Assembly (NCBI GenBank): GCA_020148045.1
Contig: JAHCRG010000007.1
Location: 22,914-86,913 of the forward strand
Source: Patescibacteria group bacterium
Lineage (GTDB): Bacteria; Patescibacteriota; Minisyncoccia; Minisyncoccales; GWA2-38-27
Direction: 5' to 3'
DNA length: 64,000 bases
The translations under genes were made by a program, and so were the position numbers. The notes beneath the pieces were generated by a model. The model was not told the DNA's origin, searched no databases, and was given only the letters and a program-made list of their open reading frames with translations. This document shows positions 1-64,000 of this stretch, one piece after another. Numbering within the stretch: position 1 is the stretch's first letter; each line of letters opens with the position of its first letter.

Positions 1-575
1 TAAAGGGCGTAAGGAGAAATCTCTCCGGACCAATAGATATGCATAGGATTTATAGAAATAAGAAAGGAAGAAATTAAAGCTATTTTCGGTCCAAACATAC
101 TCTGCGTTAACTTGAATAGCGCGATTATAGTTAATGTTCCCCAAAACAAAGATAGTAATCTCAAAAATGTCTCATTTGTACTGAATCTACTTAAAAGAAA
201 TAACATAAAATTGTATAAAGGTTGATGGAATAGGTTGATAGATATATCGTGAAATATTACTTCTTTTACATTATCGCTAAGAACGCTTGGTAAATAATAA
301 TAATGTTCTCTTAAGCCCATGTCTGCACCCGTATTAAGTCCAATAATACGGAGAACAATACCGATGAGCACTATACCTGAAAGAATATAGAGCTGCTTCT
401 TGTCTACTTTTTTCCAACGGGACATATGGCTGGAAAAAGATAAGGCCCTATATTTTCTAAAGATTAAATTCGAGATAATAGATAGCATAAAGGTATTTAA
501 ACAGAAAAAAACCGCCATTAGCTTTATGGCTGAAGGGTTATAAATATGCCTGTAGTTAACAAAGGGAAAGCTCAT
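1..575 (-). CDS. polytopic membrane protein, possible GT-C (ArnT/PMT-like) glycosyltransferase; 3' end runs off the window
   Basis: Absent from the ORF track because it is open at the window edge. My minus-strand translation from the ATG at 575 reads MSFPFVNYRH...MSRWKKVDKKQLYILSGIVLIGIVLRIIGLNTG...LISINPMHIYWSGEISPYAL with no stop down to base 3. It has several hydrophobic spans. An alternative ATG lies at 425. Confidence 0.35.
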   Translation of the reverse strand, partial: MSFPFVNYRHIYNPSAIKLMAVFFCLNTFMLSIISNLIFRKYRALSFSSHMSRWKKVDKKQLYILSGIVLIGIVLRIIGLNTGADMGLREHYYYLPSVLSDNVKEVIFHDISINLFHQPLYNFMLFLLSRFSTNETFLRLLSLFWGTLTIIALFKLTQSMFGPKIALISSFLISINPMHIYWSGEISPYAL

Positions 576-592
576 AATCCCTGCTCTTTATT

Positions 593-2179
593 TTAGTGGC
601 TTTTTACATTTATCTCGAACTCTTCTGCAACTTTTATTATCAAGTCATTATCGGCTAACAGTCTTTTTTCGAATTCTTCGGATAACGAAGGATTTGGGAT
701 ATAATCTTTATACCCAACCAATAAATAACTCCTTTTGCCTAATTCTGTTCTTTCTCTTAAATAACCGCGTGCAATAAAACCGGCTTTCTGTAAATTGGCA
801 AAATATTGTTTAAGGAATCCGCTTCTTTTATGCCTTGAGCCTTCTATCGCTATGGCAATAACACCTCCTGGCTTCAGTTTGTTTTTGATTTGCTTAAATG
901 ACTGGACAGAATATGAGAAATGAGATGGGGCAATGAATCTTCTGAACATTCCAAATTTACCCCCGGTATTAATAATATAGATTAAATCGTAGTCCTGCCC
1001 AACTGTTTCGAGATATCTGTTTGCTTCCATAGTAACGCATTTTACATTTTTTCTTAAAAAGATATTTTCATTGCTTTCCGGGCACTCATTCTGTAAGGCA
1101 TAGATAATTTCAGATATTGGCTCCAGGGCAATAACTTCTTTAGGGTCAAAAAACAAGGCATACTTAACCTGCATTCCACCCCCTGCGCCAATTATTATTA
1201 TAGAAGAATTTTTAGGAAGAAGAAGAAAAGGCAATATATCAAGGCTCTCTTGAATAGAAGGCGGTGAAGTTAAATAGCTTGTATAGGCCCAATTGAGTCT
1301 GCCATTATACAGCCCATATAAATATCTGCCGGATTTTATTAACCCTAAGTGGCAGTATTTAGTCCACTTTTGAAACAGGATTTCCGTAACATCAAAGGTA
1401 TTATCCCTTTCGCCAAACTTAGTGTTTAGTGGTTTCATGGCAAATTCTTTATTTAAAATAGATTTTGTGCTGAGTGCACCATTGCCTTGAATAAAAACAA
1501 CAAATTTGTCTTCAAAATTAGAAGAACCTGTAGATAAAAAGTATAAAACAACAATGCAGGCCATCCCAAATAAATATCTTTTAGCTAAAGCGGTTGTGTT
1601 CACTAAGAATTGAATAAATAATAAGCTCAGGAAACTTAAAAGTATTGTTTTTATTAATCCGATATAGGGAAAGGTAAAGTTTGCAAAGCAATAAGCTGCA
1701 AAGGCCCCTAAAATAGATATGCCGTAAAAATATTTCCTTTTCTTTAGCTTTCCCTTTGCCAATTTGTATGCACTGTATTCCGATGCGCTCCATGCAATGA
1801 AGAATGGAGAAAACAAAAGTAGCTCACTTATCCATAAAAGACCTAACGATAAAAAAGGAAAGTGGTCTTTAGCTATAAAAGTTGAAAGAGGGTCGGCAAT
1901 TTTTAGGCAAACGGTAAATCCTAAAAGAGAAAATAAAAGGGCGATTTGCAGGAATAAATTGCTTCGCAGCAAATTTATTTGGGATTTTGCAAAACACTTT
2001 AAAGTAATTATTCTGCCTATTGGGATACAAAAAACTAAAAAAAACAAAAGTACCGGCATCAATGCAACAGTAAATGAAAGCACTCTAAAAATACAGATAA
2101 GAAAGAGTACGCTGCCAAATGCAAGCAGGAAAAACGCCAAGGCAAATGGAGGCTTTTCTATTCGTTTATTCTTAATCAT
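593..2179 (-). CDS. membrane-fused spermidine-synthase-like (class I SAM-fold) protein
   Basis: 528 aa. The N-terminal half has many hydrophobic helices. The C-terminal half has the Rossmann glycine loop IIIIGAGGGMQ followed by EVIALEP, typical of spermidine-synthase-like folds. Confidence 0.55.
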   Translation of the reverse strand: MIKNKRIEKPPFALAFFLLAFGSVLFLICIFRVLSFTVALMPVLLFFLVFCIPIGRIITLKCFAKSQINLLRSNLFLQIALLFSLLGFTVCLKIADPLSTFIAKDHFPFLSLGLLWISELLLFSPFFIAWSASEYSAYKLAKGKLKKRKYFYGISILGAFAAYCFANFTFPYIGLIKTILLSFLSLLFIQFLVNTTALAKRYLFGMACIVVLYFLSTGSSNFEDKFVVFIQGNGALSTKSILNKEFAMKPLNTKFGERDNTFDVTEILFQKWTKYCHLGLIKSGRYLYGLYNGRLNWAYTSYLTSPPSIQESLDILPFLLLPKNSSIIIIGAGGGMQVKYALFFDPKEVIALEPISEIIYALQNECPESNENIFLRKNVKCVTMEANRYLETVGQDYDLIYIINTGGKFGMFRRFIAPSHFSYSVQSFKQIKNKLKPGGVIAIAIEGSRHKRSGFLKQYFANLQKAGFIARGYLRERTELGKRSYLLVGYKDYIPNPSLSEEFEKRLLADNDLIIKVAEEFEINVKSH

Positions 2180-2182
2180 GTT

Positions 2183-2788
2183 TTAATTATTCAGGTTATA
2201 AGATTTTAGCAAAAGCCTGTAATAGTGGTCTGTTCCCTCTAAGGACACGCTTCCAAATTCCTTTACAATGCCTATATTTGGGGCTTGCCATACAACCGAG
2301 TAACCATTTGGTCGTTCATAGTAATATTTGTAACATCTAAAGCTCCCGGCTGGTACAGTTACTTTTTCATTTGTTGACTTTATGGTCATTCGCTCGCCTT
2401 TCCCAAGTTCATAACTTTCTCCCGCAATACCGGGATACTTAAATACCAAAACCGGAGACGCGAACATGCCATATTCTAAAAAAAATTGTCGGCCAAGAAC
2501 GCCATATGAAAATAAGCCACCTTCTTTATTTTTAAAATGCTGGTAATAATGCTCTGACTTGCTGGAGATATCTACAATATATACTTCATCGCCTTTTAAC
2601 TTCTCGGTCTTTATTACCTCAATATAATATTCTGGAGATTGGTAACCATGATAAACCCAGTTGTTCCCTACTGCTAAAGGCCAAACTACATTTTCTGCCT
2701 TTTTGTCTATCCGGTATTTTAGTTCATAATTCCAGCATTCTATTAAGAGCAGCAATATTGCTATTCCAATAATAGTATTTTTTTTCAT
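2183..2788 (-). CDS. exported/anchored hypothetical protein, paralog family member 1
   Basis: 201 aa with the signal/anchor MKKNTIIGIAILLLLIE. It shares the motifs WPLAVGNNWVY, VPAGSFRC and WQAPNIGIVK with 4569..5288 and 9199..9975. Confidence 0.6.
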   Translation of the reverse strand: MKKNTIIGIAILLLLIECWNYELKYRIDKKAENVVWPLAVGNNWVYHGYQSPEYYIEVIKTEKLKGDEVYIVDISSKSEHYYQHFKNKEGGLFSYGVLGRQFFLEYGMFASPVLVFKYPGIAGESYELGKGERMTIKSTNEKVTVPAGSFRCYKYYYERPNGYSVVWQAPNIGIVKEFGSVSLEGTDHYYRLLLKSYNLNN

Positions 2789-2793
2789 AAAAT

Positions 2794-4518
2794 CTAGCTA
2801 TATAGTAATGCACGGACCTTAGGAATTTTTCTCATCCATACAATAATTGATATAAAAAAGACAAAAGCGGCTGTGCCGATGAGGAAAGAATTCGGCAGGT
2901 AATACATAGTTATCTCTCGATTATATCTATTTACCGGAATGCCTATTAACCCACGGTGATTAATGACTTGGCCCTGAAATGAATGCCACCCGGGAAAATA
3001 ATTCTGATTTATTACTAAAATATCCTCCTCTTCTACAGCTATACTAAATTTGAGTTTGTTCGCAGAGAAGTATATCTGTTCTACCTTCCCCGAATTATTC
3101 AATAAAAAATACTCTCCCCTATAACCCTGCCTTTCTCTTGGAATAACTTTTGTCTGGATCTGGCTTCCAATATTGTCATACCCATACACCAGTCCTTGAT
3201 TATTATAGATACTTTCAAACATTTTTTTGCTATTGCCGCTAGACTGGGAAAATGCACTTTCTCGATTACTTAAATTATATCTTATTATTGTGCTCTCTTT
3301 AAAAATTTTTCTAGCGCAATTAAAGACATTGAAAGAAATTAAAGAGAATAAAATTAGGACAGCGAAGAAAGGCAGTTTAAGCAAGCGCGGAAGTCTCTTC
3401 TGCAGTTCCTGTATTACCAGGCCCAAAGATAACGATAACATTGCAATTAATGGCCCAAAGAATTTTTTAGGCTCTTTAAACGCACTTAGAAAAAAATGCA
3501 AAATCCGCCATAAGTTGACCGGGCTATTGTCACCTAAGGCCAGTAAAAGGAAAATCGCATTTATAGCTACCAATATCTTGTATTTGCGCCATAATAAAAA
3601 AACGCTTAAGACAAACAAAGAAATCGTAATAATTGAAAAATGATACCCGATCATCTCTTCATTTATGAATCGCGAAGCAATATATGTATTCTCTCTTGAG
3701 AAGAAAAAGTGTCTTAGTTCAAGTAATCCCGCATATATATTATTCATATTAAGAAAGCCGGGAAATGGCGGCAATCCTGTATGGCGGGGGTATTGGTTTA
3801 ATAGTTCCAGCATAGGAAAAAGCTTTATGCCTCCCAAAAAGAGAACAAATAAAGCTATTTTTAATAATAATAAAATAAATTTTGCTTCTTTTTTAACAAT
3901 TGCATAATAAATTGCATCGATAGATATTATCATACACGTCATAATAAAAATATAAATATTTCCCGCATAGATAATGAGGGCAAGAAGAACTGAAGCAACT
4001 AGGAGATATTTTTTTTGAATCTTGCTTTTCTGGAAGAATAAATATATCCAAGGAAGGAAGGATATATTTAAAAATGTAAATCCGCCAACAAAGGTTAAGA
4101 TATTAAAAATGTTTAAGAAGAAGATAGAGCTTAATAAGCTTAAGATATAGCCTAGCCCATAGTGGCGTGACAAAAAATACATGCCTAGTAAACCCGTAAC
4201 TGCTTGAATAAGATAAATAATAATTGTTCCTTGAATGGTTCCAAAAAATAATATAAATATAAAATAGGGCGATAAGAAGTCTGAGTTAGGGCGAGCTAAC
4301 CATGGGGTCCCTCCGCTTAGATAAGGACTCCAGAGAGGAAACTGACGATAGAATAAAATAGTTTTTCTTTGCAGTTCATGGAAAGTAAAATATTTATCCC
4401 AGTCACACTGGTCAAGCGGTTGAAAACCGGAAAAAACAATTATCCACCACAATAATGCGATGGCAATAATAATAAAAATTGAAATCAAATCTTTTTTCAG
4501 CCGTAATTTATTCCCCAT
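2794..4518 (-). CDS. large polytopic membrane protein, YfhO-like glycosyl-transfer candidate
   Basis: 574 aa with more than 10 hydrophobic segments. The C-terminal soluble part, NQNYFPGWHSFQGQVINHRG, resembles the YfhO-family tail. A final TM helix is present. Confidence 0.4.
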   Translation of the reverse strand: MGNKLRLKKDLISIFIIIAIALLWWIIVFSGFQPLDQCDWDKYFTFHELQRKTILFYRQFPLWSPYLSGGTPWLARPNSDFLSPYFIFILFFGTIQGTIIIYLIQAVTGLLGMYFLSRHYGLGYILSLLSSIFFLNIFNILTFVGGFTFLNISFLPWIYLFFQKSKIQKKYLLVASVLLALIIYAGNIYIFIMTCMIISIDAIYYAIVKKEAKFILLLLKIALFVLFLGGIKLFPMLELLNQYPRHTGLPPFPGFLNMNNIYAGLLELRHFFFSRENTYIASRFINEEMIGYHFSIITISLFVLSVFLLWRKYKILVAINAIFLLLALGDNSPVNLWRILHFFLSAFKEPKKFFGPLIAMLSLSLGLVIQELQKRLPRLLKLPFFAVLILFSLISFNVFNCARKIFKESTIIRYNLSNRESAFSQSSGNSKKMFESIYNNQGLVYGYDNIGSQIQTKVIPRERQGYRGEYFLLNNSGKVEQIYFSANKLKFSIAVEEEDILVINQNYFPGWHSFQGQVINHRGLIGIPVNRYNREITMYYLPNSFLIGTAAFVFFISIIVWMRKIPKVRALLYS

Positions 4519-4568
4519 AATTTCAGAATTGAAAAGTTATCTAAAAATTCATAAAGATAATCACAATG

Positions 4569-5288
4569 TTAGTAGTGAGGCTTTGCATAATATTTGTTTG
4601 GGCTTGAACATTTTTTAAGCATCTTTTCATTCTGCTGCTCTTGAGCTTTCCCAGTACTGCCGATAAACAATATTTTTTCTTTAACTTGAACATTTCCTAT
4701 GCCCTTTGCGAGAAAGAGTTCTTCTGTAATACGCAGCGCTGTCTTCGCCTTGAAAACAAAAAAAGTAGAAATTTTTAAGCAATTCTTAAATCTACCTGCG
4801 GGGACACTGATATCTTCAGTCCCTTCCAACTTGACTTCTCTTTCAATTATGCCTTCCTCAATTAACCTATCTTTAGTGTCGTAAACTTGCATTTTCGAAT
4901 AACTGTTATATTCCCGGCCTATTTGTAGCCTGCGGGGGAAAAACAGCAAGCCGGAAGAACAGATTATATATCTATCGGCTTCTTTAATTTTATACAAATA
5001 AATACCTTCCCCTTCTAAACTGTAGTAAAAAATAGGAAATCTGTCTTTATCTGGTTGAAAAAGATACGCCTCCTTATTATTTAACTTTTCTTTCGAGGCA
5101 ATTGCGCTAACGCTGTTAATCTCAGATCCTTTTTTGCCTTCTAGAAAATGCCAACCTTGATATTGCCACTCAAATCCAACATCCATGGGAAAATAGCTAG
5201 AGATATCGAAAAACCTTGCTGTTAAGAAAATATAACTTAAGGCAAAAGAAATGCAAAGCGCAAAAATAATTAAGAAGGCCTTTTTCAA
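4569..5288 (-). CDS. exported/anchored hypothetical protein, paralog family member 2
   Basis: 239 aa with the signal/anchor MKKAFLIIFALCISFALS and the motifs FPMDVGFEWQY, VPAGRFKNC and LAKGIGNVQVK. Confidence 0.6.
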   Translation of the reverse strand: MKKAFLIIFALCISFALSYIFLTARFFDISSYFPMDVGFEWQYQGWHFLEGKKGSEINSVSAIASKEKLNNKEAYLFQPDKDRFPIFYYSLEGEGIYLYKIKEADRYIICSSGLLFFPRRLQIGREYNSYSKMQVYDTKDRLIEEGIIEREVKLEGTEDISVPAGRFKNCLKISTFFVFKAKTALRITEELFLAKGIGNVQVKEKILFIGSTGKAQEQQNEKMLKKCSSPNKYYAKPHY

Positions 5289-6076
5289 TCTCTCTCACCC
5301 TTCTTTTTCTTGGCTAAAACCATCGCTGCTCCTATAGCTGCAGTTAATTGCGGAAGAGCAAGCCTTTTAATGTCCATCATAATCTCTTCTTGTAAAGCAA
5401 ATAACAAGTTATTATTCTGCGCGGGGCCGCCGTCCAGATAAATCTCTTGCTCAATATATAATCCTCGCATCAGGTCAGATAGCCTTCTTGCTATAGACTG
5501 ATGTATTCCGGATATAATATCTTCTTTCTTGGCTTTTTTATATAAAAGAGATGCTATTTCGCTTTCAACAAAGACAGCACATGTGCTATTGATGCTAACT
5601 GCCTGGAGATTCTTTCCCTCTAAATTCCCAAATTCATTAATGGGGGTATCTAATATCCTTGCTGCCTTTTCAAAAAATCTACCTGTTCCTGCTGCACACT
5701 TATCATTCATTCTAAAATCCAATGTTTTCCCATCGGAACGAATTTTAATAACCTTGATATCTTGTCCCCCTATATTGACTATTGTCCTGGCAGTTTTATT
5801 GCTTAAATGATAGGCCGCTGTGGCAATTGCTGTAATTTCATCTACTTTTTTTTCTGCTGCTGGGAAAATCCGTTTTCCATAACCTGTAGTAGCGATACCC
5901 GAGAGTTCTCGTTTTTGTATGGAAAGCGCCCTTAGTCCTTCTTTTAAGAGTTCTTCCGATATCTTAAAATTGCCAAAAGTTGCAGGAGCAACTTTTGACC
6001 AAAGCAATCTATTCTCCTCATCAATAAAGACAACCTTAATCGCGGCTGTTCCCAAATCAATGCCTGCTATTAGCAT
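5285..6076 (-). CDS. BcrAD/BadFG-family ATPase, 2-hydroxyacyl-CoA dehydratase activator (HgdC-like activase)
   Basis: 263 aa with GIDLGTAAIKVV (ASKHA phosphate-1), NDKCAAGTGRFFE (the cluster-bridging Cys region typical of activases) and DGGPAQNNNL. Confidence 0.8.
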   Translation of the reverse strand: MLIAGIDLGTAAIKVVFIDEENRLLWSKVAPATFGNFKISEELLKEGLRALSIQKRELSGIATTGYGKRIFPAAEKKVDEITAIATAAYHLSNKTARTIVNIGGQDIKVIKIRSDGKTLDFRMNDKCAAGTGRFFEKAARILDTPINEFGNLEGKNLQAVSINSTCAVFVESEIASLLYKKAKKEDIISGIHQSIARRLSDLMRGLYIEQEIYLDGGPAQNNNLLFALQEEIMMDIKRLALPQLTAAIGAAMVLAKKKKGERD

Positions 6077-6091
6077 ATAACTCTCCCTCTT

Positions 6092-7321
6092 CTAGTGAAG
6101 TGTCTCCTTAAAGGCCTCAAGCCTTAATAATATGCCCTCTTTATCCTCTACAGAATAATCTGTCTCTATTCTTATAAAATGATAGCCATTCCTTTTTACT
6201 GCTTTTTCGAAACTAAAACTCTCCATATCAAAAGGATGGCATCCTTTAAAGACATGATAGACCACACCTTTTATGTTACGCTCTTTCATTGCTACTAAAG
6301 TATTCTTTATTTTGCGCTCATTATCTACGAATGTAGGGCAGGTACAAGAAAGTTGGTACCTCTCTGCTACGGCTCTAAGAAGTTCATATTCAGAGGTCCC
6401 ATCGTAAACTATGCTATTAAAAAGCCTTTCGGACGTACATAAACTGTCGGCTACAATAAACATGCCTATCTCTTCAATTAATTCAGAAATCTTCAAATGC
6501 GGGAAAAACAAAGGGGAGCCAGCAAGAAATATTTGTGGTTTTTCATTATGGCCAGAATTATTATAGCTGTTAAGAAGTTTGTTTGTATTTTCTATCCAGG
6601 ATTCAACATCATCCAGCATAAAGGCATTGGCTATAATAATACTCCATGTACCAGAAATTAGCCCCTTGCACCGCAGTTCGATTAAACGACTGAATGTTCC
6701 CCAGGCCCTCATATATTTATGGATCGAGCTCAAAAAATTCTTACAATTTAATTTCTTTTTTGTGTATCTTTCTAGATATCTTTTCAAATCATAGGATTCC
6801 TCCAGCCATCTTTTTTGGCTTTTTTCGCTTTCCTTCGCATGGGGTAATTCCATCTGGTAAATGTGTTTTTTCTTTTCCTTTATTATCTCGGGAATCTTAA
6901 CTCTCCAGTCACAACTAGTAGGCATTACTACTAGGTCGCACAATTTTTCTAATGATTGTTCTAAATGGTAGGGGCTGACAGAAGATTTAATCACAGGACA
7001 AGCTAAAATAGGTAAAAAGGATGACGAAAGTTTTTGCACGCATAAGGATCCGCTGCATAATCTAACGGGATGGAATCCAAATGCATCTAACAGTTCTAAT
7101 GGAACACTATTGCAGTAAAGACCGGCAAGAGGATTTTTAAATCTTTCCTTAAATCTTTGGGGATAAAGTGGCAACGAAAGGACTTCTAAAAAATATTCAA
7201 GTTCCTTAATAAAGTCGTCCCTTGTTTTGAGGGAAGCAATTTCTCTTTGGGTTTCCCTGAGGACCTCCTGGTAAACTTTTTCCTGCATTTTTCTGTTTAC
7301 ATTCCCAGGCAAAACTACCAT
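6092..7321 (-). CDS. 2-hydroxyacyl-CoA dehydratase family (HGD-D-like) protein, single subunit
   Basis: 409 aa and Cys-rich (LYCNS, LACPVIKSS, MPTSCDW, CTCPTF). Its size and its adjacency to the activase fit the HgdA/B-like family. The ATG overlaps the upstream stop (ATGGTAG). An alternative start is M12 at 7288. Confidence 0.55.
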   Translation of the reverse strand: MVVLPGNVNRKMQEKVYQEVLRETQREIASLKTRDDFIKELEYFLEVLSLPLYPQRFKERFKNPLAGLYCNSVPLELLDAFGFHPVRLCSGSLCVQKLSSSFLPILACPVIKSSVSPYHLEQSLEKLCDLVVMPTSCDWRVKIPEIIKEKKKHIYQMELPHAKESEKSQKRWLEESYDLKRYLERYTKKKLNCKNFLSSIHKYMRAWGTFSRLIELRCKGLISGTWSIIIANAFMLDDVESWIENTNKLLNSYNNSGHNEKPQIFLAGSPLFFPHLKISELIEEIGMFIVADSLCTSERLFNSIVYDGTSEYELLRAVAERYQLSCTCPTFVDNERKIKNTLVAMKERNIKGVVYHVFKGCHPFDMESFSFEKAVKRNGYHFIRIETDYSVEDKEGILLRLEAFKETLH

Positions 7322-8304
7322 TGCAATCTATGCCTCCTTTTAAACCAATCGGAAAAGTATTTTTTTGAGGAAGAAATAATATTTTTCTTTAGGAATGTGG
7401 CAGATAATGCCTTATCTTGCGGACATGCCTCTATGCATTTTAAGCAGAGATTGCAGTTTTCTTTAAGGACATCTTTCTCTTTTTTCTCTAAATACACTTC
7501 TTTAATATCCATGGGGCACACGCGCCAACAATTTCCGCAACCAGTGCAAGAATCCGCCTGCTTTTTAAGCCGGGGAAGACCAATTCTACGAAATGTATCA
7601 AAGAGAGCTCCAACAGGACAGATAAGGCAAAAGATGCGATCTCGGAACATAATTCCTACTAATACAATCCCTGCCAAGGCCGAGGTAGCAATACTTGTCC
7701 AAAATCGTTGTATGCCAACAGTAAAATCAACGGCCTGGTTTAAGAAATTCCCTTCAAATGGCGGTAGAAATAGCTTAACCGGGCATATCCTGCAATATGG
7801 CGGGTCGATATCTCTGGGGAAATCGCTAATTAAGTAAAAGTGGACACCTAAGAAAAGTATTAGTAATATATATTTAACTATCCGCAAATTTCTCTTTGTC
7901 CTATAAGAGATTTGACACTCTCTAATTGAAAACCTTCTTCTCATTGAGGCAATCCAATCCTGAAATGTGCCGAATGGACAAGCCCAACCGCACCAGAATT
8001 TACTAAATATTAAAGCAACTACAAAGAAGCTTAGGAATAAACGTAAATATGCACCGGAACAACGCCAAATAATAGTATATCCGGGGAAAGGCATCATTCC
8101 TCTCTCCTTCTCCGGATCCATTTTTATTCCATATTGCAATCGCTGTAGTGGCAATAAATAACAACCGCCGCCTAAATAGCTGTCATTGTTAGAACATTGC
8201 TGAGCGGGAAAGAGATTGCCAGCCCGCAGCCCAAGATAACCACCATAAATTAAAAATAAAAAACTTAAAATTTGGATTAAATAACGAATTCGATAAACTT
8301 TCAT
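7315..8304 (-). CDS. NapH/MauN-type integral-membrane polyferredoxin
   Basis: 329 aa with TM helices, two CX3CP motifs (CGWACPFG, CLICPVG) and two ferredoxin motifs (CTGCGNCWRVCP, CNLCLKCIEACP). Confidence 0.8.
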   Translation of the reverse strand: MKVYRIRYLIQILSFLFLIYGGYLGLRAGNLFPAQQCSNNDSYLGGGCYLLPLQRLQYGIKMDPEKERGMMPFPGYTIIWRCSGAYLRLFLSFFVVALIFSKFWCGWACPFGTFQDWIASMRRRFSIRECQISYRTKRNLRIVKYILLILFLGVHFYLISDFPRDIDPPYCRICPVKLFLPPFEGNFLNQAVDFTVGIQRFWTSIATSALAGIVLVGIMFRDRIFCLICPVGALFDTFRRIGLPRLKKQADSCTGCGNCWRVCPMDIKEVYLEKKEKDVLKENCNLCLKCIEACPQDKALSATFLKKNIISSSKKYFSDWFKRRHRLQW

Positions 8305-9212
8305 AATTTAGATTTCTTTCTTGCAATAATTGCGCCAGTAAGCGAAAGAACAACCGACAAAATAAATATAGTGGTACCCTTTTTCATATCTAGATCCCTT
8401 CTTTGCGTGGCTACATGGCACTTGTGTTTAAATAAAACTGTGTAAGCATATTTATAGACTATGCTGCCTAAGATACGTTCTGCAACGACTAAATTTTGGC
8501 CAAAGCCCTTTTGTCCTTTTTGAAACGCTCCCGGATTCCGAGGAATATAGAAAAAACTACCATTTTTATCTGTCTTTATTTGTTGAATATTTCCGGAATT
8601 ATCAATTACATCCACCTCTTGATAGCCAAAGGGCTTCTTGTCAAAGGCCACTGTAAGCCTTATAGGAAAACCAAACCTGCGATAGAGGGTATTACCTTCG
8701 TTTATATGCTCTCGATAAATAACCATATCAAACCGATTGTCAGTCTCTGTCGGGGAATACCTGCTCTCTCCACCCAAGCTCTTGCTATTGCCAAAGAGGA
8801 AGAAAGACGCCTTTGCCAGAAAATGGTATTTTATTTCTCTTTTAAATTTCTTTCCCTTGACTAAAACCGTATACCTGTTTGTGTCTGTTGAATTAATACA
8901 AATATATGGCTTATTCTCTTCCGTTCCAATCTTTAGTTTATAAAAAATTATTTCATTCTTTTTGTCTTTTTTGTCAAATGTATAGATTGCCTCAAGCGCG
9001 TCTAATTGGGAAATATCCTTTTTTTGGTCAGGGAACTGACCATAACAGATATATAGCAATTGAGTTACACTGCCATCTTCATTTTTAACCTCATTGCCAT
9101 ACTCGAGCCAGAGATAATCATCCTTCAGCAAACTTCCATGGGCCTTTTGGGCGCCTATGCTCGTTAAGTTAAGAAAAAGAACTATTGCTATAACTAAATT
9201 ACTCCGCATCAC
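8301..9212 (-). CDS. exported protein with C-terminal membrane anchor, function unknown
   Basis: 303 aa with the signal peptide MMRSNLVIAIVLFLNLTSIGAQKAHG and the C-terminal TM GTTIFILSVVLSLTGAIIARKK. The beta-rich segment DVIDNSGNIQQIKTDKNGSFFYIP looks like a transthyretin/CarboxypepD_reg-type fold. Confidence 0.45.
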   Translation of the reverse strand: MMRSNLVIAIVLFLNLTSIGAQKAHGSLLKDDYLWLEYGNEVKNEDGSVTQLLYICYGQFPDQKKDISQLDALEAIYTFDKKDKKNEIIFYKLKIGTEENKPYICINSTDTNRYTVLVKGKKFKREIKYHFLAKASFFLFGNSKSLGGESRYSPTETDNRFDMVIYREHINEGNTLYRRFGFPIRLTVAFDKKPFGYQEVDVIDNSGNIQQIKTDKNGSFFYIPRNPGAFQKGQKGFGQNLVVAERILGSIVYKYAYTVLFKHKCHVATQRRDLDMKKGTTIFILSVVLSLTGAIIARKKSKL

Positions 9213-9975
9213 TTTCCCATGTCTTTCCTGCGATAACCGCTTTTTTAAGCTTGAATACCTCGGTAAACGGGCCGCAGTATCTATTCATTATAGTTTTTTC
9301 TCCGGCCCTAATATATCTTAAATTTTGAAGAGGAATAAATGTGTGCATAAATTTGACAAACCCCAGCCCGGGAGCAAGCCAAAAATTATAGATATGCATT
9401 TTTTTACTATTCTCTGCTGCATCTCGATAATTATGCCTTACAAAGAAATGGATACATTTAAATTTTCCTGCTTCTACAGCTATATCTTCAAACCCCACGA
9501 AACTAATGTTGGCTTCTATTCTTTCCTTATCGATTAAGTTGCCTTCATAGTCATAGATAGATTGGATAGCCGAGGAAGAAATATTTTTTCCTAATTCGGA
9601 GGGTATCATTAAAAGCGGTGGGGAGAATTCTCTTATTACCTTCAAAGGCACCTCCCCTACCAGATGCTTATTCATGCAAAACAATATGCCTTTAGAAGAA
9701 AGTATATTTGTCTGAATGCGATCGTTATATTCGCCCTGCCAGAGAAAATTAAATTGTCTGCCCTCAGCTACCTGCTTAACATTTTTAACAGTTATAGTTA
9801 CTATGCCTTCAACAGAACCCTCCCGATGCGCATATATGTATTGATCATTTTCATTTAAAGGGAAAAAATCAGATGCAAAAGAAGGGCTCTTTACTTTCAA
9901 AATATAATGCAAGCTTAGAGTTATAAAAATTATTAATATTATACCCGTCGATAGCCGGTTAAATAATTTTTTCAT
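9199..9975 (-). CDS. exported/anchored hypothetical protein, paralog family member 3
   Basis: 258 aa with the anchor GIILIIFITLSLHYIL and the motifs FPLNENDQYIY, VEAGKFKC and WLAPGLGFVK. Confidence 0.6.
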   Translation of the reverse strand: MKKLFNRLSTGIILIIFITLSLHYILKVKSPSFASDFFPLNENDQYIYAHREGSVEGIVTITVKNVKQVAEGRQFNFLWQGEYNDRIQTNILSSKGILFCMNKHLVGEVPLKVIREFSPPLLMIPSELGKNISSSAIQSIYDYEGNLIDKERIEANISFVGFEDIAVEAGKFKCIHFFVRHNYRDAAENSKKMHIYNFWLAPGLGFVKFMHTFIPLQNLRYIRAGEKTIMNRYCGPFTEVFKLKKAVIAGKTWESDAE

Positions 9976-10015
9976 CCAGGAAGTCCTTAATATAATAGTT
10001 TATTCTCAAGGGCTA

Positions 10016-11485
10016 TTAATTCTTGCCGATATTTAATCTCTTGTTTGCCGTGCTCAATAGATACAATATATACCTGTTGATTAAGACATACCCGCCGTAA
10101 AAGAATTTCCAAAGATTTGCTTTTCTGTATCTTAAATAAGATATAATCACTTTGGGCCTCAGGTAAAATTCACACATTGCTTTTCGCTGAAAATTTAGCA
10201 AATCCTTAGCGTCCATATCGCATGGGACATAGACAGGGTTACCACTGCAATCAGCCCAATCGTGCCAGGAAGTAAACTTTTCCGGCTCAAAAATAGAATC
10301 TGTATTTTTAAAGAGGTCTTCAAAGAACTTGGAGCCTGGATAGGGAACGGCAAGGTTGAATTTTGTAACATCGCAATTTAATTCTTTAGCAAACTTGATG
10401 GTCTCTTCACATGTCTCTTTTGTCTCCCCGGGTAAGCCTAAAATAAATGAGCCTAATGTATATATCTTCGATTTCTTAACAATCCTCATTGTCCTCCTTG
10501 CTTGCTCTAATGTAGTTCCTTTATTATTCCTATCTAAAACGGCCTGGTTTCCCGACTCAAGGCCAAACATGACCAGATGAACGCCTGCCCTCTTCATCAT
10601 CAGCAGTAATTCTTCATTTACTAAATCTACCCTGGTCTCTGTGCACCACTTAATCTTTTTATGCAGGCCTCTTTGAATCAGTTCTCTGCAAAATTGCAAA
10701 CCGAATTCTATAGAAAAAGGGAAATTGGTATCAAAAAAACCAAAATATCGGGCATCATATCTATTGCACATATATTCTAATTCTTTTATAATATCCTCGC
10801 TCTTTCTATAATTTGGCCTTGGATAAATTTTGTCCTGGGCGCAAAATGAACATCTATAAGCGCATCCCCTCGAGCCTAAAATTGGCAATGCCAACTGTTT
10901 ATCTATAATTGCAAGCGGAATATCTGTATAACGCCTAAGGTCAAAAAGATGCCATGCGGGATAAGGCAGTTCATCTAAATTTCTAATAAAAGGCCTGTCT
11001 GGATTGTGGGTTATAGAATTCCCATCTAGAAAACTAATGCCTCTTACACTGCGTAAATTGCCTTTTTTCTTAATCGCTAAAGCAAGCTCCAAAGTCGTAA
11101 CTTCGCCCTCTCCTCTCACAATAATATCCCCGGTTTTTTGCCCTAACAGTTCTTCTGCAAAGATTGTAGCATGGATGCCTCCTAATGCTATCGGGGCATT
11201 GCTAAATCCCCTTATTTGATTAACAAGTACTTTTACATTATTAATTGTCGGCGTAAGGCAAGAGAAACCTATAATTCCCGGATTATATTTTTTAATTTCG
11301 TCTAGAAGTCTTTTGTTATTCATCTTATTGGCAAATTGATCTATAGCCTTAACTTCTATGCCTGCTTTCTCAAGAACAGCGGCAATAGAAGCAATGCCAA
11401 AAGGAAGAATGGGGCGAAAAAAGCTTCTAAGTTTTTGGCTTTTTTCGACCAAAGCCGATGTAGGGTTTACTAATAATATTTTCAT
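10016..11485 (-). CDS. B12-binding-domain radical SAM enzyme (class B), paralog A1
   Basis: 489 aa. The N-terminal Rossmann B12-binding-like domain reads MKILLVNP...IIGFSCLTP...ALGGIHAT...IVRGEGE. The CX3CX2C motif lies in LGSRGCAYRCSFCAQD. It is closely similar to 12702..14198 (KWCTETRVD, AVPYPGSKFFED). Confidence 0.85.
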   Translation of the reverse strand: MKILLVNPTSALVEKSQKLRSFFRPILPFGIASIAAVLEKAGIEVKAIDQFANKMNNKRLLDEIKKYNPGIIGFSCLTPTINNVKVLVNQIRGFSNAPIALGGIHATIFAEELLGQKTGDIIVRGEGEVTTLELALAIKKKGNLRSVRGISFLDGNSITHNPDRPFIRNLDELPYPAWHLFDLRRYTDIPLAIIDKQLALPILGSRGCAYRCSFCAQDKIYPRPNYRKSEDIIKELEYMCNRYDARYFGFFDTNFPFSIEFGLQFCRELIQRGLHKKIKWCTETRVDLVNEELLLMMKRAGVHLVMFGLESGNQAVLDRNNKGTTLEQARRTMRIVKKSKIYTLGSFILGLPGETKETCEETIKFAKELNCDVTKFNLAVPYPGSKFFEDLFKNTDSIFEPEKFTSWHDWADCSGNPVYVPCDMDAKDLLNFQRKAMCEFYLRPKVIISYLRYRKANLWKFFYGGYVLINRYILYLLSTANKRLNIGKN

Positions 11486-11520
11486 AATTTATTATTACTT
11501 ATAGGAGTTTCCCTACCAAA

Positions 11521-12705
11521 TTAACCCCAATATTTAAAAATTTCGCCTGAAATAATCTCTTTCAAAAACCTGCTGTAATTATTAGCATCGTTTTGTTTAT
11601 ATTCAGGGTTAATCCTAACAGTTTGTTCGGCAATTTTTATACAATATCTGCAATCTTCGCAAGAATTGAGGTAGCAGTCTTCTTTCAAGAAATGGTCTAT
11701 AAAGCCATCTAACTTTCTATTGTCAATATAGACATCTAAATCTTTCAGCAGGCCTTTTTTTCTAACTAATTTAAATATATTTACCGCAAATGGATGGAAG
11801 AAGTATTTTATTTTATGGAGAAAATTTGGCCTTTTAAGCCATAGGCTCTTTGATGGATTCATAAACAGGTCATACAAGTTGCCATCGTGTTTCCTGTTTA
11901 AATAAGTATCTACAATAAAGGCGATGGCTTCGGTGGTCATATTCCTATCTACAACCTTGAATTTTTCAATGCCCATGTCTTCATAAACTGCAATATCCTC
12001 CGGCCTTATCCACGCCGAACGGATAAAATTTACTGGGTCGGCAATCATCTTGCTCCTGCACATAAACCGGCAATAATCGAACATAAAGATTCCCAGCTTA
12101 CTCGATGTTTGCGAACCGTGTGAACTAAGATTATGGTGGTAAAGAAATAACGGACAATCTTGGATGCAATTATCATTTACAATAAGTTGCAATTCGCATC
12201 TTACGCTTTCCTTAATCTTTTTCATCAATTTAAATCTGCGTGTCATCTCGGTTTGCGGCAAAGTGATTATTGAAGCCCCTAAGTCTTCCCAAAACTTGGC
12301 CTTAATTACCGAATTGACATGGGCAAAACAAGATACCGAAATTTCGAAATGGGGGTAATGCTTCCTTATCAACTGCGTAAGATAGGGAATTGCTACCACA
12401 ACTCCGTCTGCCTTAATTTCAGACAACCAAGTTAAAAGTTCATGTATTCTCTTCTGGCCAGACCCGGTCAATTCTCGACCGCCTATACAAGTAGAATTTA
12501 AGATATAATAAAATTTTAAGCTATTATTATGGATTTCACAGATGTGTTTCTTTATTTGCTTCTTTGTTACTTTTAGCGATATACAAGAAGGCCTTCCGCC
12601 TCCAAAAAAGTCCCTGTCCAATTTTCCATACACTGTGTCTATATTTGGTTTATTTATTTTCTTGATTAAATCGTTCTGCCAGTTTGTAGGAACCGTTAAC
12701 TTCAT
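11521..12705 (-). CDS. U32-peptidase-like (UbiU/UbiV/RlhA-type fold) protein, paralog B1
   Basis: The start was trimmed to the ATG at 12705, which forms an ATGA overlap with the upstream stop. The protein begins MKLTVPTNW. It has the TIM-barrel-like pattern ADGVVVAIPYLTQLIRKHYP and a Cys cluster region (NDNCIQDCP, DYCRFMCRS). It is a paralog of 14213..15265. Confidence 0.4.
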   Translation of the reverse strand: MKLTVPTNWQNDLIKKINKPNIDTVYGKLDRDFFGGGRPSCISLKVTKKQIKKHICEIHNNSLKFYYILNSTCIGGRELTGSGQKRIHELLTWLSEIKADGVVVAIPYLTQLIRKHYPHFEISVSCFAHVNSVIKAKFWEDLGASIITLPQTEMTRRFKLMKKIKESVRCELQLIVNDNCIQDCPLFLYHHNLSSHGSQTSSKLGIFMFDYCRFMCRSKMIADPVNFIRSAWIRPEDIAVYEDMGIEKFKVVDRNMTTEAIAFIVDTYLNRKHDGNLYDLFMNPSKSLWLKRPNFLHKIKYFFHPFAVNIFKLVRKKGLLKDLDVYIDNRKLDGFIDHFLKEDCYLNSCEDCRYCIKIAEQTVRINPEYKQNDANNYSRFLKEIISGEIFKYWG

Positions 12706-14198
12706 AGCAAGCAACGCCTTTTATTTTTATAATTCTTTGATTTAGCGATAATTCCTTTGAGTAGCATTGAAGCCAGCCACAAAAATCCAAGAAAAAGGTT
12801 TTTCAAGGTTACTGTTCTCTGTAAAATATGGTTCATAATAGCCCTAGGCCTTACATAAAAATCAAACATTGCTCTCCTCTGCAAATATCTCAGGGTCTCG
12901 CTGTCTAAATCTTCCGGGCAATAAACAAGGTCGCCTTTTGCTGATGTCCAATCGCTCCAACTAGTAAACTTTTCTGGCTCAGCTACCTTTTTATTATGCC
13001 TGATGAAATCTTCAAAGAATTTGGATCCGGGGTAGGGAACGGCAATATTAAACTTTACCAAGTCGCATCTTATCTCCTTTGCAAATGTTATAGTCTCCAT
13101 ACAAGTGTCTTTAGTCTCACCCGGAAGTCCAAGCATAAACAGGCCCTGGCTCAATATCCCGGCTTTTTTTGTTTCCTGTACTGCTATTCTCGCCTGTTCT
13201 AAGGTAGTTCCTTTATGGATACTTTTAAGGATTCTTTTATTTCCGACTTCTATGCCATACATAATAAGATGCACCCCTGCTTCTTTCATTGCCTTTAATA
13301 GTCCCGGGGAAACCTTATCAACTCTTGTCTCTGTACACCACTTAAGCTTTTTGTGCAGCCCGCGCTTTATCATGATATTGCAAAACTTTAATCCGGATTC
13401 CTCATCGAAAGGAAAATAGGCGTCGGAGAATCCAAAATACCGTATTTTACAAGAAGTTAAGAAGTATTCTATTTCATCGACAACCTTATTTAAATCGCGA
13501 TACCTTACCTTAGCGTATACAGTGTCTTGAGAACAATAATAACATCTATAAGGGCACCCTCGTGACGCCATTATCGGTATTGCCCTTGAATTAGATATCG
13601 CAGATAGAGGAACTTCACTATAATCATCTAAATTTAAAGCATCCCATGCCGGAAAAGGCAGTGCATCAAGATTATCAATAAGCCTGCGCTCTGGGTTGTG
13701 TCTTATTCCTCCAGGCAAACGGAAACTAATGCCGGCTACATCCTCTAATTGTTTGCCCTGCATAAGATGATTGCATAACTCCAGCATAGTTGTTTCTCCC
13801 TCTCCCCTCACTACAATATCAGCTGTGTAATCCTTAAGCATTTCTTCAGGAAAACAGGTGGCATGAATATTACCCAAAACAATTTTACTGCTAATTCTTG
13901 ACTTGCGGATCAGTAAAACCAGCCTTCTAATATCGGGCATAACCGGCGTAAGCGCAGAGAAACCTATAATAAACGGCTTTTGCTTTTTGATAGAATCGAT
14001 AAGTTCGCTGTCAGGCATCTTTCTTGCATACTGGTCGATAACAGAGACCTTTAGGCCATTGTTACGGAGCACGGCGGCAATATAGCATAGTCCAAGCGGA
14101 GCGATAGGAGTGCAGAATCTGCGGTAGCCCCAACTGTTATTTATTAATTTAGAATTAGGATTTATAAGCAAGACATCCGTATCTCTTTGCATTTGCAC
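12702..14198 (-). CDS. B12-binding-domain radical SAM enzyme (class B), paralog A2
   Basis: 498 aa with a B12-binding-like N-terminal domain and MASRGCPYRCYYCSQD. It has long identical stretches with 10016..11485. Confidence 0.85.
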   Translation of the reverse strand: MQMQRDTDVLLINPNSKLINNSWGYRRFCTPIAPLGLCYIAAVLRNNGLKVSVIDQYARKMPDSELIDSIKKQKPFIIGFSALTPVMPDIRRLVLLIRKSRISSKIVLGNIHATCFPEEMLKDYTADIVVRGEGETTMLELCNHLMQGKQLEDVAGISFRLPGGIRHNPERRLIDNLDALPFPAWDALNLDDYSEVPLSAISNSRAIPIMASRGCPYRCYYCSQDTVYAKVRYRDLNKVVDEIEYFLTSCKIRYFGFSDAYFPFDEESGLKFCNIMIKRGLHKKLKWCTETRVDKVSPGLLKAMKEAGVHLIMYGIEVGNKRILKSIHKGTTLEQARIAVQETKKAGILSQGLFMLGLPGETKDTCMETITFAKEIRCDLVKFNIAVPYPGSKFFEDFIRHNKKVAEPEKFTSWSDWTSAKGDLVYCPEDLDSETLRYLQRRAMFDFYVRPRAIMNHILQRTVTLKNLFLGFLWLASMLLKGIIAKSKNYKNKRRCLL

Positions 14199-14212
14199 AG
14201 GCCCTTAAAATT

Positions 14213-15265
14213 TCAAACTGTTTCGAAGAGTTTATTAATCTCTTTCAATAAGCATTCTTTTTTGGTCTGATCAACCGAGACCTCTACGCTGTCCATATAA
14301 AAGGTATCCTTTGTTAAATATATCTTTAACAGGGACTTAATATGCCTTTCCTTTGAAAGTACGCCATAGAGCTCTTTGCGATTGCAGAAATATAAGCATT
14401 TGAGGCCGGTCCTAATAAAAAGCGTGGGAAAAAATTTTAAGAGAATGCTAATAATCGAAGAATATCTACTTTCCGCAACCGAAGTGTTTACTAACCTAAA
14501 ACAATTGCCGTTATAGCTTTTTTGGGAATATGCCATCGCACAATTAATAATCCAGTTGGCAGGCTTGGTTCTTCCCCCCAGTTTAAGGAAATCAACCCCT
14601 ATCCCCTCATATTTTTTCACATCATTTGGGTAAATAAACCCCGTCTCTCTAAATAATGAGGGATTGTTTAATTTTAGCTTTAAGCACTTGAATATCCCTT
14701 TTTGAAAGTGCCCTGCGCTCTCTAAGTGCTCTCTCCAATAAGGGCAATTGGGAAGGCAGATGTTATTTGCCAAAAGCTTTATCTGTAAAGCTGTCTTTTG
14801 CTTGACCAGCCTGATAAACTCCAAATCGCTATTTTTAGTATAATCTAAGCAAATGACGTCACAGTCGAGTTCTTTAAATAGCATTGCCTCCTTAAGAGAA
14901 TCGATTTTGCAGGCAATGGAACTGCAGATTTTGAAAGGATATTCCTTCTTAACGAATGAAATAAAGCTGTAATTGGAGGCAGTTACCATATCCACATTGA
15001 TTTTGCTGAGTCTATCTAAAAGAGCAATCCTCTGTTTGGTAATAGTTATATTGGGATGATTTAGGACATAGTTAAATTTGATGCCTAATTCATGAGAGTA
15101 TTCTACATATTCTTTAAATCTTCCCGTATCAACTTTAGGCAAAGCGTACGAAGGCAAAACAGTTCCGCCGGCATCATTCTGTAAACTACCATAAGTATCG
15201 TGGACTGTGCCTTTCAGCTTTTCGAGAATCCTAAAGTCAAAGTTTGTGGGGGCGGATATCTTCAT
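14213..15265 (-). CDS. U32-peptidase-like protein, paralog B2
   Basis: 350 aa. MKISAPTNFDF and NNICLPNCPYWREHLESAGH align with MKLTVPTNW and NDNCIQDCPLFLYHHNLSSHG of 11521..12705. Confidence 0.4.
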   Translation of the reverse strand: MKISAPTNFDFRILEKLKGTVHDTYGSLQNDAGGTVLPSYALPKVDTGRFKEYVEYSHELGIKFNYVLNHPNITITKQRIALLDRLSKINVDMVTASNYSFISFVKKEYPFKICSSIACKIDSLKEAMLFKELDCDVICLDYTKNSDLEFIRLVKQKTALQIKLLANNICLPNCPYWREHLESAGHFQKGIFKCLKLKLNNPSLFRETGFIYPNDVKKYEGIGVDFLKLGGRTKPANWIINCAMAYSQKSYNGNCFRLVNTSVAESRYSSIISILLKFFPTLFIRTGLKCLYFCNRKELYGVLSKERHIKSLLKIYLTKDTFYMDSVEVSVDQTKKECLLKEINKLFETV

Positions 15266-15272
15266 TTTTGTT

Positions 15273-16796
15273 TTATTCTAACAGAAGTCGCATAATATAA
15301 ATTAATGCTTCTGCATTTTTATTTTTATTGTATCCTTTTCTCGCCAGCAGCCAGCCGTCCTCCATATGCACTACTCCGTAGTTATCTTCCGCCAAAAAGT
15401 ATTTTAATTGCAAGAGAAGTTCTTTCCTATCGATGTGATAAAGGTCGTCTTTTAGCAAATCTACAAATATATAATCCCATTTATATTTCCTGATAAGGAC
15501 TTCTCGGGATAACACACCCAAGAATTTACATCGTCCAAGGTGCGGCGCTAAGGATTGTAAAGTTATGCAAGATGCTCCGGAAGGAATCTTCTTTAATAAT
15601 TTATGTCCGATTTCGCTATGTCTTGTGGGCCTGTAATATCCAAAATGAAAATTTTTGCTAAATGGCATAGGCCCCAACTTATCCCCAAATACGCCTTTCG
15701 GCTTTACATAATAGTGCTGCAGAAATGCAACTATTAAGATCAGTACAGCTAATATCTTATGTAATAATTCCTTTTTTATGCCTTTATATTTAACAAAGAA
15801 CTTATTAATGGCCTTCTCTGTTCCATATACAGCGCCGGCAAAGATAAAGGCTAAGATTAAAAAATGTCCCGAGGAATGCTGATTTCTGAGCAATATAAAC
15901 CCTATTTCTGGTATGATAGGCAGAAGATGCAAAGGGGACAAAAATACAAAGATATTAGGCAAAGGATAAAAAGCATAAAGGAACATATTGTCTAGGTTGA
16001 AGAGATTTTTTATAAACAACGATGGGTTATTTAAAGCGTATCGCAAAGCCTCTATCAGACTACTGCCGTATCGGTCAAAATGCAACATTGGCGCGGGGAA
16101 AGACTGAGCTGTTAATTTAAGATAAATAAAGCAAAGGCCCGTTGTAACTATTAGCCAAATAGAGCTGATTTTTACAACTGTTTTTCCATATTTGCTTTTT
16201 GCTTTAGAAAAGGATAGGATTAACCCCAAAATAAGAGTCATTACCACTGTATCGACCTTTGACATATTAGCTAAAATTATAAAAAAAATGAATTTCCCGA
16301 AATTCTCTTTTTCCAAATAATAAAAAGCAAACAAAAGGAAAGGCAGCCCCAGCGAAAGAGGAATATAGCCTAACATTGCGCCTGTGGTTACAATAGGATG
16401 CAAAAGATATGCGATAGAAAAGGCGCCGGCTAAATAGGCACTATACAAGCGCTTTCTTGCGAGAAAATATATAGGCAGAGCCGCGCTTGCCATTATAATA
16501 CTTTGAAAAATATATAGTGCTTCGGCTCTGAGAATAAATTTATAGATAAATGCGATTAGGTAATTAATAGGAGTGAACAAAAAAAACAATACAGCATATT
16601 CGGGGCAAACATATACATTAAAAATACTGATACCTTCAGATAATTTTGGATAAATATGTATGAACTGCCATCCAAATAAAGTAGGAGAAAATATTTTAAA
16701 TTTTAAAATATTTATAAAAGCGAAGGCGATTGCAAAAATTAGGCTAAAGACGCAAATTATAATAAAGCTTAAATTATAATGTTTGTTGGAGCTCAT
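15273..16796 (-). CDS. large polytopic membrane protein (GT-C / DUF2079-like candidate)
   Basis: 507 aa with about 12 hydrophobic helices and a C-terminal soluble domain. It lies next to a CE4 deacetylase. Confidence 0.3.
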   Translation of the reverse strand: MSSNKHYNLSFIIICVFSLIFAIAFAFINILKFKIFSPTLFGWQFIHIYPKLSEGISIFNVYVCPEYAVLFFLFTPINYLIAFIYKFILRAEALYIFQSIIMASAALPIYFLARKRLYSAYLAGAFSIAYLLHPIVTTGAMLGYIPLSLGLPFLLFAFYYLEKENFGKFIFFIILANMSKVDTVVMTLILGLILSFSKAKSKYGKTVVKISSIWLIVTTGLCFIYLKLTAQSFPAPMLHFDRYGSSLIEALRYALNNPSLFIKNLFNLDNMFLYAFYPLPNIFVFLSPLHLLPIIPEIGFILLRNQHSSGHFLILAFIFAGAVYGTEKAINKFFVKYKGIKKELLHKILAVLILIVAFLQHYYVKPKGVFGDKLGPMPFSKNFHFGYYRPTRHSEIGHKLLKKIPSGASCITLQSLAPHLGRCKFLGVLSREVLIRKYKWDYIFVDLLKDDLYHIDRKELLLQLKYFLAEDNYGVVHMEDGWLLARKGYNKNKNAEALIYIMRLLLE

Positions 16797-16821
16797 GCGC
16801 GCGCTCTGTAATGTATTTATT

Positions 16822-17622
16822 TTACACCTTTCGGGATAAATAATTATGGATTGTCTCTGCCCTGAGGTCCTTTCTTTTGCACCATGCCAGAAAGTTATCC
16901 AGCAAGCCTAAAGTCTTATTTCCCGTATTGCGTGTTATCACATAAGGCAACTTAAAAGGCATTTTCCGGTCAATATTAGCAAAGTCCCAAGAATGAAAAT
17001 AAATGTTGATATAGTCATGAGTAAAGAGCGCCCAAGATGTGCAAAATTTAGCATAATTCAGGCCAAACCATCGAAACCAAATCCAAGAGAAAGGCAACCT
17101 GATAATTGGAGTAACCGAGATAGGAATATTTACTAATCCGCTCTTTGACTTCATTCTCCTAGATTTCAAAAAATTACAATAGCGACCGGGGACATATGTA
17201 GGATGGCAACTGTTGTCATAATCAAATCCAGACTTTCTAACAATATCAAAAGGCAAAACAACTAATTTGTGATTTTTGAAACCGTAAATCTTCGTCCTTA
17301 TATTCTTTTCTATTTTTTCTTTGATATATTTAATCTCGGCAATGGTCTCCTGGGCATTGCCATTTTTTTTATAATCTATGTTAGCATGAAGGCCCACTTC
17401 ATGCCCATCAGCGATTAATTGCCTTAATAGGTCGGGATACGTCTCTGATATCTTCTCAGTAACAAAAAAGGTAATTTTAATTGAATGGTCTCTAACAACT
17501 TTAAGCAATCTCTGTATTCCCGCAAAAGCTGTCTCGAGCATTAATTCTTCCGATATCGCTGCTCCGAAATCAAAAGGCAGGCTAAACTCCTCAAAGTCGC
17601 ATGCTAATAGCAATATTTTCAT
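16822..17622 (-). CDS. polysaccharide deacetylase (CE4-like)
   Basis: 266 aa with ITFFVTEKISETYPDLLRQLIADGHEVGLHA, an H-x-x-x-x-H metal motif in the NodB-like pattern. Confidence 0.65.
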   Translation of the reverse strand: MKILLLACDFEEFSLPFDFGAAISEELMLETAFAGIQRLLKVVRDHSIKITFFVTEKISETYPDLLRQLIADGHEVGLHANIDYKKNGNAQETIAEIKYIKEKIEKNIRTKIYGFKNHKLVVLPFDIVRKSGFDYDNSCHPTYVPGRYCNFLKSRRMKSKSGLVNIPISVTPIIRLPFSWIWFRWFGLNYAKFCTSWALFTHDYINIYFHSWDFANIDRKMPFKLPYVITRNTGNKTLGLLDNFLAWCKRKDLRAETIHNYLSRKV

Positions 17623-17625
17623 TTT

Positions 17626-18612
17626 TTACTCGAATGTCCCTTTGATAACTTTGATTAAAGAAGGTATTTTAAACAAATAAACCATATTAAGCTCTAAAGT
17701 CCCTGTGCACCAGCAATATGGGCAGGAATGTAACGGTAAAGCGCTAAAGGCTTTTTTTACGCCGGCGTTTACACAATTTGCTGTGCCTGCAACTCTCAGG
17801 CCTTCACAGGGGTGCATATCTCCATTTGGTTTAATATGGCAAAAAATCCTGCCGCCGATGCAACTGTTAAGTTTTTTCCCCTCGGGGTAAAATCTGAGAT
17901 AACTTAAAGCGGGCAGGGAATTAAGCACGTATTTATTTCTTTTAGCCTCCCGTATAATATACGCAATCTTTTCTCTATATAGACCGGTGGGAGGAGTTAA
18001 CCATTTTATATCTTTTTTGCCAGAGTGGATATATTTTAAAGGAGAAAACCTCACGGGAATTTTAAGTTCCTTGCTTTTATTTATTATAAATTCAATATAC
18101 GGTAAATTTAATCTATTCAATGTAGTGTTAAAAGCTACTTTAATTTTGTGTTTCTTGGCTATAGAAGCTGCTTGTAAAGTCCTCTTATATGCTCCTGGTC
18201 CTCTTAATTCATCCTGAATGAATTCTGGACCATCAAAGCTCAGCTTTAGCATATATATATTCTTTAAAGATTCTATGCGTTCCGGGACCAGGGCTCCATT
18301 GGAAATAACTTGAGTTTGTACATTTTTACGCCGACAATAATTGATTATTTGACCGAGGTCACTCCTCAACAATGGTTCTCCGCCGCAGAAACTGATTATC
18401 GCAGTCCCCATTCCTTTTAAATCATCAATAATTGATAAAACTTCGCTCGTTTTTAACTCGCCCCCTGAATCAAACGCAGGAATACCGCAATATTTACAAT
18501 TATAGTTGCATCGGTATGTCAGATACCAACTCACCGCCAAAGGAAGCCTTTTATTGAATAATCGCGCACTCAAAAGCCCTAATGCGCTTTTACATTTTGA
18601 CCTGAAATCCAT
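17626..18612 (-). CDS. radical SAM enzyme with C-terminal SPASM/twitch-like Cys domain
   Basis: 328 aa with YLTYRCNYNCKYCGIP and FCGGEPLL. The C-terminal region reads CIGGRIFCHIKPNGDMHPC...CPYCWC. Confidence 0.8.
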   Translation of the reverse strand: MDFRSKCKSALGLLSARLFNKRLPLAVSWYLTYRCNYNCKYCGIPAFDSGGELKTSEVLSIIDDLKGMGTAIISFCGGEPLLRSDLGQIINYCRRKNVQTQVISNGALVPERIESLKNIYMLKLSFDGPEFIQDELRGPGAYKRTLQAASIAKKHKIKVAFNTTLNRLNLPYIEFIINKSKELKIPVRFSPLKYIHSGKKDIKWLTPPTGLYREKIAYIIREAKRNKYVLNSLPALSYLRFYPEGKKLNSCIGGRIFCHIKPNGDMHPCEGLRVAGTANCVNAGVKKAFSALPLHSCPYCWCTGTLELNMVYLFKIPSLIKVIKGTFE

Positions 18613-20117
18613 TTTTCAGTATTAAATATAGGATTTTTAAGCCCTTTTGCTATTTTCTTCATTGTAAAATAGGAATAACGAATATAATATCTTCTCCGGG
18701 AAATATCCAGCCGGTCCTTTGCCAGCATGGTAAACGGGGCCTCGATGATTGACGGACTAAATAAAGGCAAGAATAGATACAGCCTTTTCTCAATAAACCA
18801 ATTGTATATTCCCGGGGGCAAAAAATGTAAAATAAGCAACAACCAATGAAATCTAATTTTATTTTTCGGGTGAACTTTGTTCTGCAGCGTGTTAGCTGCC
18901 TTGCATGGGTTCTCTTCCAAAACATCAATAAGTTCATTGGTTAAAGCTCTTTCTCTAATTCCTGCTTTAATAATTGGGGTGCCGGGAAAATATATTAACC
19001 AAAAAACACAAATCCTATTTGGCCTATTCTCATTATAGAATTTTGCCATTTCTACCAAATCATTCTCGGTCTCCTGAGGTAAGCCGATGATATTATCTAC
19101 CACGCAGCGAATTTTGAATTTTCTGCACAGATGTATCACTTCTCTTACCTGATTGTTGTCTTCTTCTCTGTTGAGAATCTTCTTTCTTAAAACCTGGCTT
19201 GTGCTCTGGACCCCCAGGCATAATTGGTAACATTTGATATTTTTCAAATATTTCATTACATTTTCATTGATGGTGCCTGGCGAACCAAAACAATATGACG
19301 GTATGTCTATATATTTTTTATATTGATTAGAAAATTCTTTCAACCACTGCTCATTGCATGTAAAGAGGTCATCGTTTATCCGCAGGCGTTTAAAATTATA
19401 TCTTTTTTTTGCCTCTTTTAACTCTTGAATAACATTTTGCACGCTTCTGAAGCGTATTTTCTTCTGGCCGGGATAAAGCTTCTGCCATACGCTATTGTGG
19501 CAATAGGAACAGCTATTTACGCAACCCCGGCGCGTTATCGCTGTATAACCATTCCTGTATCGAGGGATTACCTCATAGTATAATTCTTTATCGGGGAAAG
19601 GCAGTGTATCCAGGTCATCAATATAAGGCCTTAGGGGATTCCTGATGATTTCGCCATCATGTCTAAACCAGATATTTCTAATTGAATAATCTACCTTTTT
19701 CTTTCGAAAGCTATTTGCCAGGTCCAGAAGCGGGTATTCTCCCTCCCCAATAATTACGGAGTCTACGCAACTGTTTTTCAACACCTTCTCAGGCACAGAT
19801 GTAGGATGAATACCGCCAAAAGTAATGTGCGCGGGGGGAAGATGTTCCTTTAGCTGTTGAGCTAATCTTAACGCCCAAATATATTCAGAACTAACTACAG
19901 AGAACGCCACGATATCGGGGCAATAGTCTATGATTTGCTTTATGAGAAATTTCTCATAATTAAAGACTTTATCTAAATATTTAATGCTAATAAACGGATC
20001 GTTAAACAATTTAGGATCGAATGCTAAACGGGTAAAATGGCCATGCGATTTTAAAACTGCTGATAAATATTCAATGCCTAAGTTCTCAAAAGCGCCATAA
20101 ACGAACATTAGTTTCAT
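18579..20117 (-). CDS. B12-binding-domain radical SAM enzyme (class B)
   Basis: 512 aa with the N-terminal domain VAFSVVSSEY...TFGGIHPT...IIGEGE and ITRRGCVNSCSYCHNS. Confidence 0.8.
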   Translation of the reverse strand: MKLMFVYGAFENLGIEYLSAVLKSHGHFTRLAFDPKLFNDPFISIKYLDKVFNYEKFLIKQIIDYCPDIVAFSVVSSEYIWALRLAQQLKEHLPPAHITFGGIHPTSVPEKVLKNSCVDSVIIGEGEYPLLDLANSFRKKKVDYSIRNIWFRHDGEIIRNPLRPYIDDLDTLPFPDKELYYEVIPRYRNGYTAITRRGCVNSCSYCHNSVWQKLYPGQKKIRFRSVQNVIQELKEAKKRYNFKRLRINDDLFTCNEQWLKEFSNQYKKYIDIPSYCFGSPGTINENVMKYLKNIKCYQLCLGVQSTSQVLRKKILNREEDNNQVREVIHLCRKFKIRCVVDNIIGLPQETENDLVEMAKFYNENRPNRICVFWLIYFPGTPIIKAGIRERALTNELIDVLEENPCKAANTLQNKVHPKNKIRFHWLLLILHFLPPGIYNWFIEKRLYLFLPLFSPSIIEAPFTMLAKDRLDISRRRYYIRYSYFTMKKIAKGLKNPIFNTEKWISGQNVKAH

Positions 20118-20126
20118 ATTAACTTC

Positions 20127-21560
20127 TCAATCTAATTTTATATCGCTTTTCACTGTCCACAGCCCAATAGCAGACCTGAAATATCTCTTACATTCATCGA
20201 AGGATTTTATGCCAAAAATAATTTTTGCTAAACGGGAAGGCCTGAAATAAAATTTACGATACGCTTTAATTGTATAATGTTCGATTTCCTTCTCAGAAAC
20301 ATCTGTCCAGGGTGTCGGAAGACGCTCTTCGCCCGCTATTCCCAGAATATGCTCTCTCCAGTAGTCTCTATTTGTAATTCTTTTTACCTCATCATACAAA
20401 ATTGTTGTTGGCTTAGCCACAGTTTTGTGAAATTGTGCATAGTCCAAATTCAATTTCGAGGCGAAATTAATAGTATCTTTTATGGTCTCTATAGTATCGC
20501 CCGGCGCGCCTATAAGGAAAAAACCGAGAGTTAATATGCCTTTTTGTTTAGTCAGGTTAGCAATCTTCCTAATGTACTCTAAGGTTATGCCCTTGCTTAC
20601 ATTATCCAAAATATTTTGATTCCCACATTCTATTCCATAATAGATTCTACTGCAACCTGCGCTTTTCATCTCATTCAATAATTCTTCATCTATTTGATCG
20701 GCTCTTGCTCTACAAGCCCAAGACAGACCAATTCTTTTTTTTCTTATAGCTTTACAGATCTCAATTACTCGCCTTTTATCAAAGGTAAAAATGGGGTCGA
20801 AAAATTCTATCTCGCGTATATTGAATTTTCTAAAACACTGCTCAATTTCATCAACAACGCCCTCTGCCTTTCTGGCAGAATAAGGTATGTTTTTCACATG
20901 ACAGAATCCACACTTGCTTGGACAACCTTTAGAAGTAATCATTATCGTGAAGTTTTTTCTTTTAGACATAACTGTGTAATACTTATGATTAGGCAATAGC
21001 TGCCTGGCGGGAAAAGGTAAGGTATCAAAATCTTCTTTTAATGTGTCGGGAGAGTTAATAAAAACCTCTCCCTCACGCTTATAACAAACCCCTTTAATCT
21101 CACTAATATCTGCTTTATGCTTTAAAGCGTCTAATAAATGTGGTAAGGACTTTTGGGCTGAACCAATAATGCCATAATCTATTTCTTTATGCGACATTAC
21201 CTCTTTAGGGTAAAGCTCCAATAAAATATTTCCTACTATCATTGGTAAATTTGTAGTCTCTTTTAAGGACTTTATCCATCCCAATGTCTGGCGAAACATA
21301 TATACCGTAAGCATAAAACCCAGCATATCCGGTTTAAAACTATTAATCTGCTGTAAAACTTTTTGTTTTGACAATCGGGGGCGGCAATTAGCGTCGATTA
21401 TTATTACTTCGTGCCCTGCTCTTTGAGCAATAGCAGCAGCATACGCTAAACCCAAAGGCGGAGGCTGTGTAAACTCCCGGCTTACAACATCTATATCTTC
21501 TTCAAACCTCTTGTGGTCAAAAGGAGGAAAAATAAAGGCAATTTTCATAATTTTAATCAA
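20127..21560 (-). CDS. B12-binding-domain radical SAM enzyme (class B)
   Basis: 477 aa with LGLAYAAAIAQRAGHEVIIIDAN and ITSKGCPSKCGFCHVK. Confidence 0.8.
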   Translation of the reverse strand: MIKIMKIAFIFPPFDHKRFEEDIDVVSREFTQPPPLGLAYAAAIAQRAGHEVIIIDANCRPRLSKQKVLQQINSFKPDMLGFMLTVYMFRQTLGWIKSLKETTNLPMIVGNILLELYPKEVMSHKEIDYGIIGSAQKSLPHLLDALKHKADISEIKGVCYKREGEVFINSPDTLKEDFDTLPFPARQLLPNHKYYTVMSKRKNFTIMITSKGCPSKCGFCHVKNIPYSARKAEGVVDEIEQCFRKFNIREIEFFDPIFTFDKRRVIEICKAIRKKRIGLSWACRARADQIDEELLNEMKSAGCSRIYYGIECGNQNILDNVSKGITLEYIRKIANLTKQKGILTLGFFLIGAPGDTIETIKDTINFASKLNLDYAQFHKTVAKPTTILYDEVKRITNRDYWREHILGIAGEERLPTPWTDVSEKEIEHYTIKAYRKFYFRPSRLAKIIFGIKSFDECKRYFRSAIGLWTVKSDIKLD

Positions 21561-23149
21561 TTATCATACCATTTTGGTCTTTTTAAACGCATAAAACCCG
21601 TAATTCCCTTATATTTCTTTCTTCTTAAGATAATATCTCTAATCTCTAAAAGCATCATCTTTATAGTATTTCTAAAAAACCACCAATAAAGCCCCCGTTT
21701 GTGTTTGTAGCGAGAAAAAAGGCCCCTGACTAGCCAATGAGGACGATACAAGACATATCTCTTATTAAGTTCCATATTCAAATTAGCGAAATCCTCTCCG
21801 GATAAACCGGTGGAAGAACGCATTACGGGAGTAGACCAATCATACTTTGTGAAATCCTTTTCTTCCAAGAGATTCTTTTGTTTGGCTTCTTGATGAAGGT
21901 AAGTACCTGGAACAGGGGCAACAGGATGGAAGGCAGGGTAATCAATATCTATCTCCACGGCATACTTTACTAAATTCAACATAGATTCTTTGGTATCAAA
22001 AGGTAAACAAGTAACGAAAGTCCCTTGTCTAAAGACCTGGGGATATTTCTTTTTAAAGATTAAGAAAACCTCTTTTACTAATTCGCGAGTATAAACAGAT
22101 TTCTTGATTTTTCTAAGGTCTTCACTGCAGTCCCTTTCTACCCCGATTAAAGGATGAACCAATCCTGCTTTGACCATCTTTTCTAAAATTCCCGCGCGTT
22201 CGTCTCTTAAAACAAAGTCGGCGCGTAAAAATGCCCACCAATATAGATCTTTATAATTTCTCTTCAGGAGTCTTTCGCAAAATTCGTCCGACCACTCGGG
22301 GTCCACATTAAAGGTAGGATCAGCCCAGATTATATATCGCCTATTATATTTCTGATAAACAATATCTATTTCCTCCAACATCCTATCCACACTCTTACTT
22401 CTATATTTCGGATTTACTTCCAAATTTCCTTTTTCTATATCTACTTTGACTTGCCTGCCCCAGAATGTCCAGAGAGAACAAAAATTACATCTATCTATAC
22501 ATCCCCGAGAATGTTCCAGAGTAGCGCTTTGCGGCCAAAGATAGCCGAATGGAGAATACTCCCCCATTGGCATAAGGTCATAAGCCGGTAAAGGCAATGT
22601 GTCTAAGTCTTCAATTAAAGCTCGTAAAGGAGTTCTAATTATCTGTCCGTTACTTTTATAAGCTATTCCTTTTATTTCAGATAAGTCTGCTTTATTCCTG
22701 AGCGCATCGATTAATTCTACTATTGTCTGCTCTCCTTCAAACCTTGCAATGATATCAATTGGAAAGTTAGTTAAACTATAATCGACCATCCAGGAAAAGA
22801 AGTGGCCGCCGGCAACTGTAATTGCTTCCGGGTTTACGTCTTTGGCCAACTTAAATAACCTTACTGCCTCATGATGGTAAAGTGCTTCTTCCCCAGCTCC
22901 TACTATATCTGGTTTCTCTTTTTGCAATATTTTCTTTAAGTTTTCCCACCCTATTTTCAACGGCGGGCAATCAATAATCTTTACTTCTACCTCAGGCAAT
23001 TTTGCTCTTATGGCTGCGGCAATACAGGGTAACCCCAGGGGTAAAAGGAAATTATCGGATTCATTTATAAAAGGCCAGAGATACCTCGGAGGCCTTACTA
23101 AGAGTATTTTTTGCATATTTTTCTCCTTTTCTTTTCCCTCGTGTGGCAT
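21557..23149 (-). CDS. B12-binding-domain radical SAM enzyme (class B)
   Basis: 530 aa as in the ORF track. The likely true start is MQKILLVRPP at 23116. It has EHSRGCIDRCNFCSLW and overlaps the 3' end of the upstream gene. Confidence 0.8.
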   Translation of the reverse strand: MPHEGKEKEKNMQKILLVRPPRYLWPFINESDNFLLPLGLPCIAAAIRAKLPEVEVKIIDCPPLKIGWENLKKILQKEKPDIVGAGEEALYHHEAVRLFKLAKDVNPEAITVAGGHFFSWMVDYSLTNFPIDIIARFEGEQTIVELIDALRNKADLSEIKGIAYKSNGQIIRTPLRALIEDLDTLPLPAYDLMPMGEYSPFGYLWPQSATLEHSRGCIDRCNFCSLWTFWGRQVKVDIEKGNLEVNPKYRSKSVDRMLEEIDIVYQKYNRRYIIWADPTFNVDPEWSDEFCERLLKRNYKDLYWWAFLRADFVLRDERAGILEKMVKAGLVHPLIGVERDCSEDLRKIKKSVYTRELVKEVFLIFKKKYPQVFRQGTFVTCLPFDTKESMLNLVKYAVEIDIDYPAFHPVAPVPGTYLHQEAKQKNLLEEKDFTKYDWSTPVMRSSTGLSGEDFANLNMELNKRYVLYRPHWLVRGLFSRYKHKRGLYWWFFRNTIKMMLLEIRDIILRRKKYKGITGFMRLKRPKWYDN

Positions 23150-24572
23150 AGTATTCTGGAATAAGCACCTTATCTAAAAGTTGAGGATCTTTTTTAGACA
23201 TCTCAGAAATCATTGCTATCATAAGTTTTGTCTTATAACGAAATAATTCGCAATAATAAGGATTTGGTTCTCTTAAATTTTTATTTGCGAAATAATTTAA
23301 GTTGTAACAAGAACCGCAACCCCTACAAATCCTTCTTGCCCAACATTTGTTGCAGGCATCACTTGAAGAAATTTTGATAGCTGTAAAGTTTTTTAGTTTT
23401 TTCTCATTTATCCCATTATTTACTGTTCCTATTCTACACTCTGGAATTCCTATAAAGGCAGTGCAAGGATATAAACTTCCATCCATATCAACTGCAATAA
23501 GACTGAAACCCGCAGAACAAGTTCCTACAACTGACTGAATATGATATAAGCGGCTTAGCTGTTTAAAGAAACGATTAAAATAGGTATTCTCATAAGCCAA
23601 GCTTCCTTTAATAATCTCTTGGGTGTAAAAAATAGCTAAATTGTAGTAAAGGGATTTAAGCTTCCGTAGTCCATCCGGACCAGAAAAGAAAAACTGATTA
23701 TTTGATTCTAATCCATAACCGGCTTTCTCACTTTCACAAACCTCTATACGCTCAAATCCTAAACCGCGTAAAAATTTAAATGTACTTATAATTTTGGTAT
23801 AATAAGGAGTGAACGTTGCCCTTCCCACTATGCGCCTTCTATACTTCCCTTTAAGAGAATTTATATTATCTATTATTACCTCAAAAGAACCTCTGCCATC
23901 AGGAAAAGGGCGCTGAACATCCTGAATCTTCTTTGAACCATCAAGACTCACAGCAATATCCACCCCATTTTCAATTAAAAATTTAGCCCTTTCTTCAGTA
24001 AGCAGCGTTCCATTAGTAGCAAGCAAGAAACGGAAGTTAATCTTCTTTTTCTTCTGAATCTTTCTACAATATTCAACAGTTTCTCTAATAAGGTTGAAAT
24101 TTAAAAGAGGTTCGCCTCCATAAAAATCTACTACTAAATCTTTAGCACCTTTTGACTCCTTGATTAATAGATTTACTGCTTTAAATGCAACTTTTTCCTC
24201 CATTTTTTGTTTGCCTGTGAAAAAACCGCCATAGGCACCACTTTGATTCCAACAATAGCGGCAACGTAGATTACAGTTATTTACAATATTTAATGTAACA
24301 TCGGTTATCTTCCTTTCAATATCTCTATCATTCTTTACCTGCACTGGTGAAAAAAGGATTCTTTTTTTCTTTAATTTGGATAAATTCCTGATAGCCACAG
24401 CGACAGATTCATATTCATATTTCCCGCTGAGTCGATGCATTACTTCTCTTTCAGGATAGCGATGCAATAGAGTAATAGCTTCTGCAGCAATCTTATCTAC
24501 TTCAAAAAAATTACCGCTCCCGATATCTACAGCAAAGCTTTTACCCCACATTTTAAATTGGTAAACTTGCAT
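23061..24572 (-). CDS. radical SAM/SPASM maturase-like enzyme (anSME / SCIFF-maturase-like architecture) with N-terminal RRE-like domain
   Basis: 503 aa with IVNNCNLRCRYCWNQ and the canonical SPASM tail CSAGFSLIAVDMDGSLYPC...CNKCWARRICRGCGSC. The N-terminal ~90 aa (FAVDIGSGNFFEVDKIAAEAITLL) resemble the peptide-recognition lead of peptide maturases. Confidence 0.75.
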   Translation of the reverse strand: MQVYQFKMWGKSFAVDIGSGNFFEVDKIAAEAITLLHRYPEREVMHRLSGKYEYESVAVAIRNLSKLKKKRILFSPVQVKNDRDIERKITDVTLNIVNNCNLRCRYCWNQSGAYGGFFTGKQKMEEKVAFKAVNLLIKESKGAKDLVVDFYGGEPLLNFNLIRETVEYCRKIQKKKKINFRFLLATNGTLLTEERAKFLIENGVDIAVSLDGSKKIQDVQRPFPDGRGSFEVIIDNINSLKGKYRRRIVGRATFTPYYTKIISTFKFLRGLGFERIEVCESEKAGYGLESNNQFFFSGPDGLRKLKSLYYNLAIFYTQEIIKGSLAYENTYFNRFFKQLSRLYHIQSVVGTCSAGFSLIAVDMDGSLYPCTAFIGIPECRIGTVNNGINEKKLKNFTAIKISSSDACNKCWARRICRGCGSCYNLNYFANKNLREPNPYYCELFRYKTKLMIAMISEMSKKDPQLLDKVLIPEYYATRGKRKGEKYAKNTLSKASEVSLAFYK

Positions 24573-24697
24573 TTTATTTGTCCTTTTTAATCAAGAAAAT
24601 CGCTGCGTCAACAGCACCTGCGGTTCGCGATAACTCTAATACGATTTTCGCAGTGGTATCTGATGTTTTTATACTTTCCTATACCATAAAGAAGATG
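24573..24697 (-). promoter_or_regulatory. conserved 5' leader/promoter-operator motif, copy A
   Basis: The minus-strand core ATGGTATAGGAAAGTATAAAAACATCAGATACCACTGCGAAAATCG (24687..24642) is near-identical to 52135..52093. It has inverted arms TGGTAT/ATACCA around TATAAA. A second stem pairs GAAAATCG (24649..24642) with CGATTTTC (24602..24595). Confidence 0.5.
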
Positions 24698-24737
24698 TTT
24701 CACGGGGGGAGTGCCGGTAGGCATTCCCCCCGTGAAA
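24698..24737 (-). terminator. very stable GC-rich hairpin (intrinsic terminator/attenuator candidate)
   Basis: A perfect 13-bp stem, TTTCACGGGGGGA / TCCCCCCGTGAAA (24737..24725 with 24710..24698), is extended by TGCC/GGCA around a UACC loop. On the minus strand it is followed by CAUCUUCUUUAU. Confidence 0.5.
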
Positions 24738-24744
24738 GAAAACC

Positions 24745-24825
24745 TTACCAAAGCACCCGACCACAACGACAGAAAGCTGCACGATACTTACGTGTGCTTT
24801 TGCGCCTGTTTAGTAATCGAACCAC
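24745..24825 (-). CDS. candidate micro-ORF (26 aa, very basic, CxC)
   Basis: AAAGGAGG lies 7 nt upstream of the GTG at 24825. The translation is MVRLLNRRKSTRKYRAAFCRCGRVLW*. It sits in a locally GC-rich stretch between GT2 and the hairpin. No homology is recognised. Confidence 0.2.
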   Translation of the reverse strand: MVRLLNRRKSTRKYRAAFCRCGRVLW

Positions 24826-24843
24826 AGCCACGCCTCCTTTCCC

Positions 24844-25521
24844 TCATTTTAGAATCCTATACTTTAATAGGGTAAATATGGCTATAAAACCGTCGAACCA
24901 ACGAATCTTCTTTCCTTCTTTCCTGCTTCGTGGTTGATAGATAACAGGTATCTCTTTAATCCGACACCCTCTCTTCAGTAATTTAGCGGTTATCTCAACC
25001 TCAAACTCAAATCCTTGCGAATCAAAGCCTATATCGCTAATAATTTCCCTCCTAAATAGTTTAGTTGGCGTCTCCACATCCGTTAGCTTGGAAAGAAATA
25101 ATATATTTGTAAACCATGTAACCAATTTGTTCCCCGCCAGCATCAATATTGGGAATTTATTCCTTTTGTATAAGAACCGTGAACCATAAACTACTTCTGC
25201 TTGTTCTTCTTCTGCCGTCTTTAGAACTCTTAATATTTCTTTAGGCGCGACCTCCAAATCAGCATCTTGAATAACGAGATATTCTCCTCTCGCATGAGAA
25301 ATAGCTGCTCTAATAGCAGCTCCTTTGCCTTTATTTTTCTTAAAATAAATCTTTTTAACAAAAGAGGGAACCTTTTTATTTTTTATTATCTCATCGGTGC
25401 CATCAACAGAGCCATCATCGATTACTATAATTTCCTTGTCAATGGGTAATTCTGCTGTTTCATTTATAACTTTCTTTATGCTGTTCTTTTCATTATATGC
25501 GGGGATGATAATAGAAACCAT
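24844..25521 (-). CDS. GT2 glycosyltransferase, polyprenyl-phosphate sugar synthase-like (DPM1/GtrB-like)
   Basis: 225 aa with VSIIIPAYNE, VIDDGSVDGT and VIQDADLE. Confidence 0.75.
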   Translation of the reverse strand: MVSIIIPAYNEKNSIKKVINETAELPIDKEIIVIDDGSVDGTDEIIKNKKVPSFVKKIYFKKNKGKGAAIRAAISHARGEYLVIQDADLEVAPKEILRVLKTAEEEQAEVVYGSRFLYKRNKFPILMLAGNKLVTWFTNILFLSKLTDVETPTKLFRREIISDIGFDSQGFEFEVEITAKLLKRGCRIKEIPVIYQPRSRKEGKKIRWFDGFIAIFTLLKYRILK

Positions 25522-26358
25522 TTATTTTAAGGCTTTTATCGTACCTCTATTAGTAAGAACTAGATAAAGTAATCGAGGTAAGTCATAAAATAATAAAGGA
25601 AATACTCTTTTCGAATAATTCTTAAGACCTTCATTTTTTATTATGGAATAATAGCGGTTGCGAAAGCAAAGATACTGTCTTACCTTTTTGGATGTACCTG
25701 AGCTATTGCCATAATGATAGCAAATAGCCTCCGGGCAAAATAGGGCTTTCCAGCCTTTTCTTTGCGCACGCCAGGCTAAATCCACATCTTCAACTAAAAA
25801 GAAAAACCTTTCATCAAAGTAGCCTGTATCTTCTTTTATATCTTGGAGCATCTGCTTTTTATAAAGTGCGCAAGCTGTGCAGGCACCAAAAATATATTTA
25901 GATTTGTCAAATCGTCCACAATTCTTTTTTCCCTTCCCAATATCGTAGAATCTTCTCAACCAAGAAAGATATATTCCATAAGAGTAAATTGTTTTTCTAT
26001 CAGAATTTAATATTTTTGGCTGCAGTATACCTATTTCAGGAGAGAGATCCCCGATTGCTTTAAGGACTTTAGAGAAAAAATCTTTTTCTAAAATTACATC
26101 ACAATCTAAGATTAAAATCCATTCGCCTGAGGAGGCTTCAATAGCTTGATTTCTTGCCCCGCAGGCGCCAAAATTTCTTGGATTTTCGATTAAGTTAACT
26201 TCAGGATAGTCTCTTTTAACTAAAGCAACGGTACCGTCTTTTGAGCTATTATCTACAATAATAGCCTCAAAATCTTTGTAATCCTGGTAAAGTAGAGAAT
26301 CTAAGCAGGGTTTGATATATTTTATGCTATTGAAGGTTAAAATTATTATTGAGAGCAA
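25522..26358 (-). CDS. GT2 glycosyltransferase
   Basis: 278 aa with LSIIILTFNS, IIVDNSSKDGT and ILDCDV. Confidence 0.75.
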   Translation of the reverse strand: MLSIIILTFNSIKYIKPCLDSLLYQDYKDFEAIIVDNSSKDGTVALVKRDYPEVNLIENPRNFGACGARNQAIEASSGEWILILDCDVILEKDFFSKVLKAIGDLSPEIGILQPKILNSDRKTIYSYGIYLSWLRRFYDIGKGKKNCGRFDKSKYIFGACTACALYKKQMLQDIKEDTGYFDERFFFLVEDVDLAWRAQRKGWKALFCPEAICYHYGNSSGTSKKVRQYLCFRNRYYSIIKNEGLKNYSKRVFPLLFYDLPRLLYLVLTNRGTIKALK

Positions 26359-27688
26359 GTCTTATCCTTTCTAAATCTCTATTGCTCAACTCTTGCGTCT
26401 TTACAACACACTTATAATTAGCATCATAGTCTGGCCAATGTTCCGAAAGCAGCCTTCCTTTATTCCTGATATATTCGAAATATTCGGTTCCAGGGAATGG
26501 AGTGGCAAAAGAAAACTGCAATGAATCCGGCTGGGAATCTTGAATAAATTTAACCGTCTGCTGGATGGTTTGTTTTGATTCTCCCTGAAGTCCCAGACAA
26601 AAAGTTAGATGCACCTTTATACCCAACTTTTTAGTGAGTCTGATTGCCTGATACGCTTTATCTAAATCCATATTTTTTTTACAAAGATTCACTATATTCT
26701 GGTCTGCCGACTCAATGCCATATTTAATAGCGCATAACCCAGCACAAGACATAGACTCCAAAAGGGTCTCATCCATAAGGTCAGCCCTTGCCATAGCTGC
26801 CCAAGGGATTTCAATCTTTTTCTTTATTATTTCATTACAAATAGCTAAAACATGCTCTCTGTCAATGTTAAATACATCATCGTCAAAATAGACTGCCTTA
26901 AAATTAAATCGCCTAATCAAACATTCCATCTCTTCTACGACAGCTAAAGGGCTTCTTTTGCGGTGTTTATGCTCTCTATACATTGTTTGCGGCCAAAGGC
27001 AATAGCTGCAATGAAACGGGCATCCCCGAGTTGTCCACATCTGCACATTAGGAGAAGGCAGGCTTGCAAAACCATCATTATATTTATAGATCGGGACATC
27101 CTCCCTTTCCGGCCAAGGCAAGCTGTCCAGGTTGTCAATAGAGGGCCTTTCGTTATTAATCCTAACTTCCTCACCCCTGCGATAGGCTAAACCTAATATC
27201 GATTCTAAATCCAAACTGTTTTCTAAACAATTAACCAAATCTAATAGAGTATACTCGTATTCTCCGACTAGTATATAATCGATAACGTCGTATTCTTCGA
27301 GACTTTCCTTAGAGAATACGCTTGCATGAGGGCCGCATATTGCTATGCGGCAGTTGGGTAAAGCGTTATAGATTCTATGAATAGTCCTTAAATCGTTCTT
27401 AAATGAAGGGGTAGAACTCTCCACAACGATAAGTTCTGGTTTAAAAGAATTTAACTTTTCAATCAGGCATTCTTCACCAAGACCCTCGGCAATGGCATCG
27501 ATTAATTTAACCTTTCGGCCTTCTTTTTTCAGGAGCGAGGCAGCATAGGCAAGAAAAAAAGGAAAAGGAATATAATGGATTAGGCCGTCTTTCTCCGGTA
27601 GAGAAGTAAATGGCCATCGTGAACCAGCCCTTACGCCTAAACGCCGGTTCTGTCTCCATGGAAGATTCAATAACGCTATACGCATCAT
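26327..27688 (-). CDS. B12-binding-domain radical SAM enzyme (class B)
   Basis: 453 aa with MRIALLNLPW...RAGSRWP, IVVESSTPS, ICGPHAS and WTTRGCPFHCSYCLWP. Confidence 0.8.
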   Translation of the reverse strand: MMRIALLNLPWRQNRRLGVRAGSRWPFTSLPEKDGLIHYIPFPFFLAYAASLLKKEGRKVKLIDAIAEGLGEECLIEKLNSFKPELIVVESSTPSFKNDLRTIHRIYNALPNCRIAICGPHASVFSKESLEEYDVIDYILVGEYEYTLLDLVNCLENSLDLESILGLAYRRGEEVRINNERPSIDNLDSLPWPEREDVPIYKYNDGFASLPSPNVQMWTTRGCPFHCSYCLWPQTMYREHKHRKRSPLAVVEEMECLIRRFNFKAVYFDDDVFNIDREHVLAICNEIIKKKIEIPWAAMARADLMDETLLESMSCAGLCAIKYGIESADQNIVNLCKKNMDLDKAYQAIRLTKKLGIKVHLTFCLGLQGESKQTIQQTVKFIQDSQPDSLQFSFATPFPGTEYFEYIRNKGRLLSEHWPDYDANYKCVVKTQELSNRDLERIRLALNNNFNLQ

Positions 27689-28065
27689 TTCTTAAGGTCT
27701 AAACGCCTTTCGATTTGTTCAAAAAAGGCCTTTATTTGATAAATATGTTGGTTTATATCCTTTAAATCGCAATTTATTTGTTCGCAGTTGTTAGAAATGG
27801 ACTGCAGTTGTGTCTTTAGGTCTTTTTGGAAATCAATCAAGAGAAAATCTTTTAAATCAAAAAGCATTTGCCCAATATCGCCAAGCATTCTAATTACTGC
27901 AGCTAAAAGCAGGCCGCCCAACAGTATTGAAAGGCCGCCTATTAATGAACGGACTTCACCAAATTTGAAAATGATTAAATAGCCGCTTATGGAAATTGCA
28001 GAAATTGCAATTAACCAGGAAAAAACCAATAAAGCCATCGTTATAGGCATCTTATTTATCTTCAT
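27685..28065 (-). CDS. small membrane protein with C-terminal coiled-coil-like tail
   Basis: 126 aa with two hydrophobic helices followed by QKDLKTQLQSISNN...IYQIKAFFEQIERRLDLKK. It has 4-nt overlaps with both neighbours. Confidence 0.4.
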   Translation of the reverse strand: MKINKMPITMALLVFSWLIAISAISISGYLIIFKFGEVRSLIGGLSILLGGLLLAAVIRMLGDIGQMLFDLKDFLLIDFQKDLKTQLQSISNNCEQINCDLKDINQHIYQIKAFFEQIERRLDLKK

Positions 28066-29384
28066 TTTTTAGACATCTCCTTTCTAAAAATAGAATTATC
28101 ATAATCTGTTCTTTCTGCAGAAACTTCAATCATCTTAACTATTTTCGGGAAAGCGAACATTAGCCCGTCTAACCACTTCTGGAAGTTAGAAGATAATTCT
28201 CCCAAAAATAAAGTATTGAGGTTGGAGTGTTCCTTTTTGCAAAATTGATGCCAATTCGGGTGCAGGTCGATTAGATTTAGTAGCTTATTTAATAAATAAT
28301 AGTCGCTTATTTCATAAATAGAAAGTAATAGATGTTTATATAATATCTCCTGAAAATGTTTACTGTTAAATCTCTCCTGAATGAATCTACCCAAAACTAG
28401 ATTTAAAGCAAAAAAGTTTTGTAAAAAGGAATTTATCTTCGGCATTAATGTGGATAAATTCTTTTTGGCAAAATCGAGATGGTAAAATAAAGTTAAATCC
28501 AGCAAAGAGAGCCAAAAGGACAAAATAGGATTGCTTAAATATTCCTGCTTGGCTTGAGAAGTAAAATACTCAAAATCTTTCAGGGAATGGTGCAAGGCTA
28601 ATAAAAAGTCCAAATAAATTAATTCGTGTTTATCAGAAGCGATGTCTTCTCCTATATACCGATTTGCCAAACCAATATTATCCTTCAGTTTGCAAGAAAA
28701 ATTGTTTTGATTAGAATAATATTTCCTGTCCCGGTAATAAGCCGCATTCCAGCTCCAAAAAGTATTTAGGACTGAACAGATATTATCCCGTTTTAAATGG
28801 TGGGCTATTGCTTTAGGTTCATAGATAAGTGTATATTCTTCTTGCTTAAGTTGCTTGCATATATCTACATCCTCGTAATTATTCCTGAGGTGTTCATTAT
28901 AAAGGCCCGCCTTTACTAAAGCCTGCCTGCGAAATACTGCATTTGAACCAAATAGGAAAGGAGGCGCTGTTTGCTCGTCAATCCAATACTGCTTCATATG
29001 CACACGCCGCCAGAGATCAAATACCGAAGAAGAATGCGCTTCCAGGAGCCTCCCTCCTACTCCTGCTATCTTAGGTGAATCAAAGCGCTTCATCAGGCTT
29101 TCAAGCCAGTCAGGTTTAGGGATGCAGTCCGCATCCAAAGCAGCAATAAATTCCGCATTTGTATTTTTTATCGCTGTATTTCTGGAACTTGCTAATCCTG
29201 CATTATTTGTATGTCTGATAAGCCTCACCGGGTAGCGAGAAACAATATCAACAGTTCTATCCGTCGAAGCATCATCTATAACTATAACTTCATCGGGGGC
29301 AAGGCCTTGCTTAAACACTCCTTTAAGCGCTTCTTCTACATATGCCTCGGCATTAAAACAAGGGATATAAAGACTAAGTTTCAT
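28062..29384 (-). CDS. GT2 glycosyltransferase with ~200-aa C-terminal helical extension
   Basis: 440 aa with LSLYIPCFNAE, IVIDDASTDRT and ALDADC. The C-terminal half has no recognisable motif. Confidence 0.7.
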   Translation of the reverse strand: MKLSLYIPCFNAEAYVEEALKGVFKQGLAPDEVIVIDDASTDRTVDIVSRYPVRLIRHTNNAGLASSRNTAIKNTNAEFIAALDADCIPKPDWLESLMKRFDSPKIAGVGGRLLEAHSSSVFDLWRRVHMKQYWIDEQTAPPFLFGSNAVFRRQALVKAGLYNEHLRNNYEDVDICKQLKQEEYTLIYEPKAIAHHLKRDNICSVLNTFWSWNAAYYRDRKYYSNQNNFSCKLKDNIGLANRYIGEDIASDKHELIYLDFLLALHHSLKDFEYFTSQAKQEYLSNPILSFWLSLLDLTLFYHLDFAKKNLSTLMPKINSFLQNFFALNLVLGRFIQERFNSKHFQEILYKHLLLSIYEISDYYLLNKLLNLIDLHPNWHQFCKKEHSNLNTLFLGELSSNFQKWLDGLMFAFPKIVKMIEVSAERTDYDNSIFRKEMSKK

Positions 29385-30616
29385 CTTTCCTTATTTATTT
29401 CTCTCCTAAGCCTTTCCTTTAATAGACCGATCTCTTCAAGCGCCTTCTCAACTTTATCTCTATTGTCCAGAGTTATGGCCTTAATTCTTTTTTGAGGATT
29501 TTTAGATACCCTATTAAAGATGTTTTTCAGGGAGCCCCTGTAAGACCTATAAAACCTATATCTTAATTTCATCTGAGCAAGTTCACTCCTTAAGAATTGA
29601 ATAAATTTATTTATTAGTCTTTTGCAAGAGATGCTCTTTATCTTTTTGGCCTTATTAAGCAGGCATTTTTTTCGCCCGTCCTGTCCAAACAGCTCATCAT
29701 AACAGCTCATCATGCACCCGGGACAACCCTCTTTAACGATTGATTCTCTTATATAATTATGTCTTTTTGAATTCCATAATTCAAAAAAGCTGATTTCTTT
29801 CAGACTCCCTATCTGCCTATTCCCATTTGCAATAACCCAGCAAGAAAAAACATCGCCTTTTGCATTTATGGGACAAGATGTCCAAAGCGCGCTGCAGTCC
29901 TTCTTAGAGACTATCGTTTCTCCGCTTAAATAAGAAGGGACCATCCTCAAATAGCTTTCGGGATTAGTGGAAATACCGTATTTAGCGCTAAGGATAATTA
30001 TTCCCTCAAATATTTCCCGCAATTTCTTTTTATCTTTCCTGTCTATAAAGAAGTCTTTTTCTCTTAATGGATCATTAACAAAAATTCTACTAAAGGGCTG
30101 GAATCTTACAGTAGTAGCCCTGTAATTCCTTGCCAATTCTACAATATAAGGCAGCTCTTTATAATTATGCCGCGATACCATCGCGGCTACGGTAGATTCG
30201 ATTTTGTATTTTCTTAAATTTTCCAGAGCAAGGACTGCTTTATTAAACGTCCCCTCACCCCGCAAGCTATCATGGACTTCCTCAGTTCCCTCAATAGAGA
30301 TGTTAACCACATCCACCCCTGATTTAGAAAGTCTGCGCGCAATTTCTTTATTTATCAAGCATCCGTTAGAGGTAAGACAGACATTAAGTCGATTGCTTTT
30401 CGCAAAAGCGATTAATTGAAATATATCTTCTCTTAATAAAGGCTCTCCCCCGCTAAGCACTATAGTCTGCGCGCCAAGTAAAGATATGTCCTTTATGATT
30501 TCTTTCCAGCGAACAGTGTTCAACTCTTCCATCTCTTTAGATGGGATATCACACATTTTACATCTTAAGTTACAACGATTAGTTAATGATATAATGACTT
30601 CTTTTAACTTAGGCAT
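29381..30616 (-). CDS. radical SAM enzyme, SPASM/twitch-like C-terminus (array member)
   Basis: 411 aa with LTNRCNLRCKMCDIP and LSGGEPLLREDIF. The C-terminal region reads CPINAKGDVFSC...GCPGCMMSC. Confidence 0.8.
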   Translation of the reverse strand: MPKLKEVIISLTNRCNLRCKMCDIPSKEMEELNTVRWKEIIKDISLLGAQTIVLSGGEPLLREDIFQLIAFAKSNRLNVCLTSNGCLINKEIARRLSKSGVDVVNISIEGTEEVHDSLRGEGTFNKAVLALENLRKYKIESTVAAMVSRHNYKELPYIVELARNYRATTVRFQPFSRIFVNDPLREKDFFIDRKDKKKLREIFEGIIILSAKYGISTNPESYLRMVPSYLSGETIVSKKDCSALWTSCPINAKGDVFSCWVIANGNRQIGSLKEISFFELWNSKRHNYIRESIVKEGCPGCMMSCYDELFGQDGRKKCLLNKAKKIKSISCKRLINKFIQFLRSELAQMKLRYRFYRSYRGSLKNIFNRVSKNPQKRIKAITLDNRDKVEKALEEIGLLKERLRREINKER

Positions 30617-31754
30617 CTTTATAGTCTCTTAGCCTGTTTTCATAACTCTCGAGTATTTTTAATGCTTCTTTTAAAAGTTTATCTCTACGTGTCTCATTCT
30701 TTAAGTTCTCAATAAAGTTATCAAAAGCGCTTAACAATGAATCGGACTCGGGATGGGCCCAACAAGTCTGCAAGCACGGCTTTTGGCAGACCTTCATTAA
30801 TCTTCTCGCCCTGAATGCCGCTTCTGTATCCAAACATTTATCCAAATTCATATCTTTGATATTTCCGAAAGCAGAGCCACAGCTTCTTACTTCACCATCA
30901 GGGCCTATGTTTATAAATACAAAGGGATTGCACTTCCAATTTTCTCTACTCAGGCTGCCATCAAAATATTTAATCCAAAGATAGGGATCATGCAAGAAAG
31001 CTATCATCCCATATTTGGCTTGATAATCTACAATTATATCTATTTGTTCTTTTAATACCTCTAAATCCTCTCCCCTTATCCAAAAAGGAGCGCCGGGAGA
31101 AGTATTCTGCATATCGTCTTGAGAGACAATTACCGGATGATAAACCAGACATTCCACCCCTAAATCTCTGACCAAAGAGATAATACCAAATAATTCTCCT
31201 AAATTCTCTTTCATTATAGTTGTCCAAACCGATATTTGCGGACCATTTTCTATCTTTCTTTTTGCTTCTACAAGATTGTCTATGCCGCTTATAGCTTTCT
31301 GGAAGCTTCCTTTTTGCCTTATTAAATCGTGCGTCAATCCTTTTGCTCCGTCTATGGAGATGGCAATGTTTCGCAAGCCAGAGGAAATTATTTTATATGC
31401 CAAATTTCTATCTATTAATGCCCCGTTAGAAACAACCTCTATTTTTAAGCCGGCTTTAGCTGCATAATCAATTAATTCAAATATGTCCTCTCTTAACAAG
31501 GGCTCTCCGCCTGTTAGCACTATTACGCTGTCCTGTTTCCAGCCAGCAATCTGGTCGAAGGCCCTCTTTGCTATTTCTGTTGGCAGTTCATAGCCATTTA
31601 ATATCTTTACTACCCCGCACATCTGGCAATTGTATATACATTTGTGGCTTAAACTTATATAAACCCAGCATGGCTTCGCATAAGGGCATTCTAAGACTTC
31701 TGAGAAATAATAAGCTAAATTTGTTTTAAATTCCTTAAGAGAATTCTGATTCAT
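30609..31754 (-). CDS. radical SAM enzyme, SPASM/twitch-like C-terminus (array member)
   Basis: 381 aa with SLSHKCIYNCQMCGV, LTGGEPLLREDIF and WKCNPFVFINIGPDGEVRSC...VCQKPCLQTC. Confidence 0.8.
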   Translation of the reverse strand: MNQNSLKEFKTNLAYYFSEVLECPYAKPCWVYISLSHKCIYNCQMCGVVKILNGYELPTEIAKRAFDQIAGWKQDSVIVLTGGEPLLREDIFELIDYAAKAGLKIEVVSNGALIDRNLAYKIISSGLRNIAISIDGAKGLTHDLIRQKGSFQKAISGIDNLVEAKRKIENGPQISVWTTIMKENLGELFGIISLVRDLGVECLVYHPVIVSQDDMQNTSPGAPFWIRGEDLEVLKEQIDIIVDYQAKYGMIAFLHDPYLWIKYFDGSLSRENWKCNPFVFINIGPDGEVRSCGSAFGNIKDMNLDKCLDTEAAFRARRLMKVCQKPCLQTCWAHPESDSLLSAFDNFIENLKNETRRDKLLKEALKILESYENRLRDYKDA

Positions 31755-31758
31755 CTGA

Positions 31759-32829
31759 TTATTTATTCCTTAACAGTCTTCTAAAAGATGGAAGGGAAAA
31801 ACACATCTGATAACAATAAGTTTTACAGCGCCTTATTGCAATACGCGCTTTATATGCCCGATAAGAATACCACATCTTTTTAAGGTTATAATCATAGTCT
31901 CTTAATGGAATATGGGTCTTGCACATAAACAAACACGGCTCAAGCCTACCCTGTCTTTTTGGATCGGACATAGTGATAAAAAAGTTCTTAAAACCGGCAA
32001 AACATCTCCAGTCTTTAGATTGCATTATTCTTTTATAATATTTACATAAAAGCTCGGCGTTAAAATAAGTATTAAGTTTTGTACAATTGGCATTCGTTGC
32101 AACAATCTTTTTATAAATATTAACAAATCTCTCTATGTCTTCAGCGTCGGGCCACAAATAGGTTGCGTTAGTATTAGAGAACTCGGTATTATCCGGAAGA
32201 TATGCAAGTAAATCAAATATATTTACACCCAACTCATCGCAACAGTTATATAAATCATAAATCTCATTTATATTCTTTTTTAACACAAGCATAGCTATTC
32301 CTATGGAATATTTATAATTATATTTCTGCCTGACCTCTGCTAAAAATTTTATGCTTTCTATAACCCTATCAAATGATTCAGGATTACCTCTCAAATAGTT
32401 GTGCGTATCCCGCAAACCATCAACAGAGATATGAAAATGAGAAACACCTGCTTCTGTTAAACGATATGCGTACTCTTTGAGAAAATACCCGTTGGTAGTA
32501 AGGGTAACTTTAATGTCTTTTTGATGTGCAAACTTTGATACTTCAACGGCCTTCTCTCCAACAAGTAAAGGCTCCCCTCCGGTTAAAATAAGTTCTTTTA
32601 TCCTAAAGTGTTTTTTAGCAATATTGATTATCTTTTTCACCTCTTCCAAAGTCATTTCCTCTTCTTCAGAAGTTGTATATTTATTAACCGAACACATTTT
32701 ACAGCCTAGATTGCACCTGCTGGTAATGCTAATCTGCAAGACATCAGGTTGAAGTATAGGAAAATTCAGCGAACAGGATATATTAAACAGCCCTAACTTA
32801 GCTAAGCTTGCTAAACTCTTAATATTCAT
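31759..32829 (-). CDS. radical SAM enzyme, SPASM/twitch-like C-terminus (array member)
   Basis: 356 aa with ITSRCNLGCKMCSV, LTGGEPLL and WRCFAGFKNF...RCKTYCYQMC. Confidence 0.8.
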   Translation of the reverse strand: MNIKSLASLAKLGLFNISCSLNFPILQPDVLQISITSRCNLGCKMCSVNKYTTSEEEEMTLEEVKKIINIAKKHFRIKELILTGGEPLLVGEKAVEVSKFAHQKDIKVTLTTNGYFLKEYAYRLTEAGVSHFHISVDGLRDTHNYLRGNPESFDRVIESIKFLAEVRQKYNYKYSIGIAMLVLKKNINEIYDLYNCCDELGVNIFDLLAYLPDNTEFSNTNATYLWPDAEDIERFVNIYKKIVATNANCTKLNTYFNAELLCKYYKRIMQSKDWRCFAGFKNFFITMSDPKRQGRLEPCLFMCKTHIPLRDYDYNLKKMWYSYRAYKARIAIRRCKTYCYQMCFSLPSFRRLLRNK

Positions 32830-32863
32830 TTCTCAAGTTCCCATTCTTTGCTGCTTCTTCTTA

Positions 32864-33841
32864 TCATATAGACTCAAGAATATTATTACATTCTTTGCAT
32901 ATTATTTGTTTTTTATCCAGCCAATTTCTAAATTTTAAATAATTTGAAGCAATTTGTTTAATATGCTGCCTATAGATATTCCCGAATTTTAGACTTGATA
33001 TATTACAACAAGGGTACACAAATCCTCTAACATCCATATACATCCCATAATGACAGAATTTGGTCTCTTTTGTTTCTAAAGATATTCCTAAGTTTAATTC
33101 TACTGCCAGCTCTTGCGCCTTATCTTTTAATCTTTTAAAACTTTGCTGAAAATCCTTACTGTAGAAATCTACTTGTTCTTCAATTGTAGGCATCCCTCCG
33201 GAAAACACTACTAAAGGTATCAAGGTTATCTCTTTTACTCCTATTTTATTAGCCAAATTTATAAGAGCTTCGAGGCCGGGGAACGTGCTTTTTAACACTA
33301 CGGTGTTAAATGATAGAATAGGACTATTTTTTTTAAGTTTATATTTATATGTATTTAATCGGTGAATATTCTGCATTACCTTATCCAAGGTACTATTCGA
33401 TTTTATTCTTGCATATAATTGCGGGTTTGCCGAATCTATAGATATCCTTATTTTATCTATACCAGCCTCAACGAGTTCCTCTGCAATAAAATCATCGATT
33501 AATGTTCCATTGCTCACAAGCCACACAGTCAGCCCTTTTAATTTAGTAAAATGCAGTATCTTTAAAATATCCGGACACAAGAATGGCTCTCCTAAGCCCT
33601 GGGAATTCAGCTCCTGTATGTTAAACATAGTAAGTATTTTATCTAAACCCATTTTAAACTGTTCAAAAGATACACTCCGAAGTTGCGGAGATTCCTTCCT
33701 TAAGGTTCTCCAGCATATACTGCAGTTGAGATTACAATGGTTAGTAACTTCAAATTGAATTGTTCTAATATTTTGTAAAAGCGGATTTCTTTTATAAAAA
33801 TCTTTGCTTATGAAGAAACTTTTCATAGTAAAATTAAACAA
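32864..33841 (-). CDS. radical SAM enzyme with short Cys-rich C-terminus (array member, divergent)
   Basis: 325 aa with VTNHCNLNCSICWR, GLGEPFL and FCHYGMYMDVRGFVYPCC...ICKEC. Confidence 0.75.
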   Translation of the reverse strand: MFNFTMKSFFISKDFYKRNPLLQNIRTIQFEVTNHCNLNCSICWRTLRKESPQLRSVSFEQFKMGLDKILTMFNIQELNSQGLGEPFLCPDILKILHFTKLKGLTVWLVSNGTLIDDFIAEELVEAGIDKIRISIDSANPQLYARIKSNSTLDKVMQNIHRLNTYKYKLKKNSPILSFNTVVLKSTFPGLEALINLANKIGVKEITLIPLVVFSGGMPTIEEQVDFYSKDFQQSFKRLKDKAQELAVELNLGISLETKETKFCHYGMYMDVRGFVYPCCNISSLKFGNIYRQHIKQIASNYLKFRNWLDKKQIICKECNNILESI

Positions 33842-33859
33842 TATTTGTTCTCTCCGACT

Positions 33860-35224
33860 TTAAGTCTGTAATACCTGTAAAGAAATAAGCCTGGTTACAA
33901 TCTTAAATATTTTATGACGGAATTCTCTCTCTTTAGGTGTATTATTTGGGGCATACCAGCCATCCTCTTTGAATTCTATGCCATATTTTTGGGCACGGCG
34001 ATACAGAATAGAATTCCCGGGAATTCCACATTTCTGCCCACTGGAAATAGAACCGAAGTAACGTCTGTTTTTTATTATAAACCATAAGGTCCTGATAAAA
34101 TCTACCCTTGTCTCTCCCGGAAATCCTATTATAAAAAACGTTGCTGTGCTTATTTTAACTTTATGGGTATTTTTCAGCACTTCCTGAGCCAACTTTATAT
34201 TAAAATTCTTACCCATAGCTTTTACAATTCTTTGCGAACCACTCTCAATACCGTAAGATAGCCACCTACATCCTGCGCCGTACATTTTTTCCAGAAAATC
34301 TTTATTCATTTCCGGCCGAATAATAGCCTTACCCCCCCAATAGACTCCAATTCTCCTTCGGATAAACAAATCACATAGTTTATCCAGCTCTCTTATATTC
34401 CCATTGATTAAGGCATCAACTATATCAAATTTCTTAATACCATACCGACTCTTTAGATAGCAAATTTCTTCAAAGACATTCTCCGGCTTTCTATAACGGT
34501 ACTTATTCCAAAGGGGTTTTGCCCCGCAAAATTTGCAATAATTTATACAACCGCGACTAGCAAGAATAGGCAACACCTCGCTGATATAATCGTCCAAGTT
34601 AAAACCGTCAAAAGTAGGAAACGGTATTTTATCGATTTCCTCTATTTCTCCACCTAAGTTATCATAAAGTTTATCTTCTTGATATAAGATTCCTTTTATA
34701 TGCTTTACATCCTTCTTGTTCTGAATAGCTTTAATGGCATTTTCCAGGATAAGTTCTCCTTCCCCAATAACGACAATATCCACACAGTCTTTTTTTATAA
34801 ACTCATAACCGTTTTCATGCCGGGAAGCTTCCGGCCCGCCAAAGATTATAATTTTTTTCTTATCCATTTCCTTTATCTCGGCAGCCAGCATTAAACTGGA
34901 AAGGTAATTAGAATAATAAGTTGAAAAACATATAATATCTATTCCGCAATCATTGACTTTATCTGCCCATACCTGTATAGATTTTACAATATCTAAATTT
35001 TTCAGTATTATTTTGTCGAAATTCTCTTCTGGAAGCCAACAATTGAATTGGTTGCCGTTAAAGAGATATCTTTTATCGGCAGGAGTATTCTTATACAGCT
35101 CAATATTAAAATCGAAGATGTTAACATCATAGTTTTTCCGTTTAAGGTAGCTACTTAAATAGGCGGTAGCTATCGGCGGGGCTTCCACATTCCATGCCGG
35201 CATCATTACCATTGCAATTTTCAA
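33860..35224 (-). CDS. B12-binding-domain radical SAM enzyme (class B)
   Basis: 454 aa with MKIAMVMMPAW, ICFSTYYSN, IFGGPEAS, VIGEGE and LASRGCINYCKFCGA. It is a paralog of 35247..36704. Confidence 0.8.
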   Translation of the reverse strand: MKIAMVMMPAWNVEAPPIATAYLSSYLKRKNYDVNIFDFNIELYKNTPADKRYLFNGNQFNCWLPEENFDKIILKNLDIVKSIQVWADKVNDCGIDIICFSTYYSNYLSSLMLAAEIKEMDKKKIIIFGGPEASRHENGYEFIKKDCVDIVVIGEGELILENAIKAIQNKKDVKHIKGILYQEDKLYDNLGGEIEEIDKIPFPTFDGFNLDDYISEVLPILASRGCINYCKFCGAKPLWNKYRYRKPENVFEEICYLKSRYGIKKFDIVDALINGNIRELDKLCDLFIRRRIGVYWGGKAIIRPEMNKDFLEKMYGAGCRWLSYGIESGSQRIVKAMGKNFNIKLAQEVLKNTHKVKISTATFFIIGFPGETRVDFIRTLWFIIKNRRYFGSISSGQKCGIPGNSILYRRAQKYGIEFKEDGWYAPNNTPKEREFRHKIFKIVTRLISLQVLQT

Positions 35225-35246
35225 AAAATTATCTCCTGTCCAAATG

Positions 35247-36704
35247 TTAATTAAGAAACAGTTCTTTTTTAAAAGAATTTAAAATTTTTCTTGCTTTAAA
35301 ATAACCTACATCTTTTTTTCTATAAGCCTTGGCGGTATTCTGCGTGGTATTTAACATGCCTATTTTATGCAAAAATTTGTTAAATATGTTCTGTCTATGT
35401 ATTCTTTCTATTTCGGTGTTATCGCCATATTGCCATTTTCCCTGTGGATAAGTCGCTATATTTAACCCGGAAGAATTTCGGTATAAACTGGACCCCTTAA
35501 TAATTTCTAATCGGTTTGCCGGTGAAGCTTGATTTATATATTTTTTGTTTTTTACTATGAATTCCATAGTTTCAAATAAATCTTCTCGTGTTTCTCCAGG
35601 AAAGCCTACTATCCAATTAGTAGAAGTCTGTATCCCATGTCTTGTAGCATGTTTTAAATTTTTTTCTATTTCTTTGAAGGTATAGATTTTTTTCATCAAC
35701 TTTAGAACCTTGATTGAAGTAGATTCTACCCCAAAAGTTACAGTTCTACACCCTGCATCATACATTTTTCTGAATAAGTCCCCAGGCATATCAGCTCTTA
35801 CTACCATATTTCCGCTCCAGAACAAATCATTAATACCTGTGCTTATCAAAGCATCACACATTTCCTCTAAAAGTTTTAAGTTCCCATTAATTAATAAGTC
35901 ATTAAATTTCATTCTTCTTAATGAATAATTTCTATATAGATAAAGAATCTCTTCTGCAATTTTTTTACAACTTCTATTCCTGTATTTTTCTTGGTACCAG
36001 GTATCTACACAGAAAGTGCACCTATTGATACAACCTCTACTAGTAAGAAGAGGTAAAGAATTTCTGTGTAGATATTTATTTAGAGGAAACAGTGAGAAGT
36101 CCGGAATAGGAAGGTCATCTAAATTGCTTATACAATCTCTTGCAACAGTAGTAATTTTACTTTTACCGTCGTACATTACCAAACCTTTACACTCTGCTGA
36201 AAACTTACCCTGAGAAATCTTCTCTATCATTTCTACTAGAGTAATTTCGCCTTCACCTAAAACTATATAATCTCCTTTGCCTGGCCTTGAAAGAAAATAG
36301 CCCGGCTCTTCTTCACGACTACACTCTGGCCCGCCAAAAACTATTATTTTGTCAGGAGCCAGTTCTTTAATCTTAGAAGACAAATGAACACTGAATGCGC
36401 TGGATGTGGTTTGGACAGAAAAGCCGATGATATCTGCTTTAGTCCTTAATACCCTATCGGCATAAATATCGGCAATCTTATTTAATTCGTTTTTTTGTAG
36501 AAAAAAATTAGTGGGTAAGCAATATACATAATTTTCGGGTTTCCAAAATTTCTTATATTGTTGATAGGCATGAAAAAAATCAACGTTGATATCCAGCACT
36601 TCAACTGAAAAATTTTTCCTTTTCAAAGCAGCTATCAGATAAGCCAGCCCCAAAGGCGGCATCTCTATGTCATAAACAGGACACTGAATTAATAATATTT
36701 TCAT
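35247..36704 (-). CDS. B12-binding-domain radical SAM enzyme (class B)
   Basis: 485 aa with MKILLIQCPVY, IGFSVQTTS, VFGGPECS, VLGEGE and LTSRGCINRCTFCVD. Confidence 0.8.
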   Translation of the reverse strand: MKILLIQCPVYDIEMPPLGLAYLIAALKRKNFSVEVLDINVDFFHAYQQYKKFWKPENYVYCLPTNFFLQKNELNKIADIYADRVLRTKADIIGFSVQTTSSAFSVHLSSKIKELAPDKIIVFGGPECSREEEPGYFLSRPGKGDYIVLGEGEITLVEMIEKISQGKFSAECKGLVMYDGKSKITTVARDCISNLDDLPIPDFSLFPLNKYLHRNSLPLLTSRGCINRCTFCVDTWYQEKYRNRSCKKIAEEILYLYRNYSLRRMKFNDLLINGNLKLLEEMCDALISTGINDLFWSGNMVVRADMPGDLFRKMYDAGCRTVTFGVESTSIKVLKLMKKIYTFKEIEKNLKHATRHGIQTSTNWIVGFPGETREDLFETMEFIVKNKKYINQASPANRLEIIKGSSLYRNSSGLNIATYPQGKWQYGDNTEIERIHRQNIFNKFLHKIGMLNTTQNTAKAYRKKDVGYFKARKILNSFKKELFLN

Positions 36705-36714
36705 TGACTATTCC

Positions 36715-37737
36715 TTAAGGCTTGGACATACACGGTTGCAGACATAGCTGTTTGCATCTTTTTATTTTCATTCTTGCTTTCCGGGCTTCTTTTGAATACC
36801 ATATTTTCTTTAACTTTCCACTTCTTATATTTCCATATTCCCACCCGCACATACTCATATCTCCGTGAGGATTTATCTGAATCCAGTGAAACCCGGCAAA
36901 ACATCGCCAATAAGGATTACTCAATTTACCGGCAAAATATTTTTCGTATAAGGCTAAGTTATCGAAGTTTGAAATAACAGGCCGTTTATATTTTTCTCTA
37001 TAATGTGAAATTTTATTTATACTCGATTTAAATGAATTTATCTTATTGGAATCAAATAAAAAATTGTTAGTTGAATGATTCTTATGTGTATAAGTATTAT
37101 CTTCTATAAAGGGAATAAACAATATATGATTTATGGAAAGTTCCCTGCCTAAGTCTAGCAATAGAAGCATTTCCGTATAATTAAATATGTTGACAGTAAA
37201 AGATAAACCTATTGTTAACTCTGTATCTTTTAATTGATTTAGAATCTTTATGCCTTCTAAAGTCTTTTTAAAGGACCCTTGGCCTCTTATATAATCATGG
37301 GTTTTATCCGAAGCTCCGTCTAAAGAAATTTGCAAGTTGTTTACTTTCGCATCAATTATCTTAGAAGCTACGTCCCTGTCAATAAGCGTCCCGTTGGTAG
37401 TTACGGTTACCTTCATTTGCGTATTTTCGTTGACAAATTTAATTATTTCAAAAATATCATTCCTTAGAAAGGGCTCTCCGCCGGAAAAGACTATTGTTTT
37501 TATCCTCATTCTATCGGCCTGCAAAATTATATTTTTAATCTCATCTACGGTCAATTCCTGTTTTTTTTGCGAAGGGAATTTATAGGTTGTGCAAATTTTA
37601 CACTTAAGATTGCATCTGCCCGTTACATTAATCTGAATAAAGGACGGGCTAACGAAAGGAAAATTAAACATTCTGGAAATGGTATATTTAGTACCAATAA
37701 AACGTCGTTTTAATTTTATTTTAGAATCCTTATTCAT
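36715..37737 (-). CDS. radical SAM enzyme, SPASM/twitch-like C-terminus (array member)
   Basis: 340 aa with VTGRCNLKCKICTT, FSGGEPFLRNDIF and WRCFAGFHWIQINPHGDMSMC...RCKQLCLQPC. Confidence 0.8.
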   Translation of the reverse strand: MNKDSKIKLKRRFIGTKYTISRMFNFPFVSPSFIQINVTGRCNLKCKICTTYKFPSQKKQELTVDEIKNIILQADRMRIKTIVFSGGEPFLRNDIFEIIKFVNENTQMKVTVTTNGTLIDRDVASKIIDAKVNNLQISLDGASDKTHDYIRGQGSFKKTLEGIKILNQLKDTELTIGLSFTVNIFNYTEMLLLLDLGRELSINHILFIPFIEDNTYTHKNHSTNNFLFDSNKINSFKSSINKISHYREKYKRPVISNFDNLALYEKYFAGKLSNPYWRCFAGFHWIQINPHGDMSMCGWEYGNIRSGKLKKIWYSKEARKARMKIKRCKQLCLQPCMSKP

Positions 37738-37772
37738 AGCTTATTAAAAGGTAAAAGTTTGCGTACATAAAG

Positions 37773-38840
37773 TTAAGTGACTTTTCTTAATATACCATTT
37801 GCAATTTTCTTAACTAATGAAGTTATATTTATTAACTCCGGCTCATGCATTTCGGGGAATAGACATACCTTCTCACATCTCTTAATTATTTTTCGCATCC
37901 TCCTTGCCTCTTGCCCATACCATATTTCTCTCAAAGTTTTTTTCCTTATATCGCCTATCATATCCCGGCACATCCATACCCCGTAACTTTTCTGTTCATT
38001 ATAAGAAATAATTAATCTCGTAAAACCGATAAAGCAGCTTCCTTTTGACGAGGAATAGCCGTCATTAAAATATTGCGGCAGGAGCTTTACCCCCGGACAA
38101 AAATCCAAAAAATTGGTTGCTTTATTAAAGATTTCCAAATCTTCGCATATTTTTTCAAAAAAATCTTTCTCGGAAGGAGGAATCCAAAAAGAGTTTTCAC
38201 TAAAATCTCTACGGAGAGGATCGGCGTTACTTACATGTGCCGGCCTTAATGCCAATCTCCTGCACCCTAAGCCTTGTGAGAGCTGAGCAATATTAACCAA
38301 ATCCTTGTAATTCTGACGGGTAATTGTTGCTGTTACGCCTACGGATTTGCCGTTAGCAATAAATTTTTTGATATTATTTATAACAACGTCAAAACTCCCC
38401 TTTACTCCTCTTATACATTCATATATTTGAGCCGTGGAGCCATCCAGCGAAACCTGTAAATGATCTACTTCGGAATTAACTATTTTCTCAACAATATTCT
38501 TTTCATAAAACCCATTTGTAATCATTATAACTTTACGGCCTTTATCTTTAGCGTAAGCAATAATCTCAAATATACCGCTATACAGAAAAGGCTCTCCCCC
38601 CGTCAGGACTAAATCGGGAATTTTCAATGCCGCCATTTCATCAATAATGTTTTTTATCTCTTCGCAAGTAATTTCATATTCTTTGTCGAATTTACAATTT
38701 TTTATATCGCACATTATGCACTTTTGGTTACAGATATAATTTAAAGTAAGCGTTATATTACGGGGCGGATACAAAGGGAAATTAATCTTCTTTGACAAAA
38801 AATATAATATCCTTTCCCAAGTAGCACTTTTTTTACACAC
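37773..38840 (-). CDS. radical SAM enzyme, reduced Cys C-terminus (array member)
   Basis: 355 aa with LNYICNQKCIMCDI, LTGGEPFL and CFIGFTRLIISY...MC...RCEKVC. Confidence 0.8.
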   Translation of the reverse strand: MCKKSATWERILYFLSKKINFPLYPPRNITLTLNYICNQKCIMCDIKNCKFDKEYEITCEEIKNIIDEMAALKIPDLVLTGGEPFLYSGIFEIIAYAKDKGRKVIMITNGFYEKNIVEKIVNSEVDHLQVSLDGSTAQIYECIRGVKGSFDVVINNIKKFIANGKSVGVTATITRQNYKDLVNIAQLSQGLGCRRLALRPAHVSNADPLRRDFSENSFWIPPSEKDFFEKICEDLEIFNKATNFLDFCPGVKLLPQYFNDGYSSSKGSCFIGFTRLIISYNEQKSYGVWMCRDMIGDIRKKTLREIWYGQEARRMRKIIKRCEKVCLFPEMHEPELINITSLVKKIANGILRKVT

Positions 38841-38850
38841 TAAAGTACCT

Positions 38851-39933
38851 CTATTTTATACCTACTATTCTTTTAAAAAGCCTTCTTATGTCTGCCAGAA
38901 TATCTGAAGGCAAATAGACACAATCCTGGAGGCAATGTTTATTACACTGTTTGACTATATTTCTTATCCGCATAGCTTCCTGTGAAAACCAGATTTCTTT
39001 TAAACTTTTTTTTTCCAAATCTCCGTACATCCCCACGCAACTCCACACTTTTCCATCATAACCTATAACTATCCGCTTAATTGTTTCGTAACATCTAAAT
39101 CCGCTTCCCGGGCTTTCACCTTTAAAATAGCCAGGAAGAGCTTCTAATACTGCCTTATCGGTACAAATCTCAAAATCTTCAAGTGTATCTTTTAGGTGTA
39201 TTATTTTTTGCATATACTTCTTTAATTTAATAATATTCTCTTTAGACGGCCATAAATCATTTTTTCTTTTTTCAGACATCTTTATATTATTAGAGAGGAG
39301 CGGCTGGAAGATAATGCAATTACATTTATTGGCTCTGGCAAATTCAATCATCGGTAATATATCATTAATATTTTTATCCATAATTGTAAAATTTATTCCA
39401 ACCGTAGGAAATAGAGATTTATATTTAGACTTATAATAAATTAATTTATTGATGTTTTTCTCTGCCTTATTAAAAACGGTTTTGCCTCTAATCTCATCAT
39501 TTGTATCTTCTAATCCATCTAAAGAAATAGTAATATGGTTCAACTTAATTTCGAGCAATTTTTGAATAATCTTGTCGTTAAGCAACACCCCGTTTGTAAC
39601 AATATCTACTTTTTCTATACTATGGGTAACAGCGAATTCTGCAATCGCAAGCAAATCGTCTCTCATCAATGGCTCCCCGCCGGAGAATATAAGGTGCTTT
39701 ATTCCCATGCCTTCTATTTGGCAAATAGTCTCTTTTATTTTTGATGTAGTTAATTCTTTTGCTTTATCTGAAGTCTTGTTGATAGCACACATTTTGCATC
39801 TTAAGTTGCATCGATTAGTAGGAGAAAAATAGACATGCTCGGGAGGAATTAAAGGATAGGACAATACTCTACCGAAATAATATCCTAATTTTTCTTCGAG
39901 CATGGTATATTCTTTTTCCAAACGATTATTCAT
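38851..39933 (-). CDS. radical SAM enzyme, SPASM/twitch-like C-terminus (array member)
   Basis: 360 aa with PTNRCNLRCKMCAI, FSGGEPLM and FRCYETIKRIVIGYDGKVWSC...QCNKHCLQDC. Confidence 0.8.
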   Translation of the reverse strand: MNNRLEKEYTMLEEKLGYYFGRVLSYPLIPPEHVYFSPTNRCNLRCKMCAINKTSDKAKELTTSKIKETICQIEGMGIKHLIFSGGEPLMRDDLLAIAEFAVTHSIEKVDIVTNGVLLNDKIIQKLLEIKLNHITISLDGLEDTNDEIRGKTVFNKAEKNINKLIYYKSKYKSLFPTVGINFTIMDKNINDILPMIEFARANKCNCIIFQPLLSNNIKMSEKRKNDLWPSKENIIKLKKYMQKIIHLKDTLEDFEICTDKAVLEALPGYFKGESPGSGFRCYETIKRIVIGYDGKVWSCVGMYGDLEKKSLKEIWFSQEAMRIRNIVKQCNKHCLQDCVYLPSDILADIRRLFKRIVGIK

Positions 39934-39942
39934 CTTTCTTTT

Positions 39943-40971
39943 TCATTTTTTGTTATAAAATCTTATTAAATTTGGAAGATTTTGCGCTGTTTCTTGAGAA
40001 TAACAACTCTGCATACATAAATTTTTACAATTTTTTGAATGAATACGCAATTTATAAGCTTCTTTTGATTCCCAAGCTCTTTTTAAAGAAATTTTATCTA
40101 AATTCCCGCAAATTCCGTGACAACTATAAATTAAAGGTTCATTTTTTGCATAACAGATAAACACAGTTTTAAATCCGCCAAAACATATCCAATCTTTCTG
40201 TGTAAGTTGTCTCTGGTAATATTTAAGCAATAGCTCCAGGCGGGGCTCTTCGCAAATAGTTATGTGCTTTGGTCTATATTTTCTTAGCTTTGCGAGTTCG
40301 TCTTTCAATATGGCGACGTCTTCTTTCTCTAGCCAAAACGGAGATAATCTTCTGTCAAAAAAATTTGTATTATCGCTCGCTAACGGCTGGAAATTAATTA
40401 CATCGGCACCTAATTCATCGGCTAATTTGACCAGTTTAAATAATTCTTTTACATTTCTATTCATAACCGTACAGGCAATTCCTATCGACAAAGAACCATT
40501 GTTGTTTCTTTTTTCCATTAAAATCTTTATCGCCTTTATTGCCTTTTTAAATGCGCCTCTGCCTCTGAAAAAATCGTGTGTGTGGCCTAATCCATCAATA
40601 GAAAAATGGATGTGATTTATCTTGGAGTTGATAATCCTGTCTGCTAACTCACTGCCTATCGACATACCGTTGGTAGTAATTATATTTTGTAATCCTTTCT
40701 TATGAGAGTAATTACAAATTTCGAATATATCTTCTCGCAAGAAAGGTTCTCCGCCGGTTAAAACTACTTTTCTTACTGTATAATCAGCAGCTTCCTCAAT
40801 TATATGAAATATCTGTCCAGTAGACAGCTCTTCTTTCCGAGGCAATAAATCAACTATACTGCACATTTTGCATCTTAAATTGCATCTATAGGTGAGCGAA
40901 ATCTGAATTATTTCTGGCGCAATTATAGGATAATCTATTTTCCGGGATAACCAAGAAAGAAACGTATTCAT
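39943..40971 (-). CDS. radical SAM enzyme, SPASM/twitch-like C-terminus (array member)
   Basis: 342 aa with LTYRCNLRCKMCSI, LTGGEPFLREDIF and WICFGGFKTVFICY...SC...NCKNLCMQSC. Confidence 0.8.
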   Translation of the reverse strand: MNTFLSWLSRKIDYPIIAPEIIQISLTYRCNLRCKMCSIVDLLPRKEELSTGQIFHIIEEAADYTVRKVVLTGGEPFLREDIFEICNYSHKKGLQNIITTNGMSIGSELADRIINSKINHIHFSIDGLGHTHDFFRGRGAFKKAIKAIKILMEKRNNNGSLSIGIACTVMNRNVKELFKLVKLADELGADVINFQPLASDNTNFFDRRLSPFWLEKEDVAILKDELAKLRKYRPKHITICEEPRLELLLKYYQRQLTQKDWICFGGFKTVFICYAKNEPLIYSCHGICGNLDKISLKRAWESKEAYKLRIHSKNCKNLCMQSCYSQETAQNLPNLIRFYNKK

Positions 40972-42878
40972 TATTCAGGGTCACAAAAACATGGCAACAA
41001 ACATGGCCATGAACATTTTGCTACTCTTTCCCTTGCCTTAATCATTTGTCTACTCTGAAGAATATCTTCCAAATCCTGCTTCTTTATGTTTCCATAAGAC
41101 GAAAAACAAGTTCTGCTTTCTCCCTGATTAGAAACTAAAATTGTATATTTAGCAGATATACATTTCACATCCTCAGAAGTAATTATGCCCCGGAAATATT
41201 TTTTAATACATGATAAATTCTTAATAGAATTCCTTACAAAGCATGGATTCTCTTTCTTAAATTCTATTAATCCATCTATAATTTCATCAAGCATATTAAA
41301 CCTTTCTTTTGGAATCCAGAAAAGGGATTTGTTCCGTTGAGTCATTTTTAAATTATTTGGCAGTAATGCCTGGAATTGCAAGGAATTTGCTCCTAATGAC
41401 AAAATAAGCCCTGTCAACTCAAGCAATTCTTCCAGATTTTGATTTAAAATTACAACAATCGCATTAAAGTTTACCCGGGGATATTCTTTTTTTAATTGTG
41501 CAAGCAACTCCAGTCCTTTTACTGTTTTTTGCCAGGAGATATCAGAATTTCTTATCGCATTATGTATTTGTGGCTTTACGGAATCCAAAGAAATAACCGG
41601 AGAAATTGTATTGTCTACAAGATACGGGGTTAATCTCTTTAAGTATTCTTCTATAACTACCCCATTGCTTAAAATTCCTAAATTTTTAATCCCTAATGTT
41701 TTTGTATAATCAAGTATTTCAAATATATCTTTCCTTAACAAAGGCTCTCCTCCGGATAAAGTAATTTCTTTTATTCCTACTCCTTTAGTTTGGGAAAGAA
41801 TCTTTTTAATATAAGAAATAGGAATATCCTTATCTCTATTTGCTGTCTTCCATATATCGCAAATCCGGCAAGAAAGATTGCAAGAATGAGTAATATCTAA
41901 TATAAGAAGGCGGGGAATGCAGAAAGGCTTTTTCTCTCTCTTTAAGGACTTTTCACTTATTCTAATAAATTCTAAGACATTACCTGCAATGTAGAAAATT
42001 TTATGAAGGACAAAATGTGAATAGATAGATATTTTTTTATGGATATCATTAACATTACTTTCTTTTATAAGCCTTCTTCCTAAAGAATAGCTAAAACGAG
42101 GAATCTTTATAATATTAATCAAAATAGCAATCCAGAAAGAAAACTTACCTGTTTTTAATTCCTTCAATAAAGGGTGGTCTTTATGCACACATTGGGTTAA
42201 TAAATTTCCTCTTCCATAAATACAGGCTTGCCTTATAAAACTGTTTAGAGTATCATTTCGATAATGGAGGACTTTTATATTCTTATTCCAGATAAATCTA
42301 TGCCCGTGTTTAAATAAACGCCAGAAGAATTCTAAGTCTTCTCCTCCTGGCAAAGAAAATCTCTCATTAAATGTATATTTATCAAAAATCCGTCTTTTAA
42401 AAGAAACATTGCAGGTTGGAAAAAATATAATCTCTTTTTTCTTATTTAAATTAGTTTGGATAGCGCCGTTGCTTAAAAATTGACCCACCATAATACTCGT
42501 TTTTTTATAAGGAGTTTCTGTCAGGCCCCCCACAGTGATAATTTCTGGATTTTTTTTATGGGACTCAACCATCAGCTTAACCCAATCTCTATCTAATGTA
42601 CAGTCATCATCGGTAAAACCAATAATTTTCCCTTTTGCTTCTTTTATCCCTAAGTTGCGGGCGCAAGCTGGCCCTTTATGAAGCTGCTGAATATATCTTA
42701 GATTTTTATACTTTTGCATTAAGGCATCTATCATCTGGGGGATGTCATCCGATGAGCCATCGTCTACTATTATAATCTCATACTTATCCTTTGAATAGTC
42801 CTGCTCATCCAAAGACAAAAGGCATCTCTTTAATGTCTCTTTTCTGTTATAAGCTGGGATTATTATCGATAATTCCAT
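40971..42878 (-). CDS. GT2 glycosyltransferase fused to radical SAM/SPASM-like domain
   Basis: 635 aa. The N-terminal part reads ELSIIIPAYNR, IIVDDGSSDD and FTDDDC. From about aa 320 it reads ITHSCNLSCRICDIW, LSGGEPLLRKDIF and C-terminal KCISAKYTILVSNQGESRTC...KCSWPCLLPCFC. Confidence 0.8.
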   Translation of the reverse strand: MELSIIIPAYNRKETLKRCLLSLDEQDYSKDKYEIIIVDDGSSDDIPQMIDALMQKYKNLRYIQQLHKGPACARNLGIKEAKGKIIGFTDDDCTLDRDWVKLMVESHKKNPEIITVGGLTETPYKKTSIMVGQFLSNGAIQTNLNKKKEIIFFPTCNVSFKRRIFDKYTFNERFSLPGGEDLEFFWRLFKHGHRFIWNKNIKVLHYRNDTLNSFIRQACIYGRGNLLTQCVHKDHPLLKELKTGKFSFWIAILINIIKIPRFSYSLGRRLIKESNVNDIHKKISIYSHFVLHKIFYIAGNVLEFIRISEKSLKREKKPFCIPRLLILDITHSCNLSCRICDIWKTANRDKDIPISYIKKILSQTKGVGIKEITLSGGEPLLRKDIFEILDYTKTLGIKNLGILSNGVVIEEYLKRLTPYLVDNTISPVISLDSVKPQIHNAIRNSDISWQKTVKGLELLAQLKKEYPRVNFNAIVVILNQNLEELLELTGLILSLGANSLQFQALLPNNLKMTQRNKSLFWIPKERFNMLDEIIDGLIEFKKENPCFVRNSIKNLSCIKKYFRGIITSEDVKCISAKYTILVSNQGESRTCFSSYGNIKKQDLEDILQSRQMIKARERVAKCSWPCLLPCFCDPE

Positions 42879-45015
42879 TTATTTGCTGTTCTCCATATTC
42901 CCAATATTCAGCTAGGTTGTTGCTCTTATTGGCCAAAATCTTTATACAAGTCAAACTGAGAGCAGGAAAATTGTGAGAAAAACTAATCGCGTCTTCGCCT
43001 TCTGGCCCTTCTTCTAGTATGACCTCTGTATAAAAGGATTTCTTTTCTTTATTTACTACCATTACTATGATATTGTCTCCATTGTTGCATGCATAAACAT
43101 TAAGTCTCCCGGGTAAGGAGCTTCCGGCATCTAAAATACTGCCTTTGAAATTCAATGAATATAAAGCCAAAACGTAATATAGAGGAGTAATGTTATCCGT
43201 TTCGTCAATTAAAGCTATATTATGATCTGATGAATTTAAGCAAAATTGCGTTGCGTAGCCTACCCTATATTTGGCCATAATACCGTAAAGGTCAGCAAGG
43301 TATAAAACTTTTATAATTGGGTCATAATCTACCATCGATTGAGATTCTATATTAAATTCTGTAATTGCTAATTCTGTCCCGGGGTAATTGGTTTCTATCC
43401 ATTTTTTAAATTTTGGTAAAACTTCGCCGATTTGTCCGCAAGGAAGGGAATGGTCATAATTATTAATATAATTATGGCTCCACCAGGTCTGGGTTGACCT
43501 CAAAATCAGCGAGATGTCTTTTTCTATCTTACCTGTCAGGGGGTCTCTAAAAATAGGATACAGATGGAAACTCAAAACATCCAAAATACGAAATCCTTCT
43601 GGATTTTCAGTTTTATTATTTTGATATTCATAACATTTATTCAAAAAATATTCTATGATTTGACGCTGGCTATCCTCCGGGGATAGTGTCCCCCAGTTCA
43701 TCCAAGAGCTGGAGATAGCAGGAGCAAAAATCTTTATCTGCAAGGCCGGATTTATTTCGGCCTGGGCTTTTTTCATTGCTACTGAAATTTTCTTAAATAT
43801 TTCAAAATATTCTCTAATTGAGCAAGGGGTCTTTCTCACATCGAAGTGGACATCGTGCCATATAAAAGGCTCATTGCCTATTTCAAAAAATTTAATATTA
43901 TAGCCTCTTTCTTTATTAAGATACCGCACCAAATCTGCCGTATCTTCAGGGTCCATACATTTCGTAAATTTATCCTTGTTTTTTTCGTCAGGGGCATATC
44001 CTAAAGCATTAATCTGGATTAACGGCTCTGCGCCTATTTGACGGCAGTATTGGATAAACTCATCTAAATCTGTCATAGTCAGTGCTTTTTCATTCGCCGG
44101 AAAGGTATATTTGCTACTGCGCCAATTATATCTATCCATAAAAGGTCCGCCTGCTCTTATTAATTTCAAACCAAGAGGGGCTACTTTTTTCTTATCCGGC
44201 AAATCAAGCCAAACGCCCCAGTTTGCTCCATAGAGGCATGGGCTTATCATTTTATCTTTTTGCCGGAAGGCGCAACTGTAAACTCTAATCTTTGCATCGG
44301 TTTTCTCTGAACTGCGATTTATTAAATTTATTAAAGAATGCTTGGGCGGTAGACTACGGACTCTTTCCAAATTTGGTATTTCTGGAAGTTCTTTTTGTAA
44401 GAAATTTATATTAAGTAAATATATACTTCCTCGTTCGCCATCCCTTCCTTTCTTATGTAAACCAAATGTCTTTACTTTATCCCATTCTATAGATGGATTA
44501 AAACCGCGGTGACGTGGTGTCCAATCTTTAGCTATTTTAAATTGAGAGAAAGGTAAATATATTTTTTTATATTTATCAGTGACTATAAATCTATACCAGC
44601 AGGGTTTAGGTATCCCTGTGTTTTTATCCTTAGTTAAAAAATAGAAATAAACTTCCTCCCTCTTTTCACCTTTAATATATAATTGAACTCCTGTATACCC
44701 TGTCAAGTCGTTCACCCTTTCAAATTCTATAAAAAAGTCTATCTCCGGCCAAAGCCACAATTCTGTTGCTTTTAAAGTATAGTTAAATCTGACACTGTCT
44801 TTCTTTTCGTTTGAAGTTTCTACATAGCCAATTGAAGCACCCGGCCAACCTGAATCGTTTAATACCTTCCAATGCCCGGAATCGAAATCTAAAGAGCGGT
44901 CATCCTTTTCTAAAGCAGCGTATGAATATTCATAGAGGGTAAATCCTGTTAAAAATACTAAAACAACGGTTATCCCTTTTATTGTAATTCTATTTTTGCA
45001 ATTAAATATAGTCAT
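42847..45015 (-). CDS. secreted glycoside hydrolase, clan GH-A (beta/alpha)8 type, with N-terminal CBM/CIA30-like domain
   Basis: 722 aa with a signal/anchor ITVVLVFLTGFTLYEYSYA, an acid/base-like FEIGNEPFIW and a nucleophile-like ELAITEFNIE. The N-terminal ~200 aa look like a beta-sandwich. Confidence 0.6.
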   Translation of the reverse strand: MTIFNCKNRITIKGITVVLVFLTGFTLYEYSYAALEKDDRSLDFDSGHWKVLNDSGWPGASIGYVETSNEKKDSVRFNYTLKATELWLWPEIDFFIEFERVNDLTGYTGVQLYIKGEKREEVYFYFLTKDKNTGIPKPCWYRFIVTDKYKKIYLPFSQFKIAKDWTPRHRGFNPSIEWDKVKTFGLHKKGRDGERGSIYLLNINFLQKELPEIPNLERVRSLPPKHSLINLINRSSEKTDAKIRVYSCAFRQKDKMISPCLYGANWGVWLDLPDKKKVAPLGLKLIRAGGPFMDRYNWRSSKYTFPANEKALTMTDLDEFIQYCRQIGAEPLIQINALGYAPDEKNKDKFTKCMDPEDTADLVRYLNKERGYNIKFFEIGNEPFIWHDVHFDVRKTPCSIREYFEIFKKISVAMKKAQAEINPALQIKIFAPAISSSWMNWGTLSPEDSQRQIIEYFLNKCYEYQNNKTENPEGFRILDVLSFHLYPIFRDPLTGKIEKDISLILRSTQTWWSHNYINNYDHSLPCGQIGEVLPKFKKWIETNYPGTELAITEFNIESQSMVDYDPIIKVLYLADLYGIMAKYRVGYATQFCLNSSDHNIALIDETDNITPLYYVLALYSLNFKGSILDAGSSLPGRLNVYACNNGDNIIVMVVNKEKKSFYTEVILEEGPEGEDAISFSHNFPALSLTCIKILANKSNNLAEYWEYGEQQINGIIDNNPSL

Positions 45016-45036
45016 CTAACTATTGAATAAACCCTG

Positions 45037-47772
45037 TTAGAGAGCTTTCTCTAACGGAGTAAAATGGATTCTCCCGCAGAAATACAGGTATTCGCCGGGA
45101 AAGATAGTTAGCCTTTGCGGATTTAAATACTGCAAGACTCTGCCCCGATGATAGACATCCGAATTTATAATATTAAGACGCCAATCTGGATTTTGCTTTT
45201 GCGGAAAAAATATAACTGATGGTAAACGCTTTTTATCTGCGGATTCGGCTGCTACGGCAATGTATTGGGTATTGTTGCCTCCGGACCATATACAATCCCA
45301 ATCATCGGCAATATCTTCTTTAAAGGAAGGGAAAAAGCCTTTTTCTTTATCTGTTATCCACCCGGAGTACTTTTCAGAAAGCATAAGGTTTGTCTGCAAA
45401 CGATCAACCTCTATTTTCTTATCTACTTTCGTTTTAACAGTGAATTCAAAGGAATTGTCTTTTTTTAATCTAATTTGCCAGTGTTGACTTATGGGTAGAT
45501 ATAACCACTTTCCAAAGACCTTAATTGTCTCTCTACTTTTCTCTTCAGTCTTCCATATAGCTTTTGAGTAAGAGTCGTGCCAACGTCCCTTTGAGCGAAT
45601 AGATGTATATAGGCCAAAACCCTTCGTCAGCTCTGTTCCTTCCCAGTAAATGCAGCCTTTGCCTTTATCAAAGTTAAAATCTAAACTTTTAGTTCGAAGT
45701 ATATTTGCCGAATCTTCTATACGTACCTGAGCGGCTTTATTCAAATTGGCTTCAATTGCAAAGCAAGAGTATTCTCCCGGTAAAAGCCTTACATTCTCTT
45801 CTGGTTCAACCTTCTCTATCCGTAATATCCTTGCTTTATGATAAAAATCTGCGTTGAGAATTTTGGCAAAGTTATTTAAATCTTTAGAGAACTTTAAAGA
45901 TAGAGCGGGAAACCGATTATTTTGACTGAGAAGTCCAATTGAACCATCAGGAATACATCTTTGCAACATATCTATCTCACTTTCTAAAAACTTATCTGGA
46001 AGATTTCCTGCTCCATAGTCACTAAAATAATGTTTATAACCTTCGGAGCATATAAACTCAGCCCGTTGCTCCTGGATATCCACTTCAGCATTAACTTCCA
46101 TATTAACCTTCCATGAAAACTGAGACTTATTACTTATTTCCATTTCCCAAATCTGCACAATGGGAAGATTGCGCCACATACCTCTGGCAATTAGTTTATT
46201 CTTATCTTCCTTTTTAACTTCCCAATGTGCTAAATGAGAGTAATAGCGCCTTCCATTCATATAAAATGAAGTACCTATATGGGGGGCACAAGTCAAATTT
46301 GTGCCATCGTATAAAAGTATACCCTTGCCTTTCTCAAATACTAATTTCAATTCATCATCAACTAAAGTAAAACCATCCTGTAATTTTTCTAAATAATTAT
46401 TTATATCTGGACAATTAAGAATTATTTTTCCCGAAAAGTAAACAAAATGATTGGCACAACTTGATGAGTAATTCTGCAAAGCTAAGGCCCTGTATTGTAA
46501 CATCCTGCAATTATTAAAGTAATCGCTATTTAATATTTGAGCCCGGCATTTAGATGTATAGCCAGATTGCTCGAAAATTAATGAAGGAAGTTTACCATCT
46601 AGAATCTCCTTTGTTCTTACACCGATACATTTTCTAAAACCATTTACGTTAAGCAACTCTTGCCAGTCTTTATCATTATTATCTTTGGATGGAAATTCGC
46701 CTTTTTCTGAAGGAGTAAACCATTGAGCGTATTCATTACTTAACATAATATTTGTGTATCCTTCTTGAATTTCAATGGGTTCTTGCAATTCCATTTCGAT
46801 ATTCCATTTTAGCTCATAATTATCAGTTAGTTCCAATCTCCAAACCTGAGTCAGTGCCAGTTGGTAGAATTGGCCTTTAGCCACTAATTTATTTTCGCTT
46901 TCTCTTTTAACCTCCCAGTCTGCCTGAAGGGAACTATACCATCTATTTGCGGTAAGGAAAATAGTATGTGCTCCGGAATTAGGAGTAAGAAGCTTATCTT
47001 GCCAATTTATAAAAAATCGACCATTATTAAATACAACATTCAAAGGTCCTCTTTCTAAAAAGCCTACACCTTCTTTAACGCCAAACATCTGTGTATAAAG
47101 CCGAATTACTTTGTCAGTCAGGCCATCCTTGACTATCCTGCCCTCTTTGAGGAAAATTGCTCTTTTACAGATGCGCCTCAACATATTCATATCGTGGGTA
47201 ACAACGATAATAGTCCTTCCTTGTTCTTTTAATTCAAATATCTTTTTAATGCATTTTCTCTGAAAATATTCATCTCCGACTGTCAGGATATCGTCGATAA
47301 GTAGTATATCGGGGTCCATATGGATAGCGATAGAAAAGGCAAGGCGAACGAACATACCTTGAGAGTAACATTTGACCGGTGCATAGATAAATTTACCCAG
47401 AGAAGCAAAATTTACAATCTCTTCATATTTTTCTTCAATCTGACTCTGAGTTAGGCCAAATAAACTGGCATTTAAATAAATATTCTCTCTGCCTGTAAGT
47501 TCTGATTGAAAACCCGCGCCCAATTCTAAAAGTCCAGAAACTCTTCCCGAAACTTTAAGTTCTCCGCGGTCTGATTTAAGCATTCCAGCGATTAACTTCA
47601 AAATTGTAGATTTACCTGAGCCATTTTCTCCAATTATCCCTAACGTTTCTCCCCGCTCAACGTTGAAACTTATGCCTTTTAACGCCCAAAAGTTATCCCA
47701 GGAGGCCTTCCCCTCAAGAATAAACTTGATCCGATACATCTCCCAAACATCTTTAAGTTGGATTATATCCAT
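45037..47772 (-). CDS. wzt: Wzt/TagH-type polysaccharide-export ABC ATPase with triple-repeat C-terminal extension
   Basis: 911 aa with Walker A GENGSGKST, signature YSQGMFVRLAFS and Walker B ILLIDDIL. Three homologous ~215-aa repeats follow (WEVKRESENKLVAKG / WEVKKEDKNKLIARG / WKTEEKSRETIKVFG). Confidence 0.8.
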   Translation of the reverse strand: MDIIQLKDVWEMYRIKFILEGKASWDNFWALKGISFNVERGETLGIIGENGSGKSTILKLIAGMLKSDRGELKVSGRVSGLLELGAGFQSELTGRENIYLNASLFGLTQSQIEEKYEEIVNFASLGKFIYAPVKCYSQGMFVRLAFSIAIHMDPDILLIDDILTVGDEYFQRKCIKKIFELKEQGRTIIVVTHDMNMLRRICKRAIFLKEGRIVKDGLTDKVIRLYTQMFGVKEGVGFLERGPLNVVFNNGRFFINWQDKLLTPNSGAHTIFLTANRWYSSLQADWEVKRESENKLVAKGQFYQLALTQVWRLELTDNYELKWNIEMELQEPIEIQEGYTNIMLSNEYAQWFTPSEKGEFPSKDNNDKDWQELLNVNGFRKCIGVRTKEILDGKLPSLIFEQSGYTSKCRAQILNSDYFNNCRMLQYRALALQNYSSSCANHFVYFSGKIILNCPDINNYLEKLQDGFTLVDDELKLVFEKGKGILLYDGTNLTCAPHIGTSFYMNGRRYYSHLAHWEVKKEDKNKLIARGMWRNLPIVQIWEMEISNKSQFSWKVNMEVNAEVDIQEQRAEFICSEGYKHYFSDYGAGNLPDKFLESEIDMLQRCIPDGSIGLLSQNNRFPALSLKFSKDLNNFAKILNADFYHKARILRIEKVEPEENVRLLPGEYSCFAIEANLNKAAQVRIEDSANILRTKSLDFNFDKGKGCIYWEGTELTKGFGLYTSIRSKGRWHDSYSKAIWKTEEKSRETIKVFGKWLYLPISQHWQIRLKKDNSFEFTVKTKVDKKIEVDRLQTNLMLSEKYSGWITDKEKGFFPSFKEDIADDWDCIWSGGNNTQYIAVAAESADKKRLPSVIFFPQKQNPDWRLNIINSDVYHRGRVLQYLNPQRLTIFPGEYLYFCGRIHFTPLEKAL

Positions 47773-47773
47773 T

Positions 47774-48553
47774 CTAGATTTCCTTTAAAATTTTGGATTC
47801 AGAAGAAGAAAAAAACATCAAGCCTAGAATTAGACTTAAGGCGGTCCAAATAAATATACCTATAAATACGGGGGAGTTGGGAACATTACCTCTAAAAATA
47901 ATGTCTCTATAAAAAACAATAAAAGGTGTCATTGGATTAAAGCCGCAAACCCAACGAAAGTTTGCGGGAATCATATCTACAGAATAAAATACCGGTGTAA
48001 TCCAAAACCATAACATTAATAAGACTCCTAATAGATGGCTGATGTCGCGAAAAAAGACATTCAAAACAGACAAAGCTAAACCCAGCCCACAAACAAAAAA
48101 AAGGTTCAGGAGAAGAACAATAATTAAAAGTGGTAATAACAATACTATCTTTGGACTAAAGAATAGAAATAAAGGATAAATGACACACCAGCCAATAAGA
48201 AAATTTAAGAAATTAGATAAAATCGAACTTAAGGGGATAATTTCGCGAGGCAAGTTAAACTGCCGTAAGATATTTTGCTGATTTAAGATAGAGGATGTTG
48301 CTTCAAATAAGGCATTGGAAAAAAACATCCAGGGAAATATTCCCGAAAGAACAAAAAGAGGAAAGTTCTTTATTTCTATTTTAAAGATGATGTTAAACAC
48401 AAAGGTTATTGCAAACATAATCAATAAAGGATTTACTATTGCCAACCAGAAGCCTAAAATAGAACCAGCGTATCTTGATTTGAGTTGCTTGATGGCCATA
48501 TCCCATAGGGTATGGCGATGCATATATATACTCTTTATTCTTCCCTTAAGCAT
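47774..48553 (-). CDS. wzm: ABC-2 type polysaccharide-export permease
   Basis: 259 aa with 6 hydrophobic helices. The N-terminal LKSRYAGSILGFWLAIVNP is typical of Wzm/TagG. It is adjacent to Wzt. Confidence 0.8.
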   Translation of the reverse strand: MLKGRIKSIYMHRHTLWDMAIKQLKSRYAGSILGFWLAIVNPLLIMFAITFVFNIIFKIEIKNFPLFVLSGIFPWMFFSNALFEATSSILNQQNILRQFNLPREIIPLSSILSNFLNFLIGWCVIYPLFLFFSPKIVLLLPLLIIVLLLNLFFVCGLGLALSVLNVFFRDISHLLGVLLMLWFWITPVFYSVDMIPANFRWVCGFNPMTPFIVFYRDIIFRGNVPNSPVFIGIFIWTALSLILGLMFFSSSESKILKEI

Positions 48554-49869
48554 CCTTGAGCTAGCTTATCTCCTTGTAAAACTTCAGCTATCTTCCTTCC
48601 CTCGAGTATGGCCTCTTCCATAGTCATATATTTCCAGCGCCCGTATCGGCCAATAGGGTAAATATGGTGCTGATTTAGATATTCCTGAATTGTTTTTGTG
48701 CTTTCTGTATAGTTACGGTCGTAGATTATATAGGCATATTTGATGTCCAGCGGATCGCAAACTTCAATAGTATCGGCGGCAGATAAAATTTCTACTTTAC
48801 GCAGGTCTTTTAATATCCTCTTAACTAAATCCTTTTTATTTACCGGTCTATCTGGAGAGTAGGAAACCTCCGCATATAGGGAACTTTTGCCTGGAGGGAC
48901 TAAAGCAGAAGAAAAGTTATGAGGAAAGCCAACGCGAAAGAAAATAAATTTTTTTTCCGGGAAATATATCCAGTGTTTATCGCTAATATTACCTCTGGCT
49001 ACACCCAGGTTAAGGCAAAAGACAGAAGTATATTTCAGTTTATTTAAGGCTACCTTTATTTTTGGAGGCAGATGTGGAATAAGTTTAAGCATCTCCGGCA
49101 AGGGCAAAGTTGAAATTAAGTTAATAAATCTTGCTTTCCTGCCATTGCGGAAACTGACAGTTCTTGTCTTCAGGTCAATTTCTGCTGCCTGATGTAAAGT
49201 GTGAATGTTATTCTTAATACACCTTCGCAAAGCAAAAATAAGGTTTTCTATTCCTCCTTCTTTGCGAAGGTACCAGAATTGGGCATTATAACCAAAACGC
49301 TTTTTGCTCTGGGCAATAGTGCCGCCTAACACATCTTTCAGCGAAGGCATGGGGATGTAGCCATCCACCCATTCACAAGTAAGCCTATGGGCAGAAATAG
49401 TCCAGAACTTGTTATTATAAGGTAGCATAAAATGTCTGGCTATGCCCGGACCGAAGGTGTGCAAAATCCACTGTTTAAAGTTAGTGTGCCTGTGTTTATT
49501 GACATTGCCATTTAGCTGAGCATCGATAAAGCCCAAAACACACTCTTTGATTACATTTTTAGGCAAACCAAATAGATTAACCTGAAAAGGATATCGGGTA
49601 TAACAACCAAAAGAGTTAATCCAGGAATCTCTTCTAATGCATGTTAAATTACCCCCCATTAGCTTTTGCACCAGATTTAAGATATCCTTATCTTTAAAAT
49701 GGAGCAGGTGCCCGTCATAATCAAAGGTATAACCATTGAAGTGCCGGGAGCGACAAAGTCCGCCCGGAGTGGCTTCCTTCTCAAAAATCTGATAATCCCT
49801 CTTCAGAAAAAATGATGCACTTAAGCCGGCTAATCCTGCTCCTAATATAACAATTTTTTCTTTGTTCAT
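48535..49869 (-). CDS. FAD-dependent oxidoreductase, UDP-galactopyranose-mutase-like
   Basis: 444 aa with the dinucleotide loop KIVILGAGLAGLSAS. The C-terminal IGRYGRWKYMTMEEAILEG resembles the Glf-type tail. Confidence 0.5.
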   Translation of the reverse strand: MNKEKIVILGAGLAGLSASFFLKRDYQIFEKEATPGGLCRSRHFNGYTFDYDGHLLHFKDKDILNLVQKLMGGNLTCIRRDSWINSFGCYTRYPFQVNLFGLPKNVIKECVLGFIDAQLNGNVNKHRHTNFKQWILHTFGPGIARHFMLPYNNKFWTISAHRLTCEWVDGYIPMPSLKDVLGGTIAQSKKRFGYNAQFWYLRKEGGIENLIFALRRCIKNNIHTLHQAAEIDLKTRTVSFRNGRKARFINLISTLPLPEMLKLIPHLPPKIKVALNKLKYTSVFCLNLGVARGNISDKHWIYFPEKKFIFFRVGFPHNFSSALVPPGKSSLYAEVSYSPDRPVNKKDLVKRILKDLRKVEILSAADTIEVCDPLDIKYAYIIYDRNYTESTKTIQEYLNQHHIYPIGRYGRWKYMTMEEAILEGRKIAEVLQGDKLAQGCLREE

Positions 49870-50849
49870 TAACGGGCTTTTTGGCTTATCTTCTTGCCTA
49901 AAGTTAGGCAGACGGCAACTACCAAAAATAGAATAATTATACCTATCTGGTTGGAAACTCGGCTAATAATTAAACCGTTGAGGCTAAAGAACAGGCCAAA
50001 TAGATACATAAATATGAGCGCTTTACTTTTAGAAAACCCTTTGGCCAGGAGTCTAAGGGCAAAGTGGTCGTCGCTTTTCTTAAAAATCGACCTTCCTTTT
50101 CTCGCCCTTATAAACATAACAAACAATGTGTCATACACAGGAAGCCCCAGAACAAGAATCGGGCAAACTAAGGCTATTTTCTTCTCTAGAGGAGCATAAC
50201 TTATCAATATAGCAATAGCGGCAAGTGCAAAACCCAAAAAGTGGCTCCCGGAATTGCCCATATAAACTTTTATTGAAGATAAATTATAGCGCAAAAAACT
50301 TAATGTTACTGCTGTCAAGGCCAAAGAGGCAACTGCTATAGAAAGATTAGCATTAAATAAAGCAATAAGGAAAAACGTCACCGAAGATATAGCGGCAACT
50401 CCTCCTGCCAGTCCATCCATTATATCTAAGTGATTAAAGGCATTGGTTATTCCTAAGACCCAAAGAAAGGTAATTAAAACATTCAAATAAGGCCCGATAT
50501 AGATAATCCGCGTCTTTATGCCAAAGAGAATAAGCAAAACGGTGGCGACAATCTGAACCAGGAACTTAATAGGCACAGAAAGTTCTTTTTTATAGTCGTC
50601 GATTATGCCAAAAGCCACCAGGAGGCCGGAACCCAGGATTATCCCCCAGCCTGTTTTATTCAGGACTCCGTAAATTGAGCCCCCTAAAATACAGACGATA
50701 GAAAAAGCCAGCCACATACCCAGGCCGCCCAGGCGGGTTATGCCCTGGGGACTCACAAAGTTGGTCTTTAAGGCAAGGCTTCTAAACAAGGCAATCAAAA
50801 TCAGCCCTAATACCAAGGCAGATAAGAAGACAAGGGTATAGCCTAACAC
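49869..50849 (-). CDS. polyprenyl-phosphate sugar-1-phosphate transferase (WecA/MraY family)
   Basis: 326 aa with about 10 TM helices, NAFNHLDIMDGLAGG and YMGNSGSHFLGF. Confidence 0.8.
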   Translation of the reverse strand: MLGYTLVFLSALVLGLILIALFRSLALKTNFVSPQGITRLGGLGMWLAFSIVCILGGSIYGVLNKTGWGIILGSGLLVAFGIIDDYKKELSVPIKFLVQIVATVLLILFGIKTRIIYIGPYLNVLITFLWVLGITNAFNHLDIMDGLAGGVAAISSVTFFLIALFNANLSIAVASLALTAVTLSFLRYNLSSIKVYMGNSGSHFLGFALAAIAILISYAPLEKKIALVCPILVLGLPVYDTLFVMFIRARKGRSIFKKSDDHFALRLLAKGFSKSKALIFMYLFGLFFSLNGLIISRVSNQIGIIILFLVVAVCLTLGKKISQKAR

Positions 50850-52045
50850 AGCCTTTTCTCCTTTCCTAAAGTCTGATAAAGTTTGTCTATTCTTTCTACC
50901 ATATGTTCTACTTCAAAAGAAGGACCAAGCAACCTTTTCCCCTCTCGGCCCATTTTGCGGGCGAGGGCTTTATTCTTTAAAAGGGCAGCGGCTCTCTGGG
51001 CCATAGTTTGGATATTCCCGGGAGAAACCAAGAATCCATTGATACCATTGCGAATTATCTCTTGTGCACCGCCAGTCGATGTAGCTACGATCGGCACGGC
51101 AGAAGCCATGGCTTCCAAGAGAACTATTGGCGAGCCTTCCCATAAAGAGGTCAACATAAATACATCTAAGATAGACAAAATCTGGGGGATATCGCGACGC
51201 CACCCTGTGAAAATAACGTCTTTCTCCAGGGCAAACCTTTTTCTTAAGCCTTCTAATTTTCTGCGCAAAACTCCATCGCCAACCAAAAGGAATTTTGTTT
51301 CAGGAAAATTCTTTTTTACAAGAGCTGCTACTTTGATAAAATCCTCAGGGGCCTTTTGGGGTTTAAAACAGGCGACCATCCCCACAACGTTAGAATCTGT
51401 CTTTAACCCCAACTCCTCCTTTTTCTTTTTGATATCCGCCTGGCAACCAGTAAATTTCTGCAAGGGGATGCCATATTCAAGCAGGGCATATTTATCCTCC
51501 GTGCCAATGCGGGCATTTAGACCTTTTTTAATGACGCTTTGTGAGACAGCAATTAATTTATCGGTAATCCTGGCGGTTAGCCGTTCCAGGAAGATAAAAA
51601 GCCTTCTTGCCAATGGATTCTGCCATTGGTGGAATCCCCATCCATGAATAGTATGCAGGATTACAGGAACACCAGCCAACCTGGCGGCCCAGCGGCCTAA
51701 AATTCCTGCTTTGGAGCTATGGGTGTGAACAATATCGAAGTTCTTATTTTTAATGAACCTGGTAAGGCTAATTAGGGTTCTAAGATCTTTCAGGGGGCTT
51801 ATGGTTCGCTTAAGGGCGGGTAGAAAGGCTGTATTTATTTCCGGAATATTCAGGGCATCAGGAAGTAAAATCCCGTCATTTGAGCTGACAAGAGAAAGAT
51901 TATATCTCGTTTTATTTAAAATGCTTACAATATCTAGGGCGCTTTTCTGCGCGCCACCTAATTCCAGCTTCGTGACTATATGCAAGACATTTAATCTTCT
52001 CAAGCCATCTCTTCCCTTTGTCCTTCTAACTATAACATACTGCAT
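50843..52045 (-). CDS. GT4 (group 1) glycosyltransferase
   Basis: The ORF track starts at a TTG at 52096. I prefer the ATG at 52045 (MQYVIV...LNVLHIVTKLELGGAQ). The E-x7-E region reads EGSPIVLLEAMASAVPIVATSTGGAQEII. Confidence 0.8.
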   Translation of the reverse strand: MQYVIVRRTKGRDGLRRLNVLHIVTKLELGGAQKSALDIVSILNKTRYNLSLVSSNDGILLPDALNIPEINTAFLPALKRTISPLKDLRTLISLTRFIKNKNFDIVHTHSSKAGILGRWAARLAGVPVILHTIHGWGFHQWQNPLARRLFIFLERLTARITDKLIAVSQSVIKKGLNARIGTEDKYALLEYGIPLQKFTGCQADIKKKKEELGLKTDSNVVGMVACFKPQKAPEDFIKVAALVKKNFPETKFLLVGDGVLRRKLEGLRKRFALEKDVIFTGWRRDIPQILSILDVFMLTSLWEGSPIVLLEAMASAVPIVATSTGGAQEIIRNGINGFLVSPGNIQTMAQRAAALLKNKALARKMGREGKRLLGPSFEVEHMVERIDKLYQTLGKEKRLC

Positions 52046-52151
52046 CACCTCTGTCAATTTAAGAAAATTGCCTTCGGTAATAACCTTAATATGCAATTTT
52101 CGCAGTGGTGTACGTTATATACTTTCCTACACCATGAAAAATCAAGGGATA
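52046..52151 (-). promoter_or_regulatory. conserved 5' leader/promoter-operator motif, copy B
   Basis: The minus-strand core is ATGGTGTAGGAAAGTATATAACGTACACCACTGCGAAAATTGC (52135..52093). The layout is TTGATT (52145..52140), 18 nt, then TATATA (52121..52116). It has inverted arms TGGTGTA/TACACCA. A stem pairs GAAAATTGC (52101..52093) with GCAATTTTC (52071..52063). Confidence 0.5.
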
Positions 52152-54161
52152 TTAAAATTCCGCTTCCACCCCAAAAGTGAATGTTCTTTCCGGAGCCGGA
52201 CTAAATTTTTTCACTCCTCCTGATTTAAAACCATAAGAATTGTATCTTTCATCTAAAAGGTTATCGATTGCAAAAAATAGAGACCACCACTTATGTGTAT
52301 AACTAAGTTTCAGATCCGCAGTAGTATAGCTGGGGAGCTTATCGTCGTTGGCTGAATCTATATATGAACTGCCAACTCTGGTAACAATTAAATTTGCTCC
52401 CCATCCAGAATCTGTCTCCCATTTTACCCCCAGGCTTCCTTTATGTATGGGGATATTGGCCAGGTATTTACCGTCGTAACTTCCGCTTTCATTTTTGGCT
52501 CTTGTGTAACTATAATTGACAAAAGAAGTTAATTCCTTAATAATTTTGAGAGTCAGACTTGTTTCAATCCCTTTATGTGATGTCTGACCGTAATTTTTAT
52601 ACTGCCTCTGCGTATAATCATACCAAATCTCGTTATCGAGCTCCATCCAGTATAAGCCAACATTTGCTCTTAAGTAATCATTGAACCGATGGCGTATGCC
52701 TGCCTCATAATTTTCCGCTTCCTCGGGATTTAAATCGGGGTTAGAAACGCTTCCATAGGTAAACATCTGTCCTATCGTAGGAGTCCTAAAAGCCTGGGCA
52801 TAATTGGCATAGAGATTACAATCTTTACCATAAGTATAGACTATGCCGCACTTCGGACTTGTGCTGGACATCTTTCTATCCTCTGAATTAGTTTCATCCT
52901 CATAGTCAGTAAAGTCAAACTTTATTAAATCGTATCTTATTCCTGCTATAAGTTTAAGAGGGGCAAAAAGTTTAATCTCATCTTGAACATAGGAACCAAT
53001 TTTATCTCGTTTAACCTTATAATTACTGCCAATAGCACCTCTTATCTGACAGGGTGCGGCATATTCCTGGTAATCAAAATTGTTTCTTTCTAAATCGATA
53101 CCTGTGGTAAAAGAATGCTCCATTCCAAAAATTTCCGGATTTATATTTAAGCGCGAAAGGAAACCGTAGGTATCTTCTTCATCGAGTTGCTCTTGTGTAG
53201 AACTATTTGTAGAACCACTGGTATAAAAAGATTCGCTATCCTCATATCTATAGTAAAATGTCTCTTCTATTTTAAAGATTTTCCCTATATCCTTACGGTA
53301 AGTTAGGCCTAAATTAGTCTTTTTAACTTCGCTTTTATCATTCTCTGAACCGGGCCTGGCCTGAGGTCTATCCTGTTCAATTTGTGCTTCGGTGAGCGCC
53401 CAGGCATAGGCACCTCTTTGTTTCTGGTGGTAATCCAAAGATAATTTTAAATCCTGGGTCTGGTCAATTAAAAAATCTAATTTCCCGTTGAGATGGATAT
53501 CCTCATAATCACAGTGCCTGCGAAAGCCGTCTGTTGATTTTCTGCTTACACCTAAATAGGAGCCAATTCTCTCAAGCATTCCGGAGATGGAAAGATTATA
53601 ATTTTGCGTATCAAAACTTCCGTAAGAAGCAGATATCTTAGTCTCAGGAATAACGCTTGGTCTCTTGGTGATAATATTAATTACCCCGGACATAGCATTG
53701 TCTCCGTAAAGACAAGAGGCGGGTCCTCTTACTATTTCTATTCTCTCAATATTGTCCAGAGGAATTAGACTCCAATCCACAAGTTTAGACTTACCTTTAT
53801 TTTGCGGTATTCCGTCTACGAGTATTAATTGATGTGTGGACATCCCTCCCCAAAACCCACGCATATTTATTCTGCCCACTGTCCCTACGCCGGAAGCATC
53901 ATACATATAGACACCCTCTAAGTGCCTTAATAAACCGGGGACATTTTTTGCATTTGTCTCTTTAATTTCTTCTTCTTTTATAATGCTTACAGTGGAAGAG
54001 ACCTCCGATAATCTCCTTTCTATTCTTAAGGGCGTTATTGTTATTGGCTCTAAGGTAATCTTTTCCAAATCTTTGTTTTCTTCTGCCAAAATTGTTCCTT
54101 GCAAACTGCCTAAAATCAGCATTTCCACTATCAACATCGAAATTATTAATTTTCTTCTCAT
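52152..54161 (-). CDS. TonB-dependent outer-membrane receptor (BtuB-like, corrinoid uptake inferred)
   Basis: The start was trimmed to MRRKLIISMLIVEMLILG (signal peptide), with GGGAGGAG upstream. The plug motif reads IERIEIVRGPASCLYGDNAMSGVINIITK. The protein ends in a terminal ...FGVEAEF. A cobalamin riboswitch lies immediately upstream. Confidence 0.8.
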   Translation of the reverse strand: MRRKLIISMLIVEMLILGSLQGTILAEENKDLEKITLEPITITPLRIERRLSEVSSTVSIIKEEEIKETNAKNVPGLLRHLEGVYMYDASGVGTVGRINMRGFWGGMSTHQLILVDGIPQNKGKSKLVDWSLIPLDNIERIEIVRGPASCLYGDNAMSGVINIITKRPSVIPETKISASYGSFDTQNYNLSISGMLERIGSYLGVSRKSTDGFRRHCDYEDIHLNGKLDFLIDQTQDLKLSLDYHQKQRGAYAWALTEAQIEQDRPQARPGSENDKSEVKKTNLGLTYRKDIGKIFKIEETFYYRYEDSESFYTSGSTNSSTQEQLDEEDTYGFLSRLNINPEIFGMEHSFTTGIDLERNNFDYQEYAAPCQIRGAIGSNYKVKRDKIGSYVQDEIKLFAPLKLIAGIRYDLIKFDFTDYEDETNSEDRKMSSTSPKCGIVYTYGKDCNLYANYAQAFRTPTIGQMFTYGSVSNPDLNPEEAENYEAGIRHRFNDYLRANVGLYWMELDNEIWYDYTQRQYKNYGQTSHKGIETSLTLKIIKELTSFVNYSYTRAKNESGSYDGKYLANIPIHKGSLGVKWETDSGWGANLIVTRVGSSYIDSANDDKLPSYTTADLKLSYTHKWWSLFFAIDNLLDERYNSYGFKSGGVKKFSPAPERTFTFGVEAEF

Positions 54162-54164
54162 TTT

Positions 54165-54283
54165 TCTCCTCCCTCGAGAATACTCCCAAGATAGACAATC
54201 GTCCGGGCTCAACTTAGTTGACAGTTAACTAAATCATTACCGTTGCGGGGCAGCGGAAGGAATTTCACCTTCACTTCCTTTGT
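54165..54283 (-). promoter_or_regulatory. cobalamin riboswitch, short (variant/class-II-like) architecture
   Basis: The minus strand reads AAGGAAGTGAAGGTGAAATTCCTTCCGCTGCCCCGCAACGGTAATGA...GAGCCCGGACGATTGTC. This matches the conserved GGUGAAAUUCC...GCUGCCCCGCAAC.GUAA core and has a degenerate B12 box. It lacks the GCCACUG...GGGAAGGC peripheral element. Confidence 0.65.
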
Positions 54284-55084
54284 CTATCCGGCAAGTTGCT
54301 TTTTCCTCTCCTCTTCAGAAACTATAAATATATAAGGTTTAGAAGAAATTGGGTTTTTTTCTACTACCACAACCGTCTTGTATACCTCTTCAATAACTCG
54401 ATATTTCATCACCTCCTCAGGACTCCCTACCTTGTGGATTCTTCCTTGATTAATAAGAACTAAGCGATGGCAGTATTCGCTGGCCAAATTGAGGTCATGC
54501 AAAACCATAATTATCGTGAGCCCAAGTTCCTGGTTGAGCTTTTTGAGCAGGTCTAAAATCCCTACCTGATGGGTTATATCTAAATGCGTTGTAGGTTCGT
54601 CTAATAAAAGCAGCTTGGGTTCCTGGGCCAAAGCGCGGGAAATCAGGGCAAGCTGTCTTTCCCCGCCGCTTATCTGGCCCATAAGCTGGTCTTTAAGCTT
54701 GAGGGTATCAGTTTTGGCCATACACCTTTGGGCGACTCCTAAGTCCTTTCCTGTCTCTAAAAATTGAAATTTTTCAAAATGGGGAATCCTTCCTAAAAGC
54801 ACAAACTCCTCTACGCTCATAAACCCTCCGCCAAAACTTTGGGGAACTACCGCTACTTTCTTAGCTAATTCCTTAAATCCCATCTGCCAGATATCCCTGC
54901 CTTTTAAGAAAATTATACCTTTTTCCGGCTTAAGGATACGGGTTATAGCCCGAAGAAGCGTAGTCTTTCCTGAACCGTTAGGACCGATTATCCCCACAAT
55001 TTCTCTATCTTCTACCTTAAAATCGATATCTTGAAGAATAAATTTTGAATCGTATCCACAAGTTAGATTCTTAATTTTGAGCAT
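54284..55084 (-). CDS. btuD: ABC transporter ATP-binding protein (BtuD/FepC type)
   Basis: 266 aa with GPNGSGKTTLL, ISGGERQLALISRAL and LLLLDEPTTHLD. Confidence 0.8.
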   Translation of the reverse strand: MLKIKNLTCGYDSKFILQDIDFKVEDREIVGIIGPNGSGKTTLLRAITRILKPEKGIIFLKGRDIWQMGFKELAKKVAVVPQSFGGGFMSVEEFVLLGRIPHFEKFQFLETGKDLGVAQRCMAKTDTLKLKDQLMGQISGGERQLALISRALAQEPKLLLLDEPTTHLDITHQVGILDLLKKLNQELGLTIIMVLHDLNLASEYCHRLVLINQGRIHKVGSPEEVMKYRVIEEVYKTVVVVEKNPISSKPYIFIVSEEERKKQLAG

Positions 55085-56100
55085 TACCTTTCTCCCAAAA
55101 CAGTCTTCTTTTTAGTCAAGGCATAAACAAAAAGGCTTCCGCCCAATATGCCCGTAATTACACCCACGGGTAATTCCATAGGAGAAATGATGGTTCTGGC
55201 TAAAGTATCACAAAAGATTAAAAAACCCGCTCCACACAAGAATGAGCCAATTAAAAGAACCCGATGGTCGCTACCGACAAACATACGCATAAAATGGGGA
55301 ACTACCAAACCCACAAAGCCAATTATTCCCGCTATAGATACACTAAAACCTGTAAGCAAAGAGGCGATAATGAAAAGTAAGCGCTTTGTCTTTTCTACAT
55401 TGATACCCAAATGCAAGGCCTCTTCTTCGCCCAAAGAAAGGGCATTGAGGTCGAAACAAAAAAGGTAAGAACCAATCAAGCCAAAAATAGAGACTCCACA
55501 GGTCAATTTTATAAGAAACCAGTCGGGTTCCTCTAAGGACCCCATTATCCAGAAAACAATCCCGTGAAGGTCTTCTGTGCGCGAAATGGACATAATCAGC
55601 ATTATCAAAGATGAAGAGATAAAACTTATCATCACCCCTGTTAATAGGAGCCCTTGCATTTTTAATATGCCCCTTCTTACGCTTATTGAATAAACAAGTA
55701 TTATTACCGTAACCGAACCTAAAAAACCAAAAAGGGGCAAAGTCAAGACGCCCCAGGCCCGGTGTAATCTTAAGAGAATATTTAAACACACCCCGATTGC
55801 TGCTCCGCCTGAGATACCCAAGGTATATGGCTCAACTAAGGGATTGCGAAACATCCCTTGCAGGATTACACCCACCAGACTCAATGCCCCTCCGATAGCA
55901 AAACCTAAGATAATGCGGGGTAAACGAATATCAAAGAGGATGCTATATTCAGTAGTGCCTTTGCCTTCTGAAATTAATGAGGCAATTTTCTTAACAGGTA
56001 TCCCAGCCGGACCAATAGATAAAGAAAGAATGCCTATTCCTAAAAGGGCCCCTGCCAAAACCAATACCCAGAAAATCCAGCGAACTATTTTCTTATCCAT
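55084..56100 (-). CDS. btuC: FecCD-family ABC permease (BtuC type)
   Basis: 338 aa with about 9-10 TM helices and GFVGLVVPHFMRMFVGSDHRVLL. Confidence 0.8.
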   Translation of the reverse strand: MDKKIVRWIFWVLVLAGALLGIGILSLSIGPAGIPVKKIASLISEGKGTTEYSILFDIRLPRIILGFAIGGALSLVGVILQGMFRNPLVEPYTLGISGGAAIGVCLNILLRLHRAWGVLTLPLFGFLGSVTVIILVYSISVRRGILKMQGLLLTGVMISFISSSLIMLIMSISRTEDLHGIVFWIMGSLEEPDWFLIKLTCGVSIFGLIGSYLFCFDLNALSLGEEEALHLGINVEKTKRLLFIIASLLTGFSVSIAGIIGFVGLVVPHFMRMFVGSDHRVLLIGSFLCGAGFLIFCDTLARTIISPMELPVGVITGILGGSLFVYALTKKKTVLGER

Positions 56101-56959
56101 TTTGGAGATGTAAGATTTTAGCCATTTCCTCTAAAGCTTGAACAAAGCTTAGGGGCGTAGGACTACAAAAATTGTCAGAATCGACAATATAAATCCGATT
56201 ATTCTTTACAGCCTTTAAGCTCTTATATCTTCTCCAAATCTCCTTTTCCTCTTTCCCTACAAGGCCCATAGTTACAATAATTATGACATCGGGGTCATCT
56301 TTAAGGACTTTTTCTCTTGAGTAGCGGTTGTTCTTTGAACCTTGTGCGCTATTTATTCCCCCGGCAAATTCGATAAAGTCGTTAACAAAAGAGTCTTTGG
56401 TTACGGTAACTAAGGGCCTGGTTCCCAGTTGAATGAAAACTTTGGGTTTCTCAAATTCCTTAACCTTATTTTTTACAGAATCCACTTTGTCTCTGGCGAT
56501 GCCTATAACAGTTTTAGCCTCGTTTTCTTTGCCCACAATTCTGCCTAATTCCAAAAAATGTTCGCAAATCTCGCTGAAGTTTTTTGCCTCAGCAAAAGTA
56601 ACTACTTTTATTCCTAAATTTTTCAATTTCTCTTTTGCCTTTGGAGTGGTTAAAGATGTGGCCAATACCAAATCGGGCCGAAGAGCAACAATTTTTTCCA
56701 AATTAACTTCTATTGCTGTGCCTACCTTCTCTTTCCTTTTTGCCTCAAGCGGCTTTTGGCAATAAACTGAGCAGCCTATTAATCTATCTTCTATTCCTAA
56801 AATGTAGAGCTCTTCAGTTATAGCCGAACCTAAAGAAATTATTCTCTGCGGATAGTTGTCCTGCGCATAGGTTATAGCTGCGGCATATAAAAGCACAAGA
56901 ATGGCGAAACACCGGCATAGTAATAACTTTAATTTTTGATTTATGTGATAAACTGGCAT
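56093..56959 (-). CDS. btuF: periplasmic corrinoid/siderophore-type binding protein (BtuF-like)
   Basis: 288 aa with the signal peptide LLLCRCFAILVLLYAAAITYAQ and RIISLGSAITEELYILG...LRPDLVLA. Confidence 0.7.
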   Translation of the reverse strand: MPVYHINQKLKLLLCRCFAILVLLYAAAITYAQDNYPQRIISLGSAITEELYILGIEDRLIGCSVYCQKPLEAKRKEKVGTAIEVNLEKIVALRPDLVLATSLTTPKAKEKLKNLGIKVVTFAEAKNFSEICEHFLELGRIVGKENEAKTVIGIARDKVDSVKNKVKEFEKPKVFIQLGTRPLVTVTKDSFVNDFIEFAGGINSAQGSKNNRYSREKVLKDDPDVIIIVTMGLVGKEEKEIWRRYKSLKAVKNNRIYIVDSDNFCSPTPLSFVQALEEMAKILHLQNG

Positions 56960-57747
56960 TAGTCCTCTTTAAAAATTTCAGGATGAATAAATTTGGCCAA
57001 AATCTCCAGTCCCTTAACTGTCCTTGGTCCTGGCCGACAAACTAACTGCGCATCGATCTGATAAATCCGATTATTAAGATAGGCATCGGTATGTTGAAAG
57101 CGAGGATGATTCTGCGTATAGGATAATAAACCCATAGTTTCTCTATGCCCTTTAGAGGTAATTATAACTTGAGGGTTTTTCTTAATCACAACCTCTAATA
57201 AGTCATCGATGTTGTCTCTATCGATATCCCGCATAATATTTAATCCTCCTGCTACCTCGATTAACTTATTAATTGTGCAAGATTTTAGGGCAATGCACAA
57301 GGGATTGTGAGAACATATATAGCAAACCCTGGGTCGTGGGCTTATAGCTTTAGTTTTCTGATGTATCTTTTTAATCTTTTCTCCTATTTTCTTAGCCAAT
57401 GAAAGGGCCTTTCTTTGGCATCCAATAAGTTTGCCCACAAAGGATATGGCAGATGGGGCATCCAAGACTGTTTTTGTCTTTACCACATAAGTTGTTATCC
57501 CCTTAGCTCTTAATTTGGAAATAGCTCCTTTTCTTAAATCAATATCTGTAGCCAATACTAAATCCGGAGAAAGGGAAATTATCTTTTCTATATCCGGTGT
57601 AGAATAACCGCCAATCTTATCTATCAGCTTGACTTCTGGAGGATAATTACAACACCCGCTTACTGCCACAAGTTTACTGCCCTCTCCTAAGGCAAAAACA
57701 ATCTCAGTATTAGACGGTGCTAATGAGACAATTCTTTTAATGTTCAT
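56959..57747 (-). CDS. BtuF-like cobalamin-binding protein without signal peptide
   Basis: The start was trimmed to MNIKRIVSLAPSNTEIVFALGEG. The protein has LSPDLVLAT and RPGPRTVKGLEILAKFIHPE. It has no N-terminal hydrophobic segment in either start choice. Confidence 0.6.
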   Translation of the reverse strand: MNIKRIVSLAPSNTEIVFALGEGSKLVAVSGCCNYPPEVKLIDKIGGYSTPDIEKIISLSPDLVLATDIDLRKGAISKLRAKGITTYVVKTKTVLDAPSAISFVGKLIGCQRKALSLAKKIGEKIKKIHQKTKAISPRPRVCYICSHNPLCIALKSCTINKLIEVAGGLNIMRDIDRDNIDDLLEVVIKKNPQVIITSKGHRETMGLLSYTQNHPRFQHTDAYLNNRIYQIDAQLVCRPGPRTVKGLEILAKFIHPEIFKED

Positions 57748-58408
57748 TTTTAAATTTGAGTTCCAAAAACCAATGTTTATCTTTAAATATCTTCTTGTCA
57801 AAGATGAGTTCTATAGGCCCTTTAAAGATAGGGCCGTTGTAAACCAAACTGTGATACTCTCCCTCTTCTCCACAAAGGTCAACTTTCTTTAAAGAATTTA
57901 TGTCTTTTACAAATTCATTATCGACTTGGCGGCCTAACCATTCTTTACCTAAAGAGGATGCATCTGTGGCTACAACAATTGCCTTAAATTTTTGATCAAT
58001 AAATTCTTTAAGCAAATTTTCTCTTTTTTCTTTCCATAAGGGCAGTATCGGTTTTATATCTACATCTTTACATACCCTCTCTACCCAATCTCGGTGCTGT
58101 TGTAGGTCGATATCTCCAAAGATACCTGTATCTATACCTTTAGTCTTTAACTCTGAAACAGCTTTTTTGAATTCCTCTTCGTAAGTTTCCCAAGTAGTTT
58201 TTCTCTGAACAATAGGGATTCCTAAAGCCTGCGCTTGAATCTTGAGTAATGCTGCACTAACCCCGTGAGAACGGGAATGCTTGCCATCAACTGAAACCAT
58301 ATTTACCAGATAAGCAATATCCATTTTTGACCTTTGCGCTTTATAAAGTGCTAAGGCGCTTTCTTTGCCCCCACTCCAGCAACAAAATGCCTTTGTTTTT
58401 TTAGTCAT
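57737..58408 (-). CDS. PP-loop ATP pyrophosphatase, Dph6/MJ0570-like (diphthine-ammonia-ligase-type domain)
   Basis: The start was trimmed to the ATG at 58408, which forms an ATGA overlap with the upstream stop. The protein begins MTKKTKAFCCWSGGKESALALYKA. It also has GEEGEYHSLV. Confidence 0.6.
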   Translation of the reverse strand: MTKKTKAFCCWSGGKESALALYKAQRSKMDIAYLVNMVSVDGKHSRSHGVSAALLKIQAQALGIPIVQRKTTWETYEEEFKKAVSELKTKGIDTGIFGDIDLQQHRDWVERVCKDVDIKPILPLWKEKRENLLKEFIDQKFKAIVVATDASSLGKEWLGRQVDNEFVKDINSLKKVDLCGEEGEYHSLVYNGPIFKGPIELIFDKKIFKDKHWFLELKFKNEH

Positions 58409-59331
58409 TTTATCGGCGCTACCCAACCGCAGACAGGACAATGAAACGCTCCCCTGCTCATCCCTGCACTACAACCAGGGCATTGCTTTTCGCCTTTTTT
58501 AGCCTGAGGTATTGGTCCAATTACATCTTTATAAATCTGGTAATAATAAAAATGTTCTTTGTTTATAAATTTTATTGGATAGAATCGGCTTTTTTGTTTA
58601 AATTCTCTATCTGAAACCTTCGCCGTTATAATATCTCTTAATTTATTCATACCCGAGCCATACTCTAACGGCCTCTTATTCTGCCAAACAATATCTTTTG
58701 GTAAGGCATCTTGGAATGCCTTACGCAAAATCCACTTTCCCAAAAGTTTACCGTTTTCTTTTTTAATTTTGAGCTCCGGGCTAATCCTGAGAGAAAAATC
58801 AATAAGCTCTTTATCTAAAAAGGGCTGCGCTATTTTAATTTTAAAAAATTGCCCAATTTTATTAGAGCCAAATTTCATTCTGCGGGTTATTTTCTTAATA
58901 TAGGCTTCTAAGTCACCTATTTTTTGCATAAAATCGTAACCGGCAAAAAGTTCATCGCTTCCATCGCCGGTCATTACTGCATTAATCCCCAATTCTTGGG
59001 CCTTTTTTAAGCCGAAATATACTGTTAAATCATTGGGAATAGCTGGATCAAAGGTCTTGAGTATCTTTATTACCTCTGGAACTGCCTCTTGTGCCTCATC
59101 AATACTGACCTTGTTCTGAAAATGCTCTATTCTAAGAAGCCCGGCTAAAGAAGTAGCGAACTTTACATCTTTTCCCTTTGAGTTTAAACTAACTGTGATT
59201 GCTTTAACCCCAGAATCAAAACTAGCCAAAATAGCCGAGTCTAAGCCCCCAGAAAAAAGTAAAGCCGGGGTTTTGTTTTTCTGAATTGCCGTAGTCAATT
59301 TTGCTCTTAATTTTAAAACTATGTCTTTCAT
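58405..59331 (-). CDS. asparagine-synthetase-domain (AsnB C-terminal, PP-loop) protein lacking a glutaminase domain, with C-terminal zinc ribbon
   Basis: 308 aa with LLFSGGLDSAILAS, MTGDGSDELFAGYDFM and the C-terminal CPGCSAGMSRGAFHCPVCG. Confidence 0.65.
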   Translation of the reverse strand: MKDIVLKLRAKLTTAIQKNKTPALLFSGGLDSAILASFDSGVKAITVSLNSKGKDVKFATSLAGLLRIEHFQNKVSIDEAQEAVPEVIKILKTFDPAIPNDLTVYFGLKKAQELGINAVMTGDGSDELFAGYDFMQKIGDLEAYIKKITRRMKFGSNKIGQFFKIKIAQPFLDKELIDFSLRISPELKIKKENGKLLGKWILRKAFQDALPKDIVWQNKRPLEYGSGMNKLRDIITAKVSDREFKQKSRFYPIKFINKEHFYYYQIYKDVIGPIPQAKKGEKQCPGCSAGMSRGAFHCPVCGWVAPIK

Positions 59332-60368
59332 CTAATCTTTTTTAGAGCAGCAATAAGTTTCAAATTTTCTTTATGCGAACGCACAGCTATACGGATATAT
59401 TTATCGTTTAAATTTCTAAAATTGCTACAATCCCTGACGAGAATTCCTTTTTGGAGCAGCGATTTTTGTAAAGCCTTTGCGGTTATTCTGCCATTTTCAA
59501 TCTTTAGCAAAAGGAAATTTGTTACTGAAGGATAAAGCCTTAACCATTTTATTTTGGTCAATTCTCTAAAAAGAAATTGTCTCTGGTTTTCTATAAGTTT
59601 ATGGGTCTTTTTGATGTACTCTCTATCGTTTAAAATTAACTCTGCTGCTAATTGGGCTAAACAATTTGTGCTCCAGGGAGGCTGCTGCTGTCTTAACCGG
59701 GCGATAACCTCTTTATGGGCAACAAGATATCCGATTCTTAATCCCGGCAGGGCAAAAAATTTAGTAAAGCTACGCAGGACAATTATTTTTGTGCACTTTG
59801 TGGCCTTCCAGATGAATGTGTAATTCTTCTGGTCGGGTAAAAAATCCATAAACGCCTCGTCAATAACAAGTAATTTTTTAGGCAGTTTGTCATTTTCTAA
59901 AATAAGATTACCTGTGGGATTATTGGGATTGCAGAGAAAAGAAATATCTGCGCTGCCAAGCTGAGATATATTGAGGCGGAAGCCTTCTTTCTCTTTAAGT
60001 CTTACAAAGCGAATTTTACTCTTTACGCTTCTTGCCGCACGTTCATATTCCGAAAAGGCAGGTGTAGCTATACGGGTGGTCTTGGGCTTGAAAGCCGACA
60101 TAATAAGATAGATAAATTCCACAGAGCCATTGCCGGGAAGGACATTCTCTTTATCTATCCTCCAGTATTTAGCGATTTTTTGGGTAATATTGTTTGCTTT
60201 GGAATCAGGATAATGCAGGATTCTATCAAAATTTTTATAAATAGCTTTCTTCGCGCTTTGCGGCAAACCCAAAGGATTGATATTTGCGCTAAAGTCGATT
60301 ATTTCTTTTCCGTATCTTTGCCTAACCTCGTAGATATTCCCGCCGTGCAAAAAATCTACATAACCCAT
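59328..60368 (-). CDS. cobD: L-threonine-O-3-phosphate decarboxylase (PLP, aminotransferase class I/II fold)
   Basis: 346 aa with FLHGGNIYE, DFSANINPLG, HYPD and SFTKFFALPGLRIGY. Confidence 0.8.
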   Translation of the reverse strand: MGYVDFLHGGNIYEVRQRYGKEIIDFSANINPLGLPQSAKKAIYKNFDRILHYPDSKANNITQKIAKYWRIDKENVLPGNGSVEFIYLIMSAFKPKTTRIATPAFSEYERAARSVKSKIRFVRLKEKEGFRLNISQLGSADISFLCNPNNPTGNLILENDKLPKKLLVIDEAFMDFLPDQKNYTFIWKATKCTKIIVLRSFTKFFALPGLRIGYLVAHKEVIARLRQQQPPWSTNCLAQLAAELILNDREYIKKTHKLIENQRQFLFRELTKIKWLRLYPSVTNFLLLKIENGRITAKALQKSLLQKGILVRDCSNFRNLNDKYIRIAVRSHKENLKLIAALKKIR

Positions 60369-61312
60369 TTTAACAATACTCCTAAGGAAAGCATAAGCAA
60401 AGATGTCACAAAACTCATAGCCAGGGCCTCATTTATTAATGAAGGCCTTGCCGGCCTTCCATCTTTTCCAAGGTATGGTTTTTCCAAAAGTTTGCCCTGA
60501 TATGTAGAAGGCCCTCCTAACCTTACCCCCAGGGCAGCGGCCATAGCGGCAATTGAAACCCCGCTATTTGGAGAAGGGTGTTTCCTGCCGTCCCTTAACA
60601 TCGTCTTAAAAGCCAAGCGAACGTCATTACGAGGGTTCACAATGATAGAAGAAATTGATAGCAGGAACCCGGAGATTCGCGCCGGAATAAAATTGGCGAT
60701 GTCATCTACTTTGGCCGCAAACCAGCCAAAACGAAGGTACTCCTCATTTCTATATCCTACCATCGAATCAAGTGTGTTTATGCTCTTGTAAGCAAAAGCC
60801 AAAACGGGCCCCCCTAAAATCAGATAAATTAGAGGTGCCACAATCCCGTCATTGGCGCTCTCGGCAATGCTTTCTATTGTAGCCGCTGTTATTTTTTCTT
60901 TGCTCAAATTTTGGGTATCTCTGCCTACAATTTTAGAAAGTTGCCTGCGGGCTTCAACTATAGAGTCTTTTTCTACCTCTTTCAAAATTGCTTTCGCTTT
61001 AACCCGTAAATCCCTTACGGAAAGAGAGCAGTAACCTAAATAGACCCAGGCCAAATTCCCCAGGAAAGGGTTCAATTTCCTTGAGAGTTCTATAAACAAA
61101 CAGGCAAAACAAGCACTTATTCCCATGACACTCAAGGTCAATATTGCCCCTTTCATTCGCTCTTTCCGTTGACCAGCGTTTCCCCTCAACCTATCATCCA
61201 AGAAATTTATCAGTCTACCCATCCCTCTTACGGGATGGGCAAACCCTTCCGGGTCACCGAAAACCAAATCAGCGATATAAGAGGAAATTACCAGGAGCAT
61301 TATATTCGGCAA
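60356..61312 (-). CDS. cbiB: adenosylcobinamide-phosphate synthase
   Basis: 318 aa membrane protein with DLVFGDPEGFAHPVRGMGRLI and DSMVGYRNEEY. Confidence 0.85.
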   Translation of the reverse strand: MPNIMLLVISSYIADLVFGDPEGFAHPVRGMGRLINFLDDRLRGNAGQRKERMKGAILTLSVMGISACFACLFIELSRKLNPFLGNLAWVYLGYCSLSVRDLRVKAKAILKEVEKDSIVEARRQLSKIVGRDTQNLSKEKITAATIESIAESANDGIVAPLIYLILGGPVLAFAYKSINTLDSMVGYRNEEYLRFGWFAAKVDDIANFIPARISGFLLSISSIIVNPRNDVRLAFKTMLRDGRKHPSPNSGVSIAAMAAALGVRLGGPSTYQGKLLEKPYLGKDGRPARPSLINEALAMSFVTSLLMLSLGVLLKWVM

Positions 61313-62034
61313 ATCAATGCAAAGAAAAGAACGGCTATTTCCGCAACCTCACTGGTTGCGCCGATTGTATCTCCGGTCATTCCCCCGATTCTTTTCTTTA
61401 CATAAGTTATAAATAAACATATTGGGAGTAAAGAAAGGGCTAACAAAATAATTCCCTTCAGTTCCATCAATAATAAGAATAAGGCCATAGTAAGCAGGCC
61501 TCCGAGAAAAAATTCTTTTTTACTATTATATTCTATAAAATATTCTGCTTTCCCTTCTTTGCGGGCATAGTTAGATGTGAAGCACGCCAAGACCTGAGAC
61601 CACCTGGCAAATACAACCATCGTAATTAATGCTCTCCAAAGAATATTTTGGGGAAGACTGGCTATTAAACTAAATTTTAAGAGTAATAAAGTTACTATCC
61701 CAATTACCCCCATTACGCCGACCCGGCTATCCCGCATTATCTCTAATATCTTTTCTTTGGGCTTGGCGCCATAGAAACCATCGCAGGTATCGGCGAAACC
61801 ATCCAGATGCACGCCACCCGTTATGACAATTAACCCAATTAGAAGCAACACAACCGTAACTAAATGTGGCAAAGAACTAAAAATAAGCAAAATTAAAACT
61901 AACAACAGCCCTATGAATGCACCGACTATGGGGAAATAAATAAGCGCGGCGCCAAAGTCTTTTCTTTTTACCCCGGACTTAATCTTTATAGGTAGAATAG
62001 TTAAAAATTGCAAGGCTATGAGAAATTGCTTCAT
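61300..62034 (-). CDS. cobS: adenosylcobinamide-GDP ribazoletransferase (cobalamin 5'-phosphate synthase)
   Basis: 244 aa membrane protein with MKQFLIALQFLTILPI, HLDGFADTCDG and GGMTGDTIGA. Confidence 0.85.
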   Translation of the reverse strand: MKQFLIALQFLTILPIKIKSGVKRKDFGAALIYFPIVGAFIGLLLVLILLIFSSLPHLVTVVLLLIGLIVITGGVHLDGFADTCDGFYGAKPKEKILEIMRDSRVGVMGVIGIVTLLLLKFSLIASLPQNILWRALITMVVFARWSQVLACFTSNYARKEGKAEYFIEYNSKKEFFLGGLLTMALFLLLMELKGIILLALSLLPICLFITYVKKRIGGMTGDTIGATSEVAEIAVLFFALICRI

Positions 62035-62039
62035 TCTCT

Positions 62040-63119
62040 CTACTCTCTACTCTTTACCTTTTCAGATACTCCGGCACTCTTAAAAGTGGCCATCTGTGTC
62101 ATTATCTTTATGCCTGCTTCCACTAAACTTATCGCCAGAGCGCTGCCGGTGCCTTCTCCCAATCTTAAGTCTAAGTCCAGAAGCGGTTTTAAACCCATAT
62201 AATCCAGGACAATTTTATGGCCTTGCTCTACTGAACAATGCGCGGCTATAAGATACTCTTTAACCCTGGGTTCTAAATGACAGGCTATTAATGCGCTGGC
62301 TCCTGAGATAAAGCCATCGATTACTATAGGTATCCGGCGGGATGCGCCGGCCAAAATTACACCGGCTAACCCCCCTATTTCAAATCCGCCTACTTTAGAG
62401 AGCACATCAAGCGCATCCCGCGCATCCGGCTTATTTATTTCCAGGGCCTTTTTAATCACGGCGATTTTATTTAAAAAGGTTTCCTCGCCGATTCCCGTTC
62501 CTTTTCCTGTTAAAACTTCTACCGGTTTATTTGTAAAACAGGCAGCGATTGCCGAAGAAGCAGTGGTATTGCCGATTCCCATATCGCCTGTTCCGATTAT
62601 GTCTATGCCGTTCAGTAATTCTTCTTCAAATACTTCTATACCGTTTTCTATGCATTTAACGGCCTCTTCTCTGGTCATCGCCGGGTCTTTCGCCATATTT
62701 TTCGTCCCAGAATTTATCTTTTTGTCTTTAAAATTTTGCAATTTGCAATTTGCAATTTGCAATTTTGATGCTACTCCCATATCAACCACAACGACCCTGG
62801 CCCCCACGTGCCCGGCCAATACATTTATTCCGGCACCGCCTTCAATAAAGTTATATATCATCTGCGGCGTCACCTCTTGCGGAAAGGCGCTCACCCCCTC
62901 TTCCACAATACCGTGGTCGCCGGCCATAGTAAATATAACCTTATTCTTAATCGGGGGGTTAACATTGCCTGTAATCTCTACTGCTCTTTTAGCGAGTTCC
63001 TCCAGCCGGCCAAGGCTGCCTTGCGGTTTAGTGAGGCTGTCCAGCCTTTTCTGGGTCACTTCTGCCAGACCATGGTCGAGCTTCTCAATTTTATCTATAA
63101 CCTCTTTTAATTTTTGCAT
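62040..63119 (-). CDS. cobT: nicotinate-nucleotide--dimethylbenzimidazole phosphoribosyltransferase
   Basis: 359 aa with KPQGSLGRLEELA, GTGDMGIGNTT and LGEGTGSALA. It contains the heptamer DNA repeat in a loop region. Confidence 0.85.
   Translation of the reverse strand: MQKLKEVIDKIEKLDHGLAEVTQKRLDSLTKPQGSLGRLEELAKRAVEITGNVNPPIKNKVIFTMAGDHGIVEEGVSAFPQEVTPQMIYNFIEGGAGINVLAGHVGARVVVVDMGVASKLQIANCKLQNFKDKKINSGTKNMAKDPAMTREEAVKCIENGIEVFEEELLNGIDIIGTGDMGIGNTTASSAIAACFTNKPVEVLTGKGTGIGEETFLNKIAVIKKALEINKPDARDALDVLSKVGGFEIGGLAGVILAGASRRIPIVIDGFISGASALIACHLEPRVKEYLIAAHCSVEQGHKIVLDYMGLKPLLDLDLRLGEGTGSALAISLVEAGIKIMTQMATFKSAGVSEKVKSRE
62735..62765. repeat. heptanucleotide tandem repeat (TTTGCAA) x 4.4 inside cobT
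   Basis: The plus strand reads tttgcaa tttgcaa tttgcaa tttgcaa ttt. On the minus strand it is translated as KLQIANCKLQNF. Confidence 0.9.
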
Positions 63120-63645
63120 CTTTGTCTCCTTTTATCTTCAGCGGAATACCTGATTGCATAAAAATAACCTCATCTGCTTCTTTTGCAAACATTTGATTAG
63201 CCAACCCCAGCAAATCCCGGAATCTCCTGGCCAATAAATTATCGGCAACTATGCCGCCCCCCACTTCATTGGAGACCAAAATCGTCACGGCTTTGCTCCG
63301 GGATATGCGCGGGGTGAGTTTTCTTAAAGCTCTTAGGATTCCGTTATCCGTTAAATCCTCCAACAATAGATTTGATACAAATAGACCTAAGCAATCAATT
63401 ATTACTACATTGTATTTATTTTTTAATTTATCGAACAACAAACCTATGTCCTTGCCTTCTTCGACAATTTTCCAGTAGCGGGGCCTTGAATCCCTGTGTA
63501 GCTTTATCCTCTTTTTTATCTCCCCGTCCGGATTGATGCAGGTAGCGATATAGGCGACCTTGCGGCTTAAATCTCTGGCAAGTTTTGTTGCATAACGGCT
63601 TTTGCCGCTCCTTGCGCCACCCAAGATAAAGATGAATTTTCTCAT
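63091..63645 (-). CDS. cobU: bifunctional adenosylcobinamide kinase / adenosylcobinamide-phosphate guanylyltransferase
   Basis: The start was trimmed to MRKFIFILGGARSGKS (P-loop) at 63645. The track's extension runs through the riboswitch terminator. Confidence 0.8.
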   Translation of the reverse strand: MRKFIFILGGARSGKSRYATKLARDLSRKVAYIATCINPDGEIKKRIKLHRDSRPRYWKIVEEGKDIGLLFDKLKNKYNVVIIDCLGLFVSNLLLEDLTDNGILRALRKLTPRISRSKAVTILVSNEVGGGIVADNLLARRFRDLLGLANQMFAKEADEVIFMQSGIPLKIKGDKDAKIKRGYR

Positions 63646-63670
63646 AACGTTTACTGCCCTTTTTGGCGCC

Positions 63671-63706
63671 AACAAAAAGGCCCTTGACACATTTTGCGTC
63701 AAGGGC
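63671..63706 (-). terminator. intrinsic terminator forming the expression platform of the upstream cobalamin riboswitch
   Basis: The minus strand reads GCCCTTGAC-GCAAAATGT-GTCAAGGGC followed by CTTTTTGTT. An upstream AGGGCTG can pair with the left arm CAGCCCT as an antiterminator. Confidence 0.7.
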
Positions 63707-63781
63707 TGCACCCGAATTTACTTAGGCCCTAAATAAAAATACCTTTCAGCCCTATCCCTCGTAGAGCTCAAAGCATCTTCA

Positions 63782-63937
63782 CAATTTGGGCAGGTCTTCT
63801 GACTTCCGGCCTTCTACTTATCAGGCCTTCCCATCCTTAAAAGGACAGTGGCTAACTCTGACTTTCGCTACCGGTTACAGCGACGGGACCGCGCTCGATT
63901 CTCACGAGCTTCCCTATTAAGCCGCAACACCCAATCT
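63782..63937 (-). promoter_or_regulatory. cobalamin riboswitch aptamer (classical architecture)
   Basis: The minus strand reads TTAATAGGGAAGCTCGTGAGAATCGAGCGCGGTCCCGTCGCTGTAACC...GCCACTG...GGGAAGGC...AGTCAGAAGACCTGCCC (B12 box). The P1 candidate is TTGGG/CCCAA. Confidence 0.85.
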
Positions 63938-63962
63938 GCGATATATTAAATTGTCAATCTTA

Positions 63963-63991
63963 ATGTTAACTCAATTACCTATTTTTGTCAA
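63963..63991 (-). promoter_or_regulatory. sigma-70-like promoter candidate for the cobalamin operon
   Basis: On the minus strand, TTGACA (63991..63986) is followed by a 17-nt spacer and TAACAT (63968..63963), about 25 nt upstream of the riboswitch. Confidence 0.4.
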
Positions 63992-64000
63992 GAAGAACTT

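Follow-up and report, generated by a model that had tools for sequence, protein, structure and literature searches.

Radical-SAM enzymes predicted to be joined to a sugar-chain assembly and export system in Candidatus Omnitrophota

Introduction

The described systems closest to the locus analysed here are the ABC-transporter-dependent pathway for polyprenol-linked glycans and, at the level of single enzymes, the radical-SAM proteins BlsE, a glucuronate decarboxylase, AprD4, a sugar diol dehydratase, and the SCIFF maturase CteB. A preprint on giant proteins of Omnitrophota independently reports that radical-SAM domains co-occur with sugar-metabolism domains (10.64898/2026.06.07.730766). We found no published description in the literature of the present radical-SAM-rich glycan layout.

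Results

The window, a stretch of 64,000 nucleotides from an uncultivated bacterium assigned by homology to Candidatus Omnitrophota, carries closely packed genes from 593 to 63711, every one on the minus strand (Table 1). A CX3CX2C motif occurs in exactly 19 ORFs from 10016 to 42878, at the coordinates given by a sequence-only reading of the window, and all 19 exceed the PF04055 gathering threshold (51.8-106.6 bits vs 29.5; Pfam). In most genomes no more than about 2% of the genes encode radical-SAM enzymes; here such genes account for 19 of 27 ORFs within 33 kb, which excludes chance. Intergenic gaps in the array are shorter than 60 nt, with the exception of a single 272-nt gap. Promoter and terminator scans gave background levels only.

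Table 1 Features of the window, in order of transcription; all are on the minus strand.
Feature	Position	Support
Cobalamin riboswitch, head of corrinoid salvage and uptake operon	63772-63949	Rfam RF00174, 110.2 bits (gathering score 31.5), E 1e-26
Terminator-like hairpin by the riboswitch	63706-63680	
CobU, CobT, CobS, CbiB, CobD-type aminotransferase, Asn-synthase-like, Diphthami_syn_2-like, two BtuF-like, BtuC, BtuD, TonB-dependent receptor	52152-63711	Pfam
GT4 (group 1) glycosyltransferase	50843-52096	PF00534, 138 bits
WecA/MraY-type polyprenyl-phosphate sugar-1-phosphate transferase (initiating enzyme)	49869-50849	PF00953, 102.9 bits
UDP-galactopyranose mutase (Glf)	48535-49869	PDB 4dsg, E 5.4e-42, residues 4-416
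Wzm, ABC-2 permease	47774-48553	PF01061
Wzt	45037-47772	PDB 8dku, E 1e-69
GH44-like hydrolase with CIA30-like domain	42847-45015	PF12891, 61.7 bits; PF08547, 25.6 bits
GT2–radical-SAM fusion, 635 aa, first of array	40971-42878	PF00535, 128 bits; PF04055, 84 bits
S1, radical-SAM	39943-40971	Pfam
S2, radical-SAM	38851-39933	Pfam
S3, radical-SAM	37773-38840	Pfam
S4, radical-SAM	36715-37737	Pfam
B1, B12-type radical-SAM	35247-36704	Pfam (PF02310)
B2, B12-type radical-SAM	33860-35224	Pfam (PF02310)
S5, radical-SAM	32864-33841	Pfam
S6, radical-SAM, Cys-rich C-terminus	31759-32829	PF04055, 98 bits
S7, radical-SAM	30609-31754	
S8, radical-SAM	29381-30616	
GT2c	28062-29384	
126-aa two-TM coiled-coil protein	27685-28065	
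B3, B12-type, HpnJ/AprD4-like	26327-27688	PF02310
GT2b	25522-26358	
GT2a, 225 aa, polyprenyl-monophosphate-hexose synthase type	24844-25521	NCBIfam
Precursor-like ORF (M)AVVRLLNRRKSTRKYRAAFCRCGRVLW, 28 aa, GTG start	24745-24831	
GC-rich hairpin, 8 nt past peptide stop codon	24698-24737	RNA fold -39.1 kcal/mol, z -4.8
S9pep, CteB-like radical-SAM/SPASM peptide maturase	23061-24572	PDB 5wgg, E 5.7e-58, residues 3-447
B4, B12-type	21557-23149	Pfam (PF02310)
B5, B12-type	20127-21560	Pfam (PF02310)
B6, B12-type	18579-20117	Pfam (PF02310)
S10	17626-18612	Pfam
CE4 deacetylase	16822-17622	PF01522, 41 bits
DUF2079 polytopic membrane protein	15273-16796	PF09852, 128 bits; nine hydrophobic segments
U32b (pairs with B7)	14213-15265	Pfam
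B7, B12 radical-SAM	12702-14198	Pfam (PF02310)
U32a (pairs with B8)	11521-12714	Pfam
B8, B12 radical-SAM	10016-11485	Pfam (PF02310)
DUF3108-like	9199-9975	Pfam, NCBIfam
303-aa protein	8301-9212	
NapH-like membrane polyferredoxin	7315-8304	Pfam, NCBIfam
Double-cubane-type HGD-D protein	6092-7321	Pfam, NCBIfam
HgdC-type ATPase activator	5285-6076	Pfam, NCBIfam
DUF3108-like	4569-5288	Pfam
12-TM protein	2794-4518	hydropathy
DUF3108-like	2183-2788	Pfam
6-TM protein, weak spermine-synthase-like (methyltransferase-fold) match	593-2179	Pfam, hydropathy

All eight ORFs that had been called class B-like exceed the PF02310 threshold (38.8-82 bits vs 32.1). The methylation that had been associated with this class is not implied here: these ORFs match best to BchE (a cyclase), HpnJ (a ring-contracting enzyme) and AprD4 (a dehydratase). 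The call of 11 SPASM/twitch-like ORFs held in part: PF13186 exceeds its threshold in S2, S3, S4, S5 and S8 and is marginal in the fusion (20.0 vs 21.5), S9pep is supported by its CteB alignment, and the five ORFs beyond those with full or marginal matches have no Pfam SPASM match and carry 5-10 Cys beyond the core. The scores of all 19 stay below the curated cutoffs of the NCBIfam families, and the paralogs do not fall cleanly into known peptide or lipid families, S9pep being an exception in kind. Pfam scans of all ORFs bore out the reported absence of Wzx, Wzy, NRPS and PKS, and Pfam scans found no lipid genes.

The sequence-only reading had also placed the array among glycan genes, and its WecA-type initiator, GT4, Wzm, Wzt, four GT2 domains (GT2a, GT2b, GT2c and the N-terminus of the fusion) and CE4 deacetylase were all recovered; its Glf-like gene encodes a UDP-galactopyranose mutase, the maker of UDP-galactofuranose. 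The WecA/MraY-type transferase has ten hydrophobic segments, and a TTG near 52003 is probably the true start of the GT4. In Wzt, the nucleotide-binding domain (aa 14-244) precedes a C-terminal region of 660 aa that is conserved, consists of three tandem ~220-aa repeats (self-hhalign E 3e-62, 5e-29) and has no Pfam or PDB match; Wzt orthologues (n=37) are 890-935 aa long. The hydrolase that had been read as secreted is GH44-like, with a hydrophobic segment at aa 9 as N-terminal signal or anchor.

Among related loci, 35 extend 7 kb or more upstream of the fusion; that stretch holds Wzm in all 35, Wzt in 33, Glf in 28, WecA in 25 and GT4 in 24, so the expected linkage of such arrays to glycan genes recurs elsewhere; the GH44-like hydrolase is present in 9 of the 35. 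Three to nine radical-SAM ORFs lie in the next 10 kb past the fusion in these loci. At least 120 protein clusters contain the fusion, the signature gene of the locus, over its full length (48-69% identity), and the catalytic motifs of both halves are invariant, the invariant residues including the D90/D92 pair, E180-D181, C333/C337/C340 and the G376-G377-E378 motif. In its AF2 model (pLDDT 85.8), the GT2 domain resembles polymer-decorating GT-A enzymes, e.g., RmlT, TarP and TarS. Proteins outside this locus combine GT2 or GT4 domains with one, two or three array-like radical-SAM domains, a B12-type one included; among them are GT2–rSAM–rSAM fusions, GT2 with two radical-SAM domains, a class-B radical-SAM domain with GT2–rSAM, and GT2 with GT4 and three radical-SAM domains.

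Within the array, a hypervariable block (32864-40971; S1-S5, B1 and B2) sits beside a conserved core (25522-31754; S7, S8, GT2c, the 126-aa protein, B3 and GT2b). Orthologues were counted at ≥45% identity over 60 loci: S1 has them in 17 loci and S2 in 13; S3, S4, S5, B1 and B2 each have them in 0-2 of the 60. At 0.33-0.34, the GC content of the block is the lowest in the window. The adjacent S6 has an orthologue in one locus. The core gene order recurs in many loci, with orthologues of S7 in 23, B3 in 14 and S8 in 11. The best curated family for B3 is HpnJ (275 bits vs cutoff 577), and the best NCBIfam matches of GT2a are AglJ, dolichyl-P-hexose transferase, PpgS and ArnC, all below cutoff. 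We conclude that WecA, GT4, UDP-galactopyranose mutase, Wzm and Wzt form a conserved module, followed by the fusion, variable radical-SAM paralogs and the core, in a layout that is conserved across the phylum Omnitrophota.

The sequence-only reading saw no obvious long precursor peptide, which in spirit does not hold: the array's only sizeable intergenic gap holds a conserved 28-aa ORF preceded by a strong Shine-Dalgarno sequence. A like ORF lies upstream of 8/8 S9pep-family genes examined and, in the loci examined, nowhere else. These S9pep-linked peptides are conserved and basic, have 26-36 residues and end in FC.C.RVLW; the precursor-like peptide matches no Pfam or NCBIfam family. The hairpin behind it, likely an attenuator or terminator, shows a compensatory G:C to T:A change in one relative (L067), with same-place hairpins in two others (L154, L156). 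S9pep aligns over its full length with CteB (E 6e-58) and has an RRE-like N-terminal extension of ~90 aa; its NCBIfam scores are 258 bits for PapB (cutoff 340) and 252 for the SCIFF maturase (cutoff 425). Enzyme and peptide together are predicted to be a separate, autonomous RiPP-like cassette lodged within the array.

Two U32-family genes, a DUF2079 protein and the 126-aa membrane protein lie inside the region and had gone unmentioned. The DUF2079 protein is probably a GT-C-type transferase. B7 and B8, both BchE-like, share 51% identity, and pairing of U32-family and B12 radical-SAM genes recurs in loci L067-L069 and L150-L152. The order B4-B5-B6-S10 is kept in L067 and L068, a B5-like gene replacing S10 in the latter. 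The flanks, likewise unmentioned, hold double-cubane and activase genes downstream and the cobalamin riboswitch with its salvage operon directly upstream. The downstream set (5285-9975) follows the U32/DUF2079 genes in the same order in L067, L068, L150 and L151, and in L152 up to the NapH-like gene; past it lies the putative array tail (593-5288). In another genome, the U32/DUF2079 module is ~120 kb away from the fusion locus, suggesting that the window may contain more than one system. The upstream genes (52152-63711) are jointly predicted to supply corrinoid; in other genomes, no corrinoid operon was seen adjoining the glycan locus.

Discussion

Judged from homology and gene order, 18 radical-SAM enzymes are joined to an ordinary system for building and exporting sugar chains, and one further enzyme is a separate peptide maturase. 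The proposal that these enzymes tailor a glycan is supported in part: it withstood two refuting checks, one on the link to glycan genes in other genomes and one on known peptide or lipid families, and does not extend to the one of 19 that belongs to a peptide cassette. The best reading, which we hold with about even confidence, is that a polyprenol-linked glycan containing galactofuranose undergoes radical tailoring ahead of ABC export; the product is probably a surface glycan that radical chemistry has remodelled. In its favor, the closest solved relatives of the fusion (BlsE, E 8e-15), S7 (BlsE, 7vob, E 9e-13) and B3 (AprD4, 6fd2, E 8e-24) act on sugars, and the hypervariable block is lowest in GC and nearly without orthologues elsewhere. 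The fusions also tie glycosyltransferase and radical-SAM domains together physically; further points in favor are the synteny with glycan genes, the likeness of the fusion's GT2 domain to polymer-decorating enzymes, the short intergenic gaps, the absence of lipid, NRPS and PKS genes and the domain co-occurrence reported in the preprint.

Against the glycan reading stand the conserved peptide and maturase within the array, and the best match of B1 and B2, which is a RiPP C-methyltransferase family (148 and 175 bits vs cutoff 282). Joining a radical-SAM half to a glycosyltransferase would also make just as much sense if that half acted on the nucleotide-sugar donor. In favor of the glycan reading, CX3CX2C begins at residues 15-42 in the Cys-rich enzymes other than S9pep, too early for a peptide-recognition domain to precede it; that of the fusion begins at 333, behind the GT2 domain.

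For tailoring of the glycan itself, we propose that WecA would prime polyprenyl phosphate, and that GT4 and GT2 enzymes, working at the cytoplasmic face, would lengthen a chain that contains galactofuranose. Each sugar, once transferred, would be modified via hydrogen-atom abstraction by radical-SAM enzymes that are fused to the transferase or neighbour it: the Cys-rich type by oxidation, decarboxylation, epimerisation or deoxygenation, and the B12 type by dehydration, ring contraction, C-methylation or anaerobic hydroxylation. Substrate and chemistry are inferred; the enzymes resemble BlsE, AprD4 and HpnJ only slightly, mainly in the common core and far below family cutoffs, so these reaction types are guesses. 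In this anaerobe, the radical reactions may replace the nucleotide-sugar tailoring enzymes absent from the locus. Wzm/Wzt would export the chain, with the three-repeat region of Wzt as candidate glycan-recognition part; no final acceptor or ligase was found within the window. By a second route, GT2a, CE4, the DUF2079 protein and the pairs of U32 and B12 radical-SAM enzymes may attach another modified sugar at the periplasmic face.

The hypervariable block would yield strain-specific glycan chemistry, like serotype variation. Compared with known systems, the locus could, in our evenly balanced judgement, be an Omnitrophota version of the ABC-transporter-dependent pathway for polyprenol-linked glycans in which radical-SAM enzymes perform most of the sugar tailoring.

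Radical-SAM inventory and family membership

Nineteen ORFs had been read from the sequence alone as radical-SAM genes, and all 19, at the positions listed in the table, carry a CX3CX2C motif and exceed the PF04055 gathering threshold. The eight called class B (B1-B8) each have an N-terminal PF02310 domain before the radical-SAM core, with scores of 38.8-82 bits against a threshold of 32.1. The description of the other 11 as SPASM/twitch-like held for only some of them: PF13186 is above threshold in five and marginal in one, and the others have no profile match. In the Cys-rich ORFs without a PF13186 match, the C-terminus is rich in Cys and often ends in CX3CX3C. All notable ORFs between 593 and 63711 lie on the minus strand of the window, with intergenic gaps mostly below 60 nt.

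In a profile search, none of the 19 radical-SAM ORFs reaches a curated NCBIfam cutoff. Every score of the class B genes against BchE, HpnJ, HpnR, PhpK, AprD4, TsrM and the RiPP C-methyltransferases is likewise below the curated cutoff, the highest subfamily score being that of B3 against HpnJ (275 bits, cutoff 577). Treating class B genes as methyltransferases by default was rejected because their best matches are of the BchE, HpnJ and AprD4 types. The paralogues are mutually 23-36% identical, with the exception of the B7/B8 pair (51%), and, judged by their sequences, the radical-SAM paralogues of the array are old.

Features of the locus, in order of transcription; a single coordinate is the lower end of the gene.
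Feature	Position	Strand	Description
Cobalamin riboswitch	63772-63949	-	RF00174
Corrinoid operon	52152-63711	-	CobU, CobT, CobS, CbiB, CobD-type aminotransferase, two BtuF-like proteins, BtuC, BtuD, TonB receptor
70-nt element, copy 1	52066-52135	-	approximate length; just upstream of GT4
GT4, annotated start	51990-52096	-	TTG at 52096
Wzt C-terminal extension	45040-47025	-	660 aa
Fusion	40971-42878	-	GT2–radical-SAM, Cys-rich, 635 aa
S1	39943	-	Cys-rich radical SAM
S2	38851	-	Cys-rich radical SAM
S3	37773	-	Cys-rich radical SAM
S4	36715	-	Cys-rich radical SAM
B1	35247	-	B12-type radical SAM
B2	33860	-	B12-type radical SAM
S5	32864	-	Cys-rich radical SAM
S6	31759	-	Cys-rich radical SAM
S7	30609	-	Cys-rich radical SAM
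S8	29381	-	Cys-rich radical SAM
GT2c	28062	-	GT2
B3	26327	-	B12-type radical SAM
GT2b	25522	-	GT2
GT2a	24844	-	GT2
28-aa ORF	24745-24831	-	within the only sizeable gap (24572-24844); Shine-Dalgarno 5'; encodes (M)AVVRLLNRRKSTRKYRAAFCRCGRVLW
70-nt element, copy 2	24619-24687	-	approximate length; between hairpin and S9pep
S9pep	23061-24572	-	Cys-rich radical SAM, CteB-like maturase
B4	21557	-	B12-type radical SAM
B5	20127	-	B12-type radical SAM
B6	18579	-	B12-type radical SAM
S10	17626	-	Cys-rich radical SAM
Downstream run		-	GT2a, CE4, DUF2079 membrane protein, two U32 + B12 radical-SAM pairs, DUF3108-like proteins, NapH-like polyferredoxin, double-cubane-type HGD-D protein, HgdC-type activator
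U32 + B12 radical-SAM pairs	10016-15265	-	part of the downstream run
B7	12702	-	B12-type radical SAM
B8	10016	-	B12-type radical SAM
NapH-like, HGD-D, HgdC-type genes	5285-8304	-	part of the downstream run

Organism, assembly and distribution

The window belongs to a 234,841-bp metagenome scaffold. An assembly artefact was ruled out, since a second, independent assembly (Logan contig, SRR10836662) has the identical gene order and synteny is kept in dozens of MAGs. Homologues of the GT2–radical-SAM fusion, the signature gene of the locus, come nearly all from Candidatus Omnitrophota. When each species was represented by a single genome, the scan gave 64 loci, and ~58 of these lie in Omnitrophota-type MAGs. 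In NCBI records the proteins are filed under 'Patescibacteria group bacterium', and several MAGs with related loci go under Planctomycetia or Paceibacterota. These public labels are probably taxonomic mislabels, homology placing the locus in Omnitrophota. Full-text literature searches turned up no description of the locus, and the main Omnitrophota genomics paper (PMC10066038) is silent on it.

Linkage to a polyprenol-linked glycan pathway

All ORFs of the related loci were compared with the window proteins, and counts were taken over the 35 loci in which 7 kb or more of sequence precedes the fusion. The sequence-only reading had tied the array to glycan genes, and the tie recurs elsewhere: Wzm is present in 35/35 loci, Wzt in 33/35, Glf in 28/35, WecA in 25/35 and GT4 in 24/35. 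Within 10 kb downstream of the fusion, the related loci hold three to nine radical-SAM ORFs. The glycan neighbours listed for the window itself (four GT2 domains, CE4, a WecA-type transferase, GT4, Wzm, Wzt and a GH44-like protein) are all present, and the gene described as 'Glf-like' is a UDP-galactopyranose mutase (PDB 4dsg, E 5e-42). The reported lack of Wzx/Wzy was borne out by a Pfam scan, in which no window ORF gave a PF01943, PF13440 or PF04932-type match. The window thus has the gene content of an ABC-transporter-dependent, polyprenol-linked glycan pathway, namely a sugar-1-phosphate transferase, cytoplasmic GTs, Wzm and Wzt, without Wzx/Wzy. No WaaL/Wzy_C match to a ligase and no defined acceptor (lipid A-core, peptidoglycan or protein) was found in the window, where a 12-TM protein at 2794-4518 has no family.

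Full-length versions of the fusion make up at least 120 protein clusters (48-69% identity), and both halves have invariant catalytic-type residues: the D90/D92 pair, E180-D181, C333/C337/C340 and a G376-G377-E378 motif. The AF2 model of the fusion (pLDDT 85.8) comprises, by Foldseek, a GT-A domain and a SPASM-type radical-SAM fold; with a pTM of 0.53 the inter-domain packing is uncertain, and no active-site geometry was taken from it. In the same Foldseek search, the structures closest to the GT-A domain are polymer-decorating enzymes such as RmlT, TarP and TarS. GT2–rSAM–rSAM proteins with an S5-like third domain were also found. Relatives of S7 combine GT2 with two radical-SAM domains, two radical-SAM domains with GT2–rSAM, or a B2-like class B enzyme with GT2–rSAM, and one protein of 1920 aa contains GT2, GT4 and three radical-SAM domains. 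Because these radical-SAM lineages have been repeatedly and independently fused to glycosyltransferases, they would appear to act in a glycan pathway, and we regard this recurrence as the strongest argument for such a role. The S7 lineage is narrow, with 101 representatives at E 1e-30 or better among 1.84 billion. Its relatives P0284, P0297, P0300, P0301, P0378, P0411 and others are mega-enzymes, 1000-1900 aa long, that have two to four radical-SAM domains, often with GT2/GT4.

A core consisting of S7, S8, GT2c, a 126-aa membrane protein, B3 and GT2b keeps a constant order across many species, and the content between the fusion and this core differs from genome to genome. Orthologues at 45% identity or more are found in at most 2 of 60 loci for S3, S4, S5, B1, B2 and the adjoining S6, in 23 for S7 and in 17 for S1. 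The hypervariable block (S1-S5, B1 and B2) has a GC content of 0.33-0.34, the lowest of the window, and the rest of the array 0.36-0.39. The lowest-GC stretch, 32864-42878, is like the variable regions of O-antigen loci, which are often low in GC.

The ATPase domain of Wzt matches the Aquifex O-antigen exporter (8dku, E 1e-69). Its C-terminal extension is conserved in the phylum and consists of three tandem repeats of ~220 aa, which have no match among PDB sequences in a profile search and none in Pfam, sub-fragments included. An AF2 model of the repeat, with the window sequences alone in the alignment, reached a pLDDT of 54 and was too weak for a fold search. The extension may be a triple glycan-recognition module.

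We propose that radical enzymes tailor a Galf-containing, polyprenol-linked glycan before Wzm/Wzt export, a reading in which our confidence is evenly balanced. A more specific form, held more tentatively and somewhat short of that balance, is that the product is an Omnitrophota surface polysaccharide in which GT-coupled radical-SAM enzymes rebuild the sugars once these have been transferred, with the variable block providing strain-specific chemistry and the three-repeat domain of Wzt reading the chain for export. The changes after transfer could include C-methylation, epimerisation, deoxygenation, decarboxylation, ring contraction and anaerobic hydroxylation, and such a polysaccharide would be a carbohydrate counterpart of hypermodified RiPPs. 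In a preprint on Omnitrophota giant proteins, radical-SAM domains cluster with sugar-metabolism domains (10.64898/2026.06.07.730766), in agreement with a glycan reading.

Enzyme resemblances and the level at which sugars are modified

The nearest solved relative of both S7 and the radical-SAM half of the fusion is BlsE; that of B3 is AprD4, and the best curated family of B3 is HpnJ. BlsE is a sugar decarboxylase and AprD4 a sugar diol dehydratase, both acting on small soluble substrates, and HpnJ contracts the ring of a lipid-bound glucosamine. Profile comparison shows B4, B7 and B8 to be BchE-like. These resemblances are leads and assign no function, and the reaction types suggested for the enzymes of the array are putative, being read across from distant relatives.

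The main alternative is a nucleotide-sugar factory, in which the radical-SAM enzymes would convert soluble UDP/NDP-sugars anaerobically into deoxy, branched, epimerised or decarboxylated donors and the GTs fused to them or encoded nearby would transfer these, the chain itself being unremodelled. The small soluble substrates of BlsE and AprD4 suit this alternative, as does a fusion of GT and radical-SAM domains, which would channel a labile donor. Moreover, by Pfam the window has no classical NDP-sugar dehydratases, aminotransferases or epimerases, so something must supply sugar diversity. However, 18 enzymes facing ~5 cytoplasmic GTs represent far more tailoring steps than donors would need, HpnJ as the best curated match of the conserved B3 works on a lipid-bound sugar, and the structural neighbours of the GT2 domain decorate polymers. 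None of these counterpoints is decisive, and we consider modification confined to soluble donors to be unlikely.

A peptide–maturase cassette within the array

S9pep resembles the SCIFF maturase CteB (5wgg) over its full length, including the N-terminal recognition domain (residues 3-447, E 5.7e-58), with scores under the curated cutoffs for PapB (258 vs 340) and the SCIFF maturase (252 vs 425). The 28-aa ORF upstream of it is followed on its 3' side by a stable hairpin (-39 kcal/mol, z -4.8). A basic peptide is encoded directly upstream of the S9pep-family gene in all eight members examined, down to 38% identity; these peptides, from the window and the homologous loci L067, L068 and L153-L157, are 26-36 aa long, very basic, and end in [FY]C.[CS].RVLW-stop. 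They match no NCBIfam or Pfam family and no curated precursor family. The cassette has what characterises RiPP cassettes of the SCIFF/ranthipeptide type, a radical-SAM/SPASM maturase with a recognition domain and a short, Cys-containing, precursor-like ORF upstream, and its peptide and maturase are a candidate source of a new RiPP or peptide-derived factor. A metagenome scan with the S9pep alignment was set aside, its back-translated patterns being generic radical-SAM motifs that matched only distant SCIFF-like proteins (at most 31% identity) with no orthologous context. A ~70-nt intergenic element occurs twice in the window, and its core 14-mer, ACCACTGCGAAAAT, has 2 matches against 0.04 expected; the element is absent from related loci, which leaves a repeat peculiar to this genome or a regulatory site common to the two places.

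The pair is found in Omnitrophota and Elusimicrobiota. Because it lies amid housekeeping genes in L154 and amid unrelated genes in L157, the cassette is an autonomous unit, frequently though not invariably located in radical-SAM/GT arrays, and one of the 19 radical-SAM enzymes, S9pep, is therefore to be removed from the glycan count. In the elusimicrobial locus, L156, the pair adjoins other radical-SAM genes, without glycan-assembly genes.

These loci also weigh on a second alternative, a single large, polytheonamide-like RiPP pathway in which many or all of the radical-SAM enzymes would act on the 28-aa peptide, with GT2 enzymes glycosylating it and the ABC transporter exporting it. In addition to the conserved precursor-like ORF and the CteB-like maturase inside the array, such a pathway could account for B1 and B2, which lean to RiPP C-methyltransferases (best match TIGR03975), for the mycofactocin glycosyltransferase MftF among the top matches of several GT2 domains, and for the position of B4-B6 behind the maturase in the window, L067 and L068, and of B4 behind it in L151. 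It is improbable nonetheless: besides the pairs that stand alone amid unrelated genes or away from glycan-assembly genes, the [FY]C.[CS].RVLW peptide was not found elsewhere in the compared loci, including ~45 fusion loci followed to 10 kb downstream; none of the other Cys-rich enzymes in the window has an N-terminal recognition domain, nor is there a PqqD-like ORF; and WecA, Glf and Wzm/Wzt serve polyprenol-linked glycans specifically.

Lipid-family matches

The B12-type enzymes match HpnJ, HpnR, BchE and the 'lipid biosynthesis B12/radical SAM' family TIGR04072, several Cys-rich enzymes weakly match the tetraether synthase Tes, and published cluster calls in Omnitrophota MAGs include 'ladderane-type' ones (PMC9902471). 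In a lipid or glycolipid pathway, radical-SAM enzymes would methylate, cyclise or couple a membrane lipid or polyprenol, as in hopanoid, tetraether and proposed ladderane routes, and GTs would add the head group. The lipid-family matches are, however, far under their cutoffs (TIGR04072, for example, at most 131 bits vs 360); the window has neither an equivalog match to HpnH/J/P/R or TIGR04072 nor, by Pfam, the backbone genes of such a lipid (squalene/hopene cyclase, fatty-acid synthase, polyketide synthase or other fatty-acid, polyketide or ether-lipid genes). In the fusions found, the partners are glycosyltransferase domains and never lipid enzymes. A lipid product thus appears quite doubtful.

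Flanking regions

The downstream run is conserved from CE4 onwards in L067 and L068, the GT2a orthologue being in place in L067 and missing in L068. The core of this U32/DUF2079 module (U32 + B12 pairs, DUF2079, DUF3108-like and NapH-like genes) also occurs in L150, L151 and L152, of which L150 and L151 alone have the HGD-D protein and the activator as well. In these three loci the module has no CE4 and often has PMT_2 transferases, and PMT_2 genes accompany it in L069, L150 and L152. The best curated matches of GT2a are the polyprenyl-P-hexose synthases AglJ, PpgS and ArnC. The module is separable, because in one genome ~120 kb separate it from the fusion locus.

In L069 and L150-L152 too, a Cys-rich U32 protein that belongs to no curated family is paired with a B12 radical-SAM enzyme of the BchE type, and the pairs adjoin DUF2079 or PMT_2 membrane transferases. 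The genes for the NapH-like polyferredoxin, the HGD-D protein (235 bits vs cutoff 350) and the HgdC-type activator are co-conserved with the module. By analogy with ArnC/ArnD/ArnT, we speculate that the module makes a modified polyprenyl-P-sugar and transfers it on the periplasmic side. Its U32 partners, which we liken to UbiU/UbiV-type U32 proteins, could give oxygen-independent hydroxylation, and the ATP-driven double-cubane system together with the NapH-like protein might be a dedicated source of low-potential electrons, both equally speculative.

At the upstream end, a cobalamin riboswitch (110.2 bits vs a gathering threshold of 31.5) heads a corrinoid salvage/uptake operon, whose end is 56 nt from the GT4 start as annotated. 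The operon also holds odd Asn-synthase-like and Diphthami_syn_2-like genes, and the locus downstream of it has eight B12-type enzymes. Its adjacency to the glycan locus was not seen in the other genomes compared. The operon was ruled out as a part of the system, because this adjacency is not conserved and a B12-off riboswitch would be a poor controller of B12-dependent enzymes, and it is best read as a convenient supply. The annotated TTG start of GT4 is probably too far 5'; a TTG near 52003 gives the typical N-terminus, MRRLNVLHIV..GG, and with that start the gap is ~148 nt, with a good sigma-70-like promoter match at 52057-52029. Counts in the promoter and terminator scans equal the shuffled background, plausible sites being that match and one upstream of the riboswitch, and the scans are uninformative on operon structure.

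That the genes for B12 salvage, an ordinary galactan locus, an island of radical-SAM genes, the peptide cassette and the U32/DUF2079 module just share a strand, with no common function, would fit the non-conserved B12 adjacency, the autonomous cassette, the module unlinked in one genome and the promoter match before GT4, but is very unlikely given that the order from Wzm/Wzt through the fusion to the core is kept in dozens of species and that GT and radical-SAM domains are repeatedly fused.

Implications and comparison with known systems

The assembly and export scaffold of the locus is known; new are the extent to which radical-SAM enzymes are involved, the conservation of their involvement, and their fusion to GTs. 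If the proposed tailoring of a polyprenol-linked glycan is correct, radical reactions on unactivated carbons would add diversity to bacterial surface glycans once the sugars have been transferred, a step that to our knowledge is part of no described O-antigen, capsule or cell-wall glycan pathway. There would then be ~18 uncharacterised radical-SAM lineages, including GT-fused and multi-domain forms, whose partners indicate a defined and testable substrate class. Omnitrophota are widespread, uncultivated nanobacteria suspected of being attached to or preying on other cells, and a conserved yet hypervariable surface-glycan locus would be an obvious candidate for a role in contact with host or prey cells and in escape from phages. 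The RVLW peptide and its maturase, a side finding, occur in two phyla, sometimes amid housekeeping genes.

Among the closest comparators are the ABC-transporter-dependent pathways for Klebsiella O1/O2 D-galactan I and mycobacterial galactan (WecA, Glf, GlfT, Wzm/Wzt). With such galactan and O-antigen pathways the locus shares a WecA-type initiator, UDP-galactopyranose mutase, cytoplasmic GT2/GT4 enzymes and Wzm/Wzt, without Wzx/Wzy, and later periplasmic additions by polytopic transferases using polyprenyl-P-sugars are plausible here too (GT2a, DUF2079). Unlike them, it has 18 radical-SAM genes among the GTs, one of these fused to GT2, no ligase seen in the window, and a 660-aa three-repeat extension on Wzt in place of the single ~150-aa carbohydrate-binding domain of galactan systems. 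The downstream module shares with the Arn pathway (ArnC GT2, ArnD CE4, ArnT GT-C) and with mycobacterial PpgS/Rv3779 a small GT2 of the polyprenyl-P-sugar-synthase type, a CE4 and a polytopic transferase, but differs from them in carrying two intervening U32 + B12 radical-SAM pairs and in having DUF2079, not PMT_2, as its transferase.

Antibiotic sugar-tailoring enzymes such as BlsE and AprD4, the closest solved structures to the fusion, S7 and B3, have in common with the array radical chemistry on carbohydrate carbons; GenK, BtrN and DesII are further enzymes of this kind. The likeness is mostly limited to the common core, and antibiotic pathways employ one or two of them, acting on small soluble molecules, whereas up to 18 occur here in a surface-glycan locus. 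In the hopanoid side chain, HpnI (GT2), HpnK (deacetylase) and HpnJ (B12 radical SAM) act consecutively on a lipid-bound amino sugar. Here B3 has HpnJ as its best curated match, with a GT2 gene on either side and a CE4 gene further downstream, but its 275 bits are far from the cutoff of 577, hopanoid genes are lacking, and the carrier would be polyprenol.

S9pep shares with the CteB/SCIFF and PapB ranthipeptide maturases full-length similarity, the recognition domain, a SPASM region and a short Cys peptide just upstream, but differs in its scores under the cutoffs and in a very basic peptide with one or two Cys, an invariant RVLW end and no curated family. Polytheonamide-type hypermodification, finally, resembles the array in the dense occurrence of B12-type and Cys-rich radical-SAM genes in one cluster, which by analogy suggests extensive modification at unactivated carbons; in contrast to that system, the conserved partners here are glycan assembly genes, and the sole peptide belongs to an autonomous two-gene cassette.

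Follow-up and report, generated by a model that had tools for sequence, protein, structure and literature searches.

The window, a stretch of 64,000 nucleotides from a Patescibacteria group bacterium (contig JAHCRG010000007.1), contains four open reading frames on the minus strand, at the coordinates given in the original prediction. In order of transcription these are B2 (14213..15265), which encodes a divergent U32-family TIM-barrel protein of 350 aa; A2 (12702..14198), a class-B radical SAM protein with a B12-binding domain of 498 aa, or 496 aa if translation begins at the ATG at 14192; B1 (11521..12705), a U32-family Fe-S-type TIM-barrel protein of 394 aa with a C-terminal CX4CX2CX2C domain; and A1 (10016..11485), a second class-B radical SAM protein of 489 aa. 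The genes are separated by 14 bp, -4 bp and 35 bp. The negative value reflects an ATGA at 12702..12705 on the minus strand, read directly in the sequence (...cgt tgc ttg cta tga / atg aag tta...), in which the stop codon of A2 overlaps the start codon of B1, as had been claimed. B1 starts at the ATG at 12705 and not at the TTG at 12714, and its 394-aa product is identical to the NCBI protein. The original prediction had described the arrangement as A2-B1 / B2...A1; the reading frames and the overlap stand, but the order is corrected to B2-A2-B1-A1. The overlap translationally couples A2 to B1, and the four genes form a co-transcribed set that is partly translationally coupled. A 4-bp overlap of this kind is also seen in the related loci L004, L028 and L030; in L029, L038 and L039 the overlap has other lengths.

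The domain content of A1 and A2 marks them as cobalamin-type (class B) radical SAM enzymes. Both match Pfam PF02310 at 81-82 bits (80.8 for A1, 82 for A2) and PF04055 at 72-92 bits (91.8 for A1, 72 for A2), and both contain the CX3CX2C motif (RGCAYRCSFC in A1, RGCPYRCYYC in A2). The motifs said to be common to the two were recovered, namely KWCTETRVD and AVPYPGSKFFED in both proteins and FTSW.DW as FTSWHDW in A1 and FTSWSDW in A2. They are 51% identical over 463 aa (E 4e-173). The window has eight B12 radical SAM genes, within which these two form a pair of their own; none of the remaining six scores above 196 bits against A1/A2. Their best curated-family matches are BchE (232.6 bits for A1 and 214 for A2, against a cut-off of 481) and HpnJ (172 and 189 bits, against a cut-off of 578); since the scores fall far short of these equivalog cut-offs, neither A1 nor A2 is a member of either family.

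The window has no U32-like genes other than B1 and B2, and the U32 assignment, offered as uncertain in the original prediction, held for both. B1 matches Pfam PF01136 at 46.4 bits, whereas B2, at 22.6 bits, barely exceeds the cut-off of 22.4 bits. The match of B1 covers only profile positions 3-90 of 233, and PF01136 is matched by all 50 aligned B1 homologues. The AlphaFold2 (AF2) model of B1 (pLDDT 92.6) finds the U32 protein 5d88 as its top Foldseek match in the PDB (E 1.8e-13, TM 0.76 on the target), and 5d88 is also the sole significant PDB sequence match of B1 (E 4.9e-11). Below 5d88, the Foldseek PDB matches of both B models are generic TIM barrels. Aligned by hhalign against Escherichia coli TrhP, RlhA, UbiU and UbiV, the B1 family gives a probability of 97.1% (E 5.9e-11, 283 columns), and C180, C184, C212 and C216 of B1 fall on the Fe-S cysteines of TrhP (CX6CX15CX3C). 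These four residues are conserved in 98%, 100%, 84% and 100% of the B1 family, respectively, and the C-terminal C344, C349, C352 and C355 (CX4CX2CX2C) in 100%. The predicted cluster site of B1 is a variant, CX3C-X27-CX3C, with a spacing unlike that of the canonical motif. In UbiU/UbiV the corresponding cysteines are essential and serve as ligands of a [4Fe-4S] cluster (PMC6747719; PMC11574389). B1 also has a series of invariant polar residues (D32, R38, N70, E78, S125, R156, N177, H190, H196, R234 and D237), which fits an enzyme rather than a scaffold. Judged from these features, B1 looks catalytically competent and represents a distinct subfamily within the U32 Fe-S "oxidase" superfamily.

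The similarity of B2 to B1, like that of A1 to A2, far exceeds chance: the two B proteins are 25% identical over 280 aa (E 1e-24), and a comparison of their family profiles gives a probability of 100% (E 3.7e-44). The motifs predicted to be shared are present, as MKLTVPTNW and NDNCIQDCP in B1 and MKISAPTNF and NNICLPNCP in B2, and 5d88 is again the top Foldseek PDB match (E 1.6e-8; model pLDDT 85.5). C170, C174 and C194 of B2 are the counterparts of C180, C184 and C216 of B1; B2 has no counterpart of C212, no GGGR loop and no C-terminal four-cysteine motif, and only about 20 close homologues were found. B2 is thus a rare, partly degenerate and trimmed paralogue of B1 that has kept three of the four cluster cysteines.

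The locus was originally described as a two-gene module duplicated in tandem. This picture is too simple because the A copies are 51% identical and the B copies only 25%; because A1-type and A2-type proteins form separate groups, also present in other genomes, with fixed positions relative to B1; because the tightest coupling, the ATGA overlap, links A2 with B1 and so crosses the presumed border between modules; and because L004 and L006 carry B1 and B2 with a single A-type gene. Alignment of the copies at the DNA level, suggested as a means of dating the event, left only patches of 72-86% identity confined to the most conserved part of A, which indicates an old duplication and not a recent one. 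The duplication is also lopsided.

The module lies in an envelope-glycan locus that includes 19 radical SAM genes, 8 of them B12-type within 33 kb and 11 non-B12, several of the latter with SPASM domains. Immediately upstream, also on the minus strand, are genes for a DUF2079 integral membrane protein (15273..16796; PF09852, 128 bits), which may belong with the GT-C glycosyltransferases, and a polysaccharide-deacetylase-family protein (16822..17622; PF01522, 41 bits). The DUF2079 gene recurs beside U32 or A genes, in L001, in L004 with two copies, and in L006, and the deacetylase gene is syntenic in L004, the closest related locus. GT4, GT1 and GT2 glycosyltransferases and an ABC-2 exporter are encoded in the locus as well. 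Downstream of the module, a minus-strand redox trio (5285..8304; Pfam assignments) encodes a Fer4_5 membrane polyferredoxin (7315-8304), an HGD-D protein resembling double-cubane-cluster proteins (6092-7321; best PDB match 6eno / 7yyl, E about 1e-43) and its BcrAD-type ATPase (5285-6076); the trio also follows the module in L004 and L006. A cobalamin riboswitch (63772..63949, minus strand; Rfam RF00174, 110 bits, E 1e-26) heads the co-directional gene string. It is followed by CobU, CobT, CobS, CbiB, two Peripla_BP_2 proteins, FecCD, an ABC ATPase and a TonB-dependent receptor, so that genes for cobamide salvage and Btu-type import stand between the riboswitch and the radical SAM locus.

The association of A with B is not confined to this window. 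Of 27 A-type genes, 18 have a U32-like gene as their immediate same-strand neighbour, and all four loci retrieved through A homologues contain U32-like genes within 5 kb. A2-type genes typically lie directly upstream of a U32 gene and overlap it, and A1-type genes immediately follow a B1-type U32 gene. Where an A gene abuts or overlaps a U32 gene from upstream, it scored higher against A2 in seven of seven cases; downstream abutting A genes scored higher against A1 in five of six, with a margin of at most 10 bits for L003 and L020. In L029, L059 and L088 the A gene is sandwiched between two U32 genes, and most Omnitrophota-type loci have two or more U32 paralogues. The A-B pairing recurs in Omnitrophota-type genomes. 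More distant B1 homologues mostly lack an adjoining B12 radical SAM gene, which indicates that the partnership is lineage-specific. The pairing had been put forward as new, and no description of a B12 radical SAM/U32 pairing was found in the literature searched.

Relatives of B1 provide clues to its chemistry. P0391 fuses a chorismate-binding domain and a chorismate mutase with a B1-type U32 domain in a single protein, and another protein, P0298, joins a B1-type U32 domain to a class-I methyltransferase. Chorismate mutase produces prephenate. Genes for chorismate-binding proteins adjoin U32-like genes in L005 and L046, and distant B1 homologues occur in cassettes made up of a methyltransferase, a type III PKS, the U32 protein and a UbiE-type methyltransferase. 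These PKS, methyltransferase and chorismate neighbours, together with the chorismate mutase fusion, support a prephenate-type anaerobic hydroxylase role, and the original suggestion of anaerobic hydroxylation by B gained in plausibility from them. Such links to chorismate are rare (about 80 loci yielded one fusion and two neighbours) and belong to relatives and not to the present genome; no chorismate mutase or chorismate-binding gene is present in the window. The substrates of known U32 oxidases are aromatic or heteroaromatic rings, and no ring-forming enzyme was found in the window.

Based on these observations, we propose that B is an anaerobic hydroxylase of the UbiU/UbiV/TrhP type and A a radical C-H functionaliser acting on a common substrate, a reading to which we give about an even chance. 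B1 is a candidate O2-independent (prephenate-type) hydroxylase, and both B1 and B2 are probably oxygen-independent hydroxylases. B1 would oxidise or hydroxylate its substrate without O2, with prephenate as oxygen donor, as reported for the UbiU/UbiV pathway (PMC11574389), and might pair with B2 for this purpose, in a heterodimer like that of UbiU-UbiV (PMC6747719). The A enzymes would methylate or rearrange the same substrate by radical C-H functionalisation, A and B acting either in consecutive steps or in a physical complex. Of the possible substrates, the neighbouring gene families best fit a lipid-linked precursor of a cell-envelope glycoconjugate, or else a lipid or aromatic moiety carried by one, which would be made anaerobically by this B12-dependent locus with its 19 radical SAM genes.

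The overlapping genes and the U32-A-U32 sandwiches would also be explained if B1 and B2 were Fe-S accessory subunits of A in an obligate heteromer, where they would either hold the substrate or supply the radical SAM cluster or cobalamin with electrons. B1 has two conserved candidate metal sites that could act as an electron relay, B2 looks catalytically trimmed, and the low-potential redox toolkit downstream, with its double-cubane-type protein, ATPase and polyferredoxin, here and in two related loci, shows that electron supply matters at this locus. However, B1 keeps a full TIM barrel with invariant polar residues typical of an active site, its family is widespread without a neighbouring B12 radical SAM gene, and the fusions to chorismate mutase or a methyltransferase fit an enzyme with chemistry of its own. 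We know of no U32 protein that is a pure electron carrier, and we consider an accessory role unlikely.

Public annotation names the B proteins "U32 family peptidase" or "collagenase-like PrtC family protease", and they could accordingly be read as genuine U32 (PrtC/collagenase-like) peptidases, for example leader peptidases for a peptide product modified by radical SAM/SPASM enzymes. The SPASM radical SAM class, to which several of the 11 non-B12 genes belong, is rich in peptide maturases, and A weakly matches RiPP radical SAM families such as ApyD (118-129 bits, far below the cut-off). Given that the genes are tightly packed apart from one sizeable intergenic gap, in which no small ORF resembling a precursor peptide was conspicuous, that the conserved cysteines of B1 are the Fe-S-binding ones of U32 oxidases, that the neighbourhood is one of glycan and envelope machinery, and that the chorismate mutase fusion would have no rationale, we regard a peptidase function as very improbable. 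We have just as little confidence that the adjacency is incidental in a locus crowded with radical SAM paralogues: while eight B12-type genes in 33 kb, and the many related loci in which the U32 gene has only a generic B12 radical SAM gene (100-200 bits) beside it, would allow it, the specific A-type clade, and not simply any B12 radical SAM gene, abuts U32 genes in 18 of 27 cases, chance adjacency being roughly estimated at about 0.1-0.2 for one gene among about 16 in a locus. Position relative to the U32 gene agrees with the A1-like or A2-like score for 12 of the 13 abutting genes, A-anchored loci contain U32 genes in four of four cases, and overlapping frames recur across different genomes.

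The nearest known counterparts of a pair of anaerobic U32 hydroxylases are UbiU and UbiV (E. coli YhbU/YhbV). Here too, two paralogous U32 genes occur per locus, the proteins belong to PF01136 and have the U32 fold of 5d88, the B1 cysteines follow the same beta-strand as the [4Fe-4S] ligands of the E. coli U32 proteins and align with them, and relatives of B1 are linked to prephenate supply through the chorismate mutase fusion. The relationship is nevertheless remote, as hhalign against UbiU alone gives a probability of 61% over the N-terminal half only. The CX3C-X27-CX3C spacing of B1 differs from CX6CX16CX38C in UbiU and CXnCX12CX3C in UbiV; the invariant C-terminal CX4CX2CX2C is additional; there is no UbiT/SCP2 partner and there are no ubiquinone genes; and the U32 proteins are partnered with B12 radical SAM enzymes, in an Omnitrophota-type anaerobe. 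TrhP (YegQ) and RlhA (YdcP) give the best profile alignment of B1, with all four Fe-S cysteines aligned, and RlhA likewise has extra C-terminal cysteines. In contrast, the NCBIfam TrhP model gives only 26 bits where its cut-off is 534, B1 and B2 do not have the further regions found at the C termini of TrhP and RlhA, and the context here is envelope and natural-product-like, not RNA modification. Mk0906 (PDB 5d88), to our knowledge the only U32 protein of solved structure, ranks first in the structural searches with both B proteins but lacks the C-terminal Cys domain, and since its aligned stretch is a single cysteine-free segment, the cluster cysteines of B1 are not found in it.

For the A proteins, BchE and HpnJ share the N-terminal B12-binding domain and radical SAM core. 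Both act in anaerobic pigment or lipid tailoring, and neither is known as a methylase. The original prediction had called A a methylase; methylation is a candidate activity of A. No U32 partner for either was described in the literature searched, and hopanoid or chlorophyll genes are absent here. The HpnI (GT2)-HpnK (deacetylase)-HpnJ system follows a logic similar to that of the window, with its GT2, deacetylase and B12 radical SAM genes. SrsABC-type cassettes combine a type III PKS, a methyltransferase and a hydroxylase to convert an alkylresorcinol to an alkylquinone. The cassettes of distant B1 homologues follow the same logic with a U32 protein in the hydroxylase slot; such a cassette is absent from the window, and in the Omnitrophota-type loci B12 radical SAM genes replace the PKS and methyltransferases.

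All genes in the window lie on the minus strand, and the region is opened, in order of transcription, by a gene for a DUF2079 membrane protein (15273-16796), followed by B2 (14213-15265; 350 aa), A2 (12702-14198; 498 aa), B1 (11521-12705; 394 aa counted from the ATG) and A1 (10016-11485; 489 aa), with successive spacers of 7, 14, -4 and 35 bp. The ATGA overlap that had been claimed for the A2 stop and the B1 start is read directly in the sequence, and all motifs that had been quoted for the two radical SAM proteins (A1 and A2) and the two U32-like proteins (B1 and B2) are present. A1 and A2 share 51% identity over 463 residues (E 4e-173) and B1 and B2 share 25% over 280 residues (E 1e-24), with profiles of the B1 and B2 families aligning at 100% probability; judged by these alignments, both similarities are far beyond chance. 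Among the eight B12-type radical SAM genes of the window, A1 and A2 stand apart as a pair, the other six scoring no more than 196 bits against them, and B1 and B2 are its only U32-like genes.

The tentative assignment of the B proteins to the U32 family in the original prediction was right. B1 scores 46.4 bits against PF01136 (gathering threshold 22.4), in a match that covers only profile positions 3-90 of 233, while B2 is borderline at 22.6 bits against 22.4, with no single stretch passing alone. The profile is matched by 50/50 aligned B1 homologues, and at positions 3-193 by the distant ones. Both predicted models (pLDDT 92.6 for B1 and 85.5 for B2) have a U32-type (beta/alpha)8 barrel; their top Foldseek match in the PDB is 5d88 (B1, E 1.8e-13; B2, E 1.6e-8), with generic TIM barrels following at E 2e-5 or weaker. 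The 5d88 entry is Mk0906, which we take to be the one solved U32 protein. Against the curated equivalog model for TrhP (NF011996; cut-off 534) B1 scores 26.3 bits and B2 has no match, and among NCBIfam models none is specific to the B1/B2 subfamily. B1 and B2 thus belong to a divergent U32 subfamily. The B1 family is sizeable: at E <= 1e-30 it forms 829 clusters at 50% identity, and GTDB species representatives hold at least 552 of its loci. B2 is rare, with about 20 close homologues. One sub-group of B1-type representatives, about 480-510 aa long (P0275, P0343, P0372 and others), is extended at the C-terminus by about 90 residues that weakly resemble DUF2621.

An alignment of 50 B1 homologues was compared with a four-sequence alignment of the E. 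coli U32 proteins TrhP, RlhA, UbiU and UbiV, giving a match at 97.1% probability over 283 columns in which C180, C184, C212 and C216 of B1 fall on the CX6CX15CX3C cysteines of TrhP. The cysteine region was reached only with this four-sequence alignment: in hhalign, the B1 family matched UbiU alone in its N-terminal half only and gave no significant match to UbiV alone. The four cysteines are conserved in 98, 100, 84 and 100% of the B1 family, respectively, although their spacing, CX3C-X27-CX3C, differs from the CX6CX15CX3/4C of U32 Fe-S oxidases; the full motif is present in 74 of 101 B1-type ORFs and CX3C...C in all 101. In UbiU and UbiV, the corresponding cysteines are essential and serve as ligands of a [4Fe-4S] cluster (PMC6747719; PMC11574389). 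A second motif, C344-X4-C349-X2-C352-X2-C355, is invariant in the B1 family, as are C73 and many polar residues. B2 retains three of the four putative cluster cysteines and lacks the GGGR loop, C73 and the entire C-terminal cysteine motif.

Three lines of context point to the B proteins sharing the O2-independent hydroxylase chemistry of the characterised U32 enzymes. In the 924-aa protein P0391 (locus L091, 3179-5953), chorismate-binding, chorismate mutase and B1-type U32 domains are fused, and its gene is preceded by one for a glutamine amidotransferase. The product of chorismate mutase is prephenate. In the U32 pathway, the oxygen donor is reported to be prephenate (PMC11574389). Stand-alone chorismate-binding genes adjoin U32-like genes in two further loci (L005, 6889-8253; L046, 8514-9911) and these neighbours and the P0391 fusion are indirect evidence that ties the B1 subfamily to prephenate supply. 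A second fusion, P0298 (628 aa), joins a B1-type U32 domain to a class-I SAM methyltransferase. Finally, cassettes of Planctomycetota and Binatota combine a class-I methyltransferase, a type III PKS, a U32 protein and a UbiE-type methyltransferase, or a type III PKS, a flavoprotein and a U32 protein (L067, 2158-6458; L051, 4844-6645 and 9974-12041; L058, 7640-11290; also L062, L077 and L084); no description of such type III PKS-U32 cassettes was found in the literature searched. A combination of PKS, methyltransferase and hydroxylase is the logic of alkylresorcinol-to-alkylquinone pathways, and the cassettes of these distant homologues put the U32 protein in the hydroxylase slot; they look like an oxygen-independent route to alkylquinone-like lipids. 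These fusion and cassette links are few and all in relatives, and what they speak for is the chemistry rather than the substrate; a search of the window gave no gene for a type III PKS, a chorismate-binding protein or a chorismate mutase.

We give about an even chance to the reading in which B1, possibly with B2, is an Fe-S, prephenate-type, O2-independent oxidase or hydroxylase that shares one substrate with the A enzymes. B1 would carry out the oxidation or hydroxylation, B2 may, by analogy, be its UbiU/UbiV-like partner in a heterodimer, and the A radical SAM enzymes and B1 would act on that substrate in a complex or one after the other. The analysis shows the families and the fold, the alignment of the cysteines, and the coupling and conservation of the genes, whereas Fe-S binding, use of prephenate, the heterodimer, the reaction of the A enzymes and the substrate are inferred. 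An appreciably less probable alternative is that the B proteins are accessory Fe-S subunits of the A proteins.

The class-B radical SAM assignment of A1 and A2 is borne out by an N-terminal B12-binding domain (PF02310; cut-off 32.1, with 80.8 bits for A1 and 82 for A2), the core of the radical SAM fold (PF04055; 91.8 and 72 bits) and the CX3CX2C motif (RGCAYRCSFC in A1 and RGCPYRCYYC in A2); from these features, both are class B radical SAM proteins predicted to bind cobalamin, a class in which methylases, A1 and A2 included, are not separable by sequence from other chemistries. Their best matches among curated families are BchE (TIGR02026; A1 232.6 and A2 214.3 bits, cut-off 481) and HpnJ (TIGR03471; 171.5 and 188.7 bits, cut-off 578) and, since both scores are far below the equivalog cut-offs, A1 and A2 belong to neither. 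The nearest solved structures are remote (AprD4, E 6.5e-17; TsrM, E 9e-13; CysS and TokK weaker).

A cobalamin requirement of A1 and A2 fits the riboswitch, salvage and import genes of the same gene string. A cobalamin riboswitch (63772-63949; 110 bits) heads a co-directional cobamide salvage and import string (52152-63949) directly upstream of the locus with the eight B12 radical SAM genes. It is followed by genes for CobU, CobT/DBI_PRT, CobS, CbiB and an aminotransferase; then by those for an Asn-synthase-like and a diphthamide-synthase-like protein, two Peripla_BP_2 proteins, FecCD, an ABC ATPase and a TonB-dependent receptor; and then by GT1 and GT4 family glycosyltransferase, amine oxidase, ABC-2 exporter pair, GH44 and several GT2 genes. 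The roughly 33 kb from 10016 to 42878 hold 19 radical SAM genes, eight of B12 type and 11 others, several of the latter with a SPASM domain; one of the 19 encodes a GT2 glycosyltransferase-radical SAM fusion (40971-42878). These genes are interleaved with GT2 genes, and the GH44-like gene and ABC-2 exporter pair (45037-48553) lie just upstream. Such a density of radical SAM genes beside glycan machinery is unusual. Downstream of the A-B genes, at 5285-8304, are genes for a Fer4_5 membrane polyferredoxin, an HGD-D protein and a BcrAD-type ATPase, a trio found in the same position in two related loci (L004 and L006). The best solved relative of the HGD-D protein is 6eno/7yyl (E about 1e-43; 6eno E 1.9e-43), the double-cubane [8Fe-9S] cluster protein. 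Three DUF3108-like paralogues (2183-2788, 4569-5288 and 9199-9975) and large ORFs with no Pfam match (593-2179, 2794-4518 and 8301-9212) are also scattered downstream of the A-B genes, and a DUF3108-like gene likewise follows the A-B genes in L006.

Judged from its gene families, the locus looks like an anaerobic, cobalamin-dependent one that makes a heavily tailored envelope glycoconjugate for export. That the B proteins are instead true peptidases in a peptide-modifying cluster is hardly credible, given this glycan-type context and that the only sizeable intergenic gap (24572-24844) contains no convincing precursor ORF. On the latter ground, a RiPP cluster was likewise rejected. A scan of the window gave no tRNA or tmRNA genes, and the promoter and terminator scan did no better than on shuffled sequence and is thus uninformative on operon structure. 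Although the source bears the label "Patescibacteria group bacterium", close homologues with a named host come almost without exception from Candidatus Omnitrophota, and a TonB-dependent outer-membrane receptor is encoded in the window; the label is probably wrong.

Of the original claim that a two-gene module had been duplicated in tandem, the paralogy of A1 with A2 and of B1 with B2 stands, while a simple modular tandem does not. At the DNA level, just patches of 72-86% identity survive between the copies. In a neighbour-joining tree of A-type proteins, A2 groups with the A2-type proteins of other genomes (L004, L038/39, L029, L088, L059, L032, L028 and L090), to which it is nearer than to its own A1, and A1 groups with those of L006 and L001. 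Against its homologues of other phyla B1 reaches 277 bits or more, against B2 just 74, and the duplication must therefore be ancient and is markedly asymmetric. On these three observations, a recent tandem duplication was rejected. The tightest coupling in the window, from A2 to B1, runs across the supposed module boundary. The closest relative found, L004, has the order B2-A2-B1-DUF2079 and L006 the order B1-A1-x-B2-DUF2079, each with one A-type gene.

The original hypothesis required the A-B adjacency to be conserved elsewhere, and it recurs in Omnitrophota-type genomes, where B12 radical SAM genes are the usual flanks of the U32 gene. Of 27 A-type genes, 18 lie immediately next to a U32-like gene of the same strand, and U32-A-U32 sandwiches and overlapping frames recur in related loci. 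In the reverse direction, all four loci picked via A homologues have U32-like genes within 5 kb, two of them directly overlapping. Most of the distant B1 homologues (34-39% identity; Planctomycetota, Myxococcota, Binatota and others) have no B12 radical SAM gene next to them; the pairing is real, yet specific to certain lineages. Position is also specific: of the A genes that adjoin or overlap the U32 gene, the upstream ones are A2-like in 7/7 cases and the downstream ones score higher against A1 in 5/6, L009 being marginally A2-like and L003 and L020 having margins of no more than 10 bits. This clade- and position-specific pattern contradicts an incidental adjacency of A and B, which we consider very improbable. 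The pairing had also been proposed to be new, and in literature on U32 proteins with radical SAM, B12 or Omnitrophota we found no description of it; both protein families are themselves known.

A bolder reading, which we regard as decidedly unlikely, is that A and B form a dedicated two-component (three with B2) machine for anaerobic C-H oxidation. The radical SAM partner would take hydrogen from, or alkylate, an unactivated carbon of a lipid-linked envelope precursor, and the U32 partner would supply an oxygen atom from prephenate. If true, this would be chemistry that has been described for neither family by itself, and Omnitrophota would possess an envelope polymer or lipid bearing oxygenated and branched groups without precedent.

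To our knowledge, the known substrates of U32 oxidases are quinone and RNA only. Our analysis adds a separate U32 subfamily with a variant cluster motif and an extra cysteine domain, natural fusions of the B1 subfamily to chorismate mutase and methyltransferase domains, and a partnership with B12 radical SAM enzymes that is translationally coupled and conserved in Omnitrophota-type genomes. Should that partnership be functional, anaerobic oxygen-insertion chemistry would reach new substrates, the prephenate mechanism would become open to experiment from a new side, and the partnership would point to envelope molecules that are heavily tailored and depend on B12 in a candidate phylum of which little is known. 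The U32 oxidases are recently recognised and mechanistically unsolved O2-independent hydroxylases, in which the roles of the Fe-S cluster and of prephenate are open (PMC11574389), and the pairing has a moderate interest in that neither the mechanism nor the substrate range of U32 enzymes is settled. The presence of two U32 paralogues here, and of at least two in most Omnitrophota-type loci, is reminiscent of ubiU-ubiV.

What the first reader, a model, noticed from the sequence alone, without database searches (positions are those of the whole stretch)
57737..59331. Two PP-loop ATP-pyrophosphatase genes (AsnB-domain and Dph6/MJ0570-like) embedded in a B12-riboswitch operon
Two ATGA-coupled ORFs lie between cobD (threonine-phosphate decarboxylase) and the BtuF-like genes.
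- **58405..59331:** this has the asparagine-synthetase C-domain motifs SGGLDS and GDGSDELFAGY. It has no N-terminal glutaminase domain, and it has a C-terminal CxxC...CxxC ribbon.
- **57737..58408:** this has the SGGKES-type loop (CCWSGGKESALA) of the diphthine-ammonia-ligase/MJ0570 family.

Both families adenylate a carboxylate and amidate it (established knowledge). Known corrin amidations use the unrelated CbiA/CbiP (CobB/CobQ) enzymes. Their presence under cobalamin-riboswitch control suggests a non-canonical step. Possibilities are re-amidation of salvaged, partially deamidated corrinoids, or making or attaching an alternative linker or lower ligand. All of these roles are inference.
Basis: partly seen in the sequence, partly recalled or inferred. 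Interest (0 to 1): 0.55.

Follow-up and report, generated by a model that had tools for sequence, protein, structure and literature searches.

The report
PP-loop amidoligase pair in B12 salvage
Two ATP-using "carboxylate-to-amide" enzymes sit inside a vitamin-B12-controlled salvage operon: one belongs to a family linked to B12 salvage by a 2012 prediction, and the other is an undescribed partner that appears to stand in for the usual enzyme that amidates the B12 ring, though no activity has been measured.

Summary
Both genes, their motifs and the ATGA overlaps are real, and they lie in an operon behind a 110-bit cobalamin riboswitch.

- **DPH (57737-58408):** a member of the "DUF71-B12" subgroup. 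De Crecy-Lagard et al. 2012 linked this subgroup to B12 salvage; its chemistry is still untested.
- **ASN (58405-59331):** an asparagine-synthetase C-domain without a glutaminase domain, plus a zinc ribbon. No curated family covers it, and I found no paper on it.
- **Context:** of 58 ASN loci of at least 9 kb, taken from species genomes of more than eight phyla, 53 carry cobamide uptake or assembly genes. DPH is found in 48 of 50 ASN genomes. ASN-DPH and DPH-BtuF-like fusions exist.
- **Key test:** in an evenly drawn Omnitrophota sample, all 16 CbiB-encoding genomes have either ASN (5) or CbiP (11), never both and never neither.

My best reading is that these are ammonia-dependent corrinoid side-chain amidoligases, with ASN plus DPH standing in for CbiP in organisms that do not make the corrin ring. 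This is inference only.

CbiZ sits in the same locus as ASN in seven loci, usually with DPH. That weakens the 2012 idea that DPH replaces CbiZ.

Earlier follow-ups of this scan reached similar readings on other genomes.

The parts
63772..63949 (-). Cobalamin riboswitch (RF00174) at the head of the operon
   Evidence: cmscan 110.2 bits against a gathering score of 31.5, full-length model match
63091..63711 (-). cobU (cobinamide kinase / guanylyltransferase)
   Evidence: PF02283, E 6.1e-52
62040..63119 (-). cobT (lower-ligand phosphoribosyltransferase)
   Evidence: PF02277, E 3.9e-136
61300..62034 (-). cobS (cobamide synthase)
   Evidence: PF02654, E 4.1e-58
60356..61312 (-). cbiB (adenosylcobinamide-phosphate synthase)
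   Evidence: PF03186, E 6.8e-99
59328..60368 (-). cobD (L-threonine-O-3-phosphate decarboxylase)
   Evidence: TIGR01140, 322.9 bits, above the cut-off of 290.55
58405..59331 (-). ASN: asparagine-synthetase C-domain-only PP-loop adenylating enzyme with a C-terminal Zn ribbon. Proposed corrinoid side-chain amidoligase and functional stand-in for CbiP.
   Evidence: PF00733. AlphaFold model pLDDT 86.4; best PDB match 1ct9, TMq 0.73. Conserved family. Context and complementarity with CbiP.
57737..58408 (-). DPH: DUF71-B12 subgroup PP-loop ATPase (Dph6/MJ0570 fold)
   Evidence: PF01902. DLCGExGE[YF]H motif with invariant His186, matching the subgroup signature in PMC3541065. Fusions to BtuF-like, ASN, CobA, CobT and CbiC domains.
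56959..57801 (-). BtuF-like binding protein without a signal peptide. Its type is fused to DPH in other genomes, so it may be a cytoplasmic corrinoid carrier.
   Evidence: PF01497. No hydrophobic N-terminus, unlike its neighbour. DPH-PF01497 fusions at L014:4962-6398 and in P0241, P0242, P0244.
56093..56959 (-). btuF with signal peptide
   Evidence: PF01497; hydrophobic N-terminus
55084..56100 (-). btuC-type permease
   Evidence: Clusters with locus genes annotated PF01032 FecCD
54284..55084 (-). btuD-type ATPase
   Evidence: Clusters with locus genes annotated PF00005
52152..54212 (-). TonB-dependent receptor
   Evidence: Clusters with locus genes annotated Plug + TonB_dep_Rec

Best explanation
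Both proteins are adenylate-forming PP-loop enzymes that act in the cytoplasm on imported corrinoids. Each would activate a free side-chain carboxylate of the corrin as an acyl-AMP and then amidate it with free ammonia, since neither has a glutaminase domain.

ASN, which almost never occurs without DPH, fills the operon slot and the phyletic niche of cobyric acid synthase CbiP. In this organism, which makes no corrin ring, ASN plus DPH would complete the amidation of a scavenged, incompletely amidated corrinoid to the cobyric-acid stage. CbiB and CobD would then add the aminopropanol-phosphate linker, and CobU, CobT and CobS would build the nucleotide loop.

DPH also has a narrower role of its own, because it occurs alone in uptake-only clusters. 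That role is probably re-amidation of one kind of deamidated side chain on complete corrinoids.

**Shown:** the folds and motifs, the operon and riboswitch context, the fusions, and the phyletic complementarity.

**Inferred:** the substrate, the sites amidated, and the use of ammonia.
For: 1. **Family chemistry.** SGGLDS and SGGKES PP-loops are present. ASN keeps the GxGSDE loop and the Lys that aligns with AsnB K449 (K219, invariant). ASN folds like the AsnB synthetase domain. DPH matches PDB 3rjz and 2d13.
2. **Context.** An unbiased clustering of neighbouring ORFs around 84 ASN loci ranks DPH, btuD, btuC, btuF, the TonB receptor, cobT, cobS, cobU, cobD, cobA and cbiB on top. Of 58 loci of at least 9 kb, 53 carry at least one cob/btu gene and 48 carry at least three. 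A riboswitch lies upstream in 10 of 16 loci scanned.
3. **Pairing.** PF01902 is found in 48 of 50 ASN genomes. ASN-DPH fusions exist (P0037, P0243).
4. **Links to corrinoid-handling proteins.** DPH is fused to signal-less BtuF-like domains, CobA, a CbiC domain and CobT.
5. **ASN carriers do not make the ring.** A true CbiP is found in only 3 of 50 ASN genomes. The window's own genome (97.9% complete) has no GATase_3, CbiA, CbiC or CbiZ.
6. **Operon slot.** Omnitrophota operons read cobD-CbiP-cbiB-DPH-btuFCD where this window reads cbiB-cobD-ASN-DPH-btuF. The CbiP-carrying genomes tested have neither CbiA nor CbiC, so amidation during salvage is a real theme in these lineages.
7. **Complementarity.** In 121 evenly drawn Omnitrophota genomes, the 16 with CbiB split into 5 with ASN and 11 with CbiP. 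None has both and none has neither. No genome in the whole sample has both ASN and CbiP.
Against: - No enzyme activity has been measured anywhere for either family, as far as the searchable literature shows.
- About 17 of 50 ASN genomes lack both CbiB and CobD. In those genomes ASN cannot be feeding CbiB.
- ASN and CbiP do coexist in G008 (in two separate operons), in G039 (adjacent genes) and in archaeon G048, and they lie close together in L026.
- DPH occurs without ASN in 10 of about 16 Omnitrophota genomes that carry a B12-type DPH, and with CbiP in 3. Its own reaction is therefore not defined by the CbiP analogy.
- The complementarity comes from related genomes, which are not independent data points.
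- Many genomes used are metagenome assemblies of unknown completeness.
- The pool of incompletely amidated corrinoids in these habitats is assumed, not shown.
Confidence: 0.45

Rival explanations
1. DUF71-B12 (here with ASN) does the job of bacterial CbiZ. It would open or remodel imported cobamides or cobinamide to cobyric acid, or give another route for salvaging pseudo-B12. This is the hypothesis of de Crecy-Lagard et al. 2012.
For: The paper reports that nearly all CbiB-encoding genomes carry CbiZ or DUF71-B12, and that the two are strictly anticorrelated in bacteria in the 2012 genome set. The window's genome has CbiB but no CbiZ. DPH often lies next to cbiB.
Against: - CbiZ lies in the same locus as ASN in 7 of 80 loci (L005, L013, L022, L037, L062, L071, L077), usually with DPH as well. 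CbiZ is found in 9 of 50 ASN genomes, six of them bacterial.
- ASN and DPH occur in about 17 genomes without CbiB or CobD. DPH also occurs in uptake-only clusters in genomes where no CobS was found. In both cases a cobyric-acid product could not be used.
- PP-loop enzymes build bonds through adenylates. Amide hydrolysis needs no ATP (established knowledge of the superfamily).
Confidence: 0.1
2. The pair works on the nucleotide loop rather than the ring. It might ligate the linker amine to the f-carboxylate (helping or replacing CbiB), make the linker precursor, or make or activate a lower ligand.
For: ASN and DPH are translationally coupled to cobD and cbiB in this window. DPH-CobT fusions exist (P0248, P0249). 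AsnB-like enzymes can use amines other than ammonia, for example beta-lactam synthetase, which appears among the fold matches.
Against: - ASN co-occurs with CbiB in about 30 of 50 genomes, so it does not replace CbiB.
- ASN is also present where both CbiB and CobD are missing.
- DPH occurs in genomes where no CobS was found.
- The perfect ASN-or-CbiP split among CbiB genomes points to the step before CbiB, not to CbiB's own step.
Confidence: 0.13
3. The enzymes modify a peptide or protein rather than a corrinoid. The target could be the CbpA peptide that accompanies the radical-SAM enzyme CbpB in some of these operons, or a transport protein.
For: Dph6 acts on a protein, and AsnB-like enzymes cyclise lasso peptides (weak NCBIfam hits). 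In about 9 loci a CbpB gene (TIGR04163, 678.7 bits) and a conserved CbpA peptide lie between or beside ASN and DPH.
Against: CbpA and CbpB are missing from this window and its genome and from about 90% of ASN loci. CbpB also occurs in CbiP-type operons that have no ASN. It therefore looks like a separate accessory module.
Confidence: 0.07

Closest known systems
DUF71-B12 subgroup of the DUF71/COG2102 (MJ0570/Dph6) PP-loop ATPases (de Crecy-Lagard et al., Biol Direct 2012, PMC3541065)
   Same: The gene at 57737-58408 has the PF01902 domain. It carries the subgroup's motif with His in place of Dph6's Glu188 (GEEGEYH here). It clusters with btuFCD and cbiB, as the paper describes.
   Different: - The paper does not describe an AsnB-like partner in B12 clusters. 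It mentions only full AsnB-DUF71 fusions in a few archaea, which it reads as an ammonia supply for Dph6.
- Its CbiZ-equivalence idea fits poorly with the CbiZ co-occurrence found here.
- The function was still listed as unknown in 2016 (PMC5041015).
Asparagine synthetase B, synthetase domain (PDB 1ct9), and beta-lactam / carbapenam synthetases
   Same: Same fold (TMq 0.73, 26-27% identity), PP-loop, GxGSDE loop and K449-equivalent lysine.
   Different: - ASN has no N-terminal glutaminase domain.
- It has an added C-terminal Cys4 ribbon.
- The AsnB segment around D384-R387 is changed, with a 3-residue deletion and Arg replaced by Ser. That these AsnB residues bind aspartate is my recollection, not something I tested.
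- ASN scores far below the AsnB cut-offs (152 against 499 bits).
Cobyric acid synthase CbiP/CobQ (and CbiA/CobB)
   Same: CbiP occupies the same operon slot as ASN, next to cbiB and cobD. It shows a complementary phyletic pattern among CbiB-encoding genomes. Both would amidate corrin carboxylates using ATP.
   Different: The two are unrelated in sequence and mechanism. CbiP and CbiA are P-loop enzymes with a GATase_3 glutaminase domain, and they phosphorylate rather than adenylate the carboxylate (established knowledge). ASN and DPH have no glutaminase domain. Unlike CbiP, ASN nearly always needs DPH alongside it.
CbpA/CbpB 'cob operon peptide' system (NCBIfam TIGR04164 / TIGR04163)
   Same: It is found beside ASN and DPH in some relatives' operons.
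   Different: It is absent from this window and genome and also occurs with CbiP-type operons. It is a separate module.

Membership tests
PP-loop ATP pyrophosphatase superfamily | SGGxDS-type PP-loop near the N-terminus of a Rossmann-like domain | tested here: met
   SGGLDS in ASN (S27-G28-G29-D31 invariant) and SGGKES in DPH (S12-G13-G14-K15 invariant). Fold match to AsnB. Sequence match to 3rjz and 2d13.
Asparagine synthetase B (glutamine-hydrolysing) | N-terminal class-II glutaminase domain joined to the synthetase domain | tested here: not met
   The 308-aa protein aligns only to AsnB residues 209-504. PF00733 is the only Pfam hit. It scores 152.4 bits against a cut-off of 499 for PRK09431, and 105 against 267 for TIGR01536.
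DUF71-B12 subgroup | PF01902 domain with an ENGE[FY]H-type motif (His replacing Dph6 Glu188) | tested here: met
   The window has DLCGEEGEYH. The pattern D-x-C-G-E-x-G-E-[YF]-H has an invariant His in all 23 sequences. The signature is taken from PMC3541065.
DUF71-B12 subgroup | Physical clustering with B12 transport genes and/or cbiB | tested here: met
   In the window it lies between cobD/ASN and btuF. The same holds in relatives.
DUF71-B12 subgroup | Anticorrelation with CbiZ in bacteria, as reported in 2012 | tested here: inconclusive
   The window's genome lacks CbiZ. However, CbiZ shares the locus with ASN in 7 loci, usually with DPH, and is present in 6 bacterial ASN genomes.
Dph6 diphthine-ammonia ligase | EGG[ED]xE motif and a score above the equivalog cut-off | tested here: not met
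   The motif is replaced by EEGEYH. TIGR03679 scores 137.7 bits against a cut-off of 197.3.
CbiP/CobQ cobyric acid synthase | Sequence membership (TIGR00313; CbiA-type P-loop domain plus GATase_3) | tested here: not met
   ASN and DPH have no such domains. The genome has no GATase_3 hit at all. Only a functional analogy is proposed.
CbiP/CobQ cobyric acid synthase | Catalytic activity: amidation of corrin carboxylates b, d, e and g | not testable with these tools
   Requires enzyme assays or complementation.
CbpA/CbpB peptide system | A TIGR04163 radical-SAM enzyme and a CbpA peptide in the locus | tested here: not met
   No genome hit exceeds the cut-off (best 67 bits against 375). No CbpA motif is present in the window.

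The most novel reading that the evidence does not exclude
ASN plus DPH form a complete, glutamine-independent corrin amidation system based on adenylation. This system would have displaced CbiP (and perhaps CbiA) in many uncultured anaerobes that do not make the ring. It would let even a 0.82-Mb-genome bacterium finish corrin intermediates leaked by other organisms, such as cobyrinic acid or its partial amides. That would be a previously unrecognised tier of B12 cross-feeding.
Probability: 0.3. Interest if true: 0.75.

Novelty: new variant of a known kind. Interest (0 to 1): 0.6.

Why it matters
All textbook amidations of the corrin ring are done by CbiA and CbiP. If a pair of PP-loop adenylating enzymes does this job in organisms that only salvage, three things follow.

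- The function of DUF71-B12, open since 2012, gets a concrete and testable answer.
- Genome-based predictions of who can use which B12 precursors would change. Many "cobinamide salvagers" could in fact use earlier, incompletely amidated corrinoids.
- It would be a clean example of non-homologous enzyme displacement in cofactor synthesis.

The families are widespread in uncultured Omnitrophota, Nitrospirota, Planctomycetota, Desulfobacterota, Chloroflexota and archaea.

Tried and rejected
- **Complex prediction, ASN + DPH**: no verdict (score 0.00). This is not evidence either way.
- **CbpA/CbpB in the window**: absent, so the peptide-modification reading was set aside for this locus.
- **Own-phylum cross-tabulation**: ASN was found in none of 150 other genomes, so that sample was useless for co-occurrence. 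I switched to the Omnitrophota sample.
- **PF07685 as a CbiA/CbiP marker:** too unspecific in the control genomes, so I used TIGR00313 and TIGR00379 instead.
- **Literature searches** for a characterised function of either family: only the 2012 prediction and citations of it turned up.
- **Idea that ASN supplies ammonia to DPH** (by analogy with the AsnB-DUF71 fusions in PMC3541065): rejected, because ASN has no glutaminase domain.
- **L-threonine kinase role:** considered and set aside, because PP-loop enzymes are not known to phosphorylate hydroxyls (established knowledge) and because ASN and DPH occur without CobD.
- **Protein Atlas search**: returned only AsnB-like clusters, mostly archaeal, with no functional lead.
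Both were corrected and re-sent.
Full report
**What is there.**

On the minus strand a cobalamin riboswitch (63772-63949, 110 bits) heads a tightly packed gene string. In order it holds cobU, cobT, cobS, cbiB, cobD, ASN (58405-59331), DPH (57737-58408), a BtuF-like gene without a signal peptide, a normal btuF, btuC, btuD and a TonB-dependent receptor.

ASN matches only PF00733. It carries SGGLDS and GDGSDELFAGY, and it ends in a Cys4 ribbon that is invariant in 21 homologues. DPH matches PF01902 and carries SGGKES. The cobD/ASN and ASN/DPH junctions are ATGA overlaps.

**The Dph6-like gene is a published family.**

A literature search found de Crecy-Lagard et al. 2012 (PMC3541065). That paper split DUF71/COG2102 into true Dph6 and a "DUF71-B12" subgroup. 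The subgroup clusters with btuFCD and cbiB, and it carries ENGE[FY]H where Dph6 has EGG[ED]xE.

The window protein has GEEGEYH, and the His is invariant in my alignment of 23 relatives. It scores below the Dph6 equivalog cut-off. It is therefore a DUF71-B12 member.

The paper cautiously proposed a CbiZ-like role. A 2016 review still lists the function as unknown. I found no later characterisation.

**The AsnB-like gene is not described.**

It folds as the AsnB synthetase domain (pLDDT 86.4; 1ct9 TMq 0.73). It keeps the K449-equivalent lysine but has no glutaminase domain, and the AsnB D384-R387 segment is altered. No NCBIfam model reaches its cut-off.

Homologues of 56-80% identity are numerous in metagenomes. 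The 2012 paper mentions only full-length AsnB-DUF71 fusions in a few archaea, which it reads as an ammonia supply for Dph6.

**Recurrence.**

A scan of one genome per prokaryotic species returned 80 loci. They come from Omnitrophota, Nitrospirota, Planctomycetia, Desulfobacterota, Chloroflexota, Latescibacterota, Spirochaetales, Clostridia and several archaeal groups.

I clustered all neighbouring ORFs without prior labels. The commonest neighbours were DPH, btuD, btuC, btuF, the TonB receptor, cobT, cobS, cobU, cobD, cobA, cbiB and cobC.

By tblastn, 53 of 58 loci of at least 9 kb hold at least one cob/btu gene, and 48 hold at least three. RF00174 lies upstream on the same strand in 10 of 16 loci scanned, and in L055 it sits directly in front of ASN. 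PF01902 is present in 48 of 50 ASN genomes.

Several fusions exist:
- ASN-DPH (P0037, P0243);
- DPH with a signal-less BtuF-like domain (L014:4962-6398, P0241, P0242, P0244);
- DPH-CobA, DPH-CobT and DPH-CbiC.

The window's own signal-less BtuF-like gene directly follows DPH. It is the unfused form of the DPH-BtuF fusion.

**Which step?**

ASN carriers are overwhelmingly organisms that do not make the ring. A true CbiP is found in 3 of 50. The window's genome is 0.82 Mb and 97.9% complete, and it has no GATase_3, CbiA, CbiC or CbiZ.

CbiZ sits in the same locus as ASN in seven loci, usually with DPH, and occurs in nine ASN genomes. This argues against simple CbiZ equivalence. CbiB and CobD are jointly missing from about 17 ASN genomes.

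Operons in Omnitrophota that carry DPH but not ASN fall into three kinds:
- a minimal kind, cobA-btuFCD-DPH-receptor, in genomes where no CobS was found;
- btuFCD-cobC-cobUTS-DPH;
- cobUTS-cobD-CbiP-cbiB-DPH-btuFCD-cobA-receptor.

In the third kind, CbiP sits exactly where ASN sits in this window. The genomes tested that carry this kind (three from the Omnitrophota sample, plus G008) have no CbiA or CbiC. CbiP is therefore acting in salvage there.

**The decisive tabulation.**

I used 121 evenly drawn Omnitrophota genomes of at least 80% completeness. This sample was not chosen by ASN. Six have ASN, 22 have CbiP, 16 have CbiB, and none has both ASN and CbiP.

All 16 CbiB genomes have exactly one of the two: five have ASN and eleven have CbiP. 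With fixed margins, a perfect split has a chance of 1 in 4368. Relatedness among the genomes inflates this figure.

DPH accompanies ASN in at least five of the six ASN genomes. In the sixth, ASN lies at a contig end. DPH accompanies only 3 of the 11 genomes that have both CbiP and CbiB. So ASN appears to need DPH, while CbiP does not.

**Reading.**

The simplest account is that ASN plus DPH together do what CbiP does. They would complete the amide set of an imported, incompletely amidated corrinoid before CbiB acts, by adenylation and free ammonia. DPH alone would have a narrower amidating or repair role on imported corrinoids.

There are counter-observations. ASN occurs without CbiB in some lineages. 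ASN and CbiP coexist in three of the 50 ASN genomes and lie close together in L026. No biochemistry exists. I put this reading at about 0.45.

The rivals are a CbiZ-like remodelling role, a role in the linker or lower ligand, and peptide modification through the accessory CbpA/CbpB module. That module is absent here. The complex prediction gave no verdict.

**Relation to earlier scan notes.**

After reaching these conclusions I found that follow-ups on other genomes had reported the same gene pair with similar readings. This report adds four things:
- the evenly sampled ASN/CbiP/CbiB tabulation;
- the three operon types;
- the CbiZ co-occurrence;
- the link between the signal-less BtuF-like gene and the DPH-BtuF fusions.

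Noticed in passing
window 56959-57801: The BtuF-like gene right after DPH has no signal peptide, unlike almost all btuF genes in related loci. The same type is fused to the C-terminus of DPH in L014 and in P0241, P0242 and P0244, and it stands alone in L013:7931-8689. It may be a cytoplasmic corrinoid carrier.
   Followed up: partly
whole genome G000 (window is C1:22914-86913): The genome is only 0.82 Mb and 97.9% complete. ASN was not found in 150 other genomes sampled from its phylum, all 0.5-1.2 Mb. The salvage operon therefore looks unusual for the lineage and may have been acquired laterally. No CobA/BtuR-type adenosyltransferase (PF02572) was found in the genome.
   Followed up: partly
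L001, L002, L005, L006, L007, L014, L016, L052 (for example L016:6706-6822 and 6895-8274): The CbpA peptide (conserved ...RKKCKAxGTGLSHY[IV]LxDKK) and the CbpB radical-SAM/SPASM maturase (TIGR04163) are inserted between or beside ASN and DPH, often with one or two small activase-like radical-SAM genes. CbpB also occurs in CbiP-type operons (L104-L106). Its function in B12 operons is unknown.
   Followed up: partly
L096, L104, L105, L106 (Omnitrophota): CbiP is embedded in uptake/salvage operons of genomes with no CbiA or CbiC. In addition, 11 of 22 CbiP-positive Omnitrophota genomes had no CbiB hit. This suggests CbiP itself has a salvage or repair role outside de novo synthesis.
   Followed up: partly
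L040:about 14257-14445 and G022:C3:92550-92738: Short ORFs (94-127 aa) match only the last 63 positions of the CbiB profile and lie next to DPH. They could be remnants or a stand-alone CbiB C-terminal piece.
   Followed up: no
L063:1392-2672 (Methanosarcinales MAG): A ThiC-family radical-SAM gene (PF01964, BzaF/ThiC-like) lies divergent from the archaeal ASN homologue. Purine genes (purE, purC, purM-like) recur upstream of ASN loci in Dehalococcoidia, Syntrophales and one Nitrospirota genome. This may be mere synteny.
   Followed up: no
window 54165-54283: Another first-stage note proposes a second cobalamin riboswitch here. The Rfam gathering-threshold scan of the whole window reported only the copy at 63772-63949.
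   Followed up: no
L103:about 10300-11800 (G300:C3:73304-73957): A 487-490 aa ORF carries the DPH domain directly after cobT. It may be a further DPH fusion, perhaps with CobS. I did not scan its domains.
   Followed up: no
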